Part shown: piece after piece, positions 1 to 44,983 of the stretch
How the letters are laid out: each line of letters starts with the position of its first letter
Numbering within the stretch: the first letter of the stretch is position 1
Origin: Escherichia phage KS_S9
Direction: 5' to 3' (one strand)
DNA length: 44,983 bases
Sequence record: PP920551.1
Notes under the pieces: generated by a model
Databases searched by the model: none
Told to the model about the DNA's origin: nothing
Seen by the model: only the letters and a program-made list of their open reading frames with translations
Translations under genes and position numbers: made by a program

Positions 1-43
1 ATGTTGCCGATGGTCGGCGCATATGCACAAAAGGGCTTATATC

Positions 44-595
44 ATGGCAGAAATTAAAGTTAAAGGCCGTCGAGCTAAACTGGACGGACGAGTAGCAGTT
101 ACCCCGCGCCGTAAACCAGGCGAGCAAACCGAGCATACCAATCTCGGACCTGAGATCGAGTACGGAAAGCGCCGTAAAGGCGGCAAATGTGGACGCCCTA
201 CTGACTACCGATCCGTTTACTGCGACCAGCTTCGCCGCTATTTTGCCGACGCCGACGCATGGCAGGTCAACTACTCCGATAAAGGCGCTGCGCAAGTAAT
301 CCCCCGCAACAAAATGCCAACCTTCGGTCGATTTGCCGCGGAAATCGGCGTGGGCGTAGCTTGCCTGTATCGCTGGGCGCGTGCGCATGAGGAGTTCGCT
401 GAGGCGATGGCGGACGCAATGGAGTTACAAAAAACCTTCCTGATGGAAGCTGGCGGCGTGACCATCGCGGCGGGCTTCGCTACCTTCCTGCTTAAAGCTA
501 ACCACGGCGTCCGGGACGATGTACCGCTGGATGACGACGAAGATGATAACGGCGACGTCGTTGTGGAACCTACCGGCAAAGGCCAGGGTGATTAA
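44..595 (+). CDS. Putative terminase small subunit
   Basis: ORF directly upstream of large terminase with TAATG stop/start overlap; basic N-terminus, acidic C-terminus; AAGGG RBS 8 nt before ATG 44 (ORF track start 23 is an alternative). Confidence 0.6.
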   Translation: MAEIKVKGRRAKLDGRVAVTPRRKPGEQTEHTNLGPEIEYGKRRKGGKCGRPTDYRSVYCDQLRRYFADADAWQVNYSDKGAAQVIPRNKMPTFGRFAAEIGVGVACLYRWARAHEEFAEAMADAMELQKTFLMEAGGVTIAAGFATFLLKANHGVRDDVPLDDDEDDNGDVVVEPTGKGQGD

Positions 596-1980
596 TGCGT
601 AACTATGCGGCAGAACATCGTGCCCTTGAACGAGCGATCGCAAAGCGAAACCGACCGCCGCGCCCGACACGCGTTGCGCAGGCCGTCCGCCTTTACCAGC
701 CTGATTGCTTGCCGCACCAGGTTGAACTACTGCGTGACACGAAGACTAAAATCCTCGGCCTGTGTTCCGGCTTCGGCGGCGGTAAGTCATGGGTCGCGGC
801 GAGAAAGGTCATCCAGCTTTTAACACTAAACCCCGGTCATGATGGCATCGTAACAGAACCGACGATTCCCCTCCTGGTTAAAATCATGTATCCGGAATTG
901 GAAAAGGCATTCGACGAGGCGGGCTTCCGGTGGAAGTTCAATAAGCAGGACAAGATCTATAACGTGCTTGTGAAAGGCAAATGGACCCGCGTTATCTGTG
1001 AGTCAATGGAGAACTATACCCGCCTGATCGGGGTCAACGCCGCGTGGATTGTTGCCGATGAGTTCGACACCACTAAGCAGGACGTTGCAATTGCGGCGTA
1101 TCACAAATTGCTCGGTCGTCTGCGTGCAGGCTTTGTACGCCAGTTCGTCATCGTGTCCACCCCGGAAGGCTACCGGGCGATGTACCAGATTTTCGAAGTG
1201 GAGAAGGATAGCCAAAAACGTTTGATCCGGGCGAAGACTACCGACAACCACCATTTGCCCGCAGACTTTATAGACACGCTGCGCAGTCAGTACCCGGCTA
1301 ACCTGATCGATGCGTACCTGAACGGCCTGTTTGTCAACCTTACGTCTGGCGCGGTGTACAAGATGTTCAACCGGGAGGAGAACGCCAGCACCGAAGAAGT
1401 GCAGCCCGACGACACGCTGATTATCGGTATGGACTTTAACGTCACGAAAATGGCGGCGGTCGTGTACGTCAGACGGCAGCGCATCACCGAAAACAAGGAG
1501 TTCCGCGACGAGATACACGCAGTGGATGAATTTGTGGACCTGTTTGACACCCCAGCTATGATTGAGGCGATCGAGGAGCGCTACCCGGAACATTGTGCCG
1601 CCGGTAGGGTCGTCGTTTACCCGGATAGCAGCGGCAAATCCCGCAAGACGGTCAACGCGTCGTCGTCCGATATCGCACAACTGGAAGACGCGGGCTTCGA
1701 GGTGGAGTATGACAGCGTTAACCCGCCTGTGAAAGACCGACTGATCGCGATGAATACGATGATGTGCAACTCGAAGGGCGTGCGCCAGTATTTTGTCAAC
1801 CTGGATAAATGCCCTACACTAGCGAAATGTCTGGAACAGCAGGTTTACGACCTGAAGAAAGGCGAGCCGGATAAAACCGCCGGTGTGGACCACATGAACG
1901 ATGCCGCGGGCTATCCAATTGCGCACCTGTTCCCAGTGATTCGCCCAATCGCCGTTGTTCCAACTGTAGACTTCTACTAA
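595..1980 (+). CDS. Terminase large subunit
   Basis: 461 aa; Walker A-like LGLCSGFGGGKS and Walker B-like WIVADEFD in N-terminal ATPase part; position before portal. Confidence 0.9.
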   Translation: MRNYAAEHRALERAIAKRNRPPRPTRVAQAVRLYQPDCLPHQVELLRDTKTKILGLCSGFGGGKSWVAARKVIQLLTLNPGHDGIVTEPTIPLLVKIMYPELEKAFDEAGFRWKFNKQDKIYNVLVKGKWTRVICESMENYTRLIGVNAAWIVADEFDTTKQDVAIAAYHKLLGRLRAGFVRQFVIVSTPEGYRAMYQIFEVEKDSQKRLIRAKTTDNHHLPADFIDTLRSQYPANLIDAYLNGLFVNLTSGAVYKMFNREENASTEEVQPDDTLIIGMDFNVTKMAAVVYVRRQRITENKEFRDEIHAVDEFVDLFDTPAMIEAIEERYPEHCAAGRVVVYPDSSGKSRKTVNASSSDIAQLEDAGFEVEYDSVNPPVKDRLIAMNTMMCNSKGVRQYFVNLDKCPTLAKCLEQQVYDLKKGEPDKTAGVDHMNDAAGYPIAHLFPVIRPIAVVPTVDFY

Positions 1981-1990
1981 GGAAACGACC

Positions 1991-3511
1991 ATGACCGTTA
2001 ACGTTGACAACCAGCACCCACTTTATGCGCGCATCGCGCCAGAGTGGAAGATGATCCGCGATTGTGTGGCAGGGGAGCGCGCCGTGAAGGCGTGCGGCCC
2101 TTTGTACCTGCCTCATCCCGCCAGTGGAGACAATACTGACCCGAAATCGCGGGCGCGGTATAAGGCGTACAAGCAACGCGCTGTATTCCTGAACGCCACC
2201 GCCCGCACACTTAACGCGCTGTTAGGCGTTGCCTTTGCTAAACCGGTAAGTCTGGACCTTTCCGGGGCGATGGCTGACCTGATTGACGACGTAGACGGCA
2301 GCGGTATGCCTCTGCCGCAACTACTGCGCGGTGCTATGTCGGAAGTGCTGCAATCAGGCCGTGCGGGCTTTATGGTGGACTACGATCGCCAGGCGCATTT
2401 TGATGAACTGGGTAACGTAGTTCCGCAGACAGCCGCCGAGATGGCGTCACACCGCCCGCTTATCCGCCTGTACACGGCAGAACAGATCATCAACTGGCGG
2501 CAGACCCACGGCGTCGATACGCTAATTGTGCTGAAGGAAACGGACGAAATCAGCACCGAAGACCCGGACGACTTCGCAAACCACGAAGTAACAATCTGGA
2601 CCGAGCTTCGCATGATTAACGGTGCAGCACACGCCCGCCGCTGGTACTACAACGCGGACACGTCCGAGGTGCAAATGGATTTGCCGCGTGGATTCACCCG
2701 CACCGACCTGGTGCCGCTGGTGGATGCCTCCGGTAATGCGCTTACACAACTTCCGTTTTGCTGGTGTGGTGCGGTGGACAACAACGCAACGCCTGACGCC
2801 GCTCCGCTGGCGGATATCGCGTCCATCAACATTAAGCACTACAACGCCGAAGCGGACGTCGCCGAGATTGCGCACATCGTGGGCCAACCTACCCTCGTTG
2901 CGACGGGCTTGACTCAATCATGGGCGGACAAAAACCTGAAGGGCGGCATTGCCCTCGGTGCGACTAAGGGCGTTATCCTGGGCCAGAACATGGACGCTAA
3001 ACTGATCCAGGCGGAGGAGCGCAACTTGTCGGTTGCACTGTGTGAGCGTCGCGAATTGCAAATGGCTAAACTAGGCGCAGCCCTGGTCGAGAAGGGGACC
3101 GCACCTAAGACGGCAACCGAGGCGGCCTACGATGCGCAGACTGATAACAGTATCCTGTCGCTTATTGCCGGTAACGTTGAGAAGGCTTTCAACCGTGCGC
3201 TGCAAATCGTCCAGCTATTCACGGGCGACACCGCCGACCAGCGCGTAACGCTGAACAAGTTCTACACCGAAATCACGGTTGATGCGCAGCTTATGACCGC
3301 GATGATGTCGGGGGTGCAGACTGGCACGGTCCGCCTGGCTGACTTCATCAAGTGGATGATGGCGCAGGGCGTCATCGACGACTCGCAAACTGTCGAGCAG
3401 GTGGAAGACGAATTGCGAAATCAGAATCCATTGCCTCAAATGTCCCCTGATGCGGTAGAATCTACCGAAGAAGACCCGGACAAGGTAGCGGACAATGGCG
3501 AAGACAATTAA
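1991..3511 (+). CDS. Portal protein
   Basis: 506 aa ORF immediately after large terminase, acidic C-terminus, AGGAAA RBS; gene order terminase-portal-head morphogenesis. Confidence 0.8.
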   Translation: MTVNVDNQHPLYARIAPEWKMIRDCVAGERAVKACGPLYLPHPASGDNTDPKSRARYKAYKQRAVFLNATARTLNALLGVAFAKPVSLDLSGAMADLIDDVDGSGMPLPQLLRGAMSEVLQSGRAGFMVDYDRQAHFDELGNVVPQTAAEMASHRPLIRLYTAEQIINWRQTHGVDTLIVLKETDEISTEDPDDFANHEVTIWTELRMINGAAHARRWYYNADTSEVQMDLPRGFTRTDLVPLVDASGNALTQLPFCWCGAVDNNATPDAAPLADIASINIKHYNAEADVAEIAHIVGQPTLVATGLTQSWADKNLKGGIALGATKGVILGQNMDAKLIQAEERNLSVALCERRELQMAKLGAALVEKGTAPKTATEAAYDAQTDNSILSLIAGNVEKAFNRALQIVQLFTGDTADQRVTLNKFYTEITVDAQLMTAMMSGVQTGTVRLADFIKWMMAQGVIDDSQTVEQVEDELRNQNPLPQMSPDAVESTEEDPDKVADNGEDN

Positions 3512-4598
3512 TCAATATTTGGCGGATCGAATGATTCGCCGTCACATCTTCACCCAGCGCCTGAGCAATGATCAGGCGCGGAGGGTGCTGGCTATGTGGG
3601 AGAAGTTCCGGCCCGCTTTACTGGGTAAGCTGACCGAGTTACTTGATGGCAAATCGTCAATGAATAACAAGGCACTTTCCACTCTGTTAACGCAACTCGA
3701 CAAGACCGTCAAAGCGGAACTGCGCACCGAGTTTAAGGCGCTGGCTGAAAGCCTTCAGGAGTTCGCCGACACCGAGGCTGATTATCTTGCCGACACATTA
3801 ACGGCAGCGATCCAGCCCGCGGTCGCAGTGCCTGCGGTTGAGGTGGTGGGTGTAGTGACCGGGGCACAGATCGCAGCGACGGCGATGAAAAACCCGTTCC
3901 AGGGTAATACGATGATGCAATGGCCTGACTCACTTTCTGAGTGGACCAGGACGCAGATCGGGAATCAGGTGCGCGCCGGATTCATCCAGGGCAAGCCGAC
4001 GATGGAAATTATCGCGGATGTGAGGCGCGCGCTAGGCGGTCGTAGTGCGCAAGCAATCTCAAGCGTTGTTAAATCCGCAGTCAACCACTATGCGGCTACA
4101 GCCCGCGAACTAATGGTAAAAGCAAATGACGATATTCTCGAAGGTCGCCAATGGTTATCTACATTGGACACGCATACTTCTCCCATGTGCCAGCTACGCG
4201 ATCGCCTGTTTTATCCGGTTGATGCTACTCCCGACACCAAAGGAAAGCGCGGCGGGAAAATGGTGGCTGGGTCACAATATGGCGCTGGTCCGGGCAAGTT
4301 GCATTATTGTTGCCGGTCGACGGAGACGTGGAAGGTTAAAGGCATGGAAGATTGGCCCAGTGGTAAGCGTCCGGCACTGAAGGCTGACGCGGGTCGATTG
4401 CTGAGTGAGCAGGTCGACGCGCAGACTGATTTCTTCTCATGGGTGCAGCGCCAGCCGCGCCATATCCTGGAAGAATTATACGGAGTGCAACGCGCCGACC
4501 AGATTATGCGCGGAGTGAAAGTGCCGAAGATGTTCACCGATTCCGGCGAACTAATGACTATCGCACAGCTTAAAAACCGGGGGTTATGGCGTGATTAA
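3495..4598 (+). CDS. Head morphogenesis protein (Mu F / SPP1 gp7-like minor head protein)
   Basis: 367 aa following portal; contains HYCCRS, resembling the HxNCRC signature of F-like minor head proteins. Confidence 0.7.
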   Translation: MAKTINQYLADRMIRRHIFTQRLSNDQARRVLAMWEKFRPALLGKLTELLDGKSSMNNKALSTLLTQLDKTVKAELRTEFKALAESLQEFADTEADYLADTLTAAIQPAVAVPAVEVVGVVTGAQIAATAMKNPFQGNTMMQWPDSLSEWTRTQIGNQVRAGFIQGKPTMEIIADVRRALGGRSAQAISSVVKSAVNHYAATARELMVKANDDILEGRQWLSTLDTHTSPMCQLRDRLFYPVDATPDTKGKRGGKMVAGSQYGAGPGKLHYCCRSTETWKVKGMEDWPSGKRPALKADAGRLLSEQVDAQTDFFSWVQRQPRHILEELYGVQRADQIMRGVKVPKMFTDSGELMTIAQLKNRGLWRD

Positions 4599-4920
4599 AT
4601 ATGCAGCGATTGGACTGGTTATCGGTCTGGCGGTAGGATTCTGGCTAGGCGACTCCTATCGTACTGGCGTAGTGGCGGAGGCGGCGCAAGAAGCGCAAGC
4701 CAAAGCCCAACGGCAGCAAACTAAAGTTGTTGAGCGCTCCGTGCAGGCCGAACAGGCCCGCGACGTAGAATACCGGACTATAACGAAAGAGGTTGTTAAA
4801 TATGTTACGCGCCCTAACCGCCCTGATTGTAGTTTTGATGCTGAGCGCGTGCGGATCAAGCAACGTGCCGTTGATGCCGCTAACGGAGTCGGCACTGCGA
4901 CCGCCGTGCAAGTTCGATAG
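4591..4920 (+). CDS. Rz-like inner-membrane spanin (i-spanin)
   Basis: GTG start with GGGGG RBS; N-terminal TM segment (AAIGLVIGLAVGFWLG) then Q/A/E/R-rich helical region; a lipoprotein ORF is embedded in its +1 frame. Confidence 0.6.
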   Translation: MIKYAAIGLVIGLAVGFWLGDSYRTGVVAEAAQEAQAKAQRQQTKVVERSVQAEQARDVEYRTITKEVVKYVTRPNRPDCSFDAERVRIKQRAVDAANGVGTATAVQVR

Positions 4921-5032
4921 CCCGTCCTCAGACCCCGACGAGGATTTGATGATTGACGTGAAAAATATGGAATGCGGGGCGAAGCTAAGGGCGCAGGTGT
5001 TGGAGTTGCAGCAAATAATTAAGGGGCCGTGA
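4802..5032 (+). CDS. Rz1-like outer-membrane lipoprotein spanin (o-spanin)
   Basis: Signal peptide MLRALTALIVVLMLSAC with lipobox LSAC; short Pro-rich mature part; starts inside the Rz-like ORF in another frame and extends past its stop; AAGAGG RBS. Confidence 0.65.
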   Translation: MLRALTALIVVLMLSACGSSNVPLMPLTESALRPPCKFDSPSSDPDEDLMIDVKNMECGAKLRAQVLELQQIIKGP

Positions 5033-5044
5033 TGGCCCCCTTTT
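5023..5044. terminator. Bidirectional intrinsic terminator between convergent genes
   Basis: GGGGCC-gtgat-GGCCCC hairpin followed by TTTT on plus strand and T-rich run on minus strand; lies between Rz1 stop and stop of minus gene 5047..5811. Confidence 0.6.
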
Positions 5045-5046
5045 CG

Positions 5047-5811
5047 TTAGCGCGGAATACCGCAAATCTCGTTTAACGTCTTCACGTCCAGCGCCACCGC
5101 CGTGGACTTCGGCTTGTCCGGGTAAGGAATGAACTGTTCCACTTCAGGCCACGCCTTGATCAGCTTCTTATCTGTATTGTGCATATCCAGCACGCCGGTA
5201 ACAGTTAGTTTGAACGCGTCATACTTAGCACGTAACTCACGGCGGGCCTTGTCGTTACGGTCCAGGCGCTTACAGAAATCATGGTCCGCCGGGTAGTCTA
5301 TACGACCGCGTGGCATGTATATCGGCAGCGCTTTCCCGTCGTCGTCGACTTCGCACACTGACGCTAACAAAATTTCCTCATACCCTGGCACAATATCGCC
5401 GAGATCGGGAGACAGTTTATTCATGTATTTATACTCCCAGTATCCGCGATGTACTCGGAATCGGTGTCCGTCTCCGCTCAATGACACGGTACGGACGTTT
5501 CCGCCGGCGTTGATTTCGAAAGTGGCGTCATAAACGCGGCCGATACCATACGGGCGGTCAGCGTTATAACTATACGTCGCCTTGTTGGTGTATACACTTA
5601 CTCCGTACATCTGCGACGGGTCATCGCCGATTGCTTTAATGCGCGCGAGTAGCTCGGCGAAAGTGCGAATGCCTTCCGGCATACAGTCCAGCGTAATGGC
5701 GTACGCAAGGTCGCGAGAGTCCATCATGATGGATTTTGCTTCGGTCGCGATTTCATGGTCGCGCAGGATGTTAGCCAGAATCTGGTTTTTAATGTCTTTT
5801 GTCAGTCTCAT
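5047..5811 (-). CDS. Hypothetical protein, minus-strand orphan gene inside head module
   Basis: 255 aa from ATG 5811 with GAGGA RBS; the longer ORF-track version (to 6258) is a low-complexity extension overlapping the scaffold gene. No family recognised. Confidence 0.55.
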   Translation of the reverse strand: MRLTKDIKNQILANILRDHEIATEAKSIMMDSRDLAYAITLDCMPEGIRTFAELLARIKAIGDDPSQMYGVSVYTNKATYSYNADRPYGIGRVYDATFEINAGGNVRTVSLSGDGHRFRVHRGYWEYKYMNKLSPDLGDIVPGYEEILLASVCEVDDDGKALPIYMPRGRIDYPADHDFCKRLDRNDKARRELRAKYDAFKLTVTGVLDMHNTDKKLIKAWPEVEQFIPYPDKPKSTAVALDVKTLNEICGIPR

Positions 5812-5840
5812 TAGTGTGTCCTCGTTGTTGGTGTGCAACC

Positions 5841-5869
5841 AATATATGCAACCAATACGAGGATTGCAA
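5841..5869 (-). promoter_or_regulatory. Sigma70-like promoter for gene 5047..5811
   Basis: On minus strand TTGCAA-N17-TATATT, with ATTGGTTGCA motif copies forming the -35 and spacer; about 25 nt upstream of ATG. Confidence 0.45.
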
Positions 5870-5959
5870 GCGAATTTTGCGATTATTTTTATCGCTGATA
5901 ATATTAGAAGCGTGAAGTCGAGCGGGTGGCCTGCTCTGCCACAATCCCAGGGGGATAGC

Positions 5960-6661
5960 ATGAAACTTACTAAAGCAGAATATGACGCGTTGCCGGAAGG
6001 TATGAAGGCGCTTTTTGTTGCCGATGGCGACGGGTATAAATCAACTTTCATGACCGCAGAAGAAGTACAGGCGGAAATCAAGGGTCTGAAAGACAACAAC
6101 GCGAAGCTGGTGAGCGAGAAGAAAGCAGAAGCTGAACGCCGCGCCGAAGCCGAGCGACTTGCGAAAGAGAAAGAGGAAGCCGCTGCGCGCAAAAATGGCG
6201 ACCTCGAAGCGATCGACAAGTCCTGGAAAGATAAGTTTGCTAAACACGAAGCAGACACAGCGGGAAAAATCGAAGCCTACCGCAAGCAGATCCACGATCT
6301 AACCATCGGCAGCGCTGCCAAAGACCTGGCATCGAAGCTATTCGGTAAGAATGCCGGCATCATGCAACGCCACGTAATGGACCGTCTGACGCTGGAAGAC
6401 GGCGAAGACGGCAGCTTGAAAGTGCGTGTCTTGCAGGATGGCAAACCGTCCGCGCTGACTATGGAAGAGTTAGAAAAAGAGTTCCGTAATAACGCCGATT
6501 TTGCATCCGTCCTGGCTGGCACGCCAGCCGGTGGCGCGCCTAGCAAACCGACGCAGGTTGTCGAAGATGTGAAGTCTAAAATTACGATGGGCCATAGCTT
6601 CGGTATCACCGATCTCACCAAACAGGCCGGTGAAATCATCGCTAAAATGGGTGACGAGTAA
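5960..6661 (+). CDS. Putative head scaffolding protein
   Basis: 233 aa from ATG 5960 (AGGGGGA RBS); A/E/K/R-rich predicted coiled coil (AEAERRAEAERLAKEKEEAAARK); directly upstream of major capsid gene. Confidence 0.6.
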   Translation: MKLTKAEYDALPEGMKALFVADGDGYKSTFMTAEEVQAEIKGLKDNNAKLVSEKKAEAERRAEAERLAKEKEEAAARKNGDLEAIDKSWKDKFAKHEADTAGKIEAYRKQIHDLTIGSAAKDLASKLFGKNAGIMQRHVMDRLTLEDGEDGSLKVRVLQDGKPSALTMEELEKEFRNNADFASVLAGTPAGGAPSKPTQVVEDVKSKITMGHSFGITDLTKQAGEIIAKMGDE

Positions 6662-6666
6662 GCAGA

Positions 6667-6690
6667 TTGCCCGCGAAAGCGGGCAATTTT
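6667..6690 (+). terminator. Hairpin/attenuator between scaffold and capsid genes
   Basis: TTGCCCGC-gaaa-GCGGGCAA followed by TTTT. Confidence 0.5.
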
Positions 6691-6758
6691 GCGAGCGCGT
6701 AAAACTAAGGTAACATTAATGCCACTGGGCGAATGCTCACAACTCAAAGGATTTCGAT

Positions 6759-7859
6759 ATGTCTTTAACAGTGTTCCAGCGTAAACTCGTTACCGCGGTT
6801 ACGCAAATGATCCCCGACAACCTGAACGTATTCAACGCTGCCGCCAATGGCGCTGTTGTTCTCGGTACTGGTGAAGTGCTGAAGGATGTTATTGAGAAAA
6901 TGTCCGTAGGCTTGATCGCCAACCTCGTTACCGACCGTAACGCCTACGCCCCTGTCGGCACTCCGGCAACCGCGAAAGTGCTGGCGCGTATGCTGACCAA
7001 CTCGGTTAACCTTTCCGCAAAAGTGGGTCCGGTAGCAATTACGAAGGCCATGATGGCTAAAATCGAAACCAACGTTAACAGCGTTGCGGCTGAGATTGCG
7101 GCGCAGGCTACTCAAGCGATTATGCTGCACTACCTGAAAGCGGGTATCGGCGCAAGTAAAGCGGCGATCGAAAGCAACGCAGCGGCAAAATACACCCAAC
7201 CGGCGCGCGTTGACGGCGTTGGCGGTCGTACCTTCCCGACCCTGGCAGACTTCCCGCTGGCGGCTTCTAAGTTCGGCGATCAGGCGTCTTTGATTAAGTC
7301 CTGGTTTATGGACGGCGTTACCTGGGCAAACTTCATTGCGTACCAGGCACTCCCTTCCGCTGAACAGGTATTCGCAATTGGCGATCTCCAGGTAATGGGC
7401 GACGGCCTGGGCCGTCGCTTCATTATCTCCGATGCCGCTGCCGATGCTATGGGTGCGGGCAACATGCTGGGTCTGGTCCCTGGCGCGGTTGCAGTTACCA
7501 CCAACGGCCTCGACATGCTGGCGCAGGAAAAAGGCGGCAACGAGAACATTGAGCGCTGGTGGCAGGGTGAGTTCGACTTCAACGTGGCTGTTAAAGGCTA
7601 CCGTCTGAAGGCGTCCGCTCGTACACCGATCGAAGGCGTCCGCTCGTTCAAGCTGTCGGATATCACCACTTCCGATAACTGGGAACTGGACCAGGGCCAG
7701 GTAGACAACGCACCGGCAACCGTGCAGGACGTTGGCGCTGTGGGTGATGGCGATACTAAAGGCCGTCGTAAGACCCAGGCAGCACAGGCAGTGCCGACCC
7801 GTCACATCAAGGAAACCGCTGGCGTACTGGTTACGCTGACGGCGACTACCGCGTCTTAA
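6759..7859 (+). CDS. Major capsid protein
   Basis: 366 aa after scaffold gene, AAGGA RBS, followed by strong terminator; position and size typical of an HK97-fold major capsid protein. Confidence 0.75.
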   Translation: MSLTVFQRKLVTAVTQMIPDNLNVFNAAANGAVVLGTGEVLKDVIEKMSVGLIANLVTDRNAYAPVGTPATAKVLARMLTNSVNLSAKVGPVAITKAMMAKIETNVNSVAAEIAAQATQAIMLHYLKAGIGASKAAIESNAAAKYTQPARVDGVGGRTFPTLADFPLAASKFGDQASLIKSWFMDGVTWANFIAYQALPSAEQVFAIGDLQVMGDGLGRRFIISDAAADAMGAGNMLGLVPGAVAVTTNGLDMLAQEKGGNENIERWWQGEFDFNVAVKGYRLKASARTPIEGVRSFKLSDITTSDNWELDQGQVDNAPATVQDVGAVGDGDTKGRRKTQAAQAVPTRHIKETAGVLVTLTATTAS

Positions 7860-7877
7860 CGGGCGCACATCCCAAAT

Positions 7878-7902
7878 GGGCGGGCTTATGCCCGCCTTTT
7901 TT
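7878..7902 (+). terminator. Intrinsic terminator after capsid gene
   Basis: GGGCGGGC-ttat-GCCCGCC followed by TTTTTT. Confidence 0.6.
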
Positions 7903-7917
7903 ATAGGAGTGAATCTA

Positions 7918-8418
7918 ATGTATGGCGACCCGCAAACCTTTGTCGATTATGCCGCTGCGCGAGGCGTTGAAGTCACGTTGGGCGATGCAACGCGACACCT
8001 TACCATCGTTAATGACTTCCTTAACGGCATCACCTGGATCGGCGAACAGGCGGACCAGACAGGAATAGACGCATGGCCCCGCATCAATTACCCATCGGAC
8101 GGGAAGCCGGTGCGCGACACGCTAACCGAAGTCGTGGCGGTAGTGCCTGTCGGGCAGATCGTAGATTTTGCATCAATCCCCATTGCCGTCGAGCAAGCCG
8201 CTTACAGGTTGGCGATGTTGGTGGCGGACGAGGTCGATATTTCTCCTGTTGGCAGTGGTAAGGAGACTATCCGCGAAACTGTCGGCCCGATCACGATGGA
8301 ATATGACCCTGCGACGATTGGTAGCGGTGTCTCGTTCCCGTGGTGGGATGGCTTGCTGGGCCACTGGATTGACTCAGACGGCAACGCAGCGGGTAATTTT
8401 GATGTATTCCGGGGGTAA
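7918..8418 (+). CDS. Hypothetical protein, probable head-tail connector/adaptor
   Basis: 166 aa from ATG 7918 with AGGAG RBS (ORF-track start 7876 lies inside the terminator); position between capsid and tail genes. Confidence 0.45.
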   Translation: MYGDPQTFVDYAAARGVEVTLGDATRHLTIVNDFLNGITWIGEQADQTGIDAWPRINYPSDGKPVRDTLTEVVAVVPVGQIVDFASIPIAVEQAAYRLAMLVADEVDISPVGSGKETIRETVGPITMEYDPATIGSGVSFPWWDGLLGHWIDSDGNAAGNFDVFRG

Positions 8419-8419
8419 T

Positions 8420-8536
8420 ATGAATCCTGCATTACTGGCGGCTATTATCGCCGCAAATACTAAACGCCAACCAGAACCGGAACCAGCGCCAGAACCGGAA
8501 CCACCGGTACAGGAGGATGATAATGGCGGGCTTTAA
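8420..8536 (+). CDS. Small hypothetical protein (38 aa, Pro/Glu-rich)
   Basis: ATG 8420 preceded by GGGGG; MNPALLAAIIAANTKRQPEPEPAPEPEPPVQEDDNGGL; short, uncertain. Confidence 0.25.
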   Translation: MNPALLAAIIAANTKRQPEPEPAPEPEPPVQEDDNGGL

Positions 8537-8876
8537 TTACGCGGGGTTAAAGCGGAAAGTCAATCCGCTGATTAAAAAGTTCGGCATGATGGCTACGGTG
8601 ACGCGTCCGGGGTCGGTTGACCGCGTAGACGGCGACGAAGTGATAATCCCGCCAACGTCGTTCGACGTCATCGGTCTTCGAGAGGAGTACAAGCCGAGCG
8701 AGATCGACGGGACGCGTATCGTTGCCGGTGATGTGAAGTTTTTGTGTCAGGCCGTCAAGCAGGTAAAGGTCGGGGATTTGGTTAGCCTGAACAATACAGA
8801 CTACCGGGTTATCAATCCCAACCCCCTGCAACCGGCGGGCCAGACCATGCTGTTTCAACTACAGCTAAGGGGCTAA
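8523..8876 (+). CDS. Hypothetical protein, probable head-tail joining protein
   Basis: 117 aa from ATG 8523 with AGGAGG RBS 6 nt upstream; position in head-tail joining block. Confidence 0.45.
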   Translation: MAGFNYAGLKRKVNPLIKKFGMMATVTRPGSVDRVDGDEVIIPPTSFDVIGLREEYKPSEIDGTRIVAGDVKFLCQAVKQVKVGDLVSLNNTDYRVINPNPLQPAGQTMLFQLQLRG

Positions 8877-8877
8877 C

Positions 8878-9471
8878 GTGGCTGAAGTCTACTCGTTCGC
8901 CGCCACTATTGCTACGTGGGTGGATAAGACGAAGGAGAACAACGACAAGGCGGTGCGGGCGTACGGTATGCAAATACTCGGACGCCTGATCGAGATCTCC
9001 CCAGTGGGCGACCCCCGCCGGTGGAAAATTAACAGGGCTTACGCGCTCGCCCGCCAGCACGCAAACAAGGTGAACGCCGCACAGCGTCGCAAGAATGGCG
9101 GCAAACTGAAGCGTGGACAGAAGAAGCACGCAAGTGTGCTGGTATCGTTCAAGACTAAAAACGGCAATGTAACATTTCGCCAGCGTGGCTGGGCCGCGAA
9201 GAATTACACCGGCGGGCGCTTCCGGGGGAACTGGCAGGTGACATTTGATCGCCCGGCTGTCGGTGCTATTGACCGCGTTGACAAGGCCGGAACGGCAACA
9301 TTAGCCGCGGGGCGTGAAGTGCTGGCGCATTACGATTCGAGTGAATACGGGTCGATCTGGTTTACTAACAACGTGCCATACGCGCAGCGACTTGAGTATG
9401 GCTGGAGTAAACAAGCGCCCGCGGGGATTGTTCGCGTCGTAGCGGCAGAAATTAATTCGAAGGTGAAATAA
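8878..9471 (+). CDS. Hypothetical structural protein (head-tail joining / tail completion)
   Basis: 197 aa, GTG start after AAGGGG; stop overlaps next ATG (TAATG); basic, located before tail terminator-like gene. Confidence 0.45.
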   Translation: MAEVYSFAATIATWVDKTKENNDKAVRAYGMQILGRLIEISPVGDPRRWKINRAYALARQHANKVNAAQRRKNGGKLKRGQKKHASVLVSFKTKNGNVTFRQRGWAAKNYTGGRFRGNWQVTFDRPAVGAIDRVDKAGTATLAAGREVLAHYDSSEYGSIWFTNNVPYAQRLEYGWSKQAPAGIVRVVAAEINSKVK

Positions 9472-9893
9472 TGAGCAATACCGCAATCCGCAAAGCGCTT
9501 AACAGCGTGGTAGAAGAGTTATCGGTAAGCCTGAGCACTAGCCAGCGCCCGATCCAGGTTAACTGGGAGAACGTGAGCGGCGACCACGCAAACGGCAGCG
9601 GTGTCTACCTGGAGCCGTACCTGCTACCGGCCCCGACCCAGTTTGTGGGCTTCCAGCAGAAGGGCCGGATCTATGCTGGCGTATATCAGGTTGCCGTAGT
9701 GTTTCCCGCGGGCACTGGTACACAGTATGCGAGCGAACTGGCGGACGCCATCGCGACGTCGGATAAATGGCAGGCCGTAAGGATTTCCGGAGCGGCCTTC
9801 CAGCTTCAGGACTCGCCTTATACCAGTTCGGTGGTCGAGGACGTTGATCGCGCCCGCATCGTGGTTACAGTACCCTACACCTGTTGCGCCTGA
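9471..9893 (+). CDS. Putative tail terminator / tail completion protein (DUF4128-like)
   Basis: 140 aa immediately upstream of major tail gene; pattern YLLPAPT..., VVFPAGTG and C-terminal VTVPY resembles tail-terminator family proteins. Confidence 0.5.
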   Translation: MSNTAIRKALNSVVEELSVSLSTSQRPIQVNWENVSGDHANGSGVYLEPYLLPAPTQFVGFQQKGRIYAGVYQVAVVFPAGTGTQYASELADAIATSDKWQAVRISGAAFQLQDSPYTSSVVEDVDRARIVVTVPYTCCA

Positions 9894-9953
9894 TTTGGCG
9901 CAATTCTGAGCGTGCTGTATCATTAAACCGTATATCTAAACAGGAGCTTTATT

Positions 9954-10679
9954 ATGGGTTATCAACTTCCCAACGGGTCCAGCGTCCAGATCGGGTCCGT
10001 ATTAGGCAGCGGCATCGCGGTTACGGCAGCTACCAACGCCGCCGCGTCGATCTCCGACCTTACGCAAGGTTGCGTAATTACCTGCGCGGCTTCGCATGGT
10101 CTGGTTGTTGGCGACGTTGTTATGTTCACTAAAACCCCGTGGGTCCGAGCGCTTAACCGCGCGTTCATCGTGGGTAAAGTGGATACTAACGACGTGACGC
10201 TGGCGCGCTTCGATACTCAAGACGTCACAAAATACCCTACCGGCGCTTTCGGCGTAGGCACGCCGGGCGAAGTGGTGAAGGTGTCGAGCTTTATCGACTT
10301 CCCGTTTATCACTAACGTTGCCGTGTCTGGTGGCGACCAGCAGACCACCACCTTCCAGCCGTTGCAGGTGAATACCGCGATCAGTCTGAACACCACGAAA
10401 AACCCGTTGGTACAGACTTACACCTTCACCCACGACGAAGAAGACCCGATCCGCCCAATCCTGGAAGACCTGGACGACACACAGAAAACCACGGTGATTA
10501 AGTTCACTAACCCAGCGGCAGCAAGCGGCAAAGGTGAGATTCGTATTTACCCAGCTAAGGTATCTTTCCAGAAGATTCCGTCCGCTGAAGTAAACAACGT
10601 GGAAACGGTACAATCCACTCTGACCATGCAGTCTGATATGGTTATCTACCGTAAGGATCTGGTCGAGGCATTGTCTTGA
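9954..10679 (+). CDS. Major tail protein
   Basis: 241 aa, CAGGAG RBS, followed by terminator then G/GT chaperone and tape measure; canonical position. Confidence 0.7.
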   Translation: MGYQLPNGSSVQIGSVLGSGIAVTAATNAAASISDLTQGCVITCAASHGLVVGDVVMFTKTPWVRALNRAFIVGKVDTNDVTLARFDTQDVTKYPTGAFGVGTPGEVVKVSSFIDFPFITNVAVSGGDQQTTTFQPLQVNTAISLNTTKNPLVQTYTFTHDEEDPIRPILEDLDDTQKTTVIKFTNPAAASGKGEIRIYPAKVSFQKIPSAEVNNVETVQSTLTMQSDMVIYRKDLVEALS

Positions 10680-10709
10680 TTTGGTCGCTTAAATAGCGAG
10701 TGATAATAT

Positions 10710-10732
10710 GGGGCCAGCACGGCCCCTTTTTT
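10710..10732 (+). terminator. Intrinsic terminator after major tail gene
   Basis: GGGGCC-agcac-GGCCCC followed by TTTTTT. Confidence 0.6.
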
Positions 10733-10748
10733 ATTGGAGAATACTACA

Positions 10749-11111
10749 ATGGCTAAAGCACCACTCTTCACACTTGACCCTAAGCCAACCTTTAAGCTGC
10801 CGATTGAGATCCCGCGCCCAGGTGAGAACGAACCAGGCAAGATGACGTTTACCGTACGCCACCGCCCGATCGACGAGTTTTCGCAGACCATGCAGGACAC
10901 CGAACGCAAGCTGTCGGAATATGACGACAATGACCCGGACGGCTTTAACGTTATGGTCGAGGCCATCATGCACGTCGCAGAAGGCTGGAATCTGCCGGAC
11001 GAATTTAACGCGGAGAACGTCCGCCGCCTGGTGGTCAACTATCCACGCGCGTTCGGTGTGTTCCACACGTCGTACTATCTCGAACTGATGGGATTGCGTG
11101 AAAAAAACTAA
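10749..11111 (+). CDS. Tail assembly chaperone (lambda gpG-like)
   Basis: 120 aa from ATG 10749 (GGAGA RBS); ends ...REKN at slippery A_AAA_AAC; position between major tail and tape measure. Confidence 0.7.
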   Translation: MAKAPLFTLDPKPTFKLPIEIPRPGENEPGKMTFTVRHRPIDEFSQTMQDTERKLSEYDDNDPDGFNVMVEAIMHVAEGWNLPDEFNAENVRRLVVNYPRAFGVFHTSYYLELMGLREKN

Positions 11112-11425
11112 TTGAGGCGGCGCGACGCTTTTATGGCCCGCCGCCACCCTCCGAAGATTTAGCCGCAAGTTTATGGGGTGCGACCCCCGAAGATGTTTGT
11201 CCACCTGTTGCGCTGTGGCCTGACAACGCGAAGATAGTCGCAGTCTTCACAGATTGCGCCACGCAATGGCGCACCGGATTTGGTGGCGCATACGGCATCG
11301 ACTACGGCGTGCTGGAGTGGTTATTTAAGATGCACGGTATCGAAAACGAGCAGCGCGCGTTTAAAGATATCAAGCTAATGGAACGAATCGCGCTTGATGA
11401 GATGGTGCAGCAGAACCCCGCATAA
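10749..11425 (+). CDS. Tail assembly chaperone frameshift product (gpGT-like)
   Basis: -1 frame is open for 107 codons from the slippery heptamer A_AAA_AAC (11102-11108) to TAA 11423-11425 with no start codon of its own; read directly from sequence. Confidence 0.6.
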
Positions 11426-11427
11426 TG

Positions 11428-11741
11428 AAGCGGGACAGGCGGGACGTCCCGTTTTGTCCCGCCTCTGTAAAACCGCATATCTAATCACTTTCATTGCATA
11501 AACTCAAAGCGGGACAGGCGGGACGTCCCGTTTTGTCACGCCCTGTAAATGTGCATACCTATGCGGATTTCGTGCATAAACCAAACGGGACAGAAAGCGG
11601 GACAAACAAGAGGCGGGACAAAGCGGGACAGCACCCCGTCCCCGCCAGTGCTGCCGCGGGTTTTAGCCGATCGGGACAGCGGGACAGCACCCCAGTCTTT
11701 CAGACTAGACGGGGGTCAATGGCCCCCCTCGTCTGAGACTG
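11428..11741. repeat. Iteron-like repeat region: 2x nested 35-bp palindrome, GCGGGACA direct repeats, long GC hairpin
   Basis: AGCGGGACAGGCGGGACGTCCCGTTTTGTC(C/A)CGCC at 11428 and 11508; GCGGGACA x6 at 11586-11692; hairpin 11693-11741; 11572-11741 duplicated at 39895-40065. Confidence 0.8.
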
Positions 11742-11809
11742 AATAAGGTTTGTTTTAAATTCGCTGATACAATGACCGACGGCAACTGCATAAAAAGGGG
11801 GACTGCATA

Positions 11810-14452
11810 ATGGCAGATCAGGCAGCGGGCATCACGCTCAAGGCGGACGCCGCGCAAATTAAAACGGCTAATACTGTGCTGGACACATTTGCGCAGAAAT
11901 CCGAGAACACAGAACAGAAAGTAAAGAAATTAAACGACACACTCGGCAAGTCGAAAAAGGTTACTGGCGACGCCGCGGGCGGAATGGAAAAGTTAGCGAC
12001 TGAATCGCAGCGCGCCGCCGACGGCATGACGAAACAGGAGCGACTCGCCAGCCGATTAGGCATGTCGACCAAAAACCTGGGATTCGCATCGCGGAACGCC
12101 GCATTCCAGTTACAGGATATCGCGGTTACGCTAGAGATGGGTATGCCGGTGCACCGCGTTATGCTTCAGCAGCTACCTCAGCTTACTGGGGCGTTTGGCG
12201 GACTGGGTAACACGCTGCGCTATGTTGCGGGCTTTCTCGGCCCAGTGGGGATCGGACTTGCTGCCGTAACGGCGACGTTAGGCGTAGGGGTGGCAATTAC
12301 GACCCGCGCAGAGAACCAAGTGGCGGCGCTTAATAAGACGCTGGCGCTGTCCGGTAATATTTCGGGCCTCACAGCTAACCAGATCCTTGTGCTGTCCGAG
12401 AACGCTGAGCGCATGGGCGGGTCATTTCGCAAGACGCGCGACACAATCCAGGCGCTGGCGGCGGCGGGTGTGAAAGCGGGTGGTGACTTCGGCGCATTGG
12501 CTAAGGTAGTTAATGACTTTGCGAAGGTGTCCAGCCAGCCGATCGAGGATGTGGTAGCGGCGGTGGCGAAGCTGTCAACCGACCCCGTTGGCGGACTGCG
12601 TGCGCTGGCGGATAAGTATCACGTCGTAAACGAAGCGCAGATCCAGCAGGTACAGTCGCTCGTTGATGCGGGTCGTGAGACAGACGCAGTTGCGTTGGCT
12701 AACAAAACAGCCGCTGCGTCGTTCACCAGCATGACCAATGAGATCAAGGCGAACATGGGTACGCTTGAGCGGTCGATGAACGTCGTCACATCGGCAGCCA
12801 AATCGATGTGGGACGCTATCCTGGATGTGGGTCGCGCGCAGTCCTCCAATGAATCCGAGATGAAAGCGCGCGAATCACTGCAGCGGCTGACCACGGCTTA
12901 CTATGCCGAGATGAAAGCGGTAAACGCTGCCGGTGGGGTAATGACTGAAGCGCAGAAAGCACGTATTAACATGCTTTACAGCGAACTGGTCGCCCAGGAA
13001 AAAGTGGTGGCGTCGCTAACCCTGCGTAACCGTGCTGAGCGAGACAACGCCCGCGCCGCAGACGAATCCGCAAAGGCGAACGAGGAGGCCAACCGCACTG
13101 CCCGTGACCGCGCCGCGTTCGAGAAGGAATACGCCACCAACGCTAAGAAGCGCGCCGACGAGATCGCCCGCCTCAATTTGCTGAATAAGCGCGGCGTTAT
13201 TGATGAGAAAGAACTAGCCGAGGCGGTGAAGCAGGTAAACGAGCGGTACAAAGACCCAGCCCCGAAAAAGGCCGCGGCTGTTCGCGTGGATGCCGGTATG
13301 AAAATGCTGGAAGTCGCACGGAGCGAACTGGCCCAGCTTCGAGAATCCGGCAAGCAGATCGAAGCCAACGCGTCTACGCAGACCCGCACGCAACGCGCTC
13401 AAGCGGCCTTAAACAAGCTGATCGCCGACAATGAGCAGTTAATCGCTGCGAGCAAAGAAAGAGCACTAACGGCAGCAGAAAAGCAGCAATTAGTCGAGTT
13501 CGGGCGCGTGAAGGAAGTCCGCGAGCAGATCGTCGAAGAAGCCAAATTGCTGGATGCGAAAGAGCAGCAGGTTAAGGCGCACGCGCAGATCGATGCCTTC
13601 GTTAAGAACCAGAACGCCGAACTAAAAGCCACCGCCGCGGGGTATGCGCTTTCCACTCGCGAAGCGGCAAACCTGCGTGAAGAATTGCAGCTAATTGACC
13701 GCCTGAAGCGGGTTGGCGCTAACGATACCGATATTGACAAGGCGGTGTCTAAGCTGCGAGAAGTGCAGGAAGCACAGACCGGCGCTAACGCCACGTTATG
13801 GGATGGATTCAGTCGCGGGCTTAAGGATAGCGTGGATGAAATGGGTAACGGATATACGCAGATGGCGTCGCTCACGAAATTTACATTCAGCGCTATGCAG
13901 GACACGATGAACGAGTTTTTCGAGACTGGTAAGCTGAACGCAAAGGATATGGTTAAGTCCATCCTGAGCGAATTAATCAAGCTGGCTACCTCGCAGGCGT
14001 TCAAGTCCATCGTTAGCGCTTTCGGTGGCGACGGCGGCAAAAACGGATTGTTCGGCGCTATCTTCTCTGGCCTTACTAAGAATGCGGACGGCGGAGCGTA
14101 CGCAGGCGGCAATCTCGCGGCCTATTCGGGGAAAGTGGTAAGCCAGCCTACCTTTTTCAGTTATGGCGTCCAGGCGTTCGCTAAGGGCGCTGGGTTGATG
14201 GGTGAGGCTGGACCCGAGGCCATCATGCCACTGAAGCGCGGGCCTGACGGGAAACTGGGCGTTGCCGCGTCTGGCGCAGGCGGTGGTATGGTCGTGACGA
14301 CTAACGTTTACACGGGGACCGGTAAAACGGATACCAGTGTCAGCGGGCCGGACCCACGTACCGCGCAGGCGTTCGGCAAGCAAATCACCGAGGCGGTGAA
14401 GGCCGAGATCGTGAAGGCGACGAAACCGGGTGGTGTACTTTACAAACGATGA
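11810..14452 (+). CDS. Tail tape measure protein
   Basis: 880 aa, Ala/Gln/Glu-rich helical protein with hydrophobic segment and Gly-rich C-terminus; follows G/GT chaperone. Confidence 0.9.
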   Translation: MADQAAGITLKADAAQIKTANTVLDTFAQKSENTEQKVKKLNDTLGKSKKVTGDAAGGMEKLATESQRAADGMTKQERLASRLGMSTKNLGFASRNAAFQLQDIAVTLEMGMPVHRVMLQQLPQLTGAFGGLGNTLRYVAGFLGPVGIGLAAVTATLGVGVAITTRAENQVAALNKTLALSGNISGLTANQILVLSENAERMGGSFRKTRDTIQALAAAGVKAGGDFGALAKVVNDFAKVSSQPIEDVVAAVAKLSTDPVGGLRALADKYHVVNEAQIQQVQSLVDAGRETDAVALANKTAAASFTSMTNEIKANMGTLERSMNVVTSAAKSMWDAILDVGRAQSSNESEMKARESLQRLTTAYYAEMKAVNAAGGVMTEAQKARINMLYSELVAQEKVVASLTLRNRAERDNARAADESAKANEEANRTARDRAAFEKEYATNAKKRADEIARLNLLNKRGVIDEKELAEAVKQVNERYKDPAPKKAAAVRVDAGMKMLEVARSELAQLRESGKQIEANASTQTRTQRAQAALNKLIADNEQLIAASKERALTAAEKQQLVEFGRVKEVREQIVEEAKLLDAKEQQVKAHAQIDAFVKNQNAELKATAAGYALSTREAANLREELQLIDRLKRVGANDTDIDKAVSKLREVQEAQTGANATLWDGFSRGLKDSVDEMGNGYTQMASLTKFTFSAMQDTMNEFFETGKLNAKDMVKSILSELIKLATSQAFKSIVSAFGGDGGKNGLFGAIFSGLTKNADGGAYAGGNLAAYSGKVVSQPTFFSYGVQAFAKGAGLMGEAGPEAIMPLKRGPDGKLGVAASGAGGGMVVTTNVYTGTGKTDTSVSGPDPRTAQAFGKQITEAVKAEIVKATKPGGVLYKR

Positions 14453-14486
14453 TAAAATGGCCCTCACTACAACGTGGGGGCTTTTT

Positions 14487-15086
14487 ATGTCACAAGGTAC
14501 AATCACACTAACGAAAGGAAGTAAGACCGTCACGGGCGCGGGAACGGCGTTCCTTAGCGAGATCGGGAAGGTACTCGTATTCGCCCGCATCGACGGCAAC
14601 GACTACACCGGAAAAATTGCGGCATTCAACTCGAACACGGTCATTACTCTGAAAGATAACTGGGCCGGTCCGACGAAATCCGGTGCGGCATATGAGCTAA
14701 TCGAAGCACACGACCCGCGATCAAACGAATGGCCCTATTACTGGCACATGCAATTGCAAGGCGGCGGAGACGTGCAGTTGTCTTTCCGGTCCGAGGAATT
14801 GCAATTTGGTAACGGTTACGGTCAGAACATCGCAGACGGCCCGAACGCCGAGACGAAACAGTTTCCCATGCAGTTCATCGGACTGACTACTGACAAGTGG
14901 TGCGACCCCAAACTGGTTTACAACTTCCTTCGCGGGCACTTCGTCAAGCCGTTTGTCGTCACCGCGCCGGATGGCGAAACAGGTTTATTCGTGGTCGAGC
15001 GTTCGAGCTTGTCGTACACGGACAACGGGCACAACACGGCAACGGTATCCGCCACCCTTAAGACTGCTATTGGATTCGTAAGATGA
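14487..15086 (+). CDS. Minor tail protein (lambda gpM-position)
   Basis: 199 aa from ATG 14487 (GGGGG upstream); directly after tape measure; N-terminal ~70 aa resemble the N-terminus of the tail fibre at 21970. Confidence 0.55.
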   Translation: MSQGTITLTKGSKTVTGAGTAFLSEIGKVLVFARIDGNDYTGKIAAFNSNTVITLKDNWAGPTKSGAAYELIEAHDPRSNEWPYYWHMQLQGGGDVQLSFRSEELQFGNGYGQNIADGPNAETKQFPMQFIGLTTDKWCDPKLVYNFLRGHFVKPFVVTAPDGETGLFVVERSSLSYTDNGHNTATVSATLKTAIGFVR

Positions 15087-15871
15087 ATAAACTCTATCGA
15101 GAAGCGACGCGCTTTGACCCATCAGGACGCGTTCGCCTGATTCACATTGACGCTCAGGACGTGGAACCAGGCGACGGCGCGATCGGAGCGGGGCATCACT
15201 ATTTTCACTACTGCTTTATTCCGCACACTGCCGAGGATATTGCTGCCGCCGGTGGTGACGAGGATAAGCTAAAACCTAAATCAATCTTCTTCGGCGGGCA
15301 GGAGTTCGAATTTTGGCCCTTCGATTTGTCCGGCCTTAACTTCTCCACATCGACGGCGGCAGAACCGCAACTAACAATCGTCGATATTGGCGGCATAATA
15401 ACCCGGCTGTCGCTGAACCACGACCAGCTACTTGGCGCGAAGGTTGAGATCATTGATACGTTCGCGAAGTTCCTGGATAACGGGACAGATCCAGACCCGA
15501 CGCAGAAACGAGTTCAGGAGTATTACATCGACTCGCAGGTCGGGCGCAATCCGGGCAAGCAAATTACCTTCGCACTATCCTCGCCTGCGGATATGGAAGG
15601 GCAGGTCGTTCCCCGTCGCCAAATCATGAATATGTGCGAGTGGGCGCTCAACGGGAAGTACGCCAGCGGGGACGGGTGCACCTGGAACCTTGCGAAGCCT
15701 GGGATCAAGTATTACGACGAGCGAGGTAATGAAGTCATCGCGATGAACATGGACCGATGCGGCGGCTGTTTGTCAGACTGTTATCTTCGATTTGGGCAAG
15801 GGCTTGCGGACCCGAAAGCGGCGGTGCTGGACTTCGGCGGCTTTCCTGGGTCCAGATTAATTAAGGGGTAG
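15083..15871 (+). CDS. Minor tail protein (lambda gpL-like)
   Basis: 262 aa; C-terminal Cys cluster (CEW...GDGC...DRCGGCLSDC) as in gpL-type proteins; position M-L-K-I-J. Confidence 0.75.
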   Translation: MNKLYREATRFDPSGRVRLIHIDAQDVEPGDGAIGAGHHYFHYCFIPHTAEDIAAAGGDEDKLKPKSIFFGGQEFEFWPFDLSGLNFSTSTAAEPQLTIVDIGGIITRLSLNHDQLLGAKVEIIDTFAKFLDNGTDPDPTQKRVQEYYIDSQVGRNPGKQITFALSSPADMEGQVVPRRQIMNMCEWALNGKYASGDGCTWNLAKPGIKYYDERGNEVIAMNMDRCGGCLSDCYLRFGQGLADPKAAVLDFGGFPGSRLIKG

Positions 15872-15873
15872 CC

Positions 15874-16614
15874 ATGTTAACGAAAAAGGTTAAAAGCGAT
15901 ATCGCCGCGCACGTTGCGGCATGTCTGCCGGAAGAAGCCTGTGGGTTGGTAGTCATGGTGGGTCGCAAGCAAGTATTCGTACCATGTCAGAACGTATTCG
16001 AAGACCCGACCGGCGTGCGCTCACGCAAAGACGCGTTTACTATTAGTGATATGGCCTGGATGGATGCCGAGGATATGGGCGACGTCGTGCGCGTAGTCCA
16101 CTCGCATCCTGGCCAGCGCGAGCTTACCCCATCACTGGGCGACGTTAACGGATGCAACGGCAGTGGCGTCGTCTGGACCATCACTAACGAATATGGCGAC
16201 TTTATCGAGATCGACCCGGAAGACCCGCCGCTGGTAGGCCGCCGATTTGTTCTCGGGGTTACTGACTGTTACGGCCTCGTCATGGCATGGCACAAAAAGC
16301 AGGGCGTAAACCTGCCAGACTTCCGCGTGCCGTATAACTGGTGGGAGACAGGCGAAAATCTGTATATGGATAACTGGTACGGCGCGGGCTTCAGGGAATG
16401 CGAGGCGAATACGCCGGGGGCGATGGTTATCATGCAGATCAGCGCGCCAGTGCCTAACCATGCTGGGATATTCCTTCCGGGCAACCAACTACTACACCAT
16501 ATCTACGGCAGCCTGTCGAGCGTGATACCCTTCCGATCAGGATTTTTCCGGGACAATGTGGTTAAATGGGTACGTCATAAAGACCTACCAGGGAATATAA
16601 CAGAATGGCAATGA
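15874..16614 (+). CDS. Tail assembly protein (lambda gpK-like, JAB/MPN + NlpC/P60-like)
   Basis: 246 aa; HSHP metal-binding motif (VVRVVHSHPGQ) typical of JAMM/MPN domains; gene order. Confidence 0.75.
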   Translation: MLTKKVKSDIAAHVAACLPEEACGLVVMVGRKQVFVPCQNVFEDPTGVRSRKDAFTISDMAWMDAEDMGDVVRVVHSHPGQRELTPSLGDVNGCNGSGVVWTITNEYGDFIEIDPEDPPLVGRRFVLGVTDCYGLVMAWHKKQGVNLPDFRVPYNWWETGENLYMDNWYGAGFRECEANTPGAMVIMQISAPVPNHAGIFLPGNQLLHHIYGSLSSVIPFRSGFFRDNVVKWVRHKDLPGNITEWQ

Positions 16615-17222
16615 CCACATTTAAATTATACGGCGTTTTAGGACGTCGATTCGGTAAAGTGCATAAGCTGGACTGCTTCACTCCGGGCGAGGGTATTACC
16701 GGCCTGTGCGTGAAGTTACCCGGCTTACAGGACTTTCTAATGTCGGCCCACCTTGACAATATGATGTTCAAGGTGCGCAAAGGCGACCACACGATGACCG
16801 GCTATGATGAGCTGGGTGAGTTCCACGGCAACCGCGTCGTCACCATCGCGCCGGTTATGACGGGTGCAAAAAGAGGTCTGGGCCAATTGCTGGCGGGTGT
16901 GGCAATAGTGGTGGCGTCGTTCTACACCGGCGGACTTGCTACTGCCGCTTTTGGGGCTTCGGCGGCGACCGCTGCCGCTATCGGGACGGCGACGTTTTCA
17001 TTCGGGATGTCGATGGCGCTGGGTGGCGTTATGCAATTGCTATCTCCGCAACCGAAAGGGTTGCAGACACGGCAGGATGTGGATAATAAGGCGTCGTATG
17101 CGTTCGGCGGGCCTGTAAACACGACCGCGCAAGGTACAGCACTTGGTGTATTATGGGGTGAGCGTGAGATCGGCGGCGCTATTATTTCCGCCGGAATCGT
17201 AACCGAGGACTTGAACGAATGA
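16605..17222 (+). CDS. Tail assembly protein (lambda gpI-like)
   Basis: 205 aa with Gly/Ala-rich hydrophobic C-terminal half; overlaps K and J genes (ATGA overlap with J). Confidence 0.65.
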   Translation: MAMTTFKLYGVLGRRFGKVHKLDCFTPGEGITGLCVKLPGLQDFLMSAHLDNMMFKVRKGDHTMTGYDELGEFHGNRVVTIAPVMTGAKRGLGQLLAGVAIVVASFYTGGLATAAFGASAATAAAIGTATFSFGMSMALGGVMQLLSPQPKGLQTRQDVDNKASYAFGGPVNTTAQGTALGVLWGEREIGGAIISAGIVTEDLNE

Positions 17223-20200
17223 CGATTATCTACGACGTCACAGGGCATAAAGGCGGCGGCGGCAAACAGCACACCCCACAGGAGACGCCAGACAGCCTGC
17301 ATTCGCTGGCTAAAATCCGCATCTTGCTTGCGCTGGGGGAAGGGGAATTCGAAAGTATTACCAGCGCCAGCGAATTGCGGCAGCGTGTTTACTTGGATGG
17401 AACGCCGATCCAGAACGCTGACCTGTCCGAAAACTTCCCTGGCGCGCGTGTGGAGTTCCGCCCCGGCACACAGCACCAGGATGTGATCCACGGATTTTCA
17501 GCGGTGGAAAGTGAGCAATCTGTCGGCGTAAAACTGGAAAACGGCACGCCGTGGGTGCGCCAGATTAACGATACCAGTCTGGACGCTGTTCGCATTCGCA
17601 TCGGCATTCCAGCCCTGTACACTAACGAAGATAATGGCGACCTGGTGGGCGGGCGCATCGACTATAAGATCGTTGTGTATACGGATAACGCCGACCCGCG
17701 TGAGTTCAGATTCGCCGCCGTTGGTAAAACAATGTCGCTATATGAGCGCGACCACCGCATCGAATTACCTCCGAACGTTAACACCGGCTGGCGCGTTGAG
17801 GTGCACCGCATAACGGCAGACTCCACATCGGCGAAAGTGGTTAATGATATCCGGGTGCAGTCCATCACTGAGATTATTGACGCCCGCCTGCGTTACCCGC
17901 TAACCGCGCTGTTGTTTGTGGAGTTCGACGCCAAAGCGTTCCAGAACATCCCGCGCGTGTCCATTAAGTGCAAAGGTCGCAAAGTTCTAATACCGAACAA
18001 CTACGACCCGATCAATCATACCTATTCCGGGGACTGGGACGGCACGTTTAAACGCGCATGGACGGATAACCCAGCGTGGCACTGGTACGATATTTGTATT
18101 ACTGAGCGCTTCGGCCTCGGTCGGCGTATCAAACCGCAAATGTTAAACCGGTACGCGCTCTACCAGATTGCGCAGCGCTGCGATCAGTTGGCCAGCGACG
18201 GCAACGGTGGTCGAGAAATCCGATTTAAGAATGATATGTACATTCAGTCACAGACGGATGCCTGGACAGTGCTTAAGGATTTAGCCGCCATCTTCGCCGG
18301 AATGACCTGGTGGGGCAACCAGATGTTGAATATCGTCAGTGACCAACCGGTCGCAGCAGTGTCGCACACTATCACCAACGCCTCGGTAATTGATGGTCGA
18401 TTCGACTACGCATCTGGCAGCCAGAAAACTCGCTATTCCACATTTGCGGTAGCATACGGCAACCCGAAGAACCACTATGAAGATGCCATCGCAACGGGGC
18501 AGCGCGTCGAACTTGTACGCCGCCATAAGATTAACCGTCTTGATATTACGGCGATCGGCTGTACGCGTGAATCTGAAGCGCAACGCCGCGGGCACTGGGC
18601 GCTAATTTCCAACCAGCTTGACCAGCAAGTTAGCTTTAAAGTTGGCATGGAAGGGTTATTCTTTATTCCCGGTAGCGTAGTCGCGATCGCGGATACAAAC
18701 ATTTCTGGCGGTTTTGAGACGCGCGGCGGTCGACTGTTGTCGGACCCCGGAACGCGTACCGTGCTGAACACGGACAGCGAAATCACATTCCGCCCTGGCG
18801 ATAAGTTCCTGGTGCGCACCGATAGCGGTAATGTGGAGACTCGCGAGATCGCCAGCGTCAACGGCAACAAGGTAACGCTAAAAACCGCACTGGACGCCAA
18901 CCCTATTCCAGACCAACCGTTTTGCGTTGACGGGGATGATATCCAGTTGCAAAAATTCCGCATCACCGATCTGGAATATGACGACTCTACGAGCACTTTC
19001 TCGGTGCGCGGGATTGAATACAACGATAGCAAATATGATGCCGTTGATAATGGCGCGCGCCTAGACCCGGGCATCTTTACGCAAGTGCCTGACGGGGTAA
19101 TGAAGGGGCCGGAATCCGTGACCATCACCCCGTCGCAGATTTCATCGCAAGGACAGCTAATCACCAACGTGGATATTGTTTTCCCGCCGGTGAAGGACGC
19201 CGTGGTGTATGAAATCCAGTGGCGACGCACCAGCTTGCAGAATATGGAAATCCAGTGGGGTAACGACTGGGTGAATATCCCGCGCACGGCATCGAACGGT
19301 GCGCACATCCCTAACGTGTTCTCAGGTAACTACCAGGCACGCGTCCGCGCAATTGGCATGGGCGAAATCTCGTCACCGTGGGTGTCTTCCGCAATCACGC
19401 CAGTTGAAGGTCGCCTCGGCGGTCTTAACGCGCCTATCATCACCAACGCGATTTCGGGCCTCCACCAGATCTTGTGGAAGTGGAACCACAACAACGCCGC
19501 TACGGATATTTCGTACACCGAGCTTGAAGTGCGCAAGACCGGTGAGACTGAATGGAAATTCCTTACCAACGTCCCATATCCGGGGGCGGAGTATGCGCAA
19601 ACATCGCTGGAGTTCGGAATTTACCAGCAGTTGCGCGCCCGTGTAGCGGATAAAATCGGCAACCTGTCGGACTGGTCGGCCCCGTTTGAAGGGCAGGTGA
19701 GTGACAAAGTTGACGAGTACATGAAGGGGCTTGATGACGAGTTCTTGACTTCCGAGGATGGTAAACGCTTCCAGGAAGCAATCAACACGATCCCGCAGGG
19801 TATTTACGAGGCGATGCTCACCGATGCGCAGCAATTGTTCAACGCCCGCGCTGAGTACAAGGGTATTTATGCGGAAATCTCGGTCGCGTATAACGTGGCG
19901 GCGGACGCCCACAAGGCGGTAGCGCAACTGGAAACGTTGATCGGCACTCGTCTTGACGATGCTGAAGCGGCAATCCACACGTTGCAGACGGCGCAGAGTA
20001 CGCAGGAACAGGCGTTCGCACAGTACCAGCAAACTGTTGCCGCTAAGTTTTCTGAACAGGAAGCCGCCATCCAGCAGGTACAAACGGCAACTGCGGACGT
20101 AGCGGGCGCGCTGGCTGAGTACAAGACCCATGTTGCGGCGCAGTTCGGTCAGCAGTCCGCCGCGATCGAGCAGAAGATGACGTCCTCGTTTAACCACTCT

Positions 20201-20638
20201 GGTGGTAGCGCAACTTACAGCCTTAAGGCTGGCGTGACGTATAACGGGACTTACTATGACGCTGGTATGCAGCTTTCAGTTGTGACGTCTGGCAGCGCGG
20301 TTAAATCTAGTATCGCGTTCAAAGCCGACCAGTTCTATATCATGCACCCGTCAAATGGGTCGCTTTCGTCCGCGTTTATCGTTGACGGCGGGCAGGTGTA
20401 TATTGACACGGCACGCATCAAGGACGCGTCAATCAACTTTGCACAGATCACGGACACGCTGCAATCGAATAACTACGACGGCAGTACGCGTGGTTGGCGC
20501 TTAGGGAAAGACGGAACGTTTATCAACCTGGGGACTGGAAGCGGCGGCGGGATGAAACAGACGAACACAAGAATCAGCGTGAAGGACGGAAACGGCGTTC
20601 TCCGCGTGCAGATTGGTGAGCTTACTGGTAGCTGGTAG
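17219..20638 (+). CDS. Tail tip attachment / host specificity protein (lambda gpJ-like central fibre)
   Basis: 1139 aa; largest tail ORF after the K/I genes, followed by terminator. Confidence 0.85.
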   Translation: MTIIYDVTGHKGGGGKQHTPQETPDSLHSLAKIRILLALGEGEFESITSASELRQRVYLDGTPIQNADLSENFPGARVEFRPGTQHQDVIHGFSAVESEQSVGVKLENGTPWVRQINDTSLDAVRIRIGIPALYTNEDNGDLVGGRIDYKIVVYTDNADPREFRFAAVGKTMSLYERDHRIELPPNVNTGWRVEVHRITADSTSAKVVNDIRVQSITEIIDARLRYPLTALLFVEFDAKAFQNIPRVSIKCKGRKVLIPNNYDPINHTYSGDWDGTFKRAWTDNPAWHWYDICITERFGLGRRIKPQMLNRYALYQIAQRCDQLASDGNGGREIRFKNDMYIQSQTDAWTVLKDLAAIFAGMTWWGNQMLNIVSDQPVAAVSHTITNASVIDGRFDYASGSQKTRYSTFAVAYGNPKNHYEDAIATGQRVELVRRHKINRLDITAIGCTRESEAQRRGHWALISNQLDQQVSFKVGMEGLFFIPGSVVAIADTNISGGFETRGGRLLSDPGTRTVLNTDSEITFRPGDKFLVRTDSGNVETREIASVNGNKVTLKTALDANPIPDQPFCVDGDDIQLQKFRITDLEYDDSTSTFSVRGIEYNDSKYDAVDNGARLDPGIFTQVPDGVMKGPESVTITPSQISSQGQLITNVDIVFPPVKDAVVYEIQWRRTSLQNMEIQWGNDWVNIPRTASNGAHIPNVFSGNYQARVRAIGMGEISSPWVSSAITPVEGRLGGLNAPIITNAISGLHQILWKWNHNNAATDISYTELEVRKTGETEWKFLTNVPYPGAEYAQTSLEFGIYQQLRARVADKIGNLSDWSAPFEGQVSDKVDEYMKGLDDEFLTSEDGKRFQEAINTIPQGIYEAMLTDAQQLFNARAEYKGIYAEISVAYNVAADAHKAVAQLETLIGTRLDDAEAAIHTLQTAQSTQEQAFAQYQQTVAAKFSEQEAAIQQVQTATADVAGALAEYKTHVAAQFGQQSAAIEQKMTSSFNHSGGSATYSLKAGVTYNGTYYDAGMQLSVVTSGSAVKSSIAFKADQFYIMHPSNGSLSSAFIVDGGQVYIDTARIKDASINFAQITDTLQSNNYDGSTRGWRLGKDGTFINLGTGSGGGMKQTNTRISVKDGNGVLRVQIGELTGSW

Positions 20639-20641
20639 TAT

Positions 20642-20661
20642 GGGGGCTTCGGCCCCTTTTT
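20642..20661 (+). terminator. Intrinsic terminator after J-like gene
   Basis: GGGGC-ttcg-GCCCC followed by TTTTT. Confidence 0.55.
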
Positions 20662-20674
20662 AACGAGGTTATTT

Positions 20675-20977
20675 ATGGCATTCGGTATCGCAACGTGGGA
20701 CGCGCAAGGACGCCCAAACAACTACGGCATTAAACCGGTAAGCGTGATCGGAAGGATTCATCTTGCGGAAGGACAAAAATCAGGCGCATGGTCATTCCCT
20801 GTACCGGCGGGGATGAAGGTCGGATACGTGGTCGCACTGGATAAAGGCGCGGTCGGGCCAGGACGCAGAATCACCGCCAGCGGGAACACTATCACGGTTT
20901 CCGCAGCAAGTGAGGTTGGTGGCGGGGTTTACTCCGCATCTGAATGTGACGTTATTGTTTTTGTGGAGCGAGCATAA
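20675..20977 (+). CDS. Hypothetical protein
   Basis: 100 aa, GAGG RBS, ATG 20675; downstream of J-like gene; no signal peptide seen. Confidence 0.45.
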   Translation: MAFGIATWDAQGRPNNYGIKPVSVIGRIHLAEGQKSGAWSFPVPAGMKVGYVVALDKGAVGPGRRITASGNTITVSAASEVGGGVYSASECDVIVFVERA

Positions 20978-21651
20978 TGGCTAATTACGGCGCGTTGATT
21001 GACTTACCAAACGGCAACCCGTTTATCACGCCAGAATCGACGCCGTTTTGTCTATTCCGCCGTGTGGTTGTTGGGTCTTCGGCTAACGGCACTGCGCAGT
21101 CGGCGGCTGCCGATATTAATTTGGGAGGTGACTACCCTGCAATAGCGTTTGTGAAAACTACGCACACCGCCCAGCCGACCGTCGTAGGGTCTTCTCGCGT
21201 TGGTAATGTGGTGAAGGTGAGCGCCAGCAATCCATTCAGGCAGGGCTTCACGATGACGGCTTACATCTTTGCTATATTCCCACAGACCCTTCCGCGGTGG
21301 GGCTTCGCTATCTGGGATAAGACGGGGAAGCTAGTGCTTACTAATGAGAGTCGCGTACTAAGTGATTTAGTTACCGTCGGATCGCCAGGCGCTAACGGGG
21401 GGATTAACATTGACCAGACGCTAAACGGCAGCTACGCCGTCGCTCCGGGCATATTGGGGTCTACGCTGATCCGGTTTTTTGTGCAGGGCCAGCCGCAAGT
21501 AATATCAGTAACGGCGTACACGGGGGCCAGATTTGATGGGTCGCGAACGCGTATATCGGCAGCGTCGTCGGGGAACGCCACGGGGGGTGTGGTGGGGTAT
21601 ACTAACAACGGCAACGCGATTATGGCGATTAACACCGCCAATTATGATTGA
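20977..21651 (+). CDS. Hypothetical protein (possible tail-associated)
   Basis: 224 aa, TAATG overlap with preceding gene; Gly/Ser/Thr-rich; no family recognised. Confidence 0.45.
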   Translation: MANYGALIDLPNGNPFITPESTPFCLFRRVVVGSSANGTAQSAAADINLGGDYPAIAFVKTTHTAQPTVVGSSRVGNVVKVSASNPFRQGFTMTAYIFAIFPQTLPRWGFAIWDKTGKLVLTNESRVLSDLVTVGSPGANGGINIDQTLNGSYAVAPGILGSTLIRFFVQGQPQVISVTAYTGARFDGSRTRISAASSGNATGGVVGYTNNGNAIMAINTANYD

Positions 21652-21653
21652 AG

Positions 21654-21676
21654 AAAGCCCCGAAAGGGGCTTATTT
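21654..21676. terminator. Bidirectional terminator between 20977..21651 (+) and lipoprotein gene (-)
   Basis: AAGCCCC-gaaa-GGGGCTT hairpin, T-rich on both sides. Confidence 0.5.
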
Positions 21677-21889
21677 GCAGGTTGTGCTTTTGAAGTGGTC
21701 GACCGACACATACTGGAAGTTGAACGGATACCCAGCCTTGAGCATTTTGTGTCCACTAAAGTCGGCAACCCCAAACACCGGGACCGAGTATTCCATGCCG
21801 CTATTAACATATGTCGCGTCGCAGACTTTAGTCGGCATGTTGGCACAACCAGACAAAAGAACCGCACAAATCATAATTAAAGTTTTCAT
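21671..21889 (-). CDS. Small outer-membrane lipoprotein, Cor-like superinfection exclusion candidate
   Basis: 72 aa from ATG 21889 (GGGGA RBS): signal peptide MKTLIMICAVLLSGC with lipobox LSGC; opposite strand, between tail-tip genes and tail fibre. Confidence 0.55.
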   Translation of the reverse strand: MKTLIMICAVLLSGCANMPTKVCDATYVNSGMEYSVPVFGVADFSGHKMLKAGYPFNFQYVSVDHFKSTTCK

Positions 21890-21969
21890 GGTATCATCCC
21901 CTATATTTGGTTGAGTTTTAGTATTACACCGCTCAACCAGGATTGCAACCAATTTAAGAGGATTTAGCT

Positions 21970-24135
21970 ATGGCAGCGGGTACGCTATCCGTAACGAACA
22001 ACAGCAAGGCGGTAGTAGGAGTCGGCACAACGTTTACCGCGTTCAAGGCTGGCGACTTCTTATCGCTGGTGGTGGGGCAAGTGCCTTACACCGTGGCGAT
22101 CGCATCAATTGAAAGTAACACGGCGCTTACGCTGGTGCTGCCGTTCGACGGCCCAACGGCAACCGGCCTCGCGTGGGATGGCGTTAAGCGCGATACCATG
22201 TCGCTGGCGACGATGGGCGTTACCGTACAGGCCCAAAAAGCATTGCGCTTGATGATTGCAGACGAAAACAACTGGCGTGCAATCTTCGGTGACGCTGAAG
22301 AAATCACAGTGACGTTACCTAACGGGCAAGTCATGCAGGGGATGTCATGGGGCTACCTGTCGGAATTGCTTAAGAACGTAGACCCCGTTGAGATGCGCGA
22401 CCTCGCAGCGCAAGCCGAAGCATCGAAATCCGCAGCGCAAGGATTTCGGGATGAGGCCGAGGAGTGGGCGCAAAGCGTTAACGCGGATAACCTGCTAACC
22501 AAATCCGGCAACCTGGCAGGACTCACCGACAAACCGCAAGCCTGGCTTAACGTTCGACCAGACGGGGCAACGCCATTGGCGGGCGACCCTGTAGGTGACT
22601 ACGACGCCGCGACAAAGCGCTGGGTGCAGAACCTTATCAACGGGGGCACGGTTGGCCCTACAATGAACGGCGTCATGAACTATGGCGTAGGCGACTTCCA
22701 TTTACGGGACAGCCGCGCGTATATTCAACCTTACGAAGTCGTATCCGACGGGCAACTTCTTAACCGCGCGGATTGGCCTGAGTTGTGGGCGTATGCGCAA
22801 ATGCTGTCGCCAATTAGTGACGCTACCTGGCTGGCTAACCCAAATCAGCGCGGCAAGTATTCTACGGGTGACGGCACAACGACCTTCCGAGTGCCCGACC
22901 GTAACGGCGTTCAGCCTGGGTCCATATTCGGCTTGTTCGGCAGGGGTGACGGCGGGCAAAGTGGCAACGATGGGTATATCTACGAATCAGGAGCACCTAA
23001 CATCACCGGCCGCATCGAGATACACGGCGGCGGGGCCGCGAGTATTATCAACCTTGAAAGTGGCGCGTTCCAGGGGGCCGGCGGTGCGGCTTCGCAATAT
23101 CGATCGCCAGGCGGGCTAACTGTTAGTAACGGCGCTGTCTCCTACGGCGTCATTAACATGGACGCCTCGAAGGTCAGCGCGATCTATGGCCGGACCGTAT
23201 CGGAGTTGCGCCCGAATAACTTCATGGGCGTGTGGGTGATCCGCGCATCTGGTGGATTTGTTGCCGCGAATACGTCGTGGTCAGTAATCAACGGCGACGC
23301 CACTAAACCACCAGCGGGCACTACGGTAGACGGCGGAAGCATTGTGTCTGAATACCGTGTTGGTACTTCTTTACACGCGGAAGCAAAGCTGCGCGTACGT
23401 GCGAATATCGACGGTGAGACTTACGCCCGCCTGGCGATCACTAACCTGGAGACGGCGCAGAGTTCTGGCATCGACTTTAACACCAAAGGCGAGATGACCT
23501 TGCCGGGCAAGTTTACGGTGAACAGTTCAGGGTCAGATGTCGTCGGCAGTCTGACAGTCAGCCGGGGGGCATACATACAAATAGGGATGCGACCATATTA
23601 CACCGTAGGCGACCCTGTGCCGGATGACGTTGTGGGCGGCCAGACGTTCTTCGAACCGGCACTAGATAAGTCTGGCACTCGATATTTTCGCCTGTTTATG
23701 CGACGTAAGGATGGGAACCGTACCGGCGAAATTATGCTTAACTTCCCGACTACCGCATCGGGGACTATCGCGCTGCAAGGCACATCAGGCCGCGAGTATA
23801 AGAAAGATATTGCCGATGCGGACGCAAGCGAGGCTATGGACCGCATTAACGGCCAGCGCCTTGTTAACTTCGTGTATAAGGATGATGAGCAGGCCCGCCA
23901 GCGCTTCGGTATTATCGCCGAGGAAGCGGAGTTAATTGCGCCGCAGTACGTTAAACACCACGAGTTCCCGATCGAGGATATTCTCGACGAAGACGGCAAC
24001 AAGATCGGGGAGAAGATGACGGACCGCCCATCCATCGACGTTAACCCGATCGTAATGGACTTGATGGGGTGTGTTCAATATCTCAATAAGCAGGTGGAGG
24101 ATTTGAAGGCCGAGATCGCGGCGTTGAAGAAATAA
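21970..24135 (+). CDS. Tail fibre protein with C-terminal intramolecular chaperone (peptidase S74-like) domain
   Basis: 721 aa; Gly-rich middle; C-terminal ~115 aa start near SGREYKKDI, resembling the autocleavage motif of fibre chaperone domains; AAGAGG RBS. Confidence 0.75.
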   Translation: MAAGTLSVTNNSKAVVGVGTTFTAFKAGDFLSLVVGQVPYTVAIASIESNTALTLVLPFDGPTATGLAWDGVKRDTMSLATMGVTVQAQKALRLMIADENNWRAIFGDAEEITVTLPNGQVMQGMSWGYLSELLKNVDPVEMRDLAAQAEASKSAAQGFRDEAEEWAQSVNADNLLTKSGNLAGLTDKPQAWLNVRPDGATPLAGDPVGDYDAATKRWVQNLINGGTVGPTMNGVMNYGVGDFHLRDSRAYIQPYEVVSDGQLLNRADWPELWAYAQMLSPISDATWLANPNQRGKYSTGDGTTTFRVPDRNGVQPGSIFGLFGRGDGGQSGNDGYIYESGAPNITGRIEIHGGGAASIINLESGAFQGAGGAASQYRSPGGLTVSNGAVSYGVINMDASKVSAIYGRTVSELRPNNFMGVWVIRASGGFVAANTSWSVINGDATKPPAGTTVDGGSIVSEYRVGTSLHAEAKLRVRANIDGETYARLAITNLETAQSSGIDFNTKGEMTLPGKFTVNSSGSDVVGSLTVSRGAYIQIGMRPYYTVGDPVPDDVVGGQTFFEPALDKSGTRYFRLFMRRKDGNRTGEIMLNFPTTASGTIALQGTSGREYKKDIADADASEAMDRINGQRLVNFVYKDDEQARQRFGIIAEEAELIAPQYVKHHEFPIEDILDEDGNKIGEKMTDRPSIDVNPIVMDLMGCVQYLNKQVEDLKAEIAALKK

Positions 24136-24141
24136 ATAGAA

Positions 24142-24162
24142 GGGGCCATGCGGCCCCTTTTT
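24142..24162. terminator. Bidirectional terminator after tail fibre / end of minus-strand unit
   Basis: GGGGCC-atgc-GGCCCC followed by TTTTT; on the minus strand the hairpin is followed by a T-rich run after stop of gene 24163..24738. Confidence 0.55.
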
Positions 24163-24738
24163 CTAGTTTGAGTTTTCCCAGTCCATTTTGCGCCGCACCA
24201 ACGGGCTTTCGTAATACTCCTTTCCCTCCACTTCCACTAAGGGCCAGTCATTAACAATGACGTATGGTTCCGCGATATCTTCAATAACTCCGTGCGCGCT
24301 TTGTGGCCCGAACGATACGCCCACCAGGATAACACCGGCAACTCTACGGGTGAGATATTCGCGAGCGCAACGTGCTTCCACCAATCCGCGACGGATGCCG
24401 CTGGTGGCCTTAACCTCGTAGGTCCAGACGGCATCGATCACATGCTCGCGGAAGTCGGGGCCGGATTTAACCTTGCGCTTACCGACCATGATAATATCGC
24501 CGCGGTCAATGGTATTGGCGCTAAACAGGCCGGTACGCATAAGCAAACCTTGCGGGATGCAACTACGCCCACCCGCCTGCCCTTCAAGGTACATGCCTGC
24601 AAACATTTCGCCCAGCACACCGACCAGTCGGCTTTGCTTGCACGCGTCAGACTTTAAGCGCCACTGATAAAACTCGATGCTTGCTATCATTGCCGCCAGG
24701 TGGAATTGTTTACCGGTTATTTCATATTCGCCGTACAT
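24163..24738 (-). CDS. Hypothetical protein, possible PD-(D/E)xK-type nuclease
   Basis: 191 aa, GAGGA RBS; segment SGPDF...(14 aa)...YEVK matches a PD-x(n)-E-x-K spacing; weak motif-only call. Confidence 0.4.
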   Translation of the reverse strand: MYGEYEITGKQFHLAAMIASIEFYQWRLKSDACKQSRLVGVLGEMFAGMYLEGQAGGRSCIPQGLLMRTGLFSANTIDRGDIIMVGKRKVKSGPDFREHVIDAVWTYEVKATSGIRRGLVEARCAREYLTRRVAGVILVGVSFGPQSAHGVIEDIAEPYVIVNDWPLVEVEGKEYYESPLVRRKMDWENSN

Positions 24739-24780
24739 TGTGAAGTCCTCATTGCTGCGGGCCGAAGCCCGCTATTTGAA

Positions 24781-25374
24781 TTATTTAAGTGCGCTAGTCA
24801 CCAGTGTTTTTTCCATGTTGCGGAAGTCTTCCGGCGTCATGAGAATTTTGGACCCGTCTTCGCCAGTGAGCACGACCATAGGCTGGACTTCTTGATCTGC
24901 CACACCGAAATTGGCAGCTTTAACCGTCTTCCCGAACGAGGCTACCGTATCCTCGGCAACGCGCATTGCGCTGTTATATGCATTAATCTCGCCATCCAGG
25001 AGCACGGACATGTCCGAAGGCTTCCACGTGCCGTCGGTGGCGAGGGGCCAACCCTTGAGGCTGTCGAATTGTGCTGCCGTTGTATCGATCTGAATCTCGT
25101 CATGCACGGTCGTGTAGGATTCGCCCAGCAGTGCGGCATATGCTACCAGGTCAACGATGTTATCGTCCTGGTGCTTTCGGTGCTGGCGTACCAGCTTCAG
25201 GCAGATCAGGAAGGTCCAGGCTTCTTGCTCGGTAAGGTCGCGACCGGTAAGCGCGTTAAACACGGCAGCGATCTGCTTAGCACTGCGTTCTTCTTTCGCG
25301 TTGTCATAGCCATTCTCTTTCCCGCGCTGTTCCATAGTGGCGGCGGCGTTTTTGCAGTATTCGTATGCTTTCAT
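24781..25374 (-). CDS. Hypothetical protein (DUF6378-like N-terminal domain)
   Basis: 197 aa; N-terminal region (SAKQIAAVFNALTGRDLTEQEAWTFLICLKLVRQ) resembles a phage domain of unknown function; own promoter upstream. Confidence 0.5.
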   Translation of the reverse strand: MKAYEYCKNAAATMEQRGKENGYDNAKEERSAKQIAAVFNALTGRDLTEQEAWTFLICLKLVRQHRKHQDDNIVDLVAYAALLGESYTTVHDEIQIDTTAAQFDSLKGWPLATDGTWKPSDMSVLLDGEINAYNSAMRVAEDTVASFGKTVKAANFGVADQEVQPMVVLTGEDGSKILMTPEDFRNMEKTLVTSALK

Positions 25375-25416
25375 GATGTTTTTCCTTTAGCGGGGCCGTA
25401 TTGCCCCGACGAGTTA

Positions 25417-25446
25417 AATATAATGCAACCAACCTATTGGTTGCAA
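25417..25446 (-). promoter_or_regulatory. Sigma70-like promoter overlapping perfect palindrome TGCAACCAA-ccta-TTGGTTGCA
   Basis: On minus strand TTGCAA-N18-TATATT; palindrome 25424-25445 straddles the stop of the HAD-like gene; leader hairpin CGGGGC-N6-GCCCCG at 25391-25408. Confidence 0.45.
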
Positions 25447-25904
25447 GTGAATTTTGCAACGTTAATTGCGTAAATTTTCGGGACCAGATCGCTGCACGCC
25501 CGACGAATTGCCGCGATGTTCTTCGGGCAGTCCTCAATGATGACCAGTTCAGACACGTCCGCGTAGCAGACCATTTTGAACACGGCGCACGCCTTAAACT
25601 CAGGCGGTGGGGTGTCGTCCAACATGTGGCGCATAAACAACCGACCTACAGGGAAGACCTTCAGTTGCTCGGCGGTGGTGTCCCAACATTCGCGCTGCCG
25701 GTTTGTCAGATACGCTATCTCGAAGCCTTGCTCTTTGTACATGCGCAGCAGCGGCAGCATATCCATGTTCAGGTCTTCGCGGACGTGCGCTTTGTGCCAC
25801 TTTGCCCAAAAGGTTGATTTCGTTTTTATCCCCGGCACCAGGTCGGCACGCGCGTCGCTTGAACCGTTAATAACGCCATCCAGATCACAAATCAGTAGTT
25901 TCAT
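25434..25904 (-). CDS. HAD-superfamily phosphatase-like protein
   Basis: 156 aa; N-terminal MKLLICDLDGVI matches HAD motif I (DxDG); GAGGAG RBS; ATGA-coupled to upstream gene. Confidence 0.55.
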   Translation of the reverse strand: MKLLICDLDGVINGSSDARADLVPGIKTKSTFWAKWHKAHVREDLNMDMLPLLRMYKEQGFEIAYLTNRQRECWDTTAEQLKVFPVGRLFMRHMLDDTPPPEFKACAVFKMVCYADVSELVIIEDCPKNIAAIRRACSDLVPKIYAINVAKFTCNQ

Positions 25905-26125
25905 TTCAACTCCTCGATAAGATTCGTACGAACAATACGGGCGGAAAACGTGTCACACACAAGATGACAGCGGGCCGTCATTACAAGCCAGCCGGTAAGG
26001 TCCAGGCCGAGCAATTGCTCCGGGCGGCTGACCCGCCGTACTTTGTTCTCCCTCGGGTTAATTTGGTAGCGTTTAACAATTTCGTCCACGACGCGCATAC
26101 TGCGGTCAACGATTAAGATATTCAT
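25901..26125 (-). CDS. Hypothetical protein
   Basis: 74 aa from ATG 26125 (ORF-track GTG at 26134 also possible); translationally coupled to downstream gene. Confidence 0.4.
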   Translation of the reverse strand: MNILIVDRSMRVVDEIVKRYQINPRENKVRRVSRPEQLLGLDLTGWLVMTARCHLVCDTFSARIVRTNLIEELK

Positions 26126-26591
26126 GTAACTCACTCTCGCTCATTATTTCAATTTGTGCGCTGCCGATTGGTGGCGCTTCGTCAAAGATTATCAATTGCT
26201 GGCACTTGTTATTGCTCGGCCCGACTTCACCGGTGACGGCGTGAATGAATCTAATCCGCCAGTCCAGAAGAATTATCAGGTTTGCAGTCTTCCGGGCCAG
26301 CCTCGCCCACTTCGTCGACGTGTCCTGATTCAGTAGCATGACAGTCCGGCGACCGTGCGCTGCGCATTCCACCCACGGCAGCGGGTCGGAATACGGCGGA
26401 TTGCACCACTTCCACCCTTTCAACTCGGACCAGTCCACATCAAGCGCGCTGTGTTCCGCCGTGAAGTAACGCGGTAGCAGGTGGTTTGCATCGCTTGCCG
26501 CCATATCGTAACGGAATCGGTACTTCCGACGAAGCGGTTTAAATAAAGCTGGCGGCGTGCGCCAGCTATCTTTTTGCTCACTCTTCTGCAT
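26106..26591 (-). CDS. DNA N6-adenine methyltransferase (phage Dam family)
   Basis: 161 aa; WRTPPALF near N-terminus, DMAASDAN and NPPYS (motif IV-like) match the small phage Dam family pattern. Confidence 0.8.
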   Translation of the reverse strand: MQKSEQKDSWRTPPALFKPLRRKYRFRYDMAASDANHLLPRYFTAEHSALDVDWSELKGWKWCNPPYSDPLPWVECAAHGRRTVMLLNQDTSTKWARLARKTANLIILLDWRIRFIHAVTGEVGPSNNKCQQLIIFDEAPPIGSAQIEIMSESELHEYLNR

Positions 26592-27036
26592 GATCTGGAT
26601 CTATCGCGTACAGGGCAATTTTCTTGTCGCTGGACAGAACGCGCCGGACTCGGGCCATATCCGCCGGACCCAGCGGTCGGCCATCGGAATAGTAGCTGCC
26701 GTTAGCACGCCACGCTATCAGCACCAGATCTTTCCGGTCGATCTTAGACTGGCGGCCCTTCGGGCGCACGTATTCCTCGGCCCGTTTGCAATGCTCGCGA
26801 AGACCTTCGGCAGTGATGCGGTTTAGTGCAACGCTGGTTGTGTATCCGGTGCGCTGCATAATCCCCATCAATTCGAAAAGCAGTTCGAAGCGCTCCTCTA
26901 GCTCCTGGCGCACTTTCTTCTCACCTTCATATAGCGCCTGTTTGGTGTCCGCCAGCGCGTTCGCACGTTCGGCCTGTTCGCGGGCTTCGAGGCATTGCGC
27001 GGCCCAGTAATTTTTCTCTTCTTGTAAAATTTTCAT
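26578..27036 (-). CDS. Hypothetical protein with N-terminal coiled coil
   Basis: 152 aa, GGAGA RBS; E/R/A-rich N-terminal helix; no family recognised. Confidence 0.45.
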   Translation of the reverse strand: MKILQEEKNYWAAQCLEAREQAERANALADTKQALYEGEKKVRQELEERFELLFELMGIMQRTGYTTSVALNRITAEGLREHCKRAEEYVRPKGRQSKIDRKDLVLIAWRANGSYYSDGRPLGPADMARVRRVLSSDKKIALYAIDPDHAEE

Positions 27037-27279
27037 TTATTTAATCTCCGTAGTGCGGATTTCCTTGCGCGGAATAAATTTGCCGTCTTTCTCGACCCAG
27101 CAAGTTCCGTAACGCCATTGGGTATTACGGCCTGTTTGCTCGGCATATACGGTCTTGCATTCGTAGCGTTCCGTGTAGTAAATAGCCGCGGTAGGTACGA
27201 AAATACAAACGGCAAACATGAGGGTGAGTATCACCCAAAATCGAAGGTCGCCGTCGTAGTCGAAAAATAATGATCTCAT
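27037..27279 (-). CDS. Small membrane protein (one TM segment)
   Basis: 80 aa, GGAGA RBS; hydrophobic segment FWVILTLMFAVCIFVPTAAIYY; first gene after promoter at 27327-27355. Confidence 0.45.
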   Translation of the reverse strand: MRSLFFDYDGDLRFWVILTLMFAVCIFVPTAAIYYTERYECKTVYAEQTGRNTQWRYGTCWVEKDGKFIPRKEIRTTEIK

Positions 27280-27326
27280 TGTGTCGTCTCCGGGTATTAA
27301 AAAGGGCGTCCAAACCGGACACCCTC

Positions 27327-27355
27327 AATATAATGCAACCAATCTAATTATGCAA
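27327..27355 (-). promoter_or_regulatory. Sigma70-like promoter with tandem ATTGGTTGCA motif
   Basis: On minus strand TTGCAT-N17-TATATT; two direct motif copies 17 bp apart. Confidence 0.45.
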
Positions 27356-27360
27356 CCAAT

Positions 27361-27684
27361 TTACGAATAAAAATTTGGGTCGCGTGCAACGTCTACCAGA
27401 TACAGATTGCTGATTCGGTTGCCGTAGTGGCCTGGTGTTCGCTGGCGGCACACAACGGCGTAGCCTGGAGGAATTGTATTGCCGGTCGCGATAATCCACG
27501 CCACGCGTGCGCCAGACAGCGTCTTTCCGTTGCATTCGATACGTGTTCCGCCGTCGGCAGTATTGATGTTGCCAATCTTGCAGCCGGTGGACTTCAGACG
27601 AATGACGCCGGTTTTGCTGTCGTAGGAGAATAACTGGTTAGTCATTGCGACCGAAAAGTCGATGGCTTCGAATGTCGTATTCAT
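27361..27684 (-). CDS. HNH-family endonuclease-like protein (possibly catalytically degenerate)
   Basis: 107 aa; LFSYDSKTGVIRLK...GYAVV...GNRISNLYLV matches the layout of phage HNH homing endonucleases, but the His of the HNH triad appears replaced (VVCRQ). Confidence 0.5.
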   Translation of the reverse strand: MNTTFEAIDFSVAMTNQLFSYDSKTGVIRLKSTGCKIGNINTADGGTRIECNGKTLSGARVAWIIATGNTIPPGYAVVCRQRTPGHYGNRISNLYLVDVARDPNFYS

Positions 27685-28391
27685 TTTAAATTTTCCTCGT
27701 TAACCGCTATCGCGAAGCCGCGCGGAGTGAGCGACCGGATTAATTTTGTGCGGGCTGATTTGCCTCCGAGGCGACTATACTGCTTCGAGTACCCTTTTTC
27801 AACGAAAACGGGTTTCTTCTCTGGCATACGGAAGCCGTTGCCGGTCCATAAGCAGGTCAGCTTCGGATATGAATCGCGGGCGTTGATGTATTCCGGGAAG
27901 AGCGGGTGTACGTCATCCTCCGGCAGATATCCCCCATACTCCCACGGGTCGAATGAGTGATCCGGCTTGCGCCACTGGGTGGAAAGCACACTGCGCGGAT
28001 TCTCAATCATATACGGCACTTCGAAGAAGTCCCCCAGGTAAGCGGCGATCTTCGCGGTGCGCACCGCCTTAAGCTGAAAAGCCGGGTCTTTTTCACGTTT
28101 GCGCGGGAAAGCTGGCGCGCCGCTCACTGCCAGATCCGTACACGGAGGGAACGCATAGATGATGTCCGGCGTACCGAAATCGCCATTCATCGCGCGGTCC
28201 ACGAAGTCCAGATCGATAAACTCATTGCGATACCGGATCCCGCGACCATAAATCCGGTAGTCAAGGTAAGACCCGTGATCGGCTTCGGAATAGTTGAAGC
28301 AATAACACTTATGCCCCATCTCGGCAGCACGCTCAATCATCAAGCCGCTGCCGTCAAACAATGACCAGATTGTCATCTTCGCAATAGTCAT
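27681..28391 (-). CDS. DNA cytosine-C5 methyltransferase-like protein
   Basis: 236 aa; motif I-like LFDGSG, motif IV-like FPPCTDLAVSGA (PC dipeptide), motif VI-like MIENP; shorter than canonical Dcm enzymes. Confidence 0.5.
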   Translation of the reverse strand: MTIAKMTIWSLFDGSGLMIERAAEMGHKCYCFNYSEADHGSYLDYRIYGRGIRYRNEFIDLDFVDRAMNGDFGTPDIIYAFPPCTDLAVSGAPAFPRKREKDPAFQLKAVRTAKIAAYLGDFFEVPYMIENPRSVLSTQWRKPDHSFDPWEYGGYLPEDDVHPLFPEYINARDSYPKLTCLWTGNGFRMPEKKPVFVEKGYSKQYSRLGGKSARTKLIRSLTPRGFAIAVNEENLK

Positions 28392-29812
28392 TTGCGCGCC
28401 TTTTTAGCTTTCATGTATTCCATCAAGTCGTCCTGAATATCCCGCTTACTGTCGCGACGCTCGGCGACCAGTTCGTCCAGTGTCCCGCGCGCCTGGATAA
28501 TGTAGACGAATACCGGTCGAGGGTGTCCGGCCTGCATCTGGCGAACCGGCCCGATACGTTCAACGATCTGCGAAAAGTGCTCAAAGTTCCAGGTATCGGA
28601 GAAGATTGCCAGGTGATGACCGCCGTCCTGCAAGTTAAGGCCGTGGCCCGCCGATGCCGGGTGCGCAAACATGATGGGGATCTCGCCTCTGTTCCACGCT
28701 TCCATATCCTTATTGCCCTGCTTACCGTTACCCAGCGCAACGCCGTGCGGAAATTTCTTCTTAAGACGTGCCAGGTCATGCTTGTACTGATACGCAACGA
28801 GCAACGGCGCACCGTTCAACTCCTCCACGATACTTTCCAGCGCGTCCAGCTTCGCGTCGTGAATCTTCACCCACTCGTCGGTCCGTTCGCCGTCTTCGTC
28901 CACCTTATACACGGCCCCGGATGCAAGCTGAAGGCACTTAATTGTCTTCGATGCCGCGTTCGCCGCTTCCACTGTTCCGCTTTCCAGTTCGGCAAATAGC
29001 TCGCTTTCAAACTGGTCGTAGATCTTGCGGGCTTTCTTCGGCAGGTCCACAACAACCGGCGTATAGATTGGCTTGTCGCATCCGAAGTATTCAGCCGCGT
29101 CAACGGTTAGTGATACGTCAGACAGGCGTTGTTGTATTTCTTTCTCGGAGTTCTTTAGCGGGGCGTGCTGCATCGTGAAGCTGCCAGGCTTAACAGGCTT
29201 GCTAATGAACCAGCGATCGGTGAATGCCTTATAGCTACTGCCGAGGCGTTCGCCACCGTCGACAAACCACGTCTGACCCCATAAGTCTTTTAGCCCGTTT
29301 GGCGCTGGTGTGCCGGTAAGGTTAATCCAGCGCTTGACGTGTTTATGTGCAATCGCTGCCAGTGCGCGGGCGCGCTTGCTCCCCTGCTTGCTACGATAGC
29401 CTTTCAGCTTAGTCGATTCATCGGCAACAACGACCGTAAAGGGCCACGCATCGCCGTAATAGCCGACCAGCCACTCAACCACATCGTAGTTAACACAAAC
29501 CACGTTAGCGTCGCTCTCAAGCGCCGCAATACGGTCCTTCTCCGGCCCGGTGCCGTCTACGACCAGCAGGGATGAGAATCGCCATTTCTCCTGTTCCGGG
29601 GGCCATGTACCCGACGCAACACGCAGCGGGGCCAGCACCAGTACGCGGTCCTCATGATGGGACAGGACGCCAGTCTGGAACATTTTATTCAGCGCCCACA
29701 TTGTCGCGCCGGTTTTACCGGATCCCATTGTCGCCCATATATTACATCGCTTATGCTTGAGGATGAACGCGGTTATCAACTTCTGATATTCGCGGCGTCG
29801 GAATCGTGCCAT
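28388..29812 (-). CDS. Superfamily-2 DNA helicase (SNF2/DEAD-like)
   Basis: 475 aa from ATG 29812 (ORF-track GTG 29902 would overlap the upstream gene); Walker A MGSGKTG, DEST box VVADESTKLK. Confidence 0.75.
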   Translation of the reverse strand: MARFRRREYQKLITAFILKHKRCNIWATMGSGKTGATMWALNKMFQTGVLSHHEDRVLVLAPLRVASGTWPPEQEKWRFSSLLVVDGTGPEKDRIAALESDANVVCVNYDVVEWLVGYYGDAWPFTVVVADESTKLKGYRSKQGSKRARALAAIAHKHVKRWINLTGTPAPNGLKDLWGQTWFVDGGERLGSSYKAFTDRWFISKPVKPGSFTMQHAPLKNSEKEIQQRLSDVSLTVDAAEYFGCDKPIYTPVVVDLPKKARKIYDQFESELFAELESGTVEAANAASKTIKCLQLASGAVYKVDEDGERTDEWVKIHDAKLDALESIVEELNGAPLLVAYQYKHDLARLKKKFPHGVALGNGKQGNKDMEAWNRGEIPIMFAHPASAGHGLNLQDGGHHLAIFSDTWNFEHFSQIVERIGPVRQMQAGHPRPVFVYIIQARGTLDELVAERRDSKRDIQDDLMEYMKAKKARK

Positions 29813-29816
29813 TTCT

Positions 29817-30035
29817 TTATTCCGCCTTTTTCCAGACTTCGGTTTCACTGTTCCAGTTCCTTTTTGTAGCGTCGTAGTTGGTGGCGTGTCCGATGTGCAC
29901 ACCGGTAGCCCGGAAGCTCTTAAATTTTTGCCAGCACACCGTCAACGGCAGCGGATCATTCATGCCCGCGATAAACCATACGCGATCGCCCGGTTTACAT
30001 TCGCCCAGCTTGGTGAGTCGGTAATGTTCTTTCAT
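29817..30035 (-). CDS. Hypothetical protein
   Basis: 72 aa from ATG 30035 with GGGAGA RBS 7 nt upstream; preceded by minus-strand terminator. Confidence 0.4.
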   Translation of the reverse strand: MKEHYRLTKLGECKPGDRVWFIAGMNDPLPLTVCWQKFKSFRATGVHIGHATNYDATKRNWNSETEVWKKAE

Positions 30036-30045
30036 CGTCATGTCT

Positions 30046-30071
30046 CCCAAAAATGGCGGGACAAGCCCGCC
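30046..30071 (-). terminator. Intrinsic terminator (minus strand)
   Basis: Minus strand reads GGCGGGC-ttgt-CCCGCC followed by ATTTTT. Confidence 0.5.
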
Positions 30072-30078
30072 GTATTAA

Positions 30079-30252
30079 TTATTTTTGTTCTGCACGGTAG
30101 CGGCGCTGCCGTTCGCGCTCTTTCTTATTGCGGCACGATTTGCACTCTGCCCGATACCCGTCTGGACTGCGCGCAGTCTTACCGGTGTATTTGTGGAACT
30201 GGGATAGCGGCTTTACACAGCCGCAATTACTACAACGTTTTTCTTCAATCAT
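30079..30252 (-). CDS. Small zinc-ribbon protein
   Basis: 58 aa from ATG 30252 (GAGGA RBS): CSNCGC...F...DGYRAECKSC four-Cys pattern. Confidence 0.45.
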   Translation of the reverse strand: MIEEKRCSNCGCVKPLSQFHKYTGKTARSPDGYRAECKSCRNKKERERQRRYRAEQK

Positions 30253-30283
30253 CTCTAAAATCCTCGATAGTGCCAACCTGCAC

Positions 30284-30312
30284 ACTATACCGCTATGCGA
30301 CCAATTCAGCAA
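30284..30312 (-). promoter_or_regulatory. Putative internal sigma70-like promoter
   Basis: Minus strand TTGCTG-N17-TATAGT with ATTGGTTGC / ATTGGTCGCA motif copies; ~25 nt upstream of ATG 30252. Confidence 0.35.
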
Positions 30313-30571
30313 CCAATAAATCGCAGTCGGCTATGTTGTCGATAACGCGAACGTCAGCACCGCGGCGGGCCATTCGCTCATGTTCACGTACCTGGTGCGG
30401 CTTCGGTTTTCCTCCGGGGCGCTTCACTTCGACGAACACTATTTTGCCGTTGATGATAATAATCAGGTCGGGCGCACCTGCGCGCCCCTCCCATGCCAGT
30501 TTTCGGCAGAATCCGCCAACATCTTTCACCCGTCTCATCAGGTGGCTTTGAATCTTGCCTTCTGGTGTCAT
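30293..30571 (-). CDS. VRR-NUC domain nuclease
   Basis: 92 aa from ATG 30571 (TAATG overlap with polymerase stop): GAPDLIII..GKIVFVEVKRPGG..Q matches the VRR-NUC PD-(D/E)xK pattern. Confidence 0.65.
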   Translation of the reverse strand: MTPEGKIQSHLMRRVKDVGGFCRKLAWEGRAGAPDLIIIINGKIVFVEVKRPGGKPKPHQVREHERMARRGADVRVIDNIADCDLLVAELVA

Positions 30572-32862
30572 TACTTCCTGTACCTGTACATAATGTCGCC
30601 TTCGGCGGCAAGTGGGAAGCCTTTCGCCCAAATAGGCAGGTCGCACATCAGCGCGCAAAGCTCCTCTGTCGTGTAGTCGTCGGTGTCCGGCACTTCTGTG
30701 ATCAATTCATCATGCACCGATAGAACGATTTCATAGCCTGCAGCTTCAACGCCAGGCATGGACCAGGCGAGAATATCACGGCACAACGCCTGTACTATGT
30801 TCTCCGTCAGTTTGCCGCCGTAGGTATACTGGAAGCCCCACTGGCGCGTCGTCTGATTCTCGCCCTGATATTTAATGCGTGTGCTGGTGCGCTTCTTGCC
30901 GGTGTCTTCGTCAATCTCGGTAGTGACAGACAGCGCTATGCCGGGGTAGCTCATGATGCGCCCCGACGGCAACTCAATTTTCAACCACCACCCCGCGGCG
31001 TTCGGGTCGTCGCGCTCCTCGTCAAAGGTTGGGTCGTGCTTCGCCTTCGTACGGACAATCTTGAGCGCTTTTCTACCGTCCGGGCGAACGTTCGCACCAG
31101 CCCAGTATGCTTTGCCCGGATTGCGGATTGCACACAACACCGCGTCCTCAAGCTCGGCCCAAAAGGCTACCGTCTTCGGGTGAGCCTCACGCCACATACG
31201 TTTGATCGCGTCACAAGTAAGCCATACGTTTTTCGGCAGTATGTAAGTCGGGCGCTCGTCCTTCTTGCCCGGCTTCGGTGGGCGTTTCGCTTCGTTAATG
31301 CGGGCGTACTCATAACCGCGCTTCGCCGCCGCCCAAATGTGATCCGGGAACGTGCCTTTCATCACGTCCGCCATAGTGTAAAGGTCGAGTCCCAGGTTTT
31401 TAGCGAACTGCAAGAACGCCGCGACGCCGCCACCATAGCCCAGCCCCAATTCGCACGCCTTACCGATCTGGCGCAAGTCTTTGCGGTTGGCTTTAATGTA
31501 GTCCGGGTCCAGGCCGAACATCTTACCGGCAGTCTCACAATAGATATCGCGACCGGCCTTAAACACCATGAGCGCGGTTTTCTCGCCCGCGATCCAGGCA
31601 AGCCCACGCCCTTCCACGTTGGAGTAGTCCGCTACGACAAACTTCTTGCCCTTAGCCGGGATAATGCACCCGCGAACGGTCGAGGCTGTTAGCTTAGATA
31701 TGTCATACGCCCAGTGCGCGGTCCCGCGTAACAGGGAATTGATGCCGTTGGTGAGCATGTGCGTCCGGACCCAAAAAGCAACGTCGCTCTCGCCTTCGCG
31801 GCGCTTAATCTTCCCTTCGTGATCGTCGCTATACTCGCCGCGTGCCAGGTTTTGAGGCTGGAAGCCTTTACCAGCCCAGCGCAGCGTGCGCTTTGCGCCA
31901 CCATACTGAAGACACCCACGGCGGCGACCATCTGCGGATAAGCCGTTAACTAGCGGATTGTACTTAGTCGATGCCGTTGATGACGCACCGAGGCGCATTT
32001 CGATAAGCGCTTTGCCTTCGTCGGGGAAGTCCGGGTCTTCAAGCAGGTCGTTAAGTGTGGATTTCTGCGCGTTGTGGATCGTGAACGCCGGGGCGATATC
32101 ACGCAGGATTGGCAGGAAGTCATTGCCGGTCAGCTTACCGCCAAATCGCTCCCAGGCTTCCTCCTTCAATTCTTCCTTATGCGCCTGCACCGCTTTGATC
32201 GCGGCGTTCGCCAGGTCAACGTCCACATAGAAGCCGCGGTCGTTGATCAACTGGTCAATAAGCAGTATCTCGTCTTCCTTCGGAGTATTACCCCAGTCCG
32301 GTATGCGCCAGTAGACCTCACGCATCGCGATAATATCCAGCGCGGCATATCGCAAGAATTTGGCCCATTCTTCGGGGTGCGTCTCGCGTGTGTAGCGGCG
32401 GATTTTGTAGGTCTTAGGGGTGGGCTTACAGAATCGTTTAATCAGCGCCTTGCCTGCCTTATCCTTCGCGTGCTCTGCGTCAACGCCCAGCACCTGGCAC
32501 TGCATATCGAGGCTACCGGGCAGCGCGTGGCGAAATGCCATAATCATTGTGTCTTCGATCTGGCTTACCGGCAGGTCAATACCCCACTTCTCGCGGATAA
32601 CCAAGCGGTCAAACAGGAGGCCGTTAGCCATCACGATTTTTGCTTTCTTGCGGGATACCTGACGGAGCGCCTTGCGCAGTTCACGCGGCATTGTTGGGGA
32701 TTCAGTGGCATCCCATGTCTGCACGCGGCCCTCGTCGATGGCGTATGTGCAAATCATAATCTCGGTGGTTGGGTGCTCTGCGTAGGCGTACGCCCCTACT
32801 TTCTTCAGGTCCACCCCGCTAAATGTCTCGGTGTCGAGAAACAGACGTTCGAAGTCTTTCAT
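30571..32862 (-). CDS. DNA polymerase, family A (Pol I-like) with 3'-5' exonuclease domain
   Basis: 763 aa; exo motif LFLDTETFSG; pol motif A-like DYSNVEGR, motif B-like RQIGKACELGLGYGGG, motif C VHDE. Confidence 0.9.
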   Translation of the reverse strand: MKDFERLFLDTETFSGVDLKKVGAYAYAEHPTTEIMICTYAIDEGRVQTWDATESPTMPRELRKALRQVSRKKAKIVMANGLLFDRLVIREKWGIDLPVSQIEDTMIMAFRHALPGSLDMQCQVLGVDAEHAKDKAGKALIKRFCKPTPKTYKIRRYTRETHPEEWAKFLRYAALDIIAMREVYWRIPDWGNTPKEDEILLIDQLINDRGFYVDVDLANAAIKAVQAHKEELKEEAWERFGGKLTGNDFLPILRDIAPAFTIHNAQKSTLNDLLEDPDFPDEGKALIEMRLGASSTASTKYNPLVNGLSADGRRRGCLQYGGAKRTLRWAGKGFQPQNLARGEYSDDHEGKIKRREGESDVAFWVRTHMLTNGINSLLRGTAHWAYDISKLTASTVRGCIIPAKGKKFVVADYSNVEGRGLAWIAGEKTALMVFKAGRDIYCETAGKMFGLDPDYIKANRKDLRQIGKACELGLGYGGGVAAFLQFAKNLGLDLYTMADVMKGTFPDHIWAAAKRGYEYARINEAKRPPKPGKKDERPTYILPKNVWLTCDAIKRMWREAHPKTVAFWAELEDAVLCAIRNPGKAYWAGANVRPDGRKALKIVRTKAKHDPTFDEERDDPNAAGWWLKIELPSGRIMSYPGIALSVTTEIDEDTGKKRTSTRIKYQGENQTTRQWGFQYTYGGKLTENIVQALCRDILAWSMPGVEAAGYEIVLSVHDELITEVPDTDDYTTEELCALMCDLPIWAKGFPLAAEGDIMYRYRK

Positions 32863-33029
32863 TGCTTTATCCTCACTACGGCGTCAGCGCTGCCGATCAT
32901 GGAGAAGATGCCGTCGGACAGGGCGATTTCTTCGCCGTTGTTGCGAATCTCGGCAACTGTGAAATACTCGCCCAGCAATTTGGACCATACCTGCATTCCG
33001 ACTTTTACTTCGCTGGCTTTAATACGCAT
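32859..33029 (-). CDS. Small hypothetical protein (56 aa)
   Basis: ATG 33029 after terminator; MRIKASEVKVGMQVWSK...; stop TGA overlaps polymerase ATG (ATGA); not in ORF track (<60 aa). Confidence 0.3.
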   Translation of the reverse strand: MRIKASEVKVGMQVWSKLLGEYFTVAEIRNNGEEIALSDGIFSMIGSADAVVRIKQ

Positions 33030-33045
33030 TTTTCATTGTCCTATT

Positions 33046-33069
33046 AAAAAGCCCGCATTAAGCGGGCTT
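33046..33069 (-). terminator. Intrinsic terminator after SSB gene (minus strand)
   Basis: GCCCGC-attaa-GCGGGC hairpin followed on minus strand by TTTTTAAT. Confidence 0.5.
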
Positions 33070-33087
33070 GAATAGTGGGCTTTGCCC

Positions 33088-33867
33088 TTAACGGCGGCGT
33101 TTACGTGGCGCTTCGTCTTCGTCGTCGTCCTCATCTTCGTCATCGCGTGGCTTACGACGTTTGCGAGGTTTCTCATCTTCGTCTTCGTCGTCGTCATCGC
33201 GGCGCTTGGATTTTTTGGACTTGCGCGGCTTGTCGTCTTCGTCATCGTCATCACGACGTTTTGACTTTTTGGACTTACGCGGGCTTTCGTCTTCGTCATC
33301 GTTGTCCAGGTCTTCGTCGGAACATGAAGACCCGCCACCTCCGAAGGCTTCGCCGTCTTCACGGAATCGCAGACCCAGCAAGCCAGCCCCGAGACCCTTG
33401 CCGTTGGTGTTGTTCCACGCCCAAATATCCAGCGACACGTTGCAATAACAACCGGAGTAGATCTCCTGGCCTTCGATCTCGTCGCCTTCTACGGTCAGAC
33501 CTTGTTCAGTCTGCTTCTCGCCGAGTGACGTCTGAATGATCGGCTGTTTGAACGATTTGGCGTTGATGTACAACATGCCTTCAAATTCTTCGGTTACTTC
33601 GTCGCGCTCGTCACCGTCGCGAACTGCGCATTCCTTAGAATCCTGGGCGTAGTGACGGTCCATCCACTTATCGGCATTCTTCTCGGATTTCAGCTTATCG
33701 GTGAGCACTGCGCGCGCTGCCGCTTCCACTTTGTCCACCTGCGGATCTTCTTTATCCAGAAGAATAACGGCACGGTATGCCGGTTTTTGACCATCCTGTT
33801 TAGGGGTATCACGTTCCCAAATTTTAAGGAAGCATACGCGCACATTTTTCAGGTTGACTTTAGCCAT
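33088..33867 (-). CDS. Single-stranded DNA-binding protein (DUF2815-like) with repetitive basic/acidic C-terminal tail
   Basis: 259 aa from ATG 33867 (GAGGAA RBS): MAKVNLKNVRV...YINAKS...YSGCY matches the DUF2815 phage SSB pattern; C-terminus has repeats of KPRKSKKSKRRDDDDED. Confidence 0.6.
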   Translation of the reverse strand: MAKVNLKNVRVCFLKIWERDTPKQDGQKPAYRAVILLDKEDPQVDKVEAAARAVLTDKLKSEKNADKWMDRHYAQDSKECAVRDGDERDEVTEEFEGMLYINAKSFKQPIIQTSLGEKQTEQGLTVEGDEIEGQEIYSGCYCNVSLDIWAWNNTNGKGLGAGLLGLRFREDGEAFGGGGSSCSDEDLDNDDEDESPRKSKKSKRRDDDDEDDKPRKSKKSKRRDDDDEDEDEKPRKRRKPRDDEDEDDDEDEAPRKRRR

Positions 33868-33957
33868 TTTCCAATTCCTCATTTTCACATGTATCGGGGT
33901 TATTGGAGGCCACCCCGTTCGGCTTGGTTGCCAATTTACTTGGTTGCGCTTAAGCGG

Positions 33958-34200
33958 TCAAGCATTTTCATTAAAAAGATTTCTGGTCACGTAGTTGGTA
34001 GCGTTCTCGGTCCAGCTTAACGGCGGGCGGTCGATGTTCTTCTCCACCCAATCGACGGCAACTTCGCTATAGCCGTCATCCAGCCAGCGGGTCGGATGGC
34101 GAATCATCCACGCCACCATTAACACGCCTTGCACGCAATGCAGGATAAAGCCCAGCGCTCCGAGCAAAAACATCAATAAGATTGCGAATACTTTATTCAT
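33958..34200 (-). CDS. Small membrane protein
   Basis: 80 aa, GAGGA RBS; N-terminal TM segment FAILLMFLLGALGFILH. Confidence 0.5.
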   Translation of the reverse strand: MNKVFAILLMFLLGALGFILHCVQGVLMVAWMIRHPTRWLDDGYSEVAVDWVEKNIDRPPLSWTENATNYVTRNLFNENA

Positions 34201-35623
34201 TGCTTAAGTCCTCGTCAGTAGCTTCCGACCACGCAGGGCGCGGGTCGTCGATTGGTGCTAACACCGGTTTGGCTGGTGCGCGCGTGATTTTATCACACAG
34301 CTTCGCCCACACTTTCGGTTTTTCGTCCTTCAGTACCTTCTCGGCATCCGTAGGGCTGAGCAATGTTTCTTTGTACATCACATCGCGCTTGATCCGGGCC
34401 TTCGTGAAGATTTCAATAACTTCGCTCTCGTCCGCCCACTTACGGATCCCTTCCTTACCGGCAACCATCTTGAGGCCCAGCGATTCGCCATCGCCCGCCA
34501 TTACCGCTTTGAATACCGCGGACTCGATAGCTTTGATGTGCTGGCGCATTGCGTCCAGGCCTTCATAAGCCTTGCGCAGTTCCGCAGCGCTCATAGCGCC
34601 TGGGGCCGCTTCTTTCTTGCCACGCTTCGCACGTCGTGCCGCTTTGCGGGCTTCGCGGGCCATATTGCGGTCGTGATTGGCGCATTCTTCCTCTGTCGCA
34701 ATACTTACGTCGTCGCCCAGGTCTTCGTCTGTTGCCGTTGGTGGGGTCATCGTGTCGATTGCAGCCTTAGCGCGGGCGCTACACTGATCCGCAAATCTGC
34801 ACCACTGACACGCATCAACGCTCGGTCGGAAGTCGGCACGGGTGAGTCCCTTTTTGCCGCGGGCGTACGCTTCCAGGGCGGCGATAGCACGCTTTGACGC
34901 AAACTTAGCGAATATCTCCAGGGCTTCTACCGAAATATCCCACTCCGACGCCCCGCCGCAATACGGCTGGAAGATAACCAGGCGCACGGTCGTGATGTCG
35001 TACATGGATTGCAGCTTGCGCAGCAGGCCCAGCGCATACAACATAAGCTGTTTGTTTTCTTTCGCCTCGACCTTATGCCGCCCCGTCTTCAGGTCGCCAA
35101 CAATCAGCATGTACGTGCCGTCGGTCTTCTTCATGACCATGACCATATCCGCAGTGCCGAACGTCTTAACCCGGTTGCCGTCGATCTCGAAGCCAGAGTG
35201 TAGGACGCGGGTGAGATCGGCGCGCATCTCAAGCTGAACAAACTCCGCCACTTCGAGGAGCGGTCGCCAGTGGTCGATGTACGCGTCGCACTGTTTCACC
35301 ATGTCGTCGTTGACCAGTACGCCGCCTTTCGGTGCTTTCGGGTGCGCCTTTACCGGCCCCTTACCTTCGTTCTCGACGTAGCACCCTTTGTACGTTTTCG
35401 CGGTTATAAGCTTCTCACCGGCGATAATGCGGTTGAGCACGACTTCCGATACTGTGTGCATACTCGTACCGTTAATAGCCGCTTGCCCGGATTCGTTCGG
35501 GATACCCTGTTCTACCACCAGGGCCGCGGGACACCCCATCCATTTTTTAGCACCGGATGGCCCGAGTAATGAATGTTCCGTATTACTACCGGATTGTGTT
35601 TTGCGCTTCGGTTTAATCGCCAT
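34193..35623 (-). CDS. PD-(D/E)xK exonuclease (DUF2800 / Cas4-RecB-like) with C-terminal Cys cluster
   Basis: 476 aa; N-terminal HSLLGPSGAKKWMGCPAA, and CQWCRFADQC near residue 280 consistent with an Fe-S cluster nuclease of the DUF2800 type. Confidence 0.65.
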   Translation of the reverse strand: MAIKPKRKTQSGSNTEHSLLGPSGAKKWMGCPAALVVEQGIPNESGQAAINGTSMHTVSEVVLNRIIAGEKLITAKTYKGCYVENEGKGPVKAHPKAPKGGVLVNDDMVKQCDAYIDHWRPLLEVAEFVQLEMRADLTRVLHSGFEIDGNRVKTFGTADMVMVMKKTDGTYMLIVGDLKTGRHKVEAKENKQLMLYALGLLRKLQSMYDITTVRLVIFQPYCGGASEWDISVEALEIFAKFASKRAIAALEAYARGKKGLTRADFRPSVDACQWCRFADQCSARAKAAIDTMTPPTATDEDLGDDVSIATEEECANHDRNMAREARKAARRAKRGKKEAAPGAMSAAELRKAYEGLDAMRQHIKAIESAVFKAVMAGDGESLGLKMVAGKEGIRKWADESEVIEIFTKARIKRDVMYKETLLSPTDAEKVLKDEKPKVWAKLCDKITRAPAKPVLAPIDDPRPAWSEATDEDLSNE

Positions 35624-35811
35624 TATTCCACCCTTGAAAATTGAGCAATGTAATAATCGTGTTCAACATTGGCCCGCTTCGCGGCATTGTTCATGGTAGC
35701 CGCCAGTCCTCGAGCTTGCATCCAGCAGCAATTCCAGTTTTGATTCATAACGATTTCTGGTTGCTCGTCGCCGGTGATACGGCAACGAAATAAAACAAAG
35801 AATATAGCCAT
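35623..35811 (-). CDS. Hypothetical protein
   Basis: 62 aa ORF, ATG 35811 adjacent to stop of upstream gene; weak evidence. Confidence 0.3.
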   Translation of the reverse strand: MAIFFVLFRCRITGDEQPEIVMNQNWNCCWMQARGLAATMNNAAKRANVEHDYYIAQFSRVE

Positions 35812-36063
35812 TTATTTTGTCTCCCAGCGGTCAATTGTTTTTGCTTCGGATGCAACTGCGAAGCGAACATATTCAAGATTGGAATCCGCCCAAATATAAA
35901 AGTCGGGGTTAGTAAAGGTGGTGCGCTTAATTTGCGCGGGGGTATTGCGGCGTTTGTCTATTACGGCAACGCGTGACTGAAAGCTGCCGATGCGTTCGAA
36001 TAGCCAATAATAAGGGCGTTGGTCGCGGGAGTCCACCGCCTCGATTAGCGTGAAGCGTGCCAT
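35812..36063 (-). CDS. Hypothetical protein
   Basis: 83 aa, GAGGA RBS, first gene after terminator 36076-36103. Confidence 0.45.
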   Translation of the reverse strand: MARFTLIEAVDSRDQRPYYWLFERIGSFQSRVAVIDKRRNTPAQIKRTTFTNPDFYIWADSNLEYVRFAVASEAKTIDRWETK

Positions 36064-36075
36064 TGTCTCGTCCTC

Positions 36076-36103
36076 TAAAAAGAGGCCCGCAGATTAGCGG
36101 GCC
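36076..36103 (-). terminator. Intrinsic terminator after acidic repeat protein gene (minus strand)
   Basis: Minus strand GGCCCGC-taatct-GCGGGCC followed by TCTTTTT. Confidence 0.5.
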
Positions 36104-36111
36104 GGAATATA

Positions 36112-36741
36112 TTAATCTTCCAGTTCGAAATAGGTTTCGACGATTTCTTTTAAATCTTTGTGGAAGTCTTCAACGTCGTCATCTTCCAGCTTGGCGATTG
36201 ATTTGATTTCGAACGCGTCCAGCAGATCATCAAATTCGTCGTTCGCGTCGTCGTCATCACCGCCTGCGATAATCGCGGCATACTGTTTGATCTCGTCGCG
36301 CATCTCCGCCAGCGGATCGGCATCTTTGTCCAGCAGATCATCAAATTCGTCGTTCGCGTCGTCGTCATCACCGCCTGCGATAATCGCGGCATACTGTTTG
36401 ATCTCGTCGCGCATCTCCGCCAGCGGATCGGCATCTTTCTTGCCTTTGCCTTTTGCCGGTGCTTTTTTAGACTTAGCCGGTTTTTCGGCTTCGGCGTCTT
36501 CGTCGTCGTCATCTTCTACGACTTCTTTTTTGGCCTTACCTTTCGCCGGTGCTTTTTTAGATTTAGCCGGTTTTTCGTCTTCGACTTCATCGTCGTCATC
36601 TTCGACAACTTCTTTTTTGGCCTTAGACGGCTTCTTATCTTCCTGTTTACCAACGGCCGCGCCAACGGTTTCATAATGCTTTGCAATGGTTTCCAGTGCT
36701 ACTACGCCGCGAGTGATCAGGTTTACGATTTGCTCAAACAT
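36112..36741 (-). CDS. Early acidic repeat protein (Lys-rich and poly-Asp/Glu blocks); function unknown
   Basis: 209 aa from ATG 36741 (GGAGA RBS); contains a perfect 37-aa tandem duplication (DADPLAEMRDEIKQYAAIIAGGDDDDANDEFDDLLD) and KPAKSKKAPAKGK repeats; monocistronic. Confidence 0.6.
   Translation of the reverse strand: MFEQIVNLITRGVVALETIAKHYETVGAAVGKQEDKKPSKAKKEVVEDDDDEVEDEKPAKSKKAPAKGKAKKEVVEDDDDEDAEAEKPAKSKKAPAKGKGKKDADPLAEMRDEIKQYAAIIAGGDDDDANDEFDDLLDKDADPLAEMRDEIKQYAAIIAGGDDDDANDEFDDLLDAFEIKSIAKLEDDDVEDFHKDLKEIVETYFELED
36220..36441. repeat. Near-perfect 111-bp tandem duplication inside gene 36112..36741
   Basis: Unit starting CAGCAGATCATCAAATTCGTCG at 36220 repeats at 36331; identical through ...GGCATCTTT. 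Confidence 0.85.
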
Positions 36742-36937
36742 GGTATATCTCCGATTGGTTAAGTTTAGGTGTCGGCAGTTAACTTCGTCGGTGGCCTTAA
36801 CATATTGCCAGGTTACGCGTTCTCCCGTTCGGGTAGTGGACCTGGTTATATAATCACGGTTGGGAATCCTGACACTTCGATCCGGCCCCTGCGTTGCCCC
36901 TCTCCAGTTTGCGTCCTGCATCCTGTCGACGGAGTGA

Positions 36938-36967
36938 ATGATAGATTGGTTGCAGGATGGGTGTCAA
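36938..36967 (-). promoter_or_regulatory. Strong sigma70-like early promoter (leftward)
   Basis: Minus strand TTGACA-N18-TATCAT with GCAACCAAT motif in the spacer; ~190 nt leader to ATG 36741. Confidence 0.5.
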
Positions 36968-36978
36968 CAACTAATTTC

Positions 36979-37012
36979 AAAAAAAAAGCGCCGAGGCAAA
37001 ATGCGACGGCGC
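36979..37012 (-). terminator. Putative orphan terminator-like hairpin (minus strand) in divergent control region
   Basis: GCGCCG...CGGCGC stem with 13-nt loop, followed on the minus strand by nine T; no obvious upstream minus-strand gene. Confidence 0.35.
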
Positions 37013-37143
37013 TAACCAATAAGAGACAATGAGACGGGAATTATTATTACACGCGTGCGCACCCGTTTCAATATCCAAAGGATTTGACACCGTGCAGTTT
37101 TGGGTGTAGTTTCGTTGGTCATTAACCAACTGAGGGCAGAGCA

Positions 37144-37473
37144 ATGAATGTAAACGACGCAATCGAAATGTTAACGAAGACTGTTTGCAGTGAGACAAGC
37201 CGGTCATGGGCATACACCGATGCCGTGGGGGCTGTGTTATTTGAAATCGAACGACTGCGGCTTACCGAAAAAGAATTGCGCGCCCGGCTGGAATTACTCA
37301 ACGGTACGGCGGCCAGCAAGCTGCAAAAGCACAATGAAGAAATGGAAGAATACAAAAAGCAGGTTATCCGTTTGCGCGACGAAGGGAAATCATGGGCGAT
37401 GATTGCAGAGCTAACCGGAATTAATCAGAGCACCGTGCGATCCTGGGTACGCAATAATAAAACCTCTAAGTAA
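37144..37473 (+). CDS. HTH DNA-binding protein (putative transcriptional regulator)
   Basis: 109 aa, GAGGG RBS; C-terminal helix-turn-helix-like segment SWAMIAELTGINQSTVRSWVRN; first gene of rightward unit. Confidence 0.55.
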   Translation: MNVNDAIEMLTKTVCSETSRSWAYTDAVGAVLFEIERLRLTEKELRARLELLNGTAASKLQKHNEEMEEYKKQVIRLRDEGKSWAMIAELTGINQSTVRSWVRNNKTSK

Positions 37474-37483
37474 GGCAACGGCA

Positions 37484-39748
37484 ATGAGCTTAATTAAATT
37501 CGCAGTAACACGACCCGCTAAAAAAGGCGAAAAAGCCAGGGCGGAAAACTACCAGATGACAACCGATGAGTTTTTCGAATTTATCAATGACGCGAAAGAA
37601 ATTTCCTCGGTGCATATCAACAAGACGGAAGATAAAGCCGAGTATGCGCGCCGCAAGCGTAAGGCCGATGGCATCGTGGCTTATACCAGTGATGGGCTGC
37701 GCCGCAAGACCAGTGCCGTGGACCGCTCGATCCTGTTCTTCGATATTGACCGCACCGACACCCGCACCCTGCGCCGCTGCCGTAAGGCGTTCATCGACGC
37801 GGGTCTGGAACACGTATTTCACACCACCACCGGCGACCGCCACCCGCTGAAGGGCGGCACGCGTTGCGCCCGTTTCCTGGTGCTCACTGACAAGCCTGTA
37901 CCGGCTGAAGACCTGGGCCGCGTCCAGTATGCACTATTACACCAACTGGGCCTGTCAGATGTGGACTTCGACGACTGTACAAAAGACACAAACCGCCTTA
38001 TGTACCTGCCACACCAACAGTCTGTTATCAAATGCCATTACGGAAAGCGCGCCCGTGTCCGTCGTCTGCTTCGCCTGGCCGATAAGCTGGGAATGGAAAA
38101 AGAGGAAGTACGCCGCGAACTAACCCAGGGCGATGACGGCGTGGCGGACGGTATTCTGGATTGGTGCTTCCAGGCGGGATTCGAACCGCTGTCGTCCGGT
38201 CGTGGTTATGAAGTGCCGTGCCCAAACGAACACCTGCATAGCGGCGAAGGGTCCACCGCTATCATGGTTAAGGATGGCGAGATCCGTTTCAAGTGTATGC
38301 ACACCGGCAACGAGTGTTGCTCGGAACTGAACAGACACCAGCACCTGGCGCTACGTCTTATCGGGATCCCGGACCACCTGAACGTCGAACCGCACAACAT
38401 GTCACGTAAGCAAATCGCCGCCATCCTCCCAGGACTGGACGACGAGGAAGTGGAATCGTGCTATGCGCATATCGTTGATGCGGTCGGAGACGGCGACGAG
38501 TACGGCGGATGTACGGACGCAGACCTGGACAACGAGCCGGTTGCACTGTTCAGCAAGCACGACCCGATCATCGAGGGGTTGATTAACTTTAAATCGACCT
38601 GGTATCTTGCCGGTGAGTCGAACATCGGTAAGTCGTTCTATGTGCTGGGCCAGATGGCGTCCGTATCTGCCGGTATCCCGTTTGGCGGTGCGAAGGTCGT
38701 CCAGTGCCATAACTTCTATTTCGACGCGGAAGGTGGTGAAGCCTCCAACCAGCGTAAGGAAGCATTGCAGATCAAATATGAGCACGACCTGGACAAGCTG
38801 CACATTATAGACCTGCAATCTCGCGGCTGGGATATCACCAGCAAATCAGGACTGCGTGAAGTTATCAGCTTTATCAATCGCACCGCTAACGGCGAACCGG
38901 TTGGCCTGGTGGCGTTCGACTCACTCAACCAGACTGTTGCGTTGCGGTCCGCCGATGCCAAACCGTTCGACGAGAACAACGCCAGCGATATGGGCGAAGT
39001 TGTCAAGGCGCTGAAGGCCATTGCGGAAAATACAGGCGGCAGTGCGGGCATCATCCACCACCCGGCGAAGGGTGCAAACGGCAGCAGAACGCCACGCGGA
39101 TCTGGCGCGCTTCATGGTGCTGTCGATTCTGCGTTCTTCCTGGAACAGCCGGACGACAACCAGCCAGGCCAATTGAACTTGTATCACGAAAAGGCACGTA
39201 ACGGCATCAAGCAAGCGCCACGAGGCTTCGTCCTGCTCAAGTGCAAGGTTAAGGTGGATCTCCGCAAGTCCGAAGCGTTCGAAGCCCACCAGTCCACCAG
39301 CACCGGGCCTGACTTCGGCGACGTGGTTGCCGGTTGGGACGTCAAGCCGATCGCATCCACGCCACGCGACGAGACTCTCTACCTCGTACCGGTCGCCCTG
39401 GCACCATTCGCCATCGAACAGGCAAAGGCCACTGGCAAAGCAGCAGTTAAGGAAGAGAACGCCGCAGGACCGCGCAACGAAAAAGAGAAAGTGCTTTATG
39501 CGGCACTGGAAAAACTGATGGAAGATAACCCGGACCATACCGGATTCAGTAAATCGGCAATTGTCCGCCAGGCTGGACTTGCGAAAGGTGGCACATCGAC
39601 GAAGGCAATAGACGATATGGTGGAGCGCGGCGTGCTCGGTTTTTATACAGATCCGCACACCGGGGCCATCTATGGGTCGTCGAATATCGTCATCAAAACG
39701 AATATACCCATCACGCTTTCGGCGACCGACGATGACCTGAAAGATTAA
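37484..39748 (+). CDS. Primase-helicase-like replication protein (P-loop NTPase C-terminal domain)
   Basis: 754 aa; Walker A GESNIGKS and Walker B-like GLVAFDSLNQ in C-terminal half; N-terminal half has acidic DxD-containing segments (FFDIDRTD) as in primase domains. Confidence 0.6.
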   Translation: MSLIKFAVTRPAKKGEKARAENYQMTTDEFFEFINDAKEISSVHINKTEDKAEYARRKRKADGIVAYTSDGLRRKTSAVDRSILFFDIDRTDTRTLRRCRKAFIDAGLEHVFHTTTGDRHPLKGGTRCARFLVLTDKPVPAEDLGRVQYALLHQLGLSDVDFDDCTKDTNRLMYLPHQQSVIKCHYGKRARVRRLLRLADKLGMEKEEVRRELTQGDDGVADGILDWCFQAGFEPLSSGRGYEVPCPNEHLHSGEGSTAIMVKDGEIRFKCMHTGNECCSELNRHQHLALRLIGIPDHLNVEPHNMSRKQIAAILPGLDDEEVESCYAHIVDAVGDGDEYGGCTDADLDNEPVALFSKHDPIIEGLINFKSTWYLAGESNIGKSFYVLGQMASVSAGIPFGGAKVVQCHNFYFDAEGGEASNQRKEALQIKYEHDLDKLHIIDLQSRGWDITSKSGLREVISFINRTANGEPVGLVAFDSLNQTVALRSADAKPFDENNASDMGEVVKALKAIAENTGGSAGIIHHPAKGANGSRTPRGSGALHGAVDSAFFLEQPDDNQPGQLNLYHEKARNGIKQAPRGFVLLKCKVKVDLRKSEAFEAHQSTSTGPDFGDVVAGWDVKPIASTPRDETLYLVPVALAPFAIEQAKATGKAAVKEENAAGPRNEKEKVLYAALEKLMEDNPDHTGFSKSAIVRQAGLAKGGTSTKAIDDMVERGVLGFYTDPHTGAIYGSSNIVIKTNIPITLSATDDDLKD

Positions 39749-39861
39749 ATCCTGCGCGCATTGGTTGCCGATATGGGGATTACCATATCGCTAAAAGGTT
39801 AAATTTTGCGCGCATTGGTTGCCATTTTGAGTGTTTTTATCAGGTAGTATTGGTTGCCGTG
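39745..39861. repeat. Three direct repeats carrying TTGGTTGCC immediately downstream of primase-helicase gene
   Basis: TTAAATCCTGCGCGCATTGGTTGCCGAT at 39745, TTAAATTTTGCGCGCATTGGTTGCCATT at 39799, GTATTGGTTGCCGTG at 39847. Confidence 0.75.
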
Positions 39862-39894
39862 TATTGTGAATATAGTGAATAGTTATGCAGTTTT

Positions 39895-40065
39895 GGTGCA
39901 TAAAGTAAGCGGGACAGAAAGCGGGACAAACAAGGGGCGGGACAAAGCGGGACAGCACCCCCGTCCCGCCCCGGATGGCGCGGCCTGGAGAGGAGCGGGA
40001 CAGGCGGGACAACCCCCAGTCTTTCAGACTAGACGGGGGTCAGCGGCCCCCCTCGTCTGAGACTG
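39895..40065. repeat. Second copy of GGGACA-iteron plus hairpin element
   Basis: GCGGGACA x6 followed by hairpin CAGTCTTTCAGACTAGACGGGGGTCAGCGGCCCCCCTCGTCTGAGACTG; near-identical to 11572-11741 (loop differs TCAATGG vs TCAGCGG). Confidence 0.8.
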
Positions 40066-40282
40066 AATAAAATCCGGGGATTGCAAAATACACGGCAGCA
40101 CGATGCGAAGTGCTGGCGAGGATGAACTAGGCAACCAATACGAGTTGCATTATGCTGAGTGAAAAATGCAGTTTGCAGTCACAGCAGATAGCGATCAACT
40201 TTTTCATGCGCGTGATTAATATTGGTTGCATTCGGCCTGGCACCCGGCTATATTGGTCGCACACCAACATGAGGACTGATCG

Positions 40283-40588
40283 ATGAGAGCACTAATCTGG
40301 AATTACTCACTGGCCCTGGCAAAGCTGAACGAAGCGAAAGCGCTAAACGGCAACGTAGACCGTGCGCGCCAGTTTGCGACACTGGCATACCAGTCAATCA
40401 TGTGTGCGCTAGACGATATGGACGCCGGCATGGATGACCTGGGTCCGCTGCGTAAGGCAATCCATGAATACGCGCTGGCATTCTCCCGTGAGCGCCTGGC
40501 TTATCGCTTCGGTATTGGCGAGAAGGCAGTGACAAACGTCGCCAGGATTAAAGCCCAGCGTGAGCTATTCGCCCAGCTTGCGAAATAA
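40283..40588 (+). CDS. Hypothetical protein
   Basis: 101 aa, GAGGAC RBS, first ORF after the repeat-rich region. Confidence 0.5.
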   Translation: MRALIWNYSLALAKLNEAKALNGNVDRARQFATLAYQSIMCALDDMDAGMDDLGPLRKAIHEYALAFSRERLAYRFGIGEKAVTNVARIKAQRELFAQLAK

Positions 40589-40597
40589 GGGGCCAAA

Positions 40598-40873
40598 ATG
40601 GGACGTAGACGAGCAAAACAGCTTTCGTGGCATATTCCCCTGCATTGCATACGAATATGGGCGGAGAATGCAGTTGAGGGAGAATCGGTATTCTGGTGCT
40701 ATCGCGACGACGTAAAGCCGTTGACGCAGACTCGCTACTTGCACCAGTTCGCAGCACAACATGATTTCAGGGTGCGGACTTCCTTGCAACCAATGGGGAT
40801 TCGTATTACATTACGCCGGAAGCCAGCCGTTGAGCGGGTAGGCAAACACTGGAGACTGCGCAAATGTTCTTAG
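40598..40873 (+). CDS. Hypothetical protein
   Basis: 91 aa, AAGGGG RBS. Confidence 0.45.
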   Translation: MGRRRAKQLSWHIPLHCIRIWAENAVEGESVFWCYRDDVKPLTQTRYLHQFAAQHDFRVRTSLQPMGIRITLRRKPAVERVGKHWRLRKCS

Positions 40874-40994
40874 ACGGAATATCGCAGGCGTTTATCGACC
40901 TGCATATGTGCGTACTTGACTACGAACAAAACGGCATCGCTACGGTATGCGATGGTGACACAAAATCAATTGACGAGATTGAGGAGACTGAGCA

Positions 40995-41567
40995 ATGAAA
41001 TTACTATTCCGCCGTAAGCGCGATGGCTACATCATGAAGCCGATCCAGACCATGGCTAAATACGTGCGATTGCGCCACGTTCACAGCGGCATTGAGTGTA
41101 TGACGACTAAGGCAAATCTGCCGGAGGGGTACGACGTACTCACACATGATATTGAGCGCGGCGATGTTCTGCGTGACATTCGCGACGGGCAGCTATGGAT
41201 CGTGGAACGCACCTACCGGAACGGCCTGCGTATGCAGACCCGCAAGGGCGGCGTAGTGGGTAACGTTCAGAGGGGTATGACTTACTTCGGGCTGGTCAAC
41301 TACGAGCGCGTGGGGCGCAAGTATAGCCTCCGCAAACGCCAGCCACATGAGCGCGTGGAGTTCCGCAAGTCGCAGCCAGCCTATGCCACCTACGACGTGA
41401 GCAAAGTTATGGACCCGATCCGCCAGGCGACGCATGAGATTATTAATCGCTTCGATGCCGTGACGAACGCACAGCGCCATGCGCAGGAATACGGTGTGGG
41501 ATTCATCCGGGTCGAACCCAACGGCAGCATGAAGGCCATCGACCCGCGCTCGGTGATTCTGAAATGA
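40995..41567 (+). CDS. Hypothetical protein
   Basis: 190 aa, GAGGAG RBS. Confidence 0.5.
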   Translation: MKLLFRRKRDGYIMKPIQTMAKYVRLRHVHSGIECMTTKANLPEGYDVLTHDIERGDVLRDIRDGQLWIVERTYRNGLRMQTRKGGVVGNVQRGMTYFGLVNYERVGRKYSLRKRQPHERVEFRKSQPAYATYDVSKVMDPIRQATHEIINRFDAVTNAQRHAQEYGVGFIRVEPNGSMKAIDPRSVILK

Positions 41568-41786
41568 GTGCGTCTATCCGTGATATGCTCATGCACAACC
41601 GCTTTGAGATAGGCGGTCGGGTGTTTCGCAATTACTTCGTGGCGCGTGCATGGGCGCGCCATATTGGCAAACCGGAAGGGGCAATTCGATGCTATACGTC
41701 TTCGCGGTAGTATGTGGCGGTAGTCTGGCGGCCCTGGTGCTGTTGGCGTCGGTTATTAGTCTGGTTAAATACCTATGGAGCAGATT

Positions 41787-42074
41787 ATGATTCATGATGT
41801 GATTTATTGGTTTGGTATGGCCAGCATGTTATGCCTGGTTACGGGAGTGCTGGGCGCAATATGGGTATTCTTGGTATGGCCCGCCGTGGAAGCTGCCAGC
41901 ATTACCCGGATGACGTTCCAGATATACAAGCGCCGTGGAATCACGGAGCACCCGACCAGGTTGCGCATGTGGTGGCTGTGGTATCGCGATATGATCGGCG
42001 GGCGAATGTTCGAGGCCGTCCGATCGGAAGGGTGGGAGTGGAAAGGCGTCGGCAAGTGGTCCATTTTCGATTAA
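41787..42074 (+). CDS. Membrane protein (hypothetical)
   Basis: 95 aa from ATG 41787; TM segment WFGMASMLCLVTGVLGAIWVFLVW; followed by terminator hairpin. Confidence 0.4.
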   Translation: MIHDVIYWFGMASMLCLVTGVLGAIWVFLVWPAVEAASITRMTFQIYKRRGITEHPTRLRMWWLWYRDMIGGRMFEAVRSEGWEWKGVGKWSIFD

Positions 42075-42092
42075 TTATGCAAGCGTGATATA

Positions 42093-42126
42093 GTCCCAGT
42101 GAGCTAAAACTTACTGGGACTTTTTT
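42093..42126 (+). terminator. Hairpin with T-run before the holin gene
   Basis: GTCCCAGT-N12-ACTGGGAC followed by TTTTTT, ending at the holin ATG. Confidence 0.4.
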
Positions 42127-42417
42127 ATGGATAAGCTAAACGAGTGGTTATTTGCCCTCGCATGTCTGGCAGGCGGCTTCGTAGGCGCACGCATTCACGG
42201 CGAGGCTACGAAAGGGCCGCTAAACTTCGTGTTATATATCGTAGTTGGCTTCCTGTGTGCCATCTTTGGTGCGCCAGCTATCGCCGAGTGGGCTGGCTTA
42301 TCTGGCGAGCGCACTGTCGCCGGTTTGGGCTTCGTAACTGCAATCTTCTGGATGACAATAGCAGCCCGGATCAGGGAGACTATTGAGTCGTTCCGACTTC
42401 CGGGGGGCGCAAAATGA
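42127..42417 (+). CDS. Putative holin
   Basis: 96 aa with 2-3 predicted TM segments, charged C-terminus; directly upstream of endolysin. Confidence 0.5.
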   Translation: MDKLNEWLFALACLAGGFVGARIHGEATKGPLNFVLYIVVGFLCAIFGAPAIAEWAGLSGERTVAGLGFVTAIFWMTIAARIRETIESFRLPGGAK

Positions 42418-42659
42418 TTATCTCCGTCCTGTTGTTTGTTATCATAGGGGCTTCGTCCCTGTTTAATGTGTATGCGCCGTCCGTCCAGGATGGCATTTTA
42501 GGCCGGGTGTTATATCTGCTAACGGCGATGATCTGCGTTATCGGATTGTTGCAAACGGGAGACGTATCAGACACCACCTGGACCGCGTTAATCTGGCTGT
42601 TTGCATTGCGCACACTGCGTAATGCTGTTTTGAATGGGGTAAAACATGCGATTCAGTGA
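42414..42659 (+). CDS. Putative holin or antiholin (second membrane protein)
   Basis: 81 aa, GGGGGG RBS, 2 hydrophobic segments; ATGA overlap with preceding gene, overlaps endolysin start. Confidence 0.5.
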   Translation: MIISVLLFVIIGASSLFNVYAPSVQDGILGRVLYLLTAMICVIGLLQTGDVSDTTWTALIWLFALRTLRNAVLNGVKHAIQ

Positions 42660-43137
42660 CAACGGTCTAAGATTTACGGCAGCATGGGAGGCTTTCAGCC
42701 CGGTGCCGTATTTCGCGACCAAGAAAGAGCAGGCCCGCGGCCTGTACACTTGGGGTTATGGTCATACCGGCACTAATCCGCCTCGAAGCATTACCCGCGA
42801 GGAAGCGCTGGCACTGCTCAAGCGCGATGTGGCGTATGCTGAGGACTGGGTGAACAAATACGCACATCCGAGCATTAACCAGGCGCAATTCGACGCGCTG
42901 GTGGACCTGGTAATCAACGCCGGTCCGGGTCCGATCGTACCGGATGACGTCGCGAATGATTTCGATGATGCGGTCCGCCTGGGCGACTGGGCGAAGGTAC
43001 GTGCTACTCTGCCGCAGTTCCGCAAGCAAGGTGGCGAAGTGCTTAAGGGTCTGGTGCGCCGTGCAATCGGCAGACAGGCGTTGTTTGATGGTAAGCAGTG
43101 GGACGTTGCCGAGAAAATCGGTCGTAACGCTGCATAA
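42646..43137 (+). CDS. Endolysin (T4-lysozyme-like muramidase, GH24-like)
   Basis: 163 aa; pattern LYTWGYGHTG...QFDALVDLVINAGPG resembles phage lysozyme family. Confidence 0.8.
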   Translation: MRFSDNGLRFTAAWEAFSPVPYFATKKEQARGLYTWGYGHTGTNPPRSITREEALALLKRDVAYAEDWVNKYAHPSINQAQFDALVDLVINAGPGPIVPDDVANDFDDAVRLGDWAKVRATLPQFRKQGGEVLKGLVRRAIGRQALFDGKQWDVAEKIGRNAA

Positions 43138-43153
43138 TACGAGGTGACACGAT

Positions 43154-43321
43154 ATGTTAAAAAGTATTCTTGATCATAATGCGGACGCGCTTGCCGCACT
43201 GGCTAAAACCGAAGACCCAGGCGCACGCGCTATCATCGCGGACTCTATCAACCACGCCGGGGTCTTCGATGCGAAGCTGCCAAGCCCACCACCGCAGGAG
43301 GAATCTGGCCCCGCAGCGTAA
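43154..43321 (+). CDS. Small hypothetical protein (55 aa)
   Basis: GAGGTGA RBS, ATG 43154; followed by terminator; not in ORF track (<60 aa). Confidence 0.35.
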   Translation: MLKSILDHNADALAALAKTEDPGARAIIADSINHAGVFDAKLPSPPPQEESGPAA

Positions 43322-43327
43322 ACAATT

Positions 43328-43352
43328 AAGCCCGGAATTAACCGGGCTTTTT
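43328..43352 (+). terminator. Intrinsic terminator
   Basis: AGCCCGG-aattaa-CCGGGCT followed by TTTT. Confidence 0.55.
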
Positions 43353-43416
43353 ATTGCTTGACTCGCAACCAACACAGGGGCCATACTGCAACCAATCAAC
43401 TGGAGGAGTAATCAAG

Positions 43417-43497
43417 ATGGCACGTAAAGATATTTGGGTATTAGCGATCTGGACCACCGCGGCTTTTATCGGCATGGTTATTTGCGAATTGATATAG
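43417..43497 (+). CDS. Putative 26-aa hydrophobic peptide
   Basis: MARKDIWVLAIWTTAAFIGMVICELI with GGAGGAG RBS 7 nt upstream; promoter-like TTGACT and GCAACCAAT motifs upstream. Confidence 0.3.
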   Translation: MARKDIWVLAIWTTAAFIGMVICELI

Positions 43498-43558
43498 CCC
43501 GCCGCCATACGGACCGTGGTATATTGTTTTCGGTCCCATAATCAGGAAGTGGATTAAT

Positions 43559-44701
43559 ATGCACCCGCAAACTAAAATCACCGACGAGCAATTGATTGCC
43601 GAGTTGCAATCCGGCACTACCGCGAAAGAGATTGCGAAGAAGTACGGCCTTTCCCTACGAAATGTCTACATGCGCAAAGCCCGCCTGTCGAAGAAAGGTA
43701 TTGGTCACGGTAACGATGCCGTAATCCGTAAGCGCGTTGCCGATGGCTTCGGCGTTAAGCGCGTATCCGCCCTGGTGCGCGGCAATGGCGAAGAGGTCAT
43801 GTCGTGGGTTATCACAGAGCAGGACAAGGAGCGCCAGCTTGAAGCAATGCGAGCCGTTGTCGAGGGTATGAACAGCGAAATCACACCGGCAGCACCAGTA
43901 AGCGCCCCACCAGTCCCGATCCAGGCACTTGACCTACTCAACCTGTACACCGTGTCAGACTTCCACCTGGGCATGTTGGCATGGGGCGAGGAGACTGGCG
44001 AAGACTGGGATATGGCGATCGCCGAAGACCTGTTCTACCGCTGGTTTGTCGAAGCCTTCGCACGCGCACCGGACGCAGGCACTGCCGTAATTAATATTCT
44101 CGGTGATATGGCGCACTTTGATAGCCTCGATGCCGTCACCCCAGCCAGCGGGCACGTACTGGACGCGGATACTCGCTACCAGAAGCTGGTCCGCTACATG
44201 ATTCGCATGGTGCGCAACGTGGTGGAACTGGCGCTGCAAAAACACCACAAAGTCAAACTGCTAATCGTCCAGGGGAATCATGACGAGTCTGGTATGATTT
44301 GGCTGGCTGAAATGTTCAATACGCTGTACGAGAACGAGCCACGCGTCGATGTGGATACGTCCCCGGACGTGTACAAAATGGTGCAACACGGTAAAACCAC
44401 GCTGTTCTTCCACCACGGGCACAAAGCACGTTTTGACGCTATTGAAACCGTCATGATTTCCAAATTCAGACAGGCTTTCGGGTCCAGCGAGTACAGCTAC
44501 GCACACGTAGGCCACTTGCACCACCAGAAGATTGTAGAATCCCGCAACATGATTGTTGAACAGCACAGGACCCTAGCCGCGAAGGACGCATATGCCAGTC
44601 GTGGCGGTTGGATGTCCGGTCGCAGTGCCAACGTAATCACCTACAGCGCCAACTACGGCGAAGTAGCGCGCTTAACCATTAGCCCGGAAATGTTGAAATG
44701 A
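43559..44701 (+). CDS. Calcineurin-like metallophosphoesterase (Mre11/SbcD-like or Ser/Thr phosphatase-like) with N-terminal HTH
   Basis: 380 aa; motifs SDFHLG, GDMAH, VQGNHDE, HHGHK, GHLHH typical of metallophosphoesterase fold; N-terminal TAKEIAKKYGLSLRNVYMR HTH-like. Confidence 0.65.
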   Translation: MHPQTKITDEQLIAELQSGTTAKEIAKKYGLSLRNVYMRKARLSKKGIGHGNDAVIRKRVADGFGVKRVSALVRGNGEEVMSWVITEQDKERQLEAMRAVVEGMNSEITPAAPVSAPPVPIQALDLLNLYTVSDFHLGMLAWGEETGEDWDMAIAEDLFYRWFVEAFARAPDAGTAVINILGDMAHFDSLDAVTPASGHVLDADTRYQKLVRYMIRMVRNVVELALQKHHKVKLLIVQGNHDESGMIWLAEMFNTLYENEPRVDVDTSPDVYKMVQHGKTTLFFHHGHKARFDAIETVMISKFRQAFGSSEYSYAHVGHLHHQKIVESRNMIVEQHRTLAAKDAYASRGGWMSGRSANVITYSANYGEVARLTISPEMLK

Positions 44702-44910
44702 TCAGACAAGTATTCATGAGCACGCAGGCGGACCGCCTGAAGGAACTACGCAAGCAACTCGAAGGCTTACGCCGATTCGAGCGAACGTCAGCGGCAATCG
44801 GCATGTCTATCAGTGAGCGGATCGAGATACTATCGCAAATACGCTACACAGAAGGCGCTATAAGCGAAGTAGAAAGCATGTTAACCCGATACTACGGTCG
44901 CGCCGTTTAA
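44698..44910 (+). CDS. Hypothetical protein
   Basis: 70 aa, ATGA-coupled to upstream gene; followed by terminator. Confidence 0.45.
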   Translation: MIRQVFMSTQADRLKELRKQLEGLRRFERTSAAIGMSISERIEILSQIRYTEGAISEVESMLTRYYGRAV

Positions 44911-44917
44911 CCCTCCT

Positions 44918-44944
44918 AGCCCGCCGATTTGGTGGGCTTTTTTG
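44918..44944 (+). terminator. Intrinsic terminator
   Basis: AGCCCGCC-gattt-GGTGGGCT followed by TTTTTT. Confidence 0.55.
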
Positions 44945-44948
44945 TGCC

Positions 44949-44957
44949 TGTTATAAT
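44949..44957 (+). promoter_or_regulatory. Possible extended -10 promoter element upstream of terminase genes
   Basis: TGTTATAAT (TGnTATAAT) right after the terminator and ~70 bp upstream (across the window junction) of the TerS start. Confidence 0.25.
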
Positions 44958-44983
44958 CCCCTTAGATGGCAGGGCCGTCTCCT

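Follow-up and report, generated by a model that had tools for sequence, protein, structure and literature searches.

The locus described here raises the question of how a coliphage comes to carry a putative spanin pair at the end of its head genes, several kilobases away from the holins and the endolysin, and whether the two groups of lysis genes are also transcribed apart. The window, by which we mean the whole analysed stretch of 44,983 nucleotides (Escherichia phage KS_S9, PP920551.1), reads as one complete genome of a Dhillonvirus (HK578-like) coliphage. A 3-kb stretch around the spanin pair matched 158 phage records, nearly all of them from Escherichia or Shigella Dhillonvirus (HK578- or SO-1-like siphophages) at 90–95% identity, with the closest records being 95% identical over the 3 kb. 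The join between the end and the start of the window is contiguous in the records of numerous relatives, such as BMA1 (99.2%), and for dhillonviruses headful packaging with terminal redundancy has been reported, terS being placed first by the convention of the authors. Thus, the window is a complete genome in which the genome junction is only the coordinate origin. The sequence-only reading that preceded this work had separated the lysis genes across the genome junction; the location across the origin was correct, but the junction itself is an arbitrary coordinate convention.

The membrane protein that had been proposed as one half of an Rz/Rz1-type pair, following a head morphogenesis gene, is indeed encoded at this position (Table 1). 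Its hydrophobic N-terminus, IKYAAIGLVIGLAVGFWLG, is followed by a charged domain rich in Ala, Gln and Glu. Hydrophobicity is confined to the N-terminal ~20 residues, and the other 87 residues are 31% charged, a distribution for which type II topology is predicted. Single-sequence AlphaFold2 modelling gave, at low confidence (mean pLDDT 58), helices at residues 3–72 and 84–97 and a linker at 73–83, with the transmembrane segment falling inside the first helix. For the i-spanins of the Dhillonvirus subfamily, Kongari et al. (2018; PMC6139136) predicted two helices and one beta motif. In a cross-genus alignment, Cys80 is invariant in five genera-level representatives, and so is an ITxxVxKY...PxRxxCxF core. 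The GTG start shares 8 nt with the stop of the head morphogenesis gene, an overlap that is also found in relatives, and translation of the i-spanin is probably coupled to that of this gene.

Table 1 Positions of the lysis genes, their coding features and the candidate transcription signals in the window
Feature	Position	Strand	Remarks
Head morphogenesis gene, directly upstream of the i-spanin gene	3495..4598	+	phrog_241 at 1.8e-117
i-Spanin gene (Rz equivalent)	4591..4920	+	109 aa, GTG start; phrog_2536 'Rz-like spanin', E = 4.9e-37
Codons of the single N-terminal transmembrane segment, i-spanin residues ~4–20	4600..4650	+	Kyte-Doolittle 17-residue maximum 1.95
o-Spanin gene (Rz1 equivalent)	4802..5032	+	76-aa precursor, ATG start, +1 frame relative to the i-spanin; phrog_5672 at 3.9e-26, phrog_1267 at 5e-11
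Dual-coding overlap of both spanin genes, 119 nt	4802..4920	+	Lowered synonymous divergence
o-Spanin lipobox L-S-A-C, Cys17 predicted to be lipidated	4841..4852	+	[LM][ST]AC in all Dhillonvirus relatives
Bidirectional terminator-like hairpin at the end of the terS-to-spanin block and of the convergent Nmad5 gene	5023..5039	both	dG -13.4 (+) and -15.6 (-) kcal/mol
Terminator-like hairpin directly before the holin ATG	42092-42121	+	dG -20 kcal/mol
Holin-family gene 1, 96 aa	42127..42417	+	phrog_2359 holin at 3.5e-31; annotated as holin in Bas18 and Bas84
Holin-family gene 2, 81 aa	42414..42659	+	phrog_2508 holin at 1.1e-26
Endolysin gene, lysozyme family	42646..43137	+	PF00959 at 9e-21; phrog_7 at 4.8e-36
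Terminator-like hairpin 3' of the endolysin cassette	43328..43349	+	dG -15.9 kcal/mol, z = -4.6
Sigma-70-like promoter TTGACT-N18-CATACT, just past the post-endolysin hairpin	43358..43387	+	Consensus match
Terminator-like hairpin upstream of terS	44918..44938	+	dG -15.1 kcal/mol
Extended -10 promoter-like site TGTTATAAT, TTGGTG 17 nt upstream	44949..44957	+	Candidate promoter of the terS-terL-portal-morphogenesis-spanin block

The +1-frame lipoprotein with an LSAC lipobox, which had been suggested as the other half of the pair, was found as well. Its precursor begins MLRALTALIVVLM-LSAC-GSS, with MLRALTALIVVLMLSAC as the signal peptide, and by its sequence this N-terminus is a classic signal peptidase II signal, the mature lipoprotein counting 60 aa. 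Since the residue at position +2 is Gly and not Asp, sorting to the outer membrane is predicted. A GAGG motif lies 9 nt 5' of the annotated ATG start; a TTG at 4793 was considered as start codon and rejected because it leaves no spacing from the GAGG and is absent in several relatives. Proline makes up 7 of the 60 mature residues (11.7%), and six of the seven lie within the first 29 residues, so that only the N-terminal linker of the protein is Pro-rich. A single-sequence AlphaFold2 model of low confidence (pLDDT 56) showed a signal, a disordered linker and a C-terminal helix in the last third. The earlier description of a Pro-rich body therefore holds for the N-terminal linker, but not for the remainder, of which the C-terminal third is predicted to be helical. 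Alignment across genera showed Cys36 and Cys58 to be invariant and a D-E motif to be kept as well; the two cysteines match the 'Cys 45 and 67' given for the family by Kongari et al. (2018; PMC6139136).

The o-spanin gene had been called embedded, but it extends 112 nt past the i-spanin stop, and following the spanin nomenclature of Kongari et al. (2018; PMC6139136) the architecture is overlapped, with 119 nt shared by the two genes. Conservation and selection were examined with 18 Dhillonvirus loci from GenBank and IMG/VR, using pooled pairwise pN/pS values. The o-spanin reading frame, its lipobox and the two further cysteines are intact in all 18 loci. Outside the overlap, pN/pS was 0.16 for the i-spanin and 0.12 for the o-spanin in its own frame (4922–5029), as compared to 3.3 and 4.3 in the two control frames. 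Synonymous divergence was 0.105 (i-spanin frame) and 0.121 (o-spanin frame) in the overlap versus 0.28–0.34 in the single-coding parts, and such a reduction of the synonymous rate to half or less is as expected for dual coding. The combination of low pN/pS and suppressed synonymous change shows that both spanin genes are translated and under selection. That the +1-frame ORF is instead an untranslated chance product is extremely improbable: such a view can draw only on how often spurious overlapping ORFs occur in GC-balanced genomes in general, and it is opposed by the contrast between the pN/pS of the o-spanin in its own frame and in the other frames, by the lowered synonymous rate in the overlap, by the conservation of the ORF, lipobox and cysteines down to 21–45% identity in other genera, and by the GAGG 9 nt ahead of the ATG at 4802. 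Judged from these substitution patterns, there is purifying selection on both spanin frames and the pair is not due to chance.

The assignment of spanin function to the two proteins rests on homology, context and sequence features. Scans with Pfam and NCBIfam gave no model that matched either spanin or either holin, so that the family evidence for these proteins is carried by PHROGs only, and a sequence search of the PDB returned nothing related. The two proteins are 94–98% identical to proteins of JL1, EK99P-1 and others (98% for both JL1 and EK99P-1), and a tblastn search with the i-spanin returned 666 phage records, among them phages of Jerseyvirus and Kagunavirus as well as of Klebsiella and Serratia. 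Kongari et al. (2018; PMC6139136) placed EK99P-1, EP23, HK578, JL1, SSL-2009a and SO-1 in overlapped 'Jersey' i-/o-spanin families, and described the short subfamily 'EP23 to SO-1', as well as two cysteines that are constant in the o-spanin and a C-terminal helix that is conserved. In GenBank, genes at the same position are annotated as i-spanin and o-spanin in Bas18 and Bas84, the o-spanin also in Opt212, and the two genes carry spanin or Rz-like spanin annotations in EK99P-1 and Oekolampad too, although one or both are still listed as 'hypothetical protein' in many GenBank relatives. Further support for a role in lysis comes from gene context. In a distant relative (IMG/VR contig L024), both PHROG families are part of a canonical cassette, ordered holin-holin-endolysin-i-spanin/o-spanin, that immediately precedes terS, and in Klebsiella phage VLCpiS13d the homologue adjoins the endolysin and the holin. 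The PHROG matches, the published Jersey classification, the annotation of relatives and the cassette context in L024 thus all bear out the Rz/Rz1-type interpretation of the sequence-only reading. The spanin pair and its position in the head block are, in fact, already known, catalogued and conserved in Dhillonvirus; a literature search yielded no experimental study of a Dhillonvirus or Jersey-family spanin.

Small phage lipoproteins that are encoded outside lysis cassettes often are exclusion proteins, and the genome does carry a Cor homologue (21671–21889, - strand). One could therefore envisage the 76-aa lipoprotein as a Cor/Llp-like protein that acts in superinfection exclusion or receptor blocking, with an unrelated membrane protein upstream and no spanin being present. 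We regard this as very improbable, since the lipoprotein matches spanin PHROGs and not Cor, since in the Dhillonvirus loci its gene invariably overlaps that of a type II membrane protein, and since the spanin families of the pair occur in canonical holin-endolysin-spanin cassettes elsewhere. Moreover, the phage would be left with no spanin: no second spanin candidate was found in the genome, where Cor is the only other lipobox ORF with a family match. A second spanin or u-spanin was also sought beside the endolysin and discarded, as there is no lipobox ORF in that place and the small ORFs after the endolysin lack spanin features. As a joint explanation of these sequence data, it is highly probable that the two genes encode a two-component spanin of the 'Jersey' family, Dhillonvirus subfamily, which is unlinked from the cassette, would need to be made only late, and is probably transcribed with the head block from a promoter of that block's own. 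With the pair, the phage has a full set of lysis genes, namely two holins, an endolysin and the spanins. The finding has little significance beyond correct annotation, but automated annotation should seek spanins outside the lysis cassette in genomes of Dhillonvirus and Guernseyvirinae.

The pair shares with the Jersey Dhillonvirus subfamily (EP23, HK578, JL1, SSL-2009a, EK99P-1, SO-1; PMC6139136) the overlapped architecture and a short two-helix i-spanin with a short linker, as well as an o-spanin in which a flexible Pro-containing linker is combined with a pair of constant cysteines and a C-terminal helix that is conserved. There is no substantive difference, the phage being another isolate of the genus. 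More distant homologues, with 36–40% (i-spanin) and 42–45% (o-spanin) identity and likewise encoded by overlapped genes, are present in Jerseyvirus and Kagunavirus (Guernseyvirinae). In Salmonella phage Shelanagig, the genes gp8 and gp9 also belong to the head module, where the capsid morphogenesis gene and the scaffold gene flank them, with holin and endolysin ~8 kb upstream across the origin and annotated terminators between them; the announcement of that genome does not mention lysis genes. The spanin genes of Kagunavirus phiEc3 occupy the same slot of the head module. The Guernseyvirinae i-spanins are ~20 aa longer than the one described here, no antisense Nmad5 gene comes after them as it does in the window, and one to three small genes separate the morphogenesis gene from the spanins, which implies that in those phages the spanin is not directly coupled to the morphogenesis gene.

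The pair resembles Rz/Rz1 of phage lambda in functional class and topology, each consisting of a type II protein of the inner membrane and a lipoprotein of the outer membrane whose gene is read in the +1 frame. The lambda Rz1 gene is fully embedded and is placed right behind S and R in the cassette, whereas the o-spanin gene described here is overlapped and unlinked. Rz has 153 aa; mature Rz1, of 40 aa, contains a penta-proline run, and no helix is predicted for it. Published precedent for spanins that are unlinked from holin and endolysin is provided by PseT.3/PseT.2 of T4 (Kongari et al. 2018; PMC6139136), of which the o-spanin resembles the present one in that it is larger than lambda Rz1 and has a predicted C-terminal helix. 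In T4, however, the spanin genes are of the 'separated' type and fall into another sequence family, and all lysis genes are dispersed, while in the window only the spanins are displaced.

The established model of spanin action has been summarized by Kongari et al. (2018; PMC6139136). Along these lines, the i-spanin would be held in the inner membrane by its N-terminal transmembrane anchor, with a largely helical domain reaching into the periplasm, and the o-spanin would be exported and, once lipidated on Cys17, sorted to the outer membrane. Binding between the C-terminal regions of the two proteins would yield a complex that crosses the periplasm through the peptidoglycan mesh, in which C80 of the i-spanin and C36 and C58 of the o-spanin probably form intermolecular disulfides. 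Release of soluble endolysin by the holins would lead to degradation of the wall, after which the freed spanin complexes could collapse and fuse inner and outer membranes, as the last step of lysis. Since in such a model the peptidoglycan keeps the spanins inactive, they would only need to be made late and linkage to the holin would not be required, so that a position at the end of the head block can be tolerated and conserved. The unlinked position fits the model in which intact peptidoglycan restrains the spanins, and its conservation is a further natural example, next to T4, that tight co-regulation with the holin is not needed for spanins.

The holins and the endolysin had been located at 42127–43137, and two holin genes and a PF00959 endolysin gene were indeed found there. 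The endolysin lacks a hydrophobic N-terminus and can therefore be read as soluble and dependent on the holin. Between the stop of the endolysin gene and the start of the i-spanin gene, measured across the origin, lie 1846 + 4590 = 6,436 bp and seven genes, in agreement with the earlier estimate of ~6.4 kb; the spanin genes thus do not adjoin holin and endolysin as they would in a linked cassette of the lambda type. Bas84 and Bas18 have an identical Dhillonvirus gene map, and in the 2025 description of Dhillonvirus P78 the holins are genes 31–32, the endolysin is gene 33 and the spanin is gene 40.

For the question of separate transcription, promoter- and terminator-like sites were compared between the window, Bas84, mckay, Oekolampad and the divergent LM40P1; a literature search yielded no transcriptome of a Dhillonvirus or Jerseyvirus. 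The total numbers of such sites in these regions, scored as consensus matches, are near the shuffled expectation, so that only placement and conservation argue for function. The stem of the hairpin after the endolysin is kept in LM40P1 by compensatory changes (CCCGG/CCGGG to CCCGC/GCGGG), and the TTGACT and CATACT hexamers just past it do not vary among the five Dhillonvirus genomes, although their flanks diverge. In place of the hairpin before terS, LM40P1 has a different hairpin followed by a T-run. The TGTTATAAT site is kept in Bas84, mckay and Oekolampad; in LM40P1 its place is taken by TGATATAAT, shifted by ~10 nt. The hairpin that closes the spanin block is conserved in Bas84, Oekolampad and LM40P1. 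In Shelanagig, terminators are annotated in the same arrangement. This pattern of a conserved hairpin followed by a promoter argues for real unit boundaries, and it is plausible that the spanins are transcribed apart from the holin-endolysin cassette, using their own putative promoter (44949–44957) and terminator (5023–5039). If the hairpins and promoters work as such, there would be three units rather than the two that had been suggested, the third lying between the other two (43559–44910).

It appears rather doubtful that the same spanin pair is instead served by one long late transcript, running from holin and endolysin via terS to the spanins, with the hairpins at 43328–43349 and 44918–44938 being leaky or antiterminated. 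Such a transcript would resemble the single late transcript of lambda, which crosses cos, and every gene from 37484 round to 5032 is on the + strand. The holin start, furthermore, directly follows the strong hairpin at 42092–42121, which means that some transcription must pass or bypass terminators in this phage. On the other hand, the occurrence of a conserved promoter-like element after each of the two intervening hairpins is a signature of unit boundaries, and among the proteins scanned no antiterminator homologue was found, most of the small upstream genes being of unknown function.

Starting from separate transcription of the spanins, one may go further and regard the separation as a conserved regulatory design and not an accident, a proposal which we consider tentative and, on balance, rather unlikely. 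Three terminator-promoter modules would insulate the cassette from a packaging-head-spanin operon, and spanin dosage would be set by translational coupling to the head morphogenesis gene. The holin would be controlled by a hairpin with a dual role, terminating upstream transcripts and hiding the holin ribosome-binding site unless transcription starts at the overlapping -10 element. The three modules lie at 42086–42121, 43328–43387 and 44918–44957. Jerseyvirus shows the same design, made up of unrelated sequence.

The spanin families found in the window also occur in linked lysis cassettes elsewhere. In the IMG/VR contig L024, an i-spanin and an o-spanin of the same families as those of the window belong to a canonical holin-holin-endolysin (GH19-like)-spanin cassette, which is situated immediately 5' of terS. 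A homologous spanin pair adjoins the endolysin and a holin in Klebsiella phage VLCpiS13d, where about 1.5 kb separates the head-morphogenesis gene from the spanins 3' of it and the o-spanin ORF (7394-7639) carries no annotation. The linkage in these two sequences implies that over its history the spanin pair has been both linked and unlinked.

The slot between the o-spanin and scaffold genes is variable, with about 360 additional bases or one more small gene in some relatives; in Opt212 it is occupied by two different ORFs, and in Jerseyvirus it is empty. In the window, it holds an antisense gene for a protein with nucleotide modification associated domain 5 (Nmad5), which converges with the o-spanin gene on the common hairpin at 5023-5039.

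At the holin-endolysin side, a strong terminator-like hairpin (-20 kcal/mol) is present immediately 5' of the start of the first holin gene, and the sole Shine-Dalgarno-like sequence, GGGA, is contained within the 3' arm of the hairpin; the 5' arm is overlapped by the extended -10-like sequence TGATATAGT. A transcript initiated at TGATATAGT would lack the 5' arm, and thus neither termination nor masking of the ribosome-binding site would be expected at this hairpin. The arrangement of hairpin and -10 sequence may act as a gate for holin expression. In the divergent Dhillonvirus LM40P1, the stem is preserved by a compensatory additional C:G pair. The Salmonella phage Shelanagig (Jerseyvirus) shows the same layout in unrelated sequence: downstream of TATAAAT comes a hairpin whose 3' arm carries GGAG, and then a T-run and the start codon follow.

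Another hairpin, GATGGC-AGG-GCCGTC, is flanked by the candidate terS promoter on its 5' side and by the terS start on its 3' side. It may represent an element of the 5' UTR or be related to pac. Compensatory changes preserve it in LM40P1 (GGTGG...CCACC), and Shelanagig possesses an analogous hairpin (AGACGC...GCGTCT).

Between the lysis cassette and terS, a 380-aa protein is encoded that has a calcineurin-like, SbcD-type phosphoesterase domain. Helix-turn-helix matches at its N-terminus are weak (Pfam E 0.01-0.08), every one below the gathering score. The Shelanagig homologue, which is annotated as 'HTH-type regulator/nuclease SbcD', differs in strand and genome position. The tiny ORF MARKDIWVLAIWTTAAFIGMVICELI, located 3' of the conserved promoter-like site 43358-43387, is kept in the relatives Bas84, mckay and Oekolampad and is deleted from LM40P1.

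Three small envelope-protein genes are located near the tail fibre gene; in Bas84 and Oekolampad, this slot carries other genes on the opposite strand.

Locations of the features in the window and in comparison sequences
Feature	Location	Strand	Match or remark
Nmad5 gene	5047-5811	-	PF18757, 9.9e-56
Three small envelope-protein genes	20675-21889		between J-like tail tip and lateral tail fibre genes
'Outer membrane protein' gene	within 20675-21889		phrog_557
Membrane-associated protein gene	within 20675-21889		phrog_425
72-aa lipoprotein	within 20675-21889	-	Cor superinfection exclusion match; phrog_1119, 1.4e-27
Pre-holin hairpin and promoter-like overlap	42086-42129		comparison locus in Shelanagig (L029), 26512-26563
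Tiny ORF MARKDIWVLAIWTTAAFIGMVICELI	43417-43497		one hydrophobic segment
380-aa protein gene	43559-44701		SbcD-type phosphoesterase match; phrog_704, 2.9e-161
Small conserved hairpin before terS	44958-44983 and 1-22
Spanin-containing cassette, L024	1721-3457
Spanin-containing cassette, VLCpiS13d (L006)	6502-7639

Follow-up and report, generated by a model that had tools for sequence, protein, structure and literature searches.

The genome of Escherichia phage KS_S9 (PP920551.1), whose 44,983 nucleotides were analysed as a whole and are called the window here, carries within its head morphogenesis module a gene that is transcribed against the late genes on both sides of it. What such a gene does at this position, and whether it is a sporadic piece of cargo or a regular part of the genome, is the question that this locus raises. 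An earlier note, made from the sequence alone, had seen in it the architecture of a moron or accessory cargo gene, with a promoter and a terminator of its own. The source of the window is a Dhillonvirus, its genome is complete or nearly so, and the 3 kb around the gene are 94 to 96% identical to those of the phages McMelon, Opt212, mckay, BF9, SM_A8, and SM_S22. The gene, nmad5, is already known and published, as is its link to defence through escape from Tmn: in SM_A8 and SM_S22 it was the subject of Yamashita et al. 2025, Commun Biol 8:290 (PMC11846954). The genes of these two phages are orthologues of the one in the window, with the same position, strand, and 254-aa frame and with protein identities from ∼93% (SM_A8) to 97%; they differ from it in that the SM_S22 annotation is over-long (334 aa) and in that SM_A8 has an extra small open reading frame (ORF) that is absent from the window.

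Reading frame, neighbours, and transcription signals

The coding sequence of nmad5 occupies positions 5047 to 5811 on the minus strand, with its ATG at 5811 and its TAA at 5047 to 5049, and encodes 254 amino acids, or 255 codons if the stop is counted, which confirms the minus-strand gene of about 255 aa that had been described before. A Shine-Dalgarno sequence, GAGGA (5819 to 5823, minus strand), lies 7 nt 5′ of the ATG and is kept in BF9, SM_S22, Bas84, and LM40P1. We place the start at 5811 because the N terminus M-R-L-T is family-wide, with R2, L3, and T4 present in 87 to 98% of diverse homologues. Two longer versions were rejected: a 403-aa frame that opens with a GTG at 6258 and extends antisense into the scaffold gene is an artefact, and the 334-aa annotation of SM_S22 is a start over-extension that also runs antisense into this gene. 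The placement of nmad5 between the spanins and the scaffold gene, on the opposite strand, is borne out by the ORFs on either side, all on the plus strand. Upstream lie the overlapping genes for the i-spanin (4591 to 4920) and the o-spanin (4802 to 5032), a pair for which Bas84, EK99P-1, and SM_S22 have the annotations i-spanin and Rz-like spanin; downstream lies the head scaffolding gene (5960 to 6661; ATG at 5960, with GGGGGA upstream), named after the head scaffolding protein in the annotation of relatives. The translated spanin region contains a lipoprotein-type sequence, LSACGS.

A promoter scan of positions 4500 to 6500 returned a single promoter-like site, on the minus strand at 5841 to 5869, with a σ70-like −35 element TTGCAA (5869 to 5864), a 17-nt spacer, and a −10 element TATATT (5846 to 5841). 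The consensus match alone proves nothing, since matches at 9 of 12 positions are as common as expected by chance (11 against 12.8 expected in 20 kb), and as stand-alone evidence for a promoter it was rejected. What makes the nmad5 promoter credible is the combination of its intergenic position, at the correct distance from the gene, with its conservation in other phages and with a duplicated cassette elsewhere in the window. In the divergent allele of LM40P1, whose Nmad5 protein is 63% identical by tblastn, the elements TTGCAT and TATATT at 17-nt spacing are kept, and so is the leader GGTTGCACACCAAC...GAGGA, while the sequence of the spacer has diverged. SM_A8 retains both hexamers in a variant form and at the same spacing, again with an altered spacer sequence. 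The cassette, a paralogous promoter plus leader, lies on the plus strand at 40220 to 40282, upstream of an ORF (40283 to 40588) in the small-gene block after the helicase-primase. Its elements are TTGCAT, 17 nt, TATATT, and GGTCGCACACCAACATGAGGA; up to the start of the gene, the order is TTGCAT, 17 nt, TATATT, GGTCGCACACCAACA-TGAGGA, and ATG, near-identical to the region upstream of nmad5.

The 11-mer TGCAACCAATA has 14 sites with at most one mismatch across the genome compared to 0.81 expected, a number that none of 100 shuffles reached, and most of these sites are intergenic and stand beside promoter-like sequences. Two tandem copies (5834 to 5844 and 5847 to 5857, plus strand) overlap the spacer, the −10 element, and the start of the leader of nmad5. 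The earlier claim of a motif-containing σ70-like promoter is thus upheld as a prediction, by the conservation in LM40P1 of the two elements at 17-nt spacing and by the enriched 11-mer with its two copies there. The predicted bidirectional terminator likewise holds: the scan finds a hairpin of the form GGGGCC-loop-GGCCCC at 5021 to 5041, between the convergent stops of the o-spanin gene and nmad5, which folds on both strands (−13.4 kcal/mol with a z score of −1.75 on the plus strand and −15.6 kcal/mol with a z score of −3.17 on the minus strand) and is kept in LM40P1 with a substituted loop. No transcript map turned up in a literature search on Dhillonvirus transcriptomics, and the promoter, the start site, and the timing of nmad5 given here are inferred from such signals. 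On the other side of the intergenic region, within a block (5864 to 5959) that is near-invariant across six Dhillonviruses, TTGCGA followed by TGaTAATAT, of the extended −10 type, was picked out by eye at 5877 to 5904 on the plus strand; it scores under the threshold of the scanner, and we only infer that it may be a divergent promoter for the scaffold and capsid genes.

A near-core gene of the Nmad5 protein family

The earlier note had recognised no motif in the protein, a statement that the family search overturns. The protein matches Pfam PF18757 (Nucleotide modification associated domain 5) from end to end, over profile positions 1 to 206 of 206, with an E value of 9.9e-56 and a score of 189.5 bits against a gathering cut-off of 27. 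It also matches phrog_1965, a family of unknown function, and the annotations of BF9 and Pandora71 already call it an Nmad5 domain protein. Orthologues in McMelon, BF9, SM_A8, and SM_S22 are 93 to 99% identical. All signature residues of the family are present, that is, R-L-T, a central G-G, T-x-x-K-L-x-x-x-W-P-E, and L-N-x-x-x-G-x-P, which in the alignment with 52 to 70 diverse homologues correspond to R2, L3, T4, G103, G104, T213, K216, L217, W221, P222, E223, L246, N247, G251, and P253. A phmmer search of 1.84 billion cluster representatives retrieved 101 clusters, with conservation concentrated in residues 160 to 254. Among 70 diverse sequences, the strongest conservation is mostly hydrophobic or structural (L217, W221, P222, L246, and G104), and the conserved polar set is small (R2, T213, K216, E223, and N247); residue 216 is K or R in 73% of them and Q in 17%. 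Such a distribution looks more like a binding surface than a classical catalytic centre; in a new enzyme fold, however, the polar cluster of N247, E223, T213, and R2 could equally form a catalytic or ligand site.

Structure prediction and fold search, which the earlier note had proposed as checks, place the protein next to other Nmad5 proteins only and next to no known enzyme fold. The AF2 model reached a pLDDT of 68 with 31 homologues and, with 52 more diverse ones, a pLDDT of 80.8 and a pTM of 0.75. The model has a three-helix unit in its N-terminal part, a central β-sheet region (residues 79 to 110 and 171 to 173) that carries a Dhillonvirus-specific insert, and a C-terminal part made of a long helix and then short helices. 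Foldseek against BFVD matched solely Nmad5 proteins (E values from 4.5e-30 to 2.6e-5, TM scores up to 0.78), and a sequence search of the PDB at E values up to 1 gave no match. An NCBIfam sigma-factor match (E value of 0.18, 12 bits against a cut-off of 247) was set aside as chance. None of the defence-protein models of PADLOC-DB 2.0 was matched at E values up to 1. The broader Nmad5 alignment has no stretch conserved enough for a pattern search; the patterns used on 185,579 representative bacterial genomes were those of the subfamily and gave 60 pattern matches, none of which was confirmed as a relative.

Full-length nmad5 is found at the same position in 145 records, compared to 158 Dhillonvirus records counted by a major capsid protein of at least 80% identity (∼92%). 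The exceptions include JL1, where only an N-terminal remnant is left, one record in which the gene is split at the ends, and a partial genome. The GC content of the gene (0.523) and its GC3 (0.624) fall within the ranges of the neighbouring genes (0.52 to 0.58 and 0.58 to 0.68). Pairwise dN/dS among five genomes is 0.07 to 0.16 and varies along the protein, with 0.02 in residues 1 to 44, 0.19 in the middle (residues 45 to 165), and 0.05 in the C-terminal part; in LM40P1 the middle domain is just 50% identical and the flanks are ∼90% identical. The gene is thus a near-core gene of the genus under strong purifying selection and not sporadic cargo, and on this point the moron reading gives way to the near-complete distribution, the native composition, and the low dN/dS. 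Of what the earlier note had named as speaking against cargo, near-universal presence of homologues at this position was found and a known structural role was not. What stands of the proposed architecture is the accessory gene: an autonomous unit on the opposite strand, dispensable, and linked to defence through Tmn escape.

In the sister genus Eiauvirus, represented by Edwardsiella phage eiAU, the head-morphogenesis gene is directly followed by the scaffold gene, which points to nmad5 as an insertion into the head module; the eiAU homologue, P858_32, lies instead after the helicase-primase (Pfam E value of 2e-68, hhalign probability of 99.3%). The slot is also somewhat plastic, as SM_A8 and JL1 have an extra minus-strand ORF of ∼105 aa and a hairpin between the promoter and nmad5; these extra ORFs gave no Pfam match. 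With phage morons of the lambda type, nmad5 shares a promoter and a terminator of its own (both seen as signals) and a position between two genes that lie side by side in a related genus. Unlike morons, it is neither sporadic nor compositionally foreign, it is antisense to a late operon, and it belongs to a virulent phage.

Genomic contexts of homologues and the DNA-modification label

The Nmad5 family was reportedly defined by Iyer et al. in 2013 through neighbourhood with nucleotide-modifying genes. Such a neighbourhood exists in YuA/M6-like phages, where the homologue sits inside a thymidine hypermodification cassette. In the Sphaerotilus phage SN1, a phage of this type, the gene SN1_019 belongs to the same Pfam family and matches nmad5 in the window at an E value of 3e-11 (tblastn), with ∼38% identity over the C-terminal 80 residues. 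SN1_019 is 186 aa long, is devoid of the Dhillonvirus middle insert, and lies upstream of a family-A DNA polymerase module, co-directional with genes for aGPT-Pplase, 5-hmdU kinase, a rSAM protein, a PLP enzyme, and a hydroxymethylase. All of these partners are absent from the window: when the SN1 proteins (hydroxymethylase, kinase, aGPT-Pplase1, rSAM, and PLP) were run against it by tblastn, they gave chance matches only (E values of at least 0.04), the thymidine hypermodification trio of pyrimidine hydroxymethylase, 5-hmdU DNA kinase, and aGPT-Pplase was not found in it, and the annotation of Bas84 agrees that the cassette partners are absent. The immediate neighbours of nmad5 are spanin and scaffold genes, not modification enzymes.

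A broader view of the family leads away from the cassette. Among 341 phage records that match Nmad5, most are Dhillonviruses or lambdoid/Stx phages, and the examples inspected (Bas84, mEp235, and eiAU) have no hypermodification cassette. The lambdoid homologues (mEp235, HK244, and Stx1/Stx2 phages) belong to the same family, with a Pfam E value of 3.7e-72 for mEp235, and are ∼32% identical over the C-terminal third only. They differ from nmad5 in that the phages are temperate and the gene is co-directional within an operon, and they resemble it in being orphans with no modification enzymes nearby; in mEp235 the homologue lies in the pL operon between N and kil, and the lambdoid setting in general is one of genes for recombination and for interference with the host that are not essential (N ... 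kil, erf, ssb, exo). In metagenomic siphophages, the homologue comes second in a replication operon that also encodes a DUF2800 exonuclease, an Enc34-type SSB, and PolA. Further homologues lie in the early region of a P2-like prophage, in a nucleotide-metabolism block with ThyX, dUTPase, and RNR, next to a replication initiator, or divergent from a primase gene or a small-terminase gene. The early context is not universal, since one Vibrio phage has a weak homologue within its tail module. What these contexts share is a link to early functions, replication, recombination, or nucleotide metabolism rather than to hypermodification itself.

These contexts argue against the label of DNA modification enzyme, which appears ill-suited to the Dhillonvirus and lambdoid genes. 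In the 2025 paper, this label rests on one computational study, its reference 29 (PMC11846954), and in the literature found, no biochemical activity in nucleotide modification is reported for any Nmad5 member. Dhillonviruses have been described as showing “only moderate sensitivity” to the restriction-modification (RM) systems tested (PMC11990801), and this degree of restriction is a weak argument against a heavily modified genome. The point matters beyond this phage, in that the label is spreading through annotations and papers on the strength of a neighbourhood in one phage group alone.

Escape from Tmn and the role of Nmad5

The published genetics give the most direct view of the protein. 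Escape mutants of both SM_A8 and SM_S22 that had become insensitive to Tmn independently carried K216E, which is K296E in the over-long numbering of SM_S22; reverting the mutation brought Tmn sensitivity back, and engineering it gave escape (PMC11846954). A phage deleted for nmad5 is viable and still Tmn-sensitive, cloning of nmad5 in E. coli was unsuccessful with toxicity as the apparent cause, and it is a separate anti-Tmn gene, not the wild-type nmad5 allele, that protects against Tmn (PMC11846954). The nmad5 gene of the window encodes the wild-type Lys216, shared with SM_A8 and SM_S22 and mutated to Glu in the escape phages, and this residue lies within the signature T-x-x-K-L-x-x-x-W-P-E, the most conserved motif of the family. 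A 2026 preprint offers a parallel: Tmn is activated by direct binding of RIIB, an early protein of phage T2 that is called a replisome component; a single residue decides Tmn activation and can separate it from RIIB binding; and RIIB nonsense mutations give Tmn escape, with escape mutations clustered in one gene (PMC13001434). The resemblance of Nmad5 to RIIB is one of behaviour, with no claim of similarity in sequence or fold, and the two differ in that loss of T2 RIIB leads to escape, whereas loss of Nmad5 does not.

In our view, the best explanation, to which we give about even credence, is that nmad5, transcribed on its own, encodes a non-structural accessory protein which works through binding and whose conserved C-terminal patch, including K216, interfaces with Tmn sensing. 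Its own promoter and opposite orientation would uncouple its expression from that of the structural genes and, given the shared promoter-leader, it would probably be co-expressed with the early or middle gene after the primase at 40.28 kb. The product would be a non-virion α+β protein, probably working by binding rather than catalysis through a patch formed by R2, T213, K216, W221, E223, and N247. The protein probably partners with a host factor or with some phage component of replication or nucleotide metabolism, which would fit both the apparent toxicity and the early and replication contexts of homologues elsewhere. K216E would most plausibly be a dominant allele that engages Tmn, or its true trigger, without activation, because the deletion gives no escape while K216E does. 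We put forward this dominant step as a hypothesis, by analogy with T2 RIIB, and the failure of the deletion mutant to escape could also reflect redundancy or construct effects.

Other explanations account for parts of these data. That wild-type Nmad5 is itself a direct Tmn trigger, as RIIB of T2 is, with K216E abolishing recognition, would explain why independent escape mutants of two phages share one residue in the most conserved motif and why reversion restores sensitivity, and it agrees with the activation of Tmn through binding of an early phage protein in which single residues are decisive (PMC13001434). Yet Tmn inhibition persists in the nmad5 deletion, so Nmad5 is not the sole trigger, and we hold this explanation to be improbable. 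We are hardly more inclined to see Nmad5 as a DNA- or nucleotide-base-modifying enzyme or its obligatory subunit, with Tmn sensing modified DNA and K216E altering the modification, and consider this doubtful. The origin of the family name, the SN1/M6-like homologue between aGPT-Pplase1 and pyrimidine hydroxymethylase, and the homologue beside ThyX, dUTPase, and RNR genes all speak for it; an active site could be made up of the invariant Asn and the conserved Glu, Thr, and Arg, and the DNA methyltransferases encoded by the Dhillonvirus genome are possible partners. However, the window has no cassette enzyme, the protein resembles no known enzyme fold, the phages that make up most Nmad5 records are without the cassette where inspected, and the RM systems tested do restrict Dhillonviruses to a degree (PMC11990801). 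Moreover, Tmn is triggered by a phage protein (PMC13001434), and the unchanged Tmn sensitivity of the deletion phage is hard to square with a sensed modification (PMC11846954).

A horizontally acquired, sporadic moron or cargo gene for defence (superinfection exclusion) or anti-defence is what the earlier note had in mind, and much of the anatomy would suit it: the promoter and terminator signals, the opposite orientation, the insertion between head genes that adjoin each other in the sister genus, the plastic slot with the ∼105-aa ORF in SM_A8 and JL1 and the truncated nmad5 of JL1, and the faster-evolving middle domain (ω of 0.19), half identical in LM40P1. The gene is also dispensable, apparently toxic, and connected to Tmn escape. 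Against this stand the full-length gene in ∼92% of the genus records, its native composition under strong purifying selection, the zero PADLOC models matched, the lack of a subfamily relative among the bacterial genomes searched with subfamily patterns, and the protection from Tmn by a separate gene and not by the wild-type allele; we rate this explanation as unlikely. Hardly any weight falls on a head-morphogenesis or structural accessory protein, which the position near the head-morphogenesis and scaffold genes and the weak Vibrio-phage homologue in a tail module might suggest. The gene is on the opposite strand with its own signals, the sister-genus homologue follows the helicase-primase, and most homologues are in early regions; we rejected a structural role on the viability of the deletion phage and on the cell-free lysates of phage EE09, in which the 24 proteins detected include no 254-aa entry.

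The accessory binding protein that we favour can be extended to a wider reading, which we offer as tentative and consider unlikely as a whole. Nmad5 would then not be base-modifying and would represent a family with a fold unlike solved structures that docks early in infection onto a conserved host or replisome component; its conserved T-x-x-K-L-x-x-x-W-P-E motif would be a surface read directly by the sensor arms of Tmn, and K216E would act as a dominant decoy that does not activate it. If this were true, Tmn would have a second class of ligand, unrelated to the first, and the Pfam name of Nmad5 would be misleading. As accessory genes go, the anatomy of nmad5, with its own promoter and terminator and its antisense orientation, is ordinary; the gene is of value as a handle on the function of the Nmad5 family and on the sensing of siphophages by Tmn. 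For phage therapy, it is relevant that the phage of the window, with its wild-type K216, is predicted to be Tmn-sensitive unless an anti-Tmn homologue of its own is active.

Conservation and variation at the nmad5 locus

The stretch that separates nmad5 from the scaffold gene (window 5864-5959) is near-invariant across six Dhillonviruses. It contains a candidate extended −10 promoter on the plus strand (TTGCGA at 5877-5882 and TGaTAATAT at 5896-5904), together with a small stem, GTGGC...GCCAC, and it is likely the place where late transcription would restart past the terminator at 5021-5041.

In the two such Dhillonvirus genomes inspected, SM_A8 and JL1, an additional minus-strand ORF of ~105 aa lies between the promoter and nmad5 (SM_A8 2353-2667; JL1 2747-3076), at a point equivalent to window positions ~5812-5833; it is accompanied by a GGGGC...GCCCC hairpin, and a Pfam search with it returned no match. 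Matches in ZCEC10-12, EK99P-1, PTXU06, SM_W22, and Zumzum fall into two pieces, which suggests that these phages bear similar insertions. In JL1, nmad5 itself is truncated, with an N-terminal remnant left.

In the Dhillonvirus LM40P1, a divergent nmad5 allele (1201-1962) sits within conserved flanks: the flanks are ~90% identical, while protein identity is ~63-65% overall and only 50% across residues 45-165. This pattern indicates either that the allele has been replaced or that the middle domain is diverging at an accelerated rate. Among close relatives, the middle region of nmad5 has an omega of 0.19, compared with 0.02 and 0.05 at its ends.

The public annotation of SM_S22 (CDS0006, 1548-2552) places the nmad5 start 80 codons too early, and the over-long reading frame overlaps the scaffold gene on the opposite strand (compare window 5047-6258). 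Because of this early start, one and the same mutation carries two numbers, K296E and K216E, depending on the phage (PMC11846954).

Sequences shared with other promoter-like regions of the window

A promoter-plus-leader cassette closely matching that of nmad5 is found on the plus strand at 40220-40282, in the order TTGCAT, 17 nt, TATATT, GGTCGCACACCAACATGAGGA, and ATG, upstream of an ORF in the post-primase block (40283-40588; 101-aa product). The near identity of the two cassettes suggests that nmad5 and the 101-aa gene are co-regulated.

The 11-mer TGCAACCAATA occurs at 14 sites in the window at one mismatch or fewer, against 0.8 expected (5834, 5847, 21944, 25435, 27334, 27351, 30308, 36944, 39848, 40130, 40220, 40251, 40785, and 43387). 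The majority of sites, which occur in both orientations, are intergenic and adjoin promoter-like hexamers. The copies at 5834 and 5847 are arranged in tandem, as are those at 27334 and 27351, and position 25435 holds a palindromic pair. The 11-mer may serve as a promoter element of the phage or as an operator for a phage-encoded regulator.

Related genes and gene order in other phages

The product of the minus-strand gene at window 26581-27036 (152 aa) shares 75% identity with SM_S22 CDS0035 (154 aa, helical in its N-terminal half). CDS0035 probably corresponds to the anti-Tmn "ORF35" described in PMC11846954. That paper reports activity differences between close homologues, so the sensitivity of KS_S9 to the bacterial defence Tmn is not predictable.

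The spanin genes (window 4591-5032, plus strand) are placed in the head module; ~37 kb separates them from the genes for holin and endolysin (42127-43137, plus strand). Unlike the window, the sister genus Eiauvirus lacks the spanin and nmad5 block between the head-morphogenesis and scaffold genes. Its Nmad5 gene, P858_32 of Edwardsiella phage eiAU (28135-28776; Pfam E value, 2e-68), is located past the helicase-primase, in the same direction as its neighbours and outside the head module. Given this placement, the gene has either been relocated or been acquired separately in Dhillonvirus and Eiauvirus. A weak homologue in Vibrio phage 1.094.O (3557-4276; E value, 1e-5, over the C-terminal third) sits within a Mu-like tail gene cluster, a second instance of the Nmad5 family in a structural module.

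Follow-up and report, generated by a model that had tools for sequence, protein, structure and literature searches.

Dispersed asymmetric boxes in predicted promoters of a Dhillonvirus genome, with a helix-turn-helix protein as candidate regulator

The asymmetric box ATTGGTTGCA is found in the core (-40 to +3) of ten to eleven predicted sigma70-like promoters, in either orientation, in the window analyzed here, a stretch of 44,983 nucleotides (PP920551.1, Escherichia phage KS_S9) which is a complete Dhillonvirus genome of the HK578/SO-1-like virulent E. coli siphophage type. The box is proposed to be the operator of a phage-encoded sequence-specific DNA-binding protein, most likely the product of gene g50. 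Judging from the sequence, it is somewhat probable that a g50-type regulator uses the copies as dispersed operators, mainly to repress early and middle promoters, its own included. No description of the box was found in the literature searched, and it appears to be a previously undescribed case of phage gene control of an ordinary type.

A total of 20 exact copies of the 8-mer TTGGTTGC/GCAACCAA were counted on both strands, against 1.88 (about 1.9) expected from 100 dinucleotide-preserving shuffles (sd 1.40, maximum 7), none of which reached 20. The excess over shuffled sequence expected in the first-pass annotation is thus confirmed, and relative to a third-order Markov expectation no 8-mer family in the genome is more strongly over-represented than TTGGTTGC. 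The box ATTGGTTGCA, allowing at most one mismatch, occurs 18 times against 3.07 expected. It has ten bases, A-TTGGTTGC-A/c, with ATTGGTTGC as the conserved core, and the bases after GCA are not conserved. The eighteen positions listed earlier are all real, though 0-7 bases off, and the 8-mers start at 5835, 5848, 21945, 25425, 25437, 27335, 27352, 30309, 33924, 33940, 36946, 39761, 39815, 39850, 40131, 40222, 43365 and 43388. The claim that none lies inside coding sequence does not hold, since two intragenic copies were missed (16481 in the minor tail gene g22 and 40786 in g54) and two listed ones overlap last codons: 25437 in the HAD-like ORF and 30309 in the VRR-NUC gene, at 3 and 16 bases from the respective gene ends. 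Based on a gene map transferred from phage GeorgBuechner, 16 of the 20 copies are located wholly in the intergenic 5.9% of the window (binomial P = 7.5e-17), with a density of 6.07 per kb there and 0.094 per kb in coding sequence, a 64-fold difference. The coding copies occur at the chance rate, and phage Ioannina has GCGACCAA in place of the g22 copy GTTGGTTGCC (16480..16489, minus strand), which is therefore probably a chance occurrence.

Promoters were predicted by a genome-wide sigma70 weight-matrix scan, in which ten of the 45 best sites have a box within -40..+3. The boxed sites serve replication, early and moron genes. The predicted promoter of the moron gene g07 (Nmad5, 5047-5811) is on the minus strand at 5834..5869 and reads TTGCAA(5869-5864)-17-TATATT(5846-5841). 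Its two co-directional boxes, at 5847-5856 in the spacer (-22..-13) and at 5834-5843 (-9..0), are invariant in seven genomes despite a differing downstream gene. The predicted promoter of the lipoprotein/superinfection-exclusion-like gene g27 (21671-21889) is at 21920..21953 (minus strand, TTGCAA-17-AATACT); the box 21944-21953 forms its -35 (-40..-31) and is kept even in Ioannina, where the flanks differ, and a degenerate box TTGGTTGA lies near +1. At the predicted promoter of g30 (DUF6378; 25417..25446, minus strand, TTGCAA-18-TATATT), a minus-strand box in the spacer (25424-25433) and a plus-strand box (25436-25445), the latter providing the -35 as cTTGCAAcc, make up the palindrome TGCAACCAA-ccta-TTGGTTGCA at 25424-25445, exactly as noticed before. 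This palindrome is invariant in six genomes and is the only dyad among the eleven loci. The predicted g34 promoter (27327..27360, minus strand, TTGCAT-17-TATATT) has one box as its -35 (27351-27360, -40..-31) and another filling the spacer (27334-27343, -23..-14), both kept in eight sequences, one of them from a divergent metagenomic relative, whereas the intervening 7-8 bases vary. All promoters quoted in the first-pass annotation are present, on the minus strand, but the one running from 27355 to 27327 reads TTGCAT and not TTGCAA.

Both boxes of the predicted promoter of g39 (Lar/endonuclease VII-like; 30284..30317, minus strand, TTGCTG-17-TATAGT), at 30308-30317 (-40..-31) and 30296-30305 (ATTGGTCGCA, -28..-19), extend over the final codons of g40, the VRR-NUC gene, and are conserved in eight sequences. 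The predicted promoter of g43, encoding an Enc34-type ssDNA-binding protein (33923..33961, minus strand, TTGACC-17-TAAATT), carries two boxes in the opposite orientation, at 33939-33948 (-22..-13) and 33923-33932 (-6..+3). The best sigma70 match of the genome is the predicted leftward early promoter of g48 (36938..36967, minus strand, TTGACA-18-TATCAT), with one oppositely oriented box in its spacer (36945-36954, -23..-14); the relatives L009 and L011 have two overlapping boxes in this spacer. On the plus strand, the predicted g53 promoter (40221..40261, TTGCAT-17-TATATT) uses the box 40221-40230 as its -35 (-40..-31) and has another (ATTGGTCGCA, 40252-40261) at -9..0. A further predicted plus-strand promoter (43358..43396, TTGACT-18-CATACT) directly follows the terminator at 43328-43349, with two oppositely oriented boxes at 43364-43373 (-30..-21) and 43387-43396 (-7..+2), and would drive a 26-aa hydrophobic ORF and g64 (metallophosphatase).

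Could these copies be remnants of a single duplicated promoter cassette, the word being just the retained part of a good promoter without any binding factor? TTGCA is -35-like, and the leader of g53 is similar to that of g07, the two promoters having the longer stretch TATATTGGTYGCACACCAACA in common. However, information content drops immediately to about zero outside the ten bases, the boxes occur in three registers relative to the -10 and in both orientations, and between paired boxes the sequence changes whereas the boxes themselves do not, which makes this origin very improbable.

In two divergent metagenomic relatives as well as seven Dhillonvirus genomes, the box stands out as a sharply conserved footprint, in accordance with the conservation looked for earlier, and stays invariant while neighbouring bases and even downstream genes change. 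In the two divergent relatives no k-mer is more over-represented than this word, which is found at the same promoters. Every complete Dhillonvirus genome examined has 19-22 copies. Guernseyvirinae relatives with a homologous replication module have only 2-3, and this sister subfamily is without the g50-type HTH protein. These numbers bear on the idea that the phage exploits the site of an enterobacterial transcription factor or nucleoid protein and that g50 has no connection with the box. The known hosts all belong to the Enterobacterales, and parts of the box resemble the CytR octamer GTTGCATT as well as the half-sites TTGGT/ACCAA recognised by the GntR family, a resemblance that serves as a lead only. 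Nevertheless, the conserved core is not the CytR octamer; GntR-type sites are TTGGT-N3-ACCAA dyads, whereas the single dyad found here has the reverse arrangement (ACCAA-N4-TTGGT); the Guernseyvirinae, which are poor in boxes, infect the same hosts with homologous replication genes; and a full-text search for the box sequence matched only primers. A host protein is quite unlikely as the binder.

In the candidate regulator g50 (37144..37473, plus strand, 109 aa), a hypervariable N-terminus precedes a predicted long helix spanning residues 22-79, and the C-terminus is predicted to form a helix-turn-helix from helices 84-91 and 95-108; the AlphaFold2 model has a mean pLDDT of 83.6. The HTH suggested for this product by the first reading was recovered with Pfam profiles HTH_23 (30.0 bits, cut-off 24.6), HTH_28 (27.0, cut-off 25.0) and Sigma70_r4_2 (26.8, cut-off 25.7). 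It is the only recognisable sequence-specific DNA-binding protein among 34 products scanned. The C-terminal 45 residues match, above cut-offs, generic tri-helical HTHs (HTH_23/HTH_28, IS-transposase N-terminal HTH, LuxR/GerE, sigma70 region 4) and superpose on the HTHs of IstA, SdiA, GerE and resolvase with 0.4-1.9 A over 33-44 residues; the fold matches are to generic HTH domains with E > 0.1. In g50, catalytic, receiver and sigma region 2 domains are absent, and beyond the HTH there is no support for its database annotations as 'transposase', 'resolvase' and 'recombination nuclease inhibitor gamma'.

The g50 HTH is near-invariant wherever the box occurs, across alleles with a replaced N-terminal third. 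The family is specific to this phage clade and amounts to just some 35 clusters out of 5.8 billion, almost all of which come from contigs no longer than 45 kb with a Dhillonvirus-like gene layout. The protein co-occurs with the box, as do all core genes of the genus, and no variant pairing a changed recognition helix with a changed box was found to give evidence of covariation. The binder could instead be one of several small proteins without a detectable domain. As the first gene of a rightward operon, g50 has a predicted near-consensus sigma70-type promoter (37084..37130, plus strand; TTGACA-17-TAGTTT at 37084-37112). Behind it, at about +1 to +15, lies a degenerate pair in inverted orientation, GTTGGTCATTAACCAAC (37114-37130); in L009 and L011 the interval from the -10 to the g50 start codon holds a complete box, GCAACCAAT. 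This layout is the one expected for autoregulation.

In bacterial promoters, repressor sites lie between -35 and +10 and activator sites upstream of -35. A positive role is suggested by g27, g34, g39 and g53, where a co-directional box exactly at -40..-31 gives a TTGCAx -35 with a good -10 located 17 bases on, and two more promoters use a reversed box as cTTGCAAcc. Together with the Sigma70_r4_2 match of g50, this would resemble the MotA-box middle-promoter system of T4: g50 or another factor would bind at these weak -35 promoters and activate them, replacing or joining sigma70 region 4, and the spacer and +1 copies would be secondary or autoregulatory sites. We consider such activation unlikely. 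Only four to six copies double as the -35 hexamer, while nine occupy the spacer or -10/+1, positions at which a bound protein ought to obstruct the polymerase; seven promoter-associated boxes are reversed; promoters with consensus-like -35 hexamers (TTGACA, TTGACC, TTGACT) carry boxes as well; and the Sigma70_r4_2 match overlaps equally good HTH_23/HTH_28 matches. In the sequence, no separate -10 is found at a suitable distance from the reversed boxes, which are thus not independent promoters. The promoter/operator family proposed in the first reading is supported and agrees with everything computed, but both orientations and three recurrent core positions (-40..-31, -23..-14 and -9..+3) point to an operator and not to a promoter element proper.

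For repression by g50, we infer that the predicted promoters are active, with g50 binding the boxes and lowering transcription. The protein would dimerise through its long helix and occupy one or two boxes per host-polymerase promoter core, excluding RNA polymerase because the boxes are inside that core. Accumulating g50 would then turn down the boxed promoters, including that of g50, in a Cro-like early shut-off across about ten promoters. The promoter-like sites before the structural genes, which have no box in the scan, would stay on; these are weak predictions, two of them directly followed by terminators.

A close resemblance is to P1, where one phage repressor, C1, binds many genome-wide copies of a short asymmetric operator, singly or paired, over host-polymerase promoters of unrelated operons, an arrangement like the one proposed here. 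However, P1 is temperate with C1 maintaining lysogeny, its operator is 17 bp with unrelated sequence, and no similarity was detected between C1 and the helix-plus-HTH protein g50; no integrase or lysogeny module is annotated in the relatives of this phage. The gp71 stoperators of the temperate mycobacteriophage L5, dozens of asymmetric 13-bp sites bound by an HTH repressor, are alike in occupying short intergenic gaps, but they are one-directional and block elongation, whereas the boxes are mixed (14 of 20 co-directional with transcription) and belong to promoter cores, not transcribed spacers. In the manner proposed here, lambda Cro/CI places an early HTH protein on operators over early promoters and its own, lowering early transcription, yet with 17-bp dyads at two loci instead of a 10-bp asymmetric word at about eleven. 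The T4 MotA box, a phage word of about 9 bp at the -35 of promoters keeping a sigma70 -10, resembles the four to six -35 copies, but it needs AsiA and has a fixed position (-30) and orientation, whereas most copies here are reversed or occupy other positions in the core promoter, and g50 does not resemble MotA.

Four copies have no recognisable promoter. Three plus-strand boxes, all ATTGGTTGCC (39760-39769, 39814-39823 and 39849-39858), lie 3' of the primase-helicase gene and 5' of the GCGGGACA iteron array, and a single reversed ATTGGTTGCC (40130..40139, minus strand) is on the far side of the array. L009 and L011 have GCC-type boxes at the same place as the three. With six to seven of 22 copies within 500 bases 3' of the primase-helicase gene and flanking the array, which is annotated as repeat region B in the SO-1 record, and with the four nearest forming a distinct ...GCC subtype conserved in relatives, the 39760-40261 cluster might be an origin, g50, encoded immediately 5' of the primase-helicase gene, its binding protein, and the dispersed copies secondary. 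Against this, fifteen copies, every one in the core of a predicted promoter, are spread across 38 kb; no box is present in the duplicate iteron region A (11426-11745); and an origin would not be expected to require copies at the -10/+1 of unrelated genes. We regard a primary role in replication as decidedly unlikely.

A candidate internal promoter in g54 (40784..40812, plus strand, TTGCAA-17-TACATT) uses the reversed box 40785-40794 as its -35. This box could instead be a chance coding copy; it is kept together with the -10 in six genomes, including Ioannina with 85% local identity.

A total of 20 copies of TTGGTTGC, the inner 8-mer core of the 10-base word ATTGGTTGCA (the box), were counted on both strands of the window against 1.88 expected, and none of 100 shuffled sequences reached 20. 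The 10-mer itself is present 18 times with at most one mismatch, against 3.07 expected. All 18 copies listed in the first-pass annotation are real and lie 0 to 7 bases from the positions it gave. Its statement that none is inside coding sequence holds for most copies, but those at 16481 in g22 and 40786 in g54 had been overlooked, and two listed copies (25437 and 30309) run into the last codons of genes. On a map of 66 genes, 16 of the 20 copies fall in the intergenic 5.9% of the genome (binomial P = 7.5e-17), a 64-fold excess in density, which bears out their intergenic confinement. In coding sequence the word is about as frequent as chance predicts, and it is therefore enriched between genes and not avoided within them. 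Under a third-order Markov model the box word is the top over-represented 8-mer family in the window and in every Dhillonvirus examined. The consensus of 22 aligned copies, A-TTGGTTGC-(A>C), is asymmetric, with its inner eight positions partly fixed by how the copies were selected, and information content is about zero directly beyond the ten box bases. Paired boxes are direct repeats at spacings of 12, 13, 16 and 17 bases. Strand-specific nick sites of the T5 type were rejected, as there are 8 copies on the plus and 12 on the minus strand, mostly along gene direction (14 of 20, six reversed). A sigma54 promoter was likewise rejected, as GG and GC in the box are 2 bases apart and not 10. No RNA family of Rfam was found at gathering score in the whole window, which leaves an RNA element unsupported.

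The sequence from 30000 to 42000 matched 180 phage-collection records in megablast, 123 of which have at least 80% query cover at 90-95% identity; nearly all are Escherichia or Shigella Dhillonvirus phages (HK578/SO-1-like siphophages). The closest is phage GeorgBuechner of the BASEL collection (93.2% in this search). Since the window is collinear with the 44.3-kb GeorgBuechner genome from the small terminase gene through the last gene, it represents a complete genome. Structural genes occupy 44-24135 on the plus strand and the replication/modification module 24163-37122 on the minus strand, followed at 37144-44910 by a rightward arm with the helix-turn-helix (HTH) protein g50, the primase-helicase, small ORFs, lysis genes and a metallophosphatase. 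The annotations of the relatives list neither an integrase nor a repressor module.

Promoters were predicted with a sigma70 weight matrix at every position of both strands, with +1 set 7 bases after the -10 element. Ten of the 45 best sites genome-wide hold a box within -40 to +3, and all ten face the downstream gene. Sigma70-type promoters are predicted at 10 or 11 box-bearing sites with 8.6-13.9 bits, the 99.99th percentile of the score over all genome positions being 8.6 bits. The g48 promoter (TTGACA-18-TATCAT) has a reversed box at -23 to -14, and that of the ssDNA-binding protein gene g43 (TTGACC-17-TAAATT) has reversed boxes at -22 to -13 and -6 to +3. Upstream of g07 (TTGCAA-17-TATATT), boxes occupy -22 to -13 and -9 to 0; the g30 promoter (TTGCAA-18-TATATT) combines a box at -23 to -14 with a reversed one at -35 to -26. 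A box at -40 to -31 is shared by the promoters of g39 (TTGCTG-17-TATAGT, second box -28 to -19), g34 (TTGCAT-17-TATATT, second box -23 to -14), g53 (TTGCAT-17-TATATT, second box -9 to 0) and g27 (TTGCAA-17-AATACT, single box). The promoter of a 26-aa ORF and g64 (TTGACT-18-CATACT) carries reversed boxes at -30 to -21 and -7 to +2, and a site internal to g54 (TTGCAA-17-TACATT) one reversed box at -34 to -25. Thus three registers are favoured, over the -35 element, in the spacer abutting the -10 element and over -10/+1, in both orientations. A co-directional box supplies the -35 hexamer TTGCAx, and a reversed box after a T supplies TTGCAA. Reversed boxes were also considered as antisense promoters and rejected, as no usable -10 can be read at 16-18 bases. 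The remaining four copies, at 39760, 39814, 39849 and, reversed, 40130, lie outside recognisable promoters; all of them end in GCC and flank an array of a different repeat.

All 18 promoter-associated boxes are located between -40 and +3 of the predicted promoters. An operator that competes with polymerase at a bacterial promoter is expected within about -40 to +10 and in any orientation. A pure promoter element would show one register and one orientation, and the placement of the box is as would be expected of an operator. Activation from boxes in the -35 register, in the manner of T4 MotA, is unlikely: MotA boxes have a fixed position and orientation and replace the -35 element, whereas only four co-directional copies here are at -40 to -31 and the others are at -23 to -14 or -9 to +3, or reversed.

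Promoter-like sites before the structural genes, which are weaker predictions, are free of boxes (44929-44957 before terS, 9895, 10681, 20613 and 11733). Three box-free sites of this arm (44925-44934, 9891-9900 and 10677-10686) share gaTTTGGYG at -35. The 5' half of the box likewise reads TTGGT, a likeness that could be fortuitous or reflect a weak half-site. Of the four box-free sites with a TTGG-type -35, two (10681 and 20613) run straight into terminators and may not be promoters; only 10681 belongs to the trio sharing gaTTTGGYG.

Six box-bearing intergenic regions were aligned with those of GeorgBuechner, HK578, CHD5UKE2, jat, SO-1 and Ioannina, and the boxes proved invariant in related phages where the flanks change. 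The g07 promoter keeps both of its boxes, and the base or bases between them, the sequence beyond and the downstream gene (Nmad5, a pol III beta-like moron and others) vary. Both boxes of the g34 promoter are fixed around 7-8 variable bases, and the palindrome at g30 is invariant among the aligned relatives. That the boxes are just duplicated promoter cassettes with no factor behind them appears highly improbable. In two divergent metagenomic relatives with another terminase and another late-region order, ATTGGTTGC is among the most over-represented 9-mers and is found at the same promoters. Their g48-type promoter has two overlapping boxes in its spacer, and their g50 homologue has a full box between its start codon and the -10 element; the g50 leader of the window (37114-37130) has a degenerate inverted pair GTTGGTCATTAACCAAC in its place. 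Complete Dhillonvirus genomes contain 19-22 box copies, and partial loci 3-12 per 10 kb. In two Guernseyvirinae phages the count is only 2-3 in all, despite a primase-helicase of 43-44% identity and a syntenic replication module. A further word, AGAAAGAG(C)/CTCTTTCTC, is over-represented in HK578, jat, SO-1 and Ioannina (6-10 copies against 0.3-0.7 expected) and does not rank with the top words in the window.

The HTH noted earlier in the 109-aa product of g50 (37144-37473, plus strand) was recovered by Pfam, with HTH_23 at 30.0 bits (cut-off 24.6) and HTH_28 at 27.0 bits (cut-off 25.0). These matches and one to Sigma70_r4_2 cover residues 65-105, all just over their cut-offs, and the three-helix fold agrees with an HTH_23/homeodomain-like domain. 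A sequence-specific DNA-binding domain was found by Pfam in only one of the 34 products scanned, g50. In the AlphaFold2 model (mean pLDDT 83.6), a short helix at the N-terminus precedes one of 58 residues (22-79) and the HTH (84-91 and 95-108), with pLDDT above 90 in 65-79, 84-91 and 95-108. Such a shape suggests that two molecules may pair through a coiled coil with their HTH heads side by side, which would suit boxes paired at 12-17 bases in either relative orientation. PDB folds matched the model only as generic HTH domains (IstA, SdiA, GerE and resolvases), all with E > 0.1. A sigma factor was rejected, as there is no region 2 match and Sigma70_r4_2 covers only residues 65-103. Homologues are labelled transposase or resolvase in databases, a role also rejected, as Pfam and PHROGs, apart from the label of the family itself, give no DDE or serine-recombinase catalytic domain; the label 'Gam' is likewise unsupported.

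The g50 family is very small, with only 35 clusters at E <= 0.01 among 5.8 billion proteins, nearly all in a Dhillonvirus-like gene layout on contigs of at most 45 kb, and IMG/VR added only Dhillonvirus contigs. A changed recognition helix was sought by tblastn on phages and in both of these collections, and the HTH was nearly invariant. The C-terminal 60 residues hardly vary, and the N-terminal 40 are repeatedly replaced; their codons (37144-37270) exist in at least six unrelated versions among relatives. Such hypervariability would fit a surface for partner contact that is under diversifying selection or subject to module swapping. The most divergent allele, from HK578 and CHD5UKE2, is 47% identical over the matched C-terminal half and retains N94, S96, T97, R99 and W101 of the recognition helix, and these phages have the same box. 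This co-conservation, which is not covariation, is consistent with g50 as the candidate binder, although another core protein with no recognisable domain may bind the box instead.

On balance we slightly favour g50 as a dispersed-box repressor that turns down early and middle promoters. It would be the first rightward-transcribed gene, expressed from TTGACA-17-TAGTTT, and its accumulating product would occupy the boxes and occlude host polymerase. This would close the promoters of the leftward early and replication operons, of the rightward arm with its small genes and lysis genes, of both counter-oriented morons in the structural arm, and of g50 itself; box-free promoters would stay active. 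Binding of the box by a host factor is considered quite unlikely, and the boxes of CytR, PdhR and other GntR-type regulators were ruled out on geometry.

As a g50-bound operator family, the boxes would be most alike in working to the dispersed asymmetric operators of P1 C1, less so to the stoperators of mycobacteriophage L5, and in function they would resemble lambda Cro. Unlike Cro/CI-type dyad operators the box is asymmetric, and only 25424-25445 forms a dyad; unlike L5 stoperators the boxes have mixed orientation (14 of 20 co-directional) and sit in promoter cores. To our knowledge, descriptions of the dispersed-operator strategy come mainly from temperate phages (P1, L5 and phiC31 among them), which a virulent phage would join if the reading is confirmed. 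The literature on Dhillonvirus promoters and early genes, searched also under older phage names and with the motif string, contained nothing on the box, the string matches being primers; likewise no description of g50 function and no published timing of Dhillonvirus gene expression were found there. Published regulatory annotation is limited to generic promoter matches, three of them, for HK578 and to repeat regions for SO-1, each in the phage's sequence record. The kind of system is familiar. A map of transcription units that can be tested directly follows from one 10-bp word marking nearly all non-structural promoters and from a named candidate regulator, and box-bearing promoters with g50 supplied in trans offer an engineering handle. 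Dhillonviruses are among the most often isolated E. coli siphophages, count among the BASEL reference phages and are under development, by engineering, for therapy, and a clear, testable regulon is here provided for this widely used and mechanistically unstudied genus.

A primary role of the box in replication, centred on 39760-40261, is very unlikely. Six or seven of the 22 copies are in this region, but their spacings are irregular (54, 35, 281, 91 and 31 bases), the remaining copies are spread over 38 kb, and the true arrays are built of a different word, GCGGGACA. It is also a long shot that g50, in place of a plain repressor, is a small sigma-region-4-like adaptor, which would redirect host RNA polymerase to box-bearing TTGCAx promoters and organise a replication origin beside its own operon through the GCC-type boxes flanking the GCGGGACA iterons. 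If so, the transcription programme of a virulent siphophage would be tied to its DNA replication through a single 109-aa protein and a single 10-bp word, and the hypervariable N-terminus would be the surface contacting host or phage partners.

The word GCGGGACA occurs 16 times against 1.5 expected, arrayed in two non-coding stretches that are homologous to each other and about 170 bp long. Region A (11426-11745) separates the tail chaperone genes from the tape-measure gene, and region B (39900-40070) lies downstream of the primase-helicase. Both have GGGACGTCCC palindromes and the same terminal hairpin (gacgggggtca..ggcccccctcgtc), and are annotated as repeat regions A and B in the SO-1 record; Rfam found nothing in either. 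As two separated iteron regions beside a primase-helicase, A and B bring to mind ori and crr of satellite phage P4; they are a candidate replication origin. The small GeorgBuechner CDSs bas16_0018 and bas16_0052 sit wholly on the arrays (11572-11736 and 39875-40060) and are probably not genes, because their peptide likeness arises only from duplicated DNA.

The moron slot at 5047-5811 (minus strand), counter-oriented in the structural arm, encodes Nmad5 (nucleotide modification associated domain 5; Pfam E = 1e-55), and in relatives pol III beta-like or other genes are found behind the same two-box promoter. A terminator-like hairpin, GGGTGTCC-ggttt-GGACGCCC followed by TTTTT (27297-27326, minus strand), starts 2-3 bases past the -10 element of the g34 promoter. 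Transcripts from this promoter would miss part of the 5' arm and escape termination, and read-through from upstream would stop; a comparable overlap precedes terS at 44918-44957. Directly downstream of the box-bearing promoter at 43358-43387, an unannotated 26-codon ORF, MARKDIWVLAIWTTAAFIGMVICELI (43418-43498), has a strong GGAGGAG ribosome-binding site and is kept in five relatives. Between two divergent early promoters, a promoter-like TTGAAA-17-AATAAT (37071>37043) is followed about 30 bases on by a hairpin and nine T (about 37010>36975), implying a leftward transcript of about 60 nt from 36975-37071 (minus strand) that contains a degenerate box ATTGGTTAGC. The annotated 36-aa g49 (37012-37122), whose start is upstream of this site, is doubtful. 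In g48, the first gene of the leftward early operon and without known domain, a perfect 111-bp x2 tandem repeat adjoins a 90-bp x2.2 repeat (36217-36625), and its product ranges from 143 to 269 aa across phages. The ssDNA-binding protein gene g43 contains a 54-bp x2.3 repeat (33178-33302).

What the first reader, a model, noticed from the sequence alone, without database searches (positions are those of the whole stretch)
11428..11741. Iteron-like GGGACA repeats plus long GC hairpin between tail chaperone and tape measure genes, duplicated 28 kb away
The G/GT-to-tape-measure junction is normally tight, but here there is ~385 bp of noncoding DNA. It contains two copies of a 35-bp nested palindrome (AGCGGGACAGGCGGGACGTCCCGTTTTGTCCCGCC, core CGGGACGTCCCG) 80 bp apart, six GCGGGACA direct repeats, and a 49-nt imperfect hairpin. 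The last ~170 bp (11572-11741) recur nearly identically at 39895-40065. Two copies of a structured repeat, one in the late and one in the early/replication region, suggest protein-binding arrays such as replication origins, packaging or partition-like sites, or paired regulatory/RNA-processing elements.
Basis: seen in the sequence. Interest (0 to 1): 0.75.

Follow-up and report, generated by a model that had tools for sequence, protein, structure and literature searches.

The report
Duplicated phage replication-origin iteron module
The two repeat-and-hairpin regions of this E. coli phage (a Dhillonvirus) are most likely two copies of its replication origin, arrays of CGGGACA binding sites for the phage's own helicase-primase; this kind of element is known, but this family is uncharacterised and now testable.

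Summary
The 383-bp gap between the tail chaperone and tape-measure genes holds nine CGGGACA sites and a 49-nt hairpin. A paralogous module lies at 39875-40070, directly after the 754-aa helicase-primase gene.

The window is a Dhillonvirus (HK578-like) genome. Across 16 such genomes the 7-mers and hairpin arms are under purifying selection, while the spacers drift at the synonymous rate.

Searching public viral contigs for CGGGACA arrays returned at least 120 loci. In 54 the only protein shared with this window is a distant homologue (about 25% identity) of that helicase. In 45 of those the array sits at the gene's 3' end, with a 10-12 bp pitch. Twelve more loci carry the array inside an O-like initiator gene.

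Close relatives keep the layout and hairpin but use other repeat words (GTGTGGCA, GGTGCCA, GGGGAGA). Both loci change word together in the three lineages where both could be read, less firmly in two of them.

The helicase-primase ends in a predicted winged-helix domain.

Best reading: an iteron-type origin next to its initiator gene, plus a second copy in the late operon, as with SPP1 oriL/oriR or P4 ori/crr. This is a new member of a known kind, and binding and initiation are untested.

The parts
11427..11809 (+). Locus A: the whole non-coding gap between the tail chaperone (G/GT) and the tape-measure gene
   Evidence: Chaperone extension stops at 11426. Tape-measure ORF is 11810..14452. No conserved ORF across 16 genomes.
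11428..11463 (.). Nested palindrome 1: two direct and two inverted iterons (CGGGACA gg CGGGAC|GTCCCG ttt TGTCCCG)
   Evidence: DNA hairpin -12.9 kcal/mol, z -3.9.
11464..11506 (.). A+T-rich segment 1 (33% G+C against 55% for the genome), with GCATA motifs 21 bp apart
11507..11542 (.). Nested palindrome 2; the outer inverted iteron is degenerate (TGTCAC)
   Evidence: family D11, 97% identical to palindrome 1.
11543..11585 (.). A+T-rich segment 2 (40% G+C), homologous to 39867-39909; candidate DNA-unwinding element
11586..11646 (+). Main array: four direct CGGGACA (starts 11586, 11598, 11614, 11624), then a degenerate inverted copy GTCCCCG at 11638-11644
   Evidence: Iteron diversity 0.059 against 0.274 in the spacers.
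11672..11686 (+). Two further direct CGGGACA sites (11672, 11680) immediately before the hairpin
11693..11741 (.). 49-nt imperfect G/C-run hairpin with nearly invariant arms and a free loop
   Evidence: Arm diversity 0.005 and 0.026, loop 0.244. Two compensated pairs among 24 variants.
11765..11773 (+). TGATACAAT, an invariant extended -10-like element upstream of the tape-measure gene (possible rightward promoter at the module's edge)
   Evidence: Read. Zero diversity. Also present in L300. Function inferred only.
37484..39748 (+). Helicase-primase, 754 aa: the proposed initiator that binds the iterons
   Evidence: Pfam AAA_25, E 1.5e-19. PHROG 'replicative helicase-primase'; the N-terminus hits primase families.
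39479..39694 (+). C-terminal winged-helix domain of the helicase-primase (residues about 666-737): the proposed iteron reader
   Evidence: AlphaFold2 pLDDT 80-87 with H-b-H-H-b-b topology. Best Foldseek hits are MarR, ArsR and histone H1 winged helices, E from 7e-3.
39749..40282 (+). Locus B: the whole intergenic region after the helicase-primase gene
39867..39909 (.). A+T-rich segment of locus B (30% G+C)
39910..39968 (+). Main array of locus B: four direct CGGGACA (39910, 39922, 39938, 39948), then an inverted GTCCCG at 39963-39968
   Evidence: Iteron diversity 0.068 against 0.201 at non-iteron positions.
39996..40011 (+). Two direct CGGGACA sites (39996, 40005) before the hairpin
40017..40065 (.). 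Hairpin of locus B; differs from the A copy by two loop bases

Best explanation
Both loci are DNA-level binding arrays (iterons) for one phage-encoded specificity protein, most likely the C-terminal winged helix of the 754-aa helicase-primase.

Locus B, directly 3' of that gene, is the phage's replication origin. It consists of an A+T-rich segment, four phased direct CGGGACA sites, a head-to-head inverted site, two more sites, and a conserved G/C-run hairpin.

Proposed mechanism (inferred): the initiator molecules bind the phased repeats and oligomerise into the hexameric helicase. The adjacent A+T-rich DNA and/or the extruded hairpin gives the single strand on which the helicase loads and the primase domain starts synthesis.

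Locus A, in the late operon, is an old paralogous copy held under the same selection. It acts either as a second origin or as a cis-acting partner or barrier bound by the same protein, as SPP1 oriR or P4 crr do.

Shown here: the repeat anatomy, the selection on it, the linkage to initiator genes, the co-variation of the two loci, and the predicted DNA-binding fold. Inferred: who binds, that initiation happens here, and what locus A adds.
For: 1. Anatomy and phasing. CGGGACA is 3-fold over-represented, and 15 of 21 sites lie in the two loci. In helicase-linked loci the same-strand spacing peaks at 10-12 bp, with secondary peaks at 21 and 34 bp.

2. Linkage to initiator genes.
- Of 120 IMG/VR loci carrying three close CGGGACA sites, 34 by tblastn and 54 by clustering encode a distant homologue (about 25% identity) of this helicase.
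- Essentially no other window protein is shared.
- In 45 of the 54 the array lies within about 330 bp of the gene's 3' end.
- Most show the same layout: direct array, then inverted iterons flanking a G/C-run palindrome.
- Twelve further loci carry the array at 11-bp pitch inside an O-like/DnaD-like initiator gene.

3. Selection in 16 Dhillonvirus genomes (locus B is similar).
- Iterons 0.059; spacers 0.22-0.27.
- Codon position 3 of the flanking genes 0.22-0.27.
- Hairpin arms 0.005 and 0.026; loop 0.244.

4. Specificity module. Relatives keep the layout but use other words after the helicase gene:
- GTGTGGCA at 69% identity.
- GGTGCCA at 66% identity.
- GGGGAGA at 44% identity.
- AAAATAAA in BcepGomr.
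- GTGTGCCA at 25% identity.

5. The two loci co-vary.
- CGGGACA at both in one 42-kb contig.
- GTGTGGC at both (5 and 9 sites) in two adjoining contigs of one sample.
- GGGAT enriched at both in one contig.

6. The C-terminus is a predicted winged helix. Residues specific to the iteron type are about 3-fold enriched in the last 175 aa (Fisher p = 0.036).

7. Published precedents.
- SPP1 has an origin in its initiator gene and a second one in the late region (PMC6316719).
- pRN1-type primase-helicase-winged-helix proteins use a stem-loop 3' of their own gene as origin, also in phages (PMC4234260).
Against: - There is no experimental evidence for binding, unwinding or initiation.
- GC skew turns near 37 kb and 24 kb, but that coincides with the switches in gene orientation and is uninformative.
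- The assignment of the reader protein is indirect. Recognition-helix differences between iteron types are small (GGT against GGS).
- A 109-aa HTH protein encoded just upstream of the helicase gene in Dhillonvirus-like phages is an untested alternative binder.
- No similarity was detected between the helicase winged helix and the O-like initiators that share the same word (hhalign E 0.49).
- The A+T-rich segments are only moderately A+T-rich (30-40% G+C).
- Salmonella phage vB_STM-ZS has the module only after the helicase gene, so a late copy is not required in a relative whose helicase-primase is 44% identical.
- Jersey- and Kagunaviruses have no array after their homologous helicase gene.
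- An initiator-bound array inside the tail operon would meet late transcription, which needs explaining.
Confidence: 0.65

Rival explanations
1. The arrays are operator arrays for a phage transcription regulator, for example the 109-aa HTH protein at 37144..37473. They would control rightward promoters at the edge of each module (towards the tape-measure gene and towards the genes after 40283), with the hairpin acting as an insulator.
For: - Both modules sit upstream of + strand genes.
- An invariant extended -10-like TGATACAAT follows locus A.
- A shared ACGGCA(A/G)C motif follows both loci in several lineages.
- An HTH gene precedes the helicase gene in all Dhillonvirus-like relatives.
- Co-variation of the two loci would also fit a shared regulator.
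Against: - In distant phages the only shared protein is the helicase, and the array sits at that gene's 3' end.
- The same word occurs inside O-like initiator genes.
- A different motif, TTGGTTGC, is the one that pairs around promoter-like sites in this genome and is the better candidate operator.
- The hairpin lacks a T-run, while the phage's true terminators have one.
Confidence: 0.15
2. The modules act as RNA. They would be structured elements in the mRNA for processing (for example by RNase III), stabilisation or antitermination, or a small RNA that sponges a GGA-binding protein such as CsrA.
For: - Both copies are on the coding strand.
- The hairpin is long and imperfect, like phage RNase III sites.
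- RNA folding of locus A gives z -3.4.
- One relative has a T-to-G change that keeps a G-U pair only in RNA.
Against: - No Rfam family matches.
- Locus B folds no better than shuffles (z -1.4).
- In relatives the iterons occur in both orientations and as perfect DNA palindromes.
- Phasing at one helical turn is a duplex-DNA property.
- The word occurs inside protein-coding initiator genes.
- The word changes freely between relatives while the layout stays.
Confidence: 0.06
3. The modules are packaging (pac) or partition-type sites, or locus A is a functionless leftover of a duplication.
For: Repeated boxes occur at some pac sites. Locus A lies in the structural region. A relative with a related helicase lacks it.
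Against: - The arrays track the helicase gene, not the terminase gene (23..1980), in every lineage examined.
- No partition genes were seen.
- Iterons and hairpin arms of locus A are as constrained as first and second codon positions, while its spacers drift at the synonymous rate.
- Locus A persists, and switches word together with B, down to lineages with 46% helicase identity.
Confidence: 0.05

Closest known systems
Bacillus phage SPP1 oriL / oriR, bound by gp38
   Same: Two origin-like loci of similar build (direct repeats plus an A+T-rich segment). One lies at the initiator gene and the other interrupts the late virion-assembly genes. They are about 13 kb apart on a 44-kb genome, compared with about 16.6 kb on 45 kb here. 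Both are bound by the same initiator, and oriR is proposed to stall the fork and trigger the switch from theta to concatemeric replication (PMC6316719).
   Different: SPP1 uses a separate origin-binding protein, a helicase loader and a DnaB-type helicase, together with the host primase. Here one polypeptide carries primase, helicase and winged helix. The repeats are unrelated in sequence. No homology to gp38 was tested. The hairpin has no described SPP1 counterpart.
Satellite phage P4 ori / crr and the alpha protein (from my own knowledge, not checked in a paper here)
   Same: A single primase-helicase with a C-terminal winged-helix domain binds short iterons at two separated loci, the origin and a second cis-required region.
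   Different: The P4 iteron is TGTTCACC. P4 alpha has a different helicase class. A sequence search of all PDB chains found no relative of the window protein. The spacing and gene context differ.
pRN1 ORF904-type replicons, and phages such as Bordetella BIP-1
   Same: The replication protein combines primase, helicase and winged helix, and the origin is a stem-loop just 3' of its own gene. The authors noted the same arrangement in phages (PMC4234260).
   Different: That helicase belongs to superfamily 3; this one matches AAA_25 (RecA/DnaB-like). pRN1 has no iteron array. A prim-pol fold is not shown for the window protein.
Lambda-type O protein with iterons inside the O gene, and SaPI Rep-ori modules (from my own knowledge; SaPI Rep helicases appear in PMC9371898, listed but not read)
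   Same: The initiator gene and its iterons travel as one specificity module. Related elements carry different iteron words. Twelve IMG/VR loci carry CGGGACA arrays inside an O-like gene.
   Different: Those initiators are different protein families. In the window the array lies outside the gene, and a second copy sits far away in the late operon.

Membership tests
Iteron-type replication origin (plasmid or phage) | Several copies of a short word, phased at about one helical turn | tested here: met
   Nine and six CGGGACA sites at the two loci. Family-wide spacing peaks at 10-12, 21 and 34 bp.
Iteron-type replication origin (plasmid or phage) | A cognate initiator gene linked in cis, with iteron word and initiator diverging together | tested here: met
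   The array lies at the 3' end of the helicase gene in 45 of 54 loci. At least five different words occur with diverged helicases. The link to particular residues is only weak (p = 0.036).
Iteron-type replication origin (plasmid or phage) | An adjacent A+T-rich unwinding element | tested here: inconclusive
   43-bp segments of 30-40% G+C against 55% for the genome, next to arrays of 67-72% G+C. Unwinding was not tested.
Iteron-type replication origin (plasmid or phage) | The initiator binds the iterons and replication starts there | not testable with these tools
   Needs EMSA or footprinting and marker-frequency or 2-D gel mapping.
SPP1-type dual origin (oriL / oriR) | Two loci sharing the same repeats, one at the initiator gene and one in the late region | tested here: met
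   Both loci switch word together in the lineages where both could be read.
SPP1-type dual origin (oriL / oriR) | A gp38-like origin-binding protein with a separate loader and DnaB-type helicase | tested here: not met
   The gene next to the array is a fused primase-helicase-winged-helix protein. The system works like SPP1's but is not a member.
P4 alpha ori / crr | Homology to the alpha protein, and TGTTCACC iterons | tested here: not met
   No PDB chain matches the window protein by sequence. The iteron is CGGGACA. Only the domain order resembles alpha.
pRN1 ORF904-type replicon | A stem-loop origin 3' of the replication gene | tested here: met
   A conserved 49-nt hairpin lies 269 nt after the stop codon. 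G/C-run palindromes occupy the same position in distant loci.
pRN1 ORF904-type replicon | A superfamily-3 helicase and a prim-pol domain | tested here: not met
   The helicase core matches Pfam AAA_25. The N-terminus matches only PHROG primase families and no Pfam prim-pol model.
Known RNA families (Rfam 15) | A match at the gathering score | tested here: not met
   No match anywhere in the window.
Intrinsic transcription terminator | A G+C-rich hairpin followed directly by a T-run | tested here: not met
   The scan reports no + strand terminator at either hairpin. The sequences after the stems are GAATAAGG and GAATAAAA. True terminators in this genome carry TTTTT (family D7).

The most novel reading that the evidence does not exclude
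The 'phased iterons plus G/C-run palindrome or hairpin' module, placed 3' of an AAA_25 helicase-primase with a winged-helix tail, is a widespread and so far undescribed class of phage origin with rapidly swappable specificity. In Dhillonvirus-like phages, the second copy inside the tail operon would be a programmed initiator-bound site. It would either fire as a late origin or arrest forks to switch replication from theta to concatemer mode, and might couple replication to tape-measure and tail gene expression through the promoter at its edge.
Probability: 0.3. Interest if true: 0.6.

Novelty: new member of a known kind. Interest (0 to 1): 0.45.

Why it matters
- Dhillonviruses (HK578, SECphi18, BASEL Bas14-18) are widely used model and therapy-candidate E. 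coli phages, and I found no description of their origin of replication. The only prior mention found is a GenBank note on Sodalis phage SO-1.
- The analysis gives a concrete origin, a candidate initiator domain and a specificity code, all testable with simple binding and plasmid assays.
- It explains why a normally tight tail-gene junction holds 383 bp of conserved non-coding DNA.
- The natural iteron swaps (CGGGACA, GTGTGGCA, GGTGCCA, GGGGAGA) on a constant scaffold are a ready-made system for studying how initiator-origin specificity evolves.
- Those swaps also matter for predicting replication compatibility between co-infecting phages, and for designing origin-decoy resistance.

Tried and rejected
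- Rfam at gathering score over the whole window: nothing.
- RNA folding: locus A z -3.4, but locus B only -1.4. This does not persuade for an RNA.
- Coding test: the ORFs over locus A (11494..11736, 11549..11746) are annotated as hypothetical proteins in some records. They shift frame, change start or vanish in other genomes. Rejected as genes.
- Concerted evolution between A and B: not seen. Identity is A-A 0.86, B-B 0.87 and A-B 0.74-0.76, so they are old paralogues.
- GC skew as an origin marker: confounded by gene orientation.
- Host or plasmid decoy copies of the module: none in 5,426 E. coli genomes or in PLSDB.
- A shared DNA-binding domain between the helicase tail and the O-like initiators that use the same word: not detected by hhalign.
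- Literature: full-text searches for the word itself, for Dhillonvirus or HK578 repeats, and for the SO-1 phage paper gave nothing on these regions.
- A GTGTGCC pattern scan of viral contigs was too loose and yielded one useful locus, L292.
- The locus-A variant with GTGTGCCAAA iterons (L175) could not be paired with its locus B. Its contig lacks that part of the genome, and no cultured phage carries the variant.
- MAFFT/RNAalifold on the hairpins misaligned the G and C runs. The compensated pairs were read by hand.

Full report
**What the window is.** The 501 bases around the finding match 158 phage records at 80-96% identity. Almost all are Escherichia or Shigella Dhillonviruses (HK578-like siphophages of about 44-45 kb), so the window is essentially one such genome. 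The GenBank record of Sodalis phage SO-1 already marks the two homologous stretches as repeat regions A and B. Its note reads 'direct, inverted and palindromic repeat sequences ... possible ...', and the rest is cut off in the output. I found no paper that discusses them.

**Checking the observation.**
- The frameshifted tail-chaperone extension (DUF1799 type) ends at 11426, and the tape-measure ORF starts at 11810. That leaves 383 non-coding bases.
- CGGGACA occurs 21 times in the window against 6.5 +/- 2.6 expected. Nine sites lie in 11431-11686 and six in 39910-40011.
- The 36-nt nested palindrome occurs at 11428-11463 and 11507-11542.
- The 49-nt hairpin lies at 11693-11741 and again at 40017-40065. 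Both copies fold identically as DNA (-13.4 kcal/mol, z about -3.7), and the two differing bases are in the loop.
- The duplicated stretch, 11551-11746 against 39875-40070, is 82-85% identical rather than nearly identical. The iteron block and hairpin agree closely and a middle segment of about 40 nt differs.
- The second copy begins 127 bases after the stop codon of a 754-aa helicase-primase gene (37484..39748).

**It is not a gene and not an annotated RNA.** ORFs that some records annotate across locus A change frame or start, or are absent, in other Dhillonvirus genomes. The A and B copies would be read in different frames. Rfam finds nothing in the window. Neither hairpin is followed by a T-run, whereas this phage's real terminators are.

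**Selection.** I aligned 16 distinct Dhillonvirus genomes over the chaperone, locus A and the 5' part of the tape-measure gene. Pairwise diversity was as follows.
- 0.059 at the nine 7-mers.
- 0.216 at the other positions of 11428-11690.
- 0.274 in the spacers inside the main array.
- 0.005 and 0.026 in the hairpin arms.
- 0.244 in the loop.
- 0.22-0.27 at third codon positions of the flanking genes.
- 0.02-0.055 at first and second codon positions.

Locus B behaves the same way (0.068 against 0.201). The repeat words and hairpin arms are therefore constrained at least as strongly as amino-acid-determining positions, while the DNA between them drifts freely. This holds for the late-region copy too.

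The A and B copies form two orthologous groups (identity A-A 0.86, B-B 0.87, A-B 0.74-0.76). They are old paralogues, not copies homogenised by conversion.

- I compared all 52 plausible window proteins with those loci. Only the helicase-primase recurred: 34 loci by tblastn at about 25% identity over the AAA_25 core, with one stray hit for any other protein.
- Clustering of all nearby ORFs raised this to 54 loci. In 45 of them the array lies within about 330 bp of the gene's 3' end, as in the window.
- The layout recurs. After the stop codon comes a direct array of three to six sites, then inverted sites facing each other across a G/C-run palindrome with an A/T centre, for example CGGGACACCCCTATAGGGGTGTCCCG.
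- Same-strand spacing peaks at 10-12 bp, with further peaks at 21 and 34 bp. This phasing places bound proteins on one face of duplex DNA.
- Twelve other loci carry three to five CGGGACA sites at 11-bp pitch inside a gene whose product matches PHROG families for O-like or DnaD-like replication initiators. Lambda's origin lies inside gene O in the same way.
- The word is thus tied to replication-initiator genes in two unrelated protein contexts.

**A swappable specificity module.** Closer relatives keep the architecture after the helicase gene but use other words.
- GTGTGGCA at 69% helicase identity (L297/L302 and L296).
- GGTGCCA at 66% (L298).
- CGGGACA at 68% (L152).
- GGGGAGA in Salmonella phage vB_STM-ZS at 44%.
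- AAAATAAA flanking CCCCTCTCCCCTTTAGGGGAGGGG in Burkholderia phage BcepGomr.
- About 22 GTGTGCCA sites in L292 at 25%.

The constant architecture is an A+T-rich segment, direct sites, an inverted site, a spacer, two more sites and a terminal hairpin. Jersey- and Kagunaviruses, whose helicases are 32-35% identical, have only a terminator there. Divergence of the word on a constant scaffold is what initiator-origin pairs show in lambdoid phages and SaPIs (my own knowledge).

**Do the two loci answer to the same factor?** I used the portal protein as an anchor, so that one 21-kb fetch spans both loci.
- One 42-kb contig (helicase 68% identical) carries CGGGAC(A) arrays at both B and A.
- In sample ERR13731138, two contigs continue each other's gene order, overlap by nine terminal bases and sum to 45.4 kb. 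They carry GTGTGGC five times after the helicase gene and nine times before the tape-measure gene, with at most one CGGGACA anywhere.
- One 44-kb contig (helicase 46% identical) has GGGAT seven times in its 237-bp locus A (0.43 expected) and six times in locus B.
- Two more lineages with chaperones 60-62% identical have CGGGACA at locus A. A third has GTGTGCCAAA there, with the Dhillonvirus hairpin unchanged.
- Both loci therefore switch word together while the hairpin stays. This is expected if one diverging protein reads both arrays and a more conserved part of the machinery, or the structure itself, uses the hairpin.
- vB_STM-ZS has the array only after the helicase gene. Locus B is therefore the ancestral position, and locus A is an addition in the Dhillonvirus-like lineage.

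**The candidate reader.**
- The 754-aa protein matches Pfam AAA_25 in its centre and the PHROG family 'replicative helicase-primase' overall. Its first 180 residues hit primase families, and conserved Cys/His positions suggest a zinc site.
- An AlphaFold2 model of the last 169 residues gives a confident core (pLDDT 80-87) with winged-helix topology.
- All top Foldseek matches are winged-helix DNA binders (MarR family, ArsR, histone H1), at weak E-values from 7e-3.
- I counted positions that are constant among three CGGGACA-type proteins and different in both other types. There are 8 in the last 175 residues and 9 in the other 579 (Fisher p = 0.036). One is the Thr/Ser at the start of the predicted recognition helix.
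- This is suggestive only. The small HTH protein encoded just upstream remains an alternative binder.

**The hairpin.** Among 24 sequence variants the arms are almost invariant and the loop is free. Two pairs are compensated: A-T to G-C in L172/L174, and G-C to T-A in L302. One A-C mismatch and one T-G pair also occur. Both strands fold about equally well as DNA. Together with the perfect palindromes at the same position in distant loci, this fits a DNA-level structure or symmetric site better than an RNA.

**Comparison with known systems.** The closest functional analogue is SPP1. It has oriL inside the initiator gene and oriR interrupting the late genes. Both are built of direct repeats plus an A+T-rich element and both are bound by gp38. 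gp38-bound oriR is proposed to stall forks and trigger the switch to concatemeric replication (PMC6316719). P4's ori and crr, bound by the primase-helicase-winged-helix alpha protein, form another analogue (own knowledge). So do pRN1-type replicons, whose origin is a stem-loop 3' of a primase-helicase-winged-helix gene and which the authors also saw in phages (PMC4234260). The window's system is a member of none of these families:
- the helicase class differs;
- no PDB chain matches by sequence;
- the iterons are unrelated.

**Verdict.** The finding is a real, selectively maintained, duplicated protein-binding module. The best-supported reading is a replication origin next to its initiator gene plus a second copy in the late operon. 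Confidence is high that one diverging phage-encoded factor reads both arrays, and that the word is tied to replication-initiator genes in distant phages. It is moderate that the helicase-primase is the binder and that initiation occurs at locus B, and low on what locus A adds. It is a new, uncharacterised member of a known kind of system.

Noticed in passing
window 5835-5855, 25425-25444, 27335-27359, 30297-30316, 33924-33947, 36946, 39761-39857, 40131, 40222-40260, 43365-43395: A second repeated word, TTGGTTGC, occurs 20 times exactly against 1.9 expected. It mostly comes in pairs 12-23 bp apart in intergenic regions, some bracketing promoter-like hexamers (for example TTGCAT-N17-TATATT before the gene at 40283). 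It is likely the operator or promoter motif of a phage regulator, perhaps the HTH protein at 37144..37473. vB_STM-ZS has TTGGCTGC at the matching places.
   Followed up: partly
window 11765-11773, and ACGGCA(A/G)C at about 11780-11788 and 40093-40100: An invariant extended -10-like TGATACAAT lies between the hairpin and the tape-measure start. A shared ACGGCA(A/G)C motif lies downstream of both loci and recurs in relatives. This may be a rightward promoter at the edge of each module.
   Followed up: partly
L172 3674-4054; L174 3674-4422; L175 3662-3835; L299 20394-21142; L300 13616-13789: In related phages, one or two small reverse-strand genes of unknown function are inserted between the chaperone gene and locus A. 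The junction appears to be a hot spot for added genes.
   Followed up: no
window 36217-36438, 36429-36608 and 33101-33319: There is a perfect 111-bp tandem duplication and further 90-bp and 54-60-bp repeats, GTC/ATC-rich on the + strand. They fall inside minus-strand ORFs 36112..36921 and 33088..33888, which would encode acidic repeat proteins.
   Followed up: no
IMG/VR loci L010, L013, L017, L018, L025, L074, L076, L093, L100, L108, L119, L120: CGGGACA arrays at 11-bp pitch lie inside the linker region (SGTAAGQQRD-like) of O-like/DnaD-like initiator genes. The same iteron word is thus used with a second, unrelated initiator family.
   Followed up: partly
phage records MG065648.1 and OQ221563.1: 'Campylobacter phage A144' and 'Acinetobacter phage NJ01' are 95-97% identical to E. 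coli Dhillonviruses over these regions. The host labels are probably wrong or reflect contamination.
   Followed up: no
window 39867-39890 and 11550-11560: The A+T-rich segments contain TGTGAATAT and TGTGCATAC, which resemble the relaxed DnaA-box consensus at 8 of 9 positions. This was read by eye and not tested statistically.
   Followed up: no

Follow-up and report, generated by a model that had tools for sequence, protein, structure and literature searches.

The N-termini of two tail proteins, one a lateral tail fibre and the other the product of the gene that follows the tape measure gene, are copies of one widespread domain of around 70 residues, a six-stranded β-barrel. Both are encoded in a 44,983-nucleotide stretch of Escherichia phage KS_S9 (record PP920551.1; this whole stretch is hereafter the window), an Escherichia Dhillonvirus. 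The second protein, starting at position 14487, belongs to the distal tail proteins (DTPs) of the lambda gpM type and has an N-terminal extension of around 80 residues. We favour, with reasonable though not strong confidence, the view that it is a normal gpM ring subunit bearing an anciently captured, fast-evolving and replaceable accessory barrel, and that it is neither a fibre nor an obligatory dock for one.

The tail genes follow the order TMP-M-L-K-I-J, with M (14487-15086) positioned right after the tape measure protein (TMP) gene and before L-K-I-J. A reading frame of 199 amino acids begins with the ATG at 14487, immediately behind the tape measure gene; the 721-residue lateral tail fibre begins with that at 21970. 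The relevant features, with the basis of each assignment, are as follows.

11810-14452, + strand: tape measure protein, which sets the 'M position' (Pfam TMP_2, Tape_meas_lam_C)
14487-14726, + strand: N-terminal module of gpM/DTP, residues 1-80, predicted β-barrel of the fibre-anchor family plus short linker (alignment with the fibre; profiles)
14727-15086, + strand: ring domain of gpM/DTP, residues 81-199 and stop codon (Pfam Phage_min_tail; homologues)
15083-15871, + strand: gpL-type hub protein (Pfam Phage_tail_L; match to 23gd_C, 'Hub protein gp21')
15874-16614: gpK, between gpL and gpI in the tail gene order
16605-17222: gpI, between gpK and gpJ in the tail gene order
17219-20638, + strand: gpJ-type central fibre (Pfam FNIII-A_GpJ, Phage-tail_3, Phage_Tail_Tip; match to 23gd_D)
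21970-22188, + strand: N-terminal barrel of the lateral tail fibre, residues 1-73, putative virion-anchor module (AF2 model; profile homology)
22189-22419, + strand: fibre stem helix, residues 74-105, then a β-hairpin and two short helices, residues 106-150 (AF2 model)
22420-24135, + strand: distal fibre, residues 151-721 (Pfam PF13884; match to 8hqz_d)
23788-23955, + strand: C-terminal intramolecular chaperone Peptidase_S74, fibre residues 607-662 (Pfam PF13884)

Comparison of the 14487 protein with the 21970 fibre by BLASTP yields a single ungapped alignment covering residues 1-73 on both sides, with 25 of 73 positions identical (34%), 55% positives and a composition-corrected E value of 1e-8. 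The Smith-Waterman score of the two modules is 106, to be compared with 26 +/- 5 for composition-preserving shuffles (z = 16-17; n = 5000), none of which reached the observed score (Gumbel p about 3e-10). Comparison of the full-length proteins gives a z of 11.6. A six-frame HMM search of the window with a profile of the module recovers exactly two copies, those of gpM and the fibre, and tail-fibre PHROG profiles match both N-termini, the gpM module being hit by PHROGs 17834, 28473 and 1980. Neither chance nor composition, therefore, accounts for the similarity. Gly, Thr, Ser, Ala and Val are indeed abundant in both segments, but fortuitous or compositional resemblance between two Gly/Thr/Ser/Ala-rich N-termini can be dismissed with near certainty in view of these composition-adjusted scores and of the recurrence of the same motif pattern in thousands of family members found by profile searches. 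The likeness, which the earlier note had drawn by eye and proposed to check against shuffled controls and by structure prediction, is thus real and correctly placed.

The family to which both copies belong is large: an exhaustive representative search with a two-sequence profile returned 3796 representative clusters at 50% identity, although the 80-residue gpM module alone, used as query in a word-indexed protein search, gave no matches, and neither Pfam nor NCBIfam has a model covering the module. Its usual place is the very N-terminus of fibres, and 124 of the 153 top family members have it exactly N-terminal. Profile A3, an alignment of 39 modules, matches residues 1-76 of PDB chain 23gd_B (E 2.6e-21) and residues 5-73 of the F2-pyocin side fibre 25ve_A (E 1.7e-15), the latter also being reached by gpM alone (E about 1e-4 over residues 2-80). 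An AF2 model of fibre residues 1-150, built from a 95-row alignment (pLDDT 92.7), consists of the barrel followed by a helix, with six strands at residues 5-8, 14-18, 30-35, 38-47, 52-55 and 64-72 and the helix directly after them at residues 74-105. No such helix follows the gpM barrel. For the gpM copy, a single-sequence AlphaFold model of the 199 residues was of unusable quality (pLDDT 36), and the six-stranded fold is predicted from homology.

Beyond its module the 14487 protein is a typical gpM. Residues 86-193 match PF05939 (Phage_min_tail) at 43.5 bits against a cut-off of 39, spanning profile positions 5-106 of 108, and this ring part is also similar to 9l9p_H, a minor tail protein of phage T1 (E 3.5e-12), and to 25vf_6, the 'MF2 protein' of the F2 pyocin. 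The whole protein is ~95% identical to chain B of PDB entry 23gd, 'Distal tail protein gp20', an entry assigned to phage Oekolampad through a 100% tblastn match and locus tags; Aeromonas phage Avs-1 gp20, also considered as its source, was rejected, having an α-helical extension and different PDB codes. Entry 23gd contains two gp20 chains, one gpL chain and one gpJ chain, counts which fit a 6:3:3 tip provided that the entry represents one C3 asymmetric unit. By sequence, the 14487 product is predicted to assemble into a hexameric ring that lies between the terminal disc of the tube and the trimeric hub.

A fibre-type anchor module at the start of this protein could suggest that it is itself fibre-like, or a second fibre protein, as the earlier note had allowed. 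That reading is very improbable and we abandon it: the other 60% of the protein is a ring domain scoring above the Pfam threshold, and the database entry of its close relative describes a distal tail protein present as two chains for each gpL or gpJ chain. The barrel passes straight into the ring domain at about residue 84 with no stem helix or shaft, and no receptor-binding part is present in the protein. Homologues of 122-125 residues that consist of the ring part alone, and thus have no module, are ordinary gpM proteins encoded at the same gene position.

The kinship of the two modules is old and visible in protein alone, since the DNA stretches encoding them are just 45% identical. The gpM module is 44-48% identical to the 'MSAGTLTLTNNS'-type fibre anchors of other enterobacterial phages, compared with 34-36% to the anchor of its own fibre, which ranks below 115 of 239 modules in similarity to the gpM copy. 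A recent intragenomic duplication or gene conversion, in which gene M received a copy of the 5' end of the fibre gene or vice versa, might have been supposed from the shared genome and strand, the exact N-terminal position of both copies and their ungapped alignment. These same identities, at the DNA and protein levels, leave it scarcely credible, as do the closer affinity of the gpM copy to anchors of other lineages and the separate conservation of each copy across more than 150 Dhillonvirus records; the suggestion of a domain exchanged by recombination between the two genes, taken as a recent event, is not supported. Only Dhillonvirus-type records have the fusion of module and ring: both parts are covered in 157 of 50,697 phage records, and among 159 fetched proteins both parts are present only in gpM matches. 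The gpM barrel would stem from an ancient capture, its donor being a fibre-anchor lineage distinct from that of the present fibre.

The closest known counterparts of the fibre copy are the side fibres of F-type pyocins (PyoF13 / PA0643 / PA0646; PDB 25ve, 25vj), in which an 'OB' domain of the same sequence family occupies the same position, residues about 2-76. Cryo-EM has shown that this N-terminal domain docks the fibre on the central fibre (PMC13455828; bioRxiv 10.64898/2026.02.24.707460; PMC12874032). The PyoF13 side fibre has the domain order OB-stem-HTH, and the window's fibre shares with F-type pyocins the succession of barrel, stem helix and short helices (PMC13455828). The present gpJ is closely homologous to the central fibre of the pyocins, matching F2-pyocin chain 25vf_A with an E value of 6e-224. 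The pyocin DTP, at 113 residues, has no module, whereas here a second copy, lacking the stem helix, is fused to the DTP.

By this homology the barrel and stem helix would form the virion anchor of the 721-residue lateral fibre, whose trimers are most likely clamped on the tail tip, probably at the coiled-coil shaft of gpJ. In the pyocins two protomers out of three bind through their anchors, and the stem helices join them, at a kinked acidic stretch in the coiled coil of the central fibre. The shaft segment of the F2 pyocin that carries this docking kink (residues about 950-961) falls where the present gpJ does not align and, because of this, the pyocin docking site could not be transferred to it. 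A helical repeat sequence marks an α-helical shaft at about residues 830-990 of gpJ (nt 19706-20188), which by analogy is a candidate dock for the side fibre. The fibre segment after the barrel, from stem helix to short helices, is 95-98% conserved among Dhillonviruses (dN/dS 0.04), and fibre residues 165-720 match residues 520-1073 of the DT57C L-shaped tail fibre 8hqz_d (E 5e-204).

As regards gpM, six barrels would be displayed by the predicted hexameric ring under the last tube disc, on the outer rim of that ring, because the gpM N-terminus is exposed in Ur-lambda, where the Stf collar contacts it at K2 and W6 (PMC12617516). The gpM module evolves ~3-5 times faster than the ring domain, yet under purifying selection: the module has a mean pairwise divergence of 13.3%, a dN/dS of 0.19 and 36 variable sites of 80, against 4.1%, 0.04 and 18 of 119 in the ring. 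Among 11 Dhillonviruses no signal of covariation between gpM module and fibre anchor rises above background linkage, the Spearman r of the module being 0.32 with the fibre barrel and 0.56 with the ring. In bov11C2, for example, the gpM module is 71% identical and the fibre barrel 96%.

Some close relatives lack the module. In L002 and L003 the terminator, tube, TMP, gpK, gpI and gpJ proteins are 95-99% identical to those of the window and the fibre anchor is 95-97% identical, while gpM is a protein of 123 residues, 63% identical and with no module; L001 and L004 likewise combine a gpM without the module and a fibre with it. The gpL homologues of L002-L005 are 415 residues long and include a 150-residue insertion. 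The barrel can thus be lost, a cassette that encodes an undecorated gpM and an insertion-bearing gpL taking its place while the fibre anchor remains unchanged. These relatives strongly suggest that the gpM module is dispensable for fibre attachment, although the gpL insertion of the L002-type phages could in principle act as a substitute dock. Of the 'common attachment domain' put forward in the earlier note, therefore, one part stands, namely a single homologous module that in fibres serves attachment, as the match to the pyocin side fibre indicates; the other, a docking partner shared by the two proteins, is not supported, since near-identical phages keep the same fibre anchor beside a gpM without the module.

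A different role for the gpM barrels is suggested by the collars from which other side fibres hang. Both the N-terminal collar domain of Ur-lambda Stf and the T5 p132 / DT57C LtfC collar are composed of small β domains that hold side fibres around the level of the tube and DTP, and the contact point of the lambda collar, the gpM N-terminus, is precisely where the Dhillonvirus barrel is fused (PMC12617516). Six gpM barrels might accordingly constitute a built-in half collar, a docking platform with which fibre barrels interleave or on which they stack. If each trimer supplied two fibre barrels, for example, as happens in F-pyocins, some 12 barrels of both kinds would encircle the tube-tip junction, an arrangement functionally equivalent to the Ur-lambda 12-mer Stf collar or the T5 p132 collar.

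We regard such a platform as unlikely, although several observations agree with it: the gpM and fibre modules are homologous, in F-pyocins a ring of pseudo-sixfold symmetry arises when six such barrels self-assemble (PMC13455828), Ur-lambda and T5 fibres hang from 12-member collars at exactly that level, with the lambda collar touching the gpM N-terminus (PMC12617516), and all 11 module-bearing Dhillonviruses examined retain both copies, even where the fibre is truncated to its anchor. Against it weigh the module-less gpM proteins of L001-L004 beside fibres that carry the module, the lack of covariation exemplified by bov11C2, and the contrast between the gpM module, the fastest-evolving part of the tip, and the fibre stem, among the most conserved. 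Moreover, the known experimental dock of homologous anchors is the central-fibre shaft and not the DTP, as reported in all three F-pyocin papers cited above.

Docking on gpM stays alive as a hypothesis because six gpM barrels plus six fibre barrels give 12, the membership of the lambda and T5 collars. Their actual co-assembly as a mixed 12-member collar, with two fibre barrels from each of three trimers, seems to us a shade less likely still. The lambda and T5 collar domains also belong to another sequence family with another described fold, an Ig-like six-strand sheet plus helix, and comprise 12 free-standing or fibre-borne copies, in contrast to the six present here as a covalent part of the DTP. 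Kinship of the module with the lambda Stf N-terminal or T5 p132 collar domains was rejected, no sequence match to them having appeared in any search.

An accessory barrel on an ordinary gpM has parallels among decorated DTPs, of which a ring domain with an extra peripheral β-barrel is the hallmark; the 14487 protein has both. OB-like decorations comparable with the gpM barrel are domain B of T5 pb9 (4jmq), that of the Chi DTP (8vjh) and domains V and VI of JBD30 gp49 (8rk3). These are C-terminal or inserted within much larger DTPs, whereas the Dhillonvirus barrel lies at the N-terminus of a minimal lambda-type gpM and, unlike them, is related at the sequence level to fibre anchors. The module has no sequence or profile match to the 4jmq, 8vjh or 8rk3 chains at E <= 1, so that the resemblance is one of fold only. 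The same applies to the N-terminal particle-binding domains of tailspikes and depolymerases (phi297 gp61, AP22 gp54, K64-1 S2-4, KP34p57 and phi92 gp150), whose phages differ in tail type and in partner proteins.

Given its loss by cassette without change in the fibre anchor, and its faster evolution, the gpM barrel has the character of an accessory decoration at the periphery of the tip. Its likeliest task, a guess by analogy, may be to provide supplementary contacts to the cell surface or to other parts of the virion. Should the mixed collar nevertheless prove correct, half of the fibre collar would be hard-wired into the DTP through copying of the fibre's own anchor onto the ring, a mode of attachment not seen in lambda, T5 or F-pyocins.

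No new principle is involved: DTPs with OB-like decorations have been described, as have fibre anchors at the N-terminus, and a structure is on deposit for a DTP with 95% identity. The Dhillonvirus DTP illustrates that a ring protein can acquire a fibre anchor, and the cassette swap between barrel-bearing gpM and plain gpM with inserted gpL offers a natural experiment on peripheral tip decorations. The module is among the commonest fibre-anchor domains of phages and tailocins, yet one that Pfam and NCBIfam lack. Its recognition would improve the annotation of fibre genes and mark the end of the virion-binding part of the fibre, the boundary required when receptor-binding parts are swapped between phages or pyocins.

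The 199-residue protein encoded at 14487 and the 721-residue protein encoded at 21970 begin with genuinely homologous domains of about 70 residues, here called the module. The resemblance had been seen by eye in an earlier note, whose quoted sequences do indeed lie at these positions, and it was assessed quantitatively in several ways. Ungapped BLASTP alignment of residues 1-73 of each protein gives 34% identity and 55% positives (E 1e-8 with compositional adjustment), and the local alignment score of 106 is significant against 5000 residue shuffles (26 ± 5; z = 16-17; none reaches 106; Gumbel p ~3e-10); the observation thereby survives the shuffle control that the note had named as its refutation test. 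Comparison of the full-length proteins yields z = 11.6. A module HMM run over all six reading frames of the window finds these two copies only, and DNA identity between the two segments is just 45%.

The tail-tip genes are lambda-like in order. Over the 10 kb around them, DNA identity to Escherichia phages Envy, Sloth, Opt212 and JLBYU37 is 94%; of the 169 phage records matched, almost every one is an Escherichia or Shigella phage or bears the name Dhillonvirus.

Tail-tip genes of the window
11810-14452, tape measure (Pfam TMP_2 and Tape_meas_lam_C)
14487-15086, gpM, 199 residues (Pfam Phage_min_tail at residues 86-193)
15083-15871, gpL
15874-16614, gpK
16605-17222, gpI
17219-20638, gpJ
20675-20977, first small gene between gpJ and fibre (phrog_557)
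20977-21651, second small gene between gpJ and fibre (phrog_425)
21970-24135, fibre, 721 residues, C-terminal end a Peptidase_S74 intramolecular chaperone

The phrog families matched by the two small genes are described as 'outer membrane protein' and 'membrane associated protein', respectively. In silico work on the FhuA-dependent Dhillonvirus JLBYU60 puts forward the homologous products as hitherto unrecognised receptor-binding parts attached to the gpJ tip (PMC12309495). Some Dhillonviruses, Oekolampad among them, carry here instead an RBP/lipoprotein pair on the reverse strand.

The suggestion that the protein in the M position might itself be fibre-like proved wrong: it is a lambda-type distal tail protein (DTP) that carries, as a decoration, a barrel of the fibre-anchor type. 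The deposited 'Distal tail protein gp20' (PDB 23gd_B) is ~95% identical to it over the whole length, and 23gd also contains 'Hub protein gp21' and 'J-like tail tip protein gp24', matching gpL and gpJ of the window. By tblastn, 23gd_B is bas18_0020 of phage Oekolampad (Bas18) at 100% identity, the gene numbers 20, 21 and 24 being consistent with that genome. A literature search for a description of 23gd found no paper; the Avs-1 'gp20' paper was rejected as its source, that being a different phage. The match to Phage_min_tail (lambda gpM), although above threshold, is restricted to residues 86-193, and the nearest gpM homologues outside the Dhillonvirus group (54-64% identity, 122-125 residues) consist of the ring domain alone. 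The protein is therefore a minimal lambda-type DTP, its ring spanning residues 81-199, with an N-terminal extension of ~80 residues, the gpM module (barrel plus short linker). Ahead of the ATG at 14487 the gpM frame stays open as far back as a GTG at 14430 (window 14430-14486), a stretch that overlaps the 3' end of the tape measure gene, and some database records start there, giving 212-218 residues. The ATG is favoured by the deposited structure and by the 'M-x-x-G-T' N-terminus seen throughout the family.

A 39-sequence module profile gave two convincing structure matches, 23gd_B (E 2.6e-21) and residues 5-73 of the F2-pyocin side fibre 25ve_A (E 1.7e-15). The role of this N-terminal domain in F-type pyocins comes from three independent cryo-EM studies (PMC13455828; bioRxiv 10.64898/2026.02.24.707460; PMC12874032): three side-fibre trimers bind a kinked, acidic coiled-coil stretch of the central fibre by means of stem helices and the N-terminal "OB domain" (residues 2-76). 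Each trimer engages two of its three protomers, which gives six barrels in a pseudo-sixfold ring. The earlier idea of a common attachment domain thus holds for the fibre copy. Corresponding DTP domains in JBD30 are named OB domains (PMC11445458), and the F2-pyocin paper sees a likeness between the OB domain of its side fibre and the domain that decorates the DTP of T5. Fibre anchors at the N-terminus and DTPs with OB decorations were both known already; the decorated gpM varies these two themes.

The protein at 21970 is a lateral tail fibre. Its residues 165-720 (window 22462-24132, including the chaperone) are closely related to residues 520-1073 of the L-shaped tail fibre of T5-like DT57C (8hqz_d, E 5e-204), whereas the N-terminal anchors of the two differ, which suggests that beyond the anchor Dhillonviruses and T5-like phages swap receptor-binding parts. 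Conservation among Dhillonvirus fibres covers the N-terminal ~135 residues, in agreement with Maffei et al. An AlphaFold model of residues 1-150 (95-row alignment, pLDDT 92.7) has six strands within residues 5-72, followed by a long helix (74-105), a hairpin and two short helices; PyoF13 is described as having its OB, stem and helix-turn-helix domains in this same order. In Teewinot (L012:17487-18227) and Maverick (L014:9757-10272), two Dhillonvirus genomes, the fibre gene is shortened to ~246 and 162-171 residues, respectively, keeping barrel and stem without the distal part; the gpM module is intact.

A two-copy profile searched against 1.84 billion representative proteins retrieved 3796 clusters at E <= 0.001 and 482 at E <= 1e-10, while Pfam and NCBIfam hold no model covering the module. 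Of the 153 proteins fetched, 124 are fibre-sized (median ~400 residues) and start directly with a single copy. In 27 (378-2894 residues, most above 1000) the module is repeated in tandem, up to 13 times, and Pfam scans of four of these showed PKD or Peptidase_C25 domains in three. The array proteins include retrieved sequences P0011, P0012, P0013, P0027, P0033 and P0035, with a repeat unit of ~65 residues; some repeats weakly match Pfam Phage_attach (lambda gpFII), mostly sub-threshold. Within the phage collection, the module starts fibres of HK225 and of Salmonella, Erwinia, Aeromonas and Pseudomonas phages. Among the fetched proteins only Dhillonvirus gpM joins the module to a gpM ring. Of 50,697 phage records, only 157 have both parts, and each of these is 80% or more identical to Oekolampad gp20 and so falls in the Dhillonvirus group.

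With 'MSAGTLTLTNNS...' fibre anchors from other enterobacterial phages the gpM module shares 44-48% identity, but with the fibre encoded in the same genome only 34-36%; 115 of 239 modules rank above that fibre's type. Being nearer to foreign anchors, the gpM module is an old capture and not an intragenomic copy; this and the 45% DNA identity leave the earlier proposal of exchange by recombination, as a recent event, unsupported. Across 11 Dhillonviruses the gpM module varies more than any other tail-tip segment, and its dN/dS points to a functional domain under purifying selection with constraint far below that on the ring.

Mean pairwise divergence and, where calculated, dN/dS among 11 Dhillonviruses
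gpM module, 13.3%, dN/dS 0.19
gpM ring, 4.1%, dN/dS 0.04
gpL, 2.5%
gpJ, 5.5%
fibre barrel, 7.7%, dN/dS 0.09
fibre stem, 4.8%, dN/dS 0.04

The gpM module has been replaced naturally in two metagenomic Dhillonviruses, L002 and L003, which match the window at 97-99% identity in tail terminator, tube, tape measure, gpK and gpI, 95% in gpJ and 95-97% in the fibre anchor. The swapped cassette, which begins at the 3' end of the tape measure gene and reaches into gpL (L002:10001-11609; L003:5772-7380; equivalent to window 14450-15871), encodes a 123-residue gpM with a 63% identical ring and without the module. Its gpL, of 415 residues, has a clean 150-residue insertion between residues 56 and 59 of Oekolampad gpL, weakly matching residues 497-617 of roseophage R4C 'Megatron' (8gtc_M, E 1.6e-4). 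The two cassettes look like alternative ways to decorate the tip periphery. The more distant relatives L001 and L004 likewise pair a module-bearing fibre with a module-less gpM. A near-identical fibre anchor accordingly works with a quite different, barrel-less DTP, and its constancy while the DTP is swapped argues that it binds some other conserved partner.

The obvious candidate is gpJ, given the pyocin analogy and the strong homology of the pyocin central fibre to gpJ (E 6e-224). The pyocin shaft segment bearing the docking site gave no alignment to the window gpJ, so the Dhillonvirus docking site is one that we infer by analogy. The helical shaft of gpJ (residues ~830-990, window 19706-20188) contains internal repeats of ~32 residues, for example AQYQQTVAAKFSEQEAAIQQ and AEYKTHVAAQFGQQSAAIEQ; two 32-residue blocks are missing from the L001 homologue (L001:12513-15770), and shaft length seems to vary in whole blocks. 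We consider it improbable that six gpM and six fibre barrels instead make up the fibre collar, a 'built-in half collar', even though they would add up to the familiar twelve. The Ur-lambda Stf collar contacts gpM K2 and W6 (PMC12617516), so a domain fused to that N-terminus should occupy the collar position of lambda and T5, as such an arrangement expects, and the L002-type gpL insertion might be a substitute dock. However, L002 and L003 retain the fibre anchor with a barrel-less gpM, and across the 11 Dhillonviruses module divergence correlates with that of the fibre barrel (Spearman r 0.32) no better than with that of unrelated neighbours; in bov11C2, for example, the gpM module is 71% identical and the fibre barrel 96%. 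More probably, docking is on gpJ and the gpM barrel is a decoration of the tip.

No new principle is demonstrated here, and the PDB already contains a structure for a near-identical protein. The significance lies in a module family that is large yet unannotated, and in a cassette swap that constitutes a clean natural experiment.

Follow-up and report, generated by a model that had tools for sequence, protein, structure and literature searches.

Exclusion lipoproteins in the closest described phages

The Cor family of phage lipoproteins, its relationship in fold to the Llp protein of phage T5, and its link to the host receptor FhuA have already been published. Cor inactivates FhuA (Uc-Mass 2004, as cited in PMC3594210), and the inactivation is described as proven experimentally for the Cor proteins of phi80, N15, and the HK022-type lambdoid phages. 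The cor genes of these temperate phages share the strand of the tail genes and act as morons, being expressed from a prophage. In the virulent phages T1 and Hanrivervirus aaroes, cor lies antisense after homologs of J, gp22, and gp23, with a hairpin terminator between in T1, where an exonuclease VIII recombination gene follows cor. In BASEL, small siphoviruses including Dhillonvirus have receptor-binding loci downstream of gpJ, and cognate superinfection exclusion proteins were proposed earlier to be encoded beside such loci (PMC8594841). Ten BASEL phages, from the Drexlerviridae and Dhillonvirus, are reported to have a three-gene cor cassette, and FhuA is the receptor of every one of them (PMC13164509).

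Two further systems bear on the comparison. The structure of T5 Llp bound to FhuA has been solved, and Cor was proposed likely to act in the same way (PMC9586334); binding of FhuA by Llp requires a Cys11-Cys58 disulfide (PMC9586334; bioRxiv 10.64898/2026.03.26.714494). A shared fold, and probably a shared mechanism, has been concluded for Cor and Llp (PMC13164509, PMC9586334, bioRxiv 10.64898/2026.03.26.714494), and the molecular mechanism of Cor itself, in contrast to that of Llp, has also been called unsettled (bioRxiv 10.64898/2026.03.26.714494). Finally, cryo-EM showed that the Rtp45 lipoprotein binds a different outer membrane protein, LptD, from the periplasm (PMC12685063).

The cor gene of KS_S9 and its surroundings

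The DNA analyzed here is the 44,983-nucleotide sequence record PP920551.1 of Escherichia phage KS_S9, the whole of which we call the window, and it represents an essentially complete Dhillonvirus genome. The features relevant to cor are as follows.

4591 to 4920 and 4802 to 5032: Rz/Rz1-type spanin pair (PHROG spanin, 4.9e-37 and 3.9e-26)
17219 to 20638, plus strand: gpJ-like central tail tip protein, 1139 aa (Pfam FNIII-A_GpJ, Phage_Tail_Tip, and Phage-tail_3)
20675 to 20977, plus strand: 100-aa gene, homolog of N15 gp22 and T1 ST32 (PHROG 557)
20977 to 21651, plus strand: 224-aa gene, homolog of N15 gp23 and T1 ST31 (PHROG 425)
21655 to 21672, both strands: GC-rich hairpin AAGCCCC-GAAA-GGGGCTT with a 7-bp stem and a GAAA loop, overlapping the cor stop codon
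21671 to 21889, minus strand: cor, a 72-aa prolipoprotein gene with an ATG start (sequence, PHROG, NCBIfam, and dN/dS); signal peptide, codons 1 to 14; predicted lipidation site Cys15, 21845 to 21847; mature domain, 57 aa; stop codon, 21671 to 21673
21845 to 21856, minus strand: lipobox L-S-G-C, codons 12 to 15 (sequence and rule check)
21897 to 21901, minus strand: Shine-Dalgarno-like GGGGA, 7 nt before the cor ATG (read from the sequence)
21920 to 21948, minus strand: putative sigma-70 promoter of cor, with a −35 element TTGCAA (21943 to 21948), a 17-nt spacer, and an extended −10 element TG-T-AATACT (21920 to 21928)
21970 to 24135, plus strand: lateral tail fiber, 721 aa, with a C-terminal Peptidase_S74 chaperone domain

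A preliminary description, made from the letters of the sequence, had reported a 72-aa open reading frame encoding a Cor-like lipoprotein antisense between the tail tip genes and the tail fiber gene, and both the coordinates and the strand proved exact. The product begins with MKTLIMICAVLLSGC, continues as ANMPTK, and ends in TTCK (full translation, MKTLIMICAVLLSGCANMPTKVCDATYVNSGMEYSVPVFGVADFSGHKMLKAGYPFNFQYVSVDHFKSTTCK). A 93-aa version initiated at a TTG codon at 21952 is unlikely, as its start codon would precede the putative promoter and its signal peptide would follow 21 hydrophilic residues. Comparison of cor with seven Dhillonvirus alleles gave dN/dS values of 0.03 to 0.08 at dS values of 0.35 to 1.4, and thus the frame is under strong purifying selection.

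The product was assigned to the Cor family by two models: the NCBIfam equivalog NF047972, "phage exclusion lipoprotein Cor," matched residues 2 to 71 with 60.4 bits against a cutoff of 31, and PHROG 1119, "Cor superinfection exclusion protein," matched residues 1 to 72 at 1.4e-27. When the family was taken to comprise prolipoproteins of 70 to 80 aa with a lipobox cysteine, the KS_S9 protein had not only the model match, the length, and the lipobox but also the second and third cysteines, the AGYPF motif, and the position after gpJ, gp22, and gp23. A tblastn search with the protein matched 245 phage records, mostly annotated as Cor, with 82 to 97% identity in Dhillonvirus, 47 to 58% in T1-like Drexlerviridae, and 40 to 42% in phi80, N15, and HK-type lambdoids. 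Alignment to the Cor proteins of T1, N15, phi80, and Hanrivervirus indicated that G14, C15, C23, C71, A52-G53-Y54-P55-F56, and F66 were invariant. C23, G53, F66, and C71 were also invariant across an 18-member family alignment, and G14 and C15, invariant in six reference Cor proteins, were nearly so in that alignment, one truncated member of which is without the lipobox region.

Broader searches indicated how restricted the family is. A word-indexed protein search returned only six close homologs. When 1.84 billion representatives were searched exhaustively, there were 12 matches, one of which, P0016, was judged spurious, being a low-complexity protein of 1359 aa made of Ig repeats. Only about ten related clusters were found, from which we conclude that Cor is a narrow family of enterobacterial phages. 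In Pfam, no Cor family model was matched and the sole result was a sub-threshold match to herpes gp350; against PDB sequences, the single protein sequence had chance matches only (gamma-crystallin, E 0.7).

The genomic context agreed with the family assignment. The cor gene is convergent with the 224-aa gene and diverges from the tail fiber gene over an 80-nt intergenic region, so the antisense placement given in the preliminary description matched the gene map, and the T1/phi80/N15-type position it had proposed was borne out by the order J, 100-aa gene, 224-aa gene, cor that is common to all three phages. The same description implied that an antisense cor in a virulent phage would be new, which did not hold: T1 and Hanrivervirus are virulent and have the same orientation, and Cor had been described before in Dhillonvirus phages that use FhuA (PMC13164509, PMC8594841). 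Like the KS_S9 protein, Cor of T1 (ST30) and of other Drexlerviridae has the same length, the lipobox, the cysteine pair, and AGYPF, at 49 to 58% identity. The arrangement in KS_S9 is therefore the normal T1-type arrangement, except that a divergent lateral tail fiber gene stands where T1 has its exonuclease VIII gene. The phi80, N15, and HK022-type lambdoid Cor proteins likewise share the conserved residues and the upstream cassette, at 40 to 43% identity, whereas cor of KS_S9 is inverted with respect to the co-directional, prophage-expressed genes of phi80 and N15 and belongs to a virulent phage.

Phages Envy and JLBYU37 aligned with the first 25 kb of the window over 100% of its length, with an identity of about 93%. 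The 1.5-kb cor locus was 93 to 95% identical to those of JLBYU37 and Envy and 95 to 96% identical to those of JLBYU60, Over9000, SM_S24, and others, in whose records the gene bears the name super-infection exclusion protein or Cor. In the annotation of Envy, the closest annotated relative, there is no integrase and no repressor, and DNA polymerase, helicase-primase, and lysis genes are present. That gene content, with replication genes of its own, fits the virulent lifestyle that had been claimed for KS_S9. We conclude that the interpretation of the gene as cor is supported and that the gene itself is already known, being annotated routinely in near-identical coliphages; its family has been characterized, and the genus is well sampled.

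Other features of the neighborhood were recorded. Positions 20575 to 20628, in the last part of gpJ, share 81% identity with the end of N15 gene 21. The 100-aa and 224-aa proteins had no signal peptide or long hydrophobic stretch when read by eye and no Pfam or NCBIfam match, and the names given to these two genes look like inherited mis-annotations; the locus containing the 224-aa gene has been treated as a probable FhuA receptor-binding module (PMC8594841). The spanin genes overlap, encode a 109-aa protein and a 76-aa lipoprotein beginning with MLRALTALIVVLMLSAC, and lie amid head morphogenesis genes. By synteny with Envy, holin and endolysin lie far from Rz/Rz1, near 42.1 to 43.1 kb. No tRNAs were found in the window.

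Beyond Dhillonvirus, cor adjoined gp22/gp23 homologs in 54 of 80 Cor loci from IMG/VR, being convergent with the gp23 homolog in 24 and co-directional with it in 30, and the remaining 26 had neither gp22 nor gp23 within 4 kb. These orphan loci (among L031 to L051, L055, L060, L062, and L065) also had no J homolog within 4 kb, and their cor alleles were about 39 to 41% identical to the KS_S9 protein. Two contigs (L035 with L076 and L040 with L082) each had both an orphan cor and a cassette cor, separated by about 11 kb. Some records labeled as Campylobacter phages (A144 and A13a) or as an Acinetobacter phage (NJ01) also contained this cor in near-identical Dhillonvirus or T1-like loci; they are probably coliphage contaminants or carry mislabeled hosts.

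Expression signals, lipidation, and predicted fold

The good ribosome binding site that had been reported for cor is present as GGGGA with 7-nt spacing to the ATG, and each of the eight correctly extracted Dhillonvirus sequences in an alignment (the GeorgBuechner row was left out) had either GGGGA or GGAGA there. The putative sigma-70 promoter upstream matches 8 of 12 consensus positions, which is under the threshold of the consensus scan used for promoters and terminators, and the scan reported neither this promoter nor the hairpin. Its TTGCA(A/T), TG, and AATACT elements were kept in the same eight of eight sequences; the assignment as the cor promoter is proposed from visual reading and this conservation. 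Two promoter-like sites that the scan did report were not adopted for cor because they overlapped its start codon or lay on the other strand. From the candidate promoter, host RNA polymerase would transcribe cor in the direction opposite to the tail genes, probably early if Llp is a guide, and a promoter facing that way would leave cor uncoupled from late structural transcription.

Two additional elements lie within or close to this region. A plus-strand promoter-like sequence, CAGACA-16-CATAAT (21850 to 21877), sits inside the signal peptide codons of cor and is aimed at the tail fiber gene; if it is a true promoter, it could account for the retention of the signal peptide DNA in cassettes of different types. 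An inverted repeat of 7 bp, GGTTGAG...CTCAACC (21909 to 21937), flanks the putative −10 element and could be an operator or a hairpin in the 5′ untranslated region of the tail fiber mRNA. Among relatives, the repeat had one compensatory variant (L011) and several variants that break pairing.

A bidirectional terminator had also been claimed for cor. The 224-aa gene and cor converge, their stop codons are 19 nt apart, and the hairpin takes up this interval. It had a folding energy of −15.7 kcal/mol on the plus strand (z −2.7) and −13.6 kcal/mol on the minus strand (z −3.6), better than all 200 shuffles on either strand, and the annotation of T1 puts a rho-independent terminator at the corresponding site. 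The T tracts, on the other hand, are weak (ATTTG on the plus strand and TCTTC on the minus strand), which accounts for the silence of the consensus scan. We regard the hairpin as a plausible candidate for a two-way terminator.

The lipoprotein signal peptide of the preliminary description was confirmed as a motif: LSGC ends in Cys15, and the K2 n-region, the uncharged h-region, and L12-S13-G14-C15 agree with the PROSITE-type lipoprotein rule. The rule also matched 15 of 1675 candidate starts in the window, compared with 4.8 ± 2.0 in shuffled sequences. By itself the rule is therefore weak evidence, and the case for a lipoprotein rests on homology and conservation rather than on the motif. Lipidation at Cys15 and an outer membrane location are predicted from the lipobox and from the alanine at position +2, as the Lol rule leads one to expect outer membrane sorting rather than inner membrane retention for that residue. 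The 72-aa precursor would thus be exported by Sec, lipidated at Cys15, cleaved by signal peptidase II, and sorted outward by Lol.

An AlphaFold2 model of Cor computed with 18 family members had a mean pLDDT of 85.7, rising to about 95 over the mature domain, and consisted of four beta-strands and a short helical turn. Foldseek placed Llp (8a60_B) at probability 1.00 among SH3/Tudor-like barrels, with an E value of 0.07, which is usual for so small a domain. At the level of sequence, T5 Llp (PDB 8A60, 7QJF) belongs to a separate family and had no match to the Cor models. A phmmer search with the single cor product found no match to it, identity in the structural alignment was 22 to 24%, and a Cor profile matched Llp at an E value of 0.0058 over the signal peptide and first strand only. 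The Llp fold is a small beta-rich domain with a disulfide joining its N and C termini, and the predicted fold of Cor matched it. The counterparts of the Llp cysteines are Cys9 and Cys57 of mature Cor, equal to precursor Cys23 and Cys71, and a bond between them probably joins both ends of the mature domain. We conclude that the mature domain of Cor is predicted to share an Llp-like fold, in which the 57 aa would form a small SH3-like beta-barrel. The genes differ in setting, in that llp of T5 adjoins the pb5 receptor-binding gene whereas cor of KS_S9 adjoins the gp22/gp23 cassette.

Cassette exchange, receptor, and proposed action

Comparison with Dhillonviruses that use LptD indicated that cor occupies a fixed slot filled by different lipoproteins and that part of the gene belongs to an exchangeable cassette.

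21842 to 21969 of the window (3533 to 3660 in L007; around 3920 to 4000 in L089 to L103): lipoprotein slot
20478 to 21841: exchangeable receptor cassette, extending from the last ~53 codons of gpJ through the 100-aa and 224-aa genes to the mature part of Cor

In 15 of 15 IMG/VR Dhillonvirus loci, as well as in Oekolampad and StarDew, a small lipoprotein gene began 79 to 81 nt upstream of the tail fiber ATG and diverged from it, and all of the encoded lipoproteins began with MKTLI. Four mature types were found in the slot, namely Cor (PHROG 1119), the Oekolampad LptD-specific and HK578 types (both PHROG 4281), and PHROG 12984, and the four were unrelated or distant from one another. The Oekolampad lipoprotein, bas18_0026, is related to Rtp45 and has the identical slot, with 100% identity to KS_S9 throughout the intergenic region, including the promoter region and 5′ untranslated region, and the entire signal peptide (MKTLIMICAVLLSGCA). 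Similarity collapsed immediately after the lipobox Cys-Ala, at 21842, beyond which the mature domains of bas18_0026 and Cor are unrelated; the Oekolampad lipoprotein targets LptD and is encoded on the same strand as a 321-aa receptor-binding protein. The mature domain of Cor did not match PHROG 4281, the only matches of the KS_S9 protein being PHROG 1119 and a weak one over the signal peptide. The blastn breakpoints against LptD-type Dhillonviruses fell at 20477, inside gpJ, and at 21842, and thus 20478 to 21841 is the exchangeable cassette, in place of which Oekolampad and StarDew carry a different one. The loss of similarity at 20477, together with the resemblance of 20575 to 20628 to N15 gene 21, suggests that the last ~53 codons of gpJ (20478 to 20638) form a cassette-specific docking tail for receptor-binding proteins.

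Exchange was also detected within the FhuA cassette (20550 to 21850). The 100-aa and 224-aa genes had 98 to 100% identity to those of Envy and about 40 to 70% to those of SSL-2009a, whereas the mature cor region was closer to SSL-2009a (84 to 100%) than to Envy (74 to 86%), with the mosaic breakpoint near 21700, by the hairpin. We conclude that cor recombines independently of the putative receptor-binding genes.

One model for these boundaries, which we consider evenly poised between right and wrong, is a fixed "expression socket." Its parts would be the 80 nt between the divergent cor and tail fiber genes, with the promoter and the ribosome binding site, and (in Cor and LptD-type alleles) the signal peptide up to Cys-Ala. 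Unrelated receptor-specific mature domains would be exchanged into it jointly with the ~53 terminal codons of gpJ and the genes for receptor binding, such that the junction at the signal peptidase II site would be a selected module boundary. If true, the junction would permit a one-step switch of receptor and matching self-exclusion, and the shuffling of cor apart from the receptor-binding genes would persist within one receptor type. No published description of the signal peptide junction was found in the searchable literature.

FhuA is the likely receptor of KS_S9 by extension from relatives in which the locus is 93 to 96% identical. JLBYU37 and JLBYU60 were isolated as FhuA dependent, and Envy and bob are reported to be so (PMC10373560). 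One alternative is that Cor blocks another protein, such as BtuB or another TonB-dependent transporter; Cor-like and Llp-like lipoproteins have been reported beside phages that use BtuB (PMC13164509). Both the FhuA dependence of the phages with this locus and the report of the three-gene cassette in FhuA users only (PMC13164509) make such a target very unlikely. A broader dependence, in which Cor does not act on FhuA alone and needs other outer membrane proteins or the two upstream cassette genes, draws on a speculation by the authors of one paper that those two genes have a role in exclusion and on the unsettled status given to the mechanism in bioRxiv 10.64898/2026.03.26.714494. It is improbable, given that Cor by itself, when produced by temperate phages, is reported to inactivate FhuA functions (as cited in PMC3594210), that 26 of 80 Cor loci are without a nearby gp22/gp23, that cor recombines independently of gp22/gp23 within Dhillonvirus, and that the predicted fold matches Llp, a direct binder of FhuA. 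As a small phage-encoded outer membrane lipoprotein, the product could in principle be an Rz1-like outer membrane spanin subunit or another lysis lipoprotein, an identity so unlikely as to be negligible: the overlapping Rz/Rz1 pair is already present at 4591 to 5032, the protein had no spanin family match, and cor is neither inside nor beside an i-spanin gene. The o-spanin identity was therefore rejected.

These alternatives concern what Cor does, and one further alternative keeps the mechanism and concerns what Cor is for. The chief benefit may be that progeny are not wasted on FhuA in debris and infected cells, rather than that competitors are excluded, a view we hold tentatively and somewhat short of even. 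Such a role has been proposed for Llp and for the superinfection exclusion lipoproteins of lytic siphophages (PMC12685063, PMC13164509), KS_S9 is virulent and so has no lysogen to protect, and every Dhillonvirus examined keeps a slot lipoprotein matched to its own receptor cassette. Against it, Cor of temperate phages clearly protects lysogens, and the two benefits are compatible with each other and inseparable by sequence.

We conclude that the gene at 21671 to 21889 is, with high probability, a Cor-family superinfection exclusion lipoprotein gene of a virulent Dhillonvirus. Once in the outer membrane, Cor would act on FhuA from the periplasm and close it as a receptor, presumably by an allosteric mechanism. 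The infected cell and its debris would then cease to adsorb KS_S9 as well as the FhuA-dependent phages T1, T5, and phi80, and ferrichrome uptake would be impaired. For phage cocktails, a cell infected by KS_S9 would be expected to resist other FhuA-dependent phages, and the presence of Cor predicts FhuA as the terminal receptor. The boundary at the shared signal peptide illustrates the joint swap of receptor-binding and self-exclusion modules, and the limits of the cassette could guide the receptor re-targeting of small siphophages.
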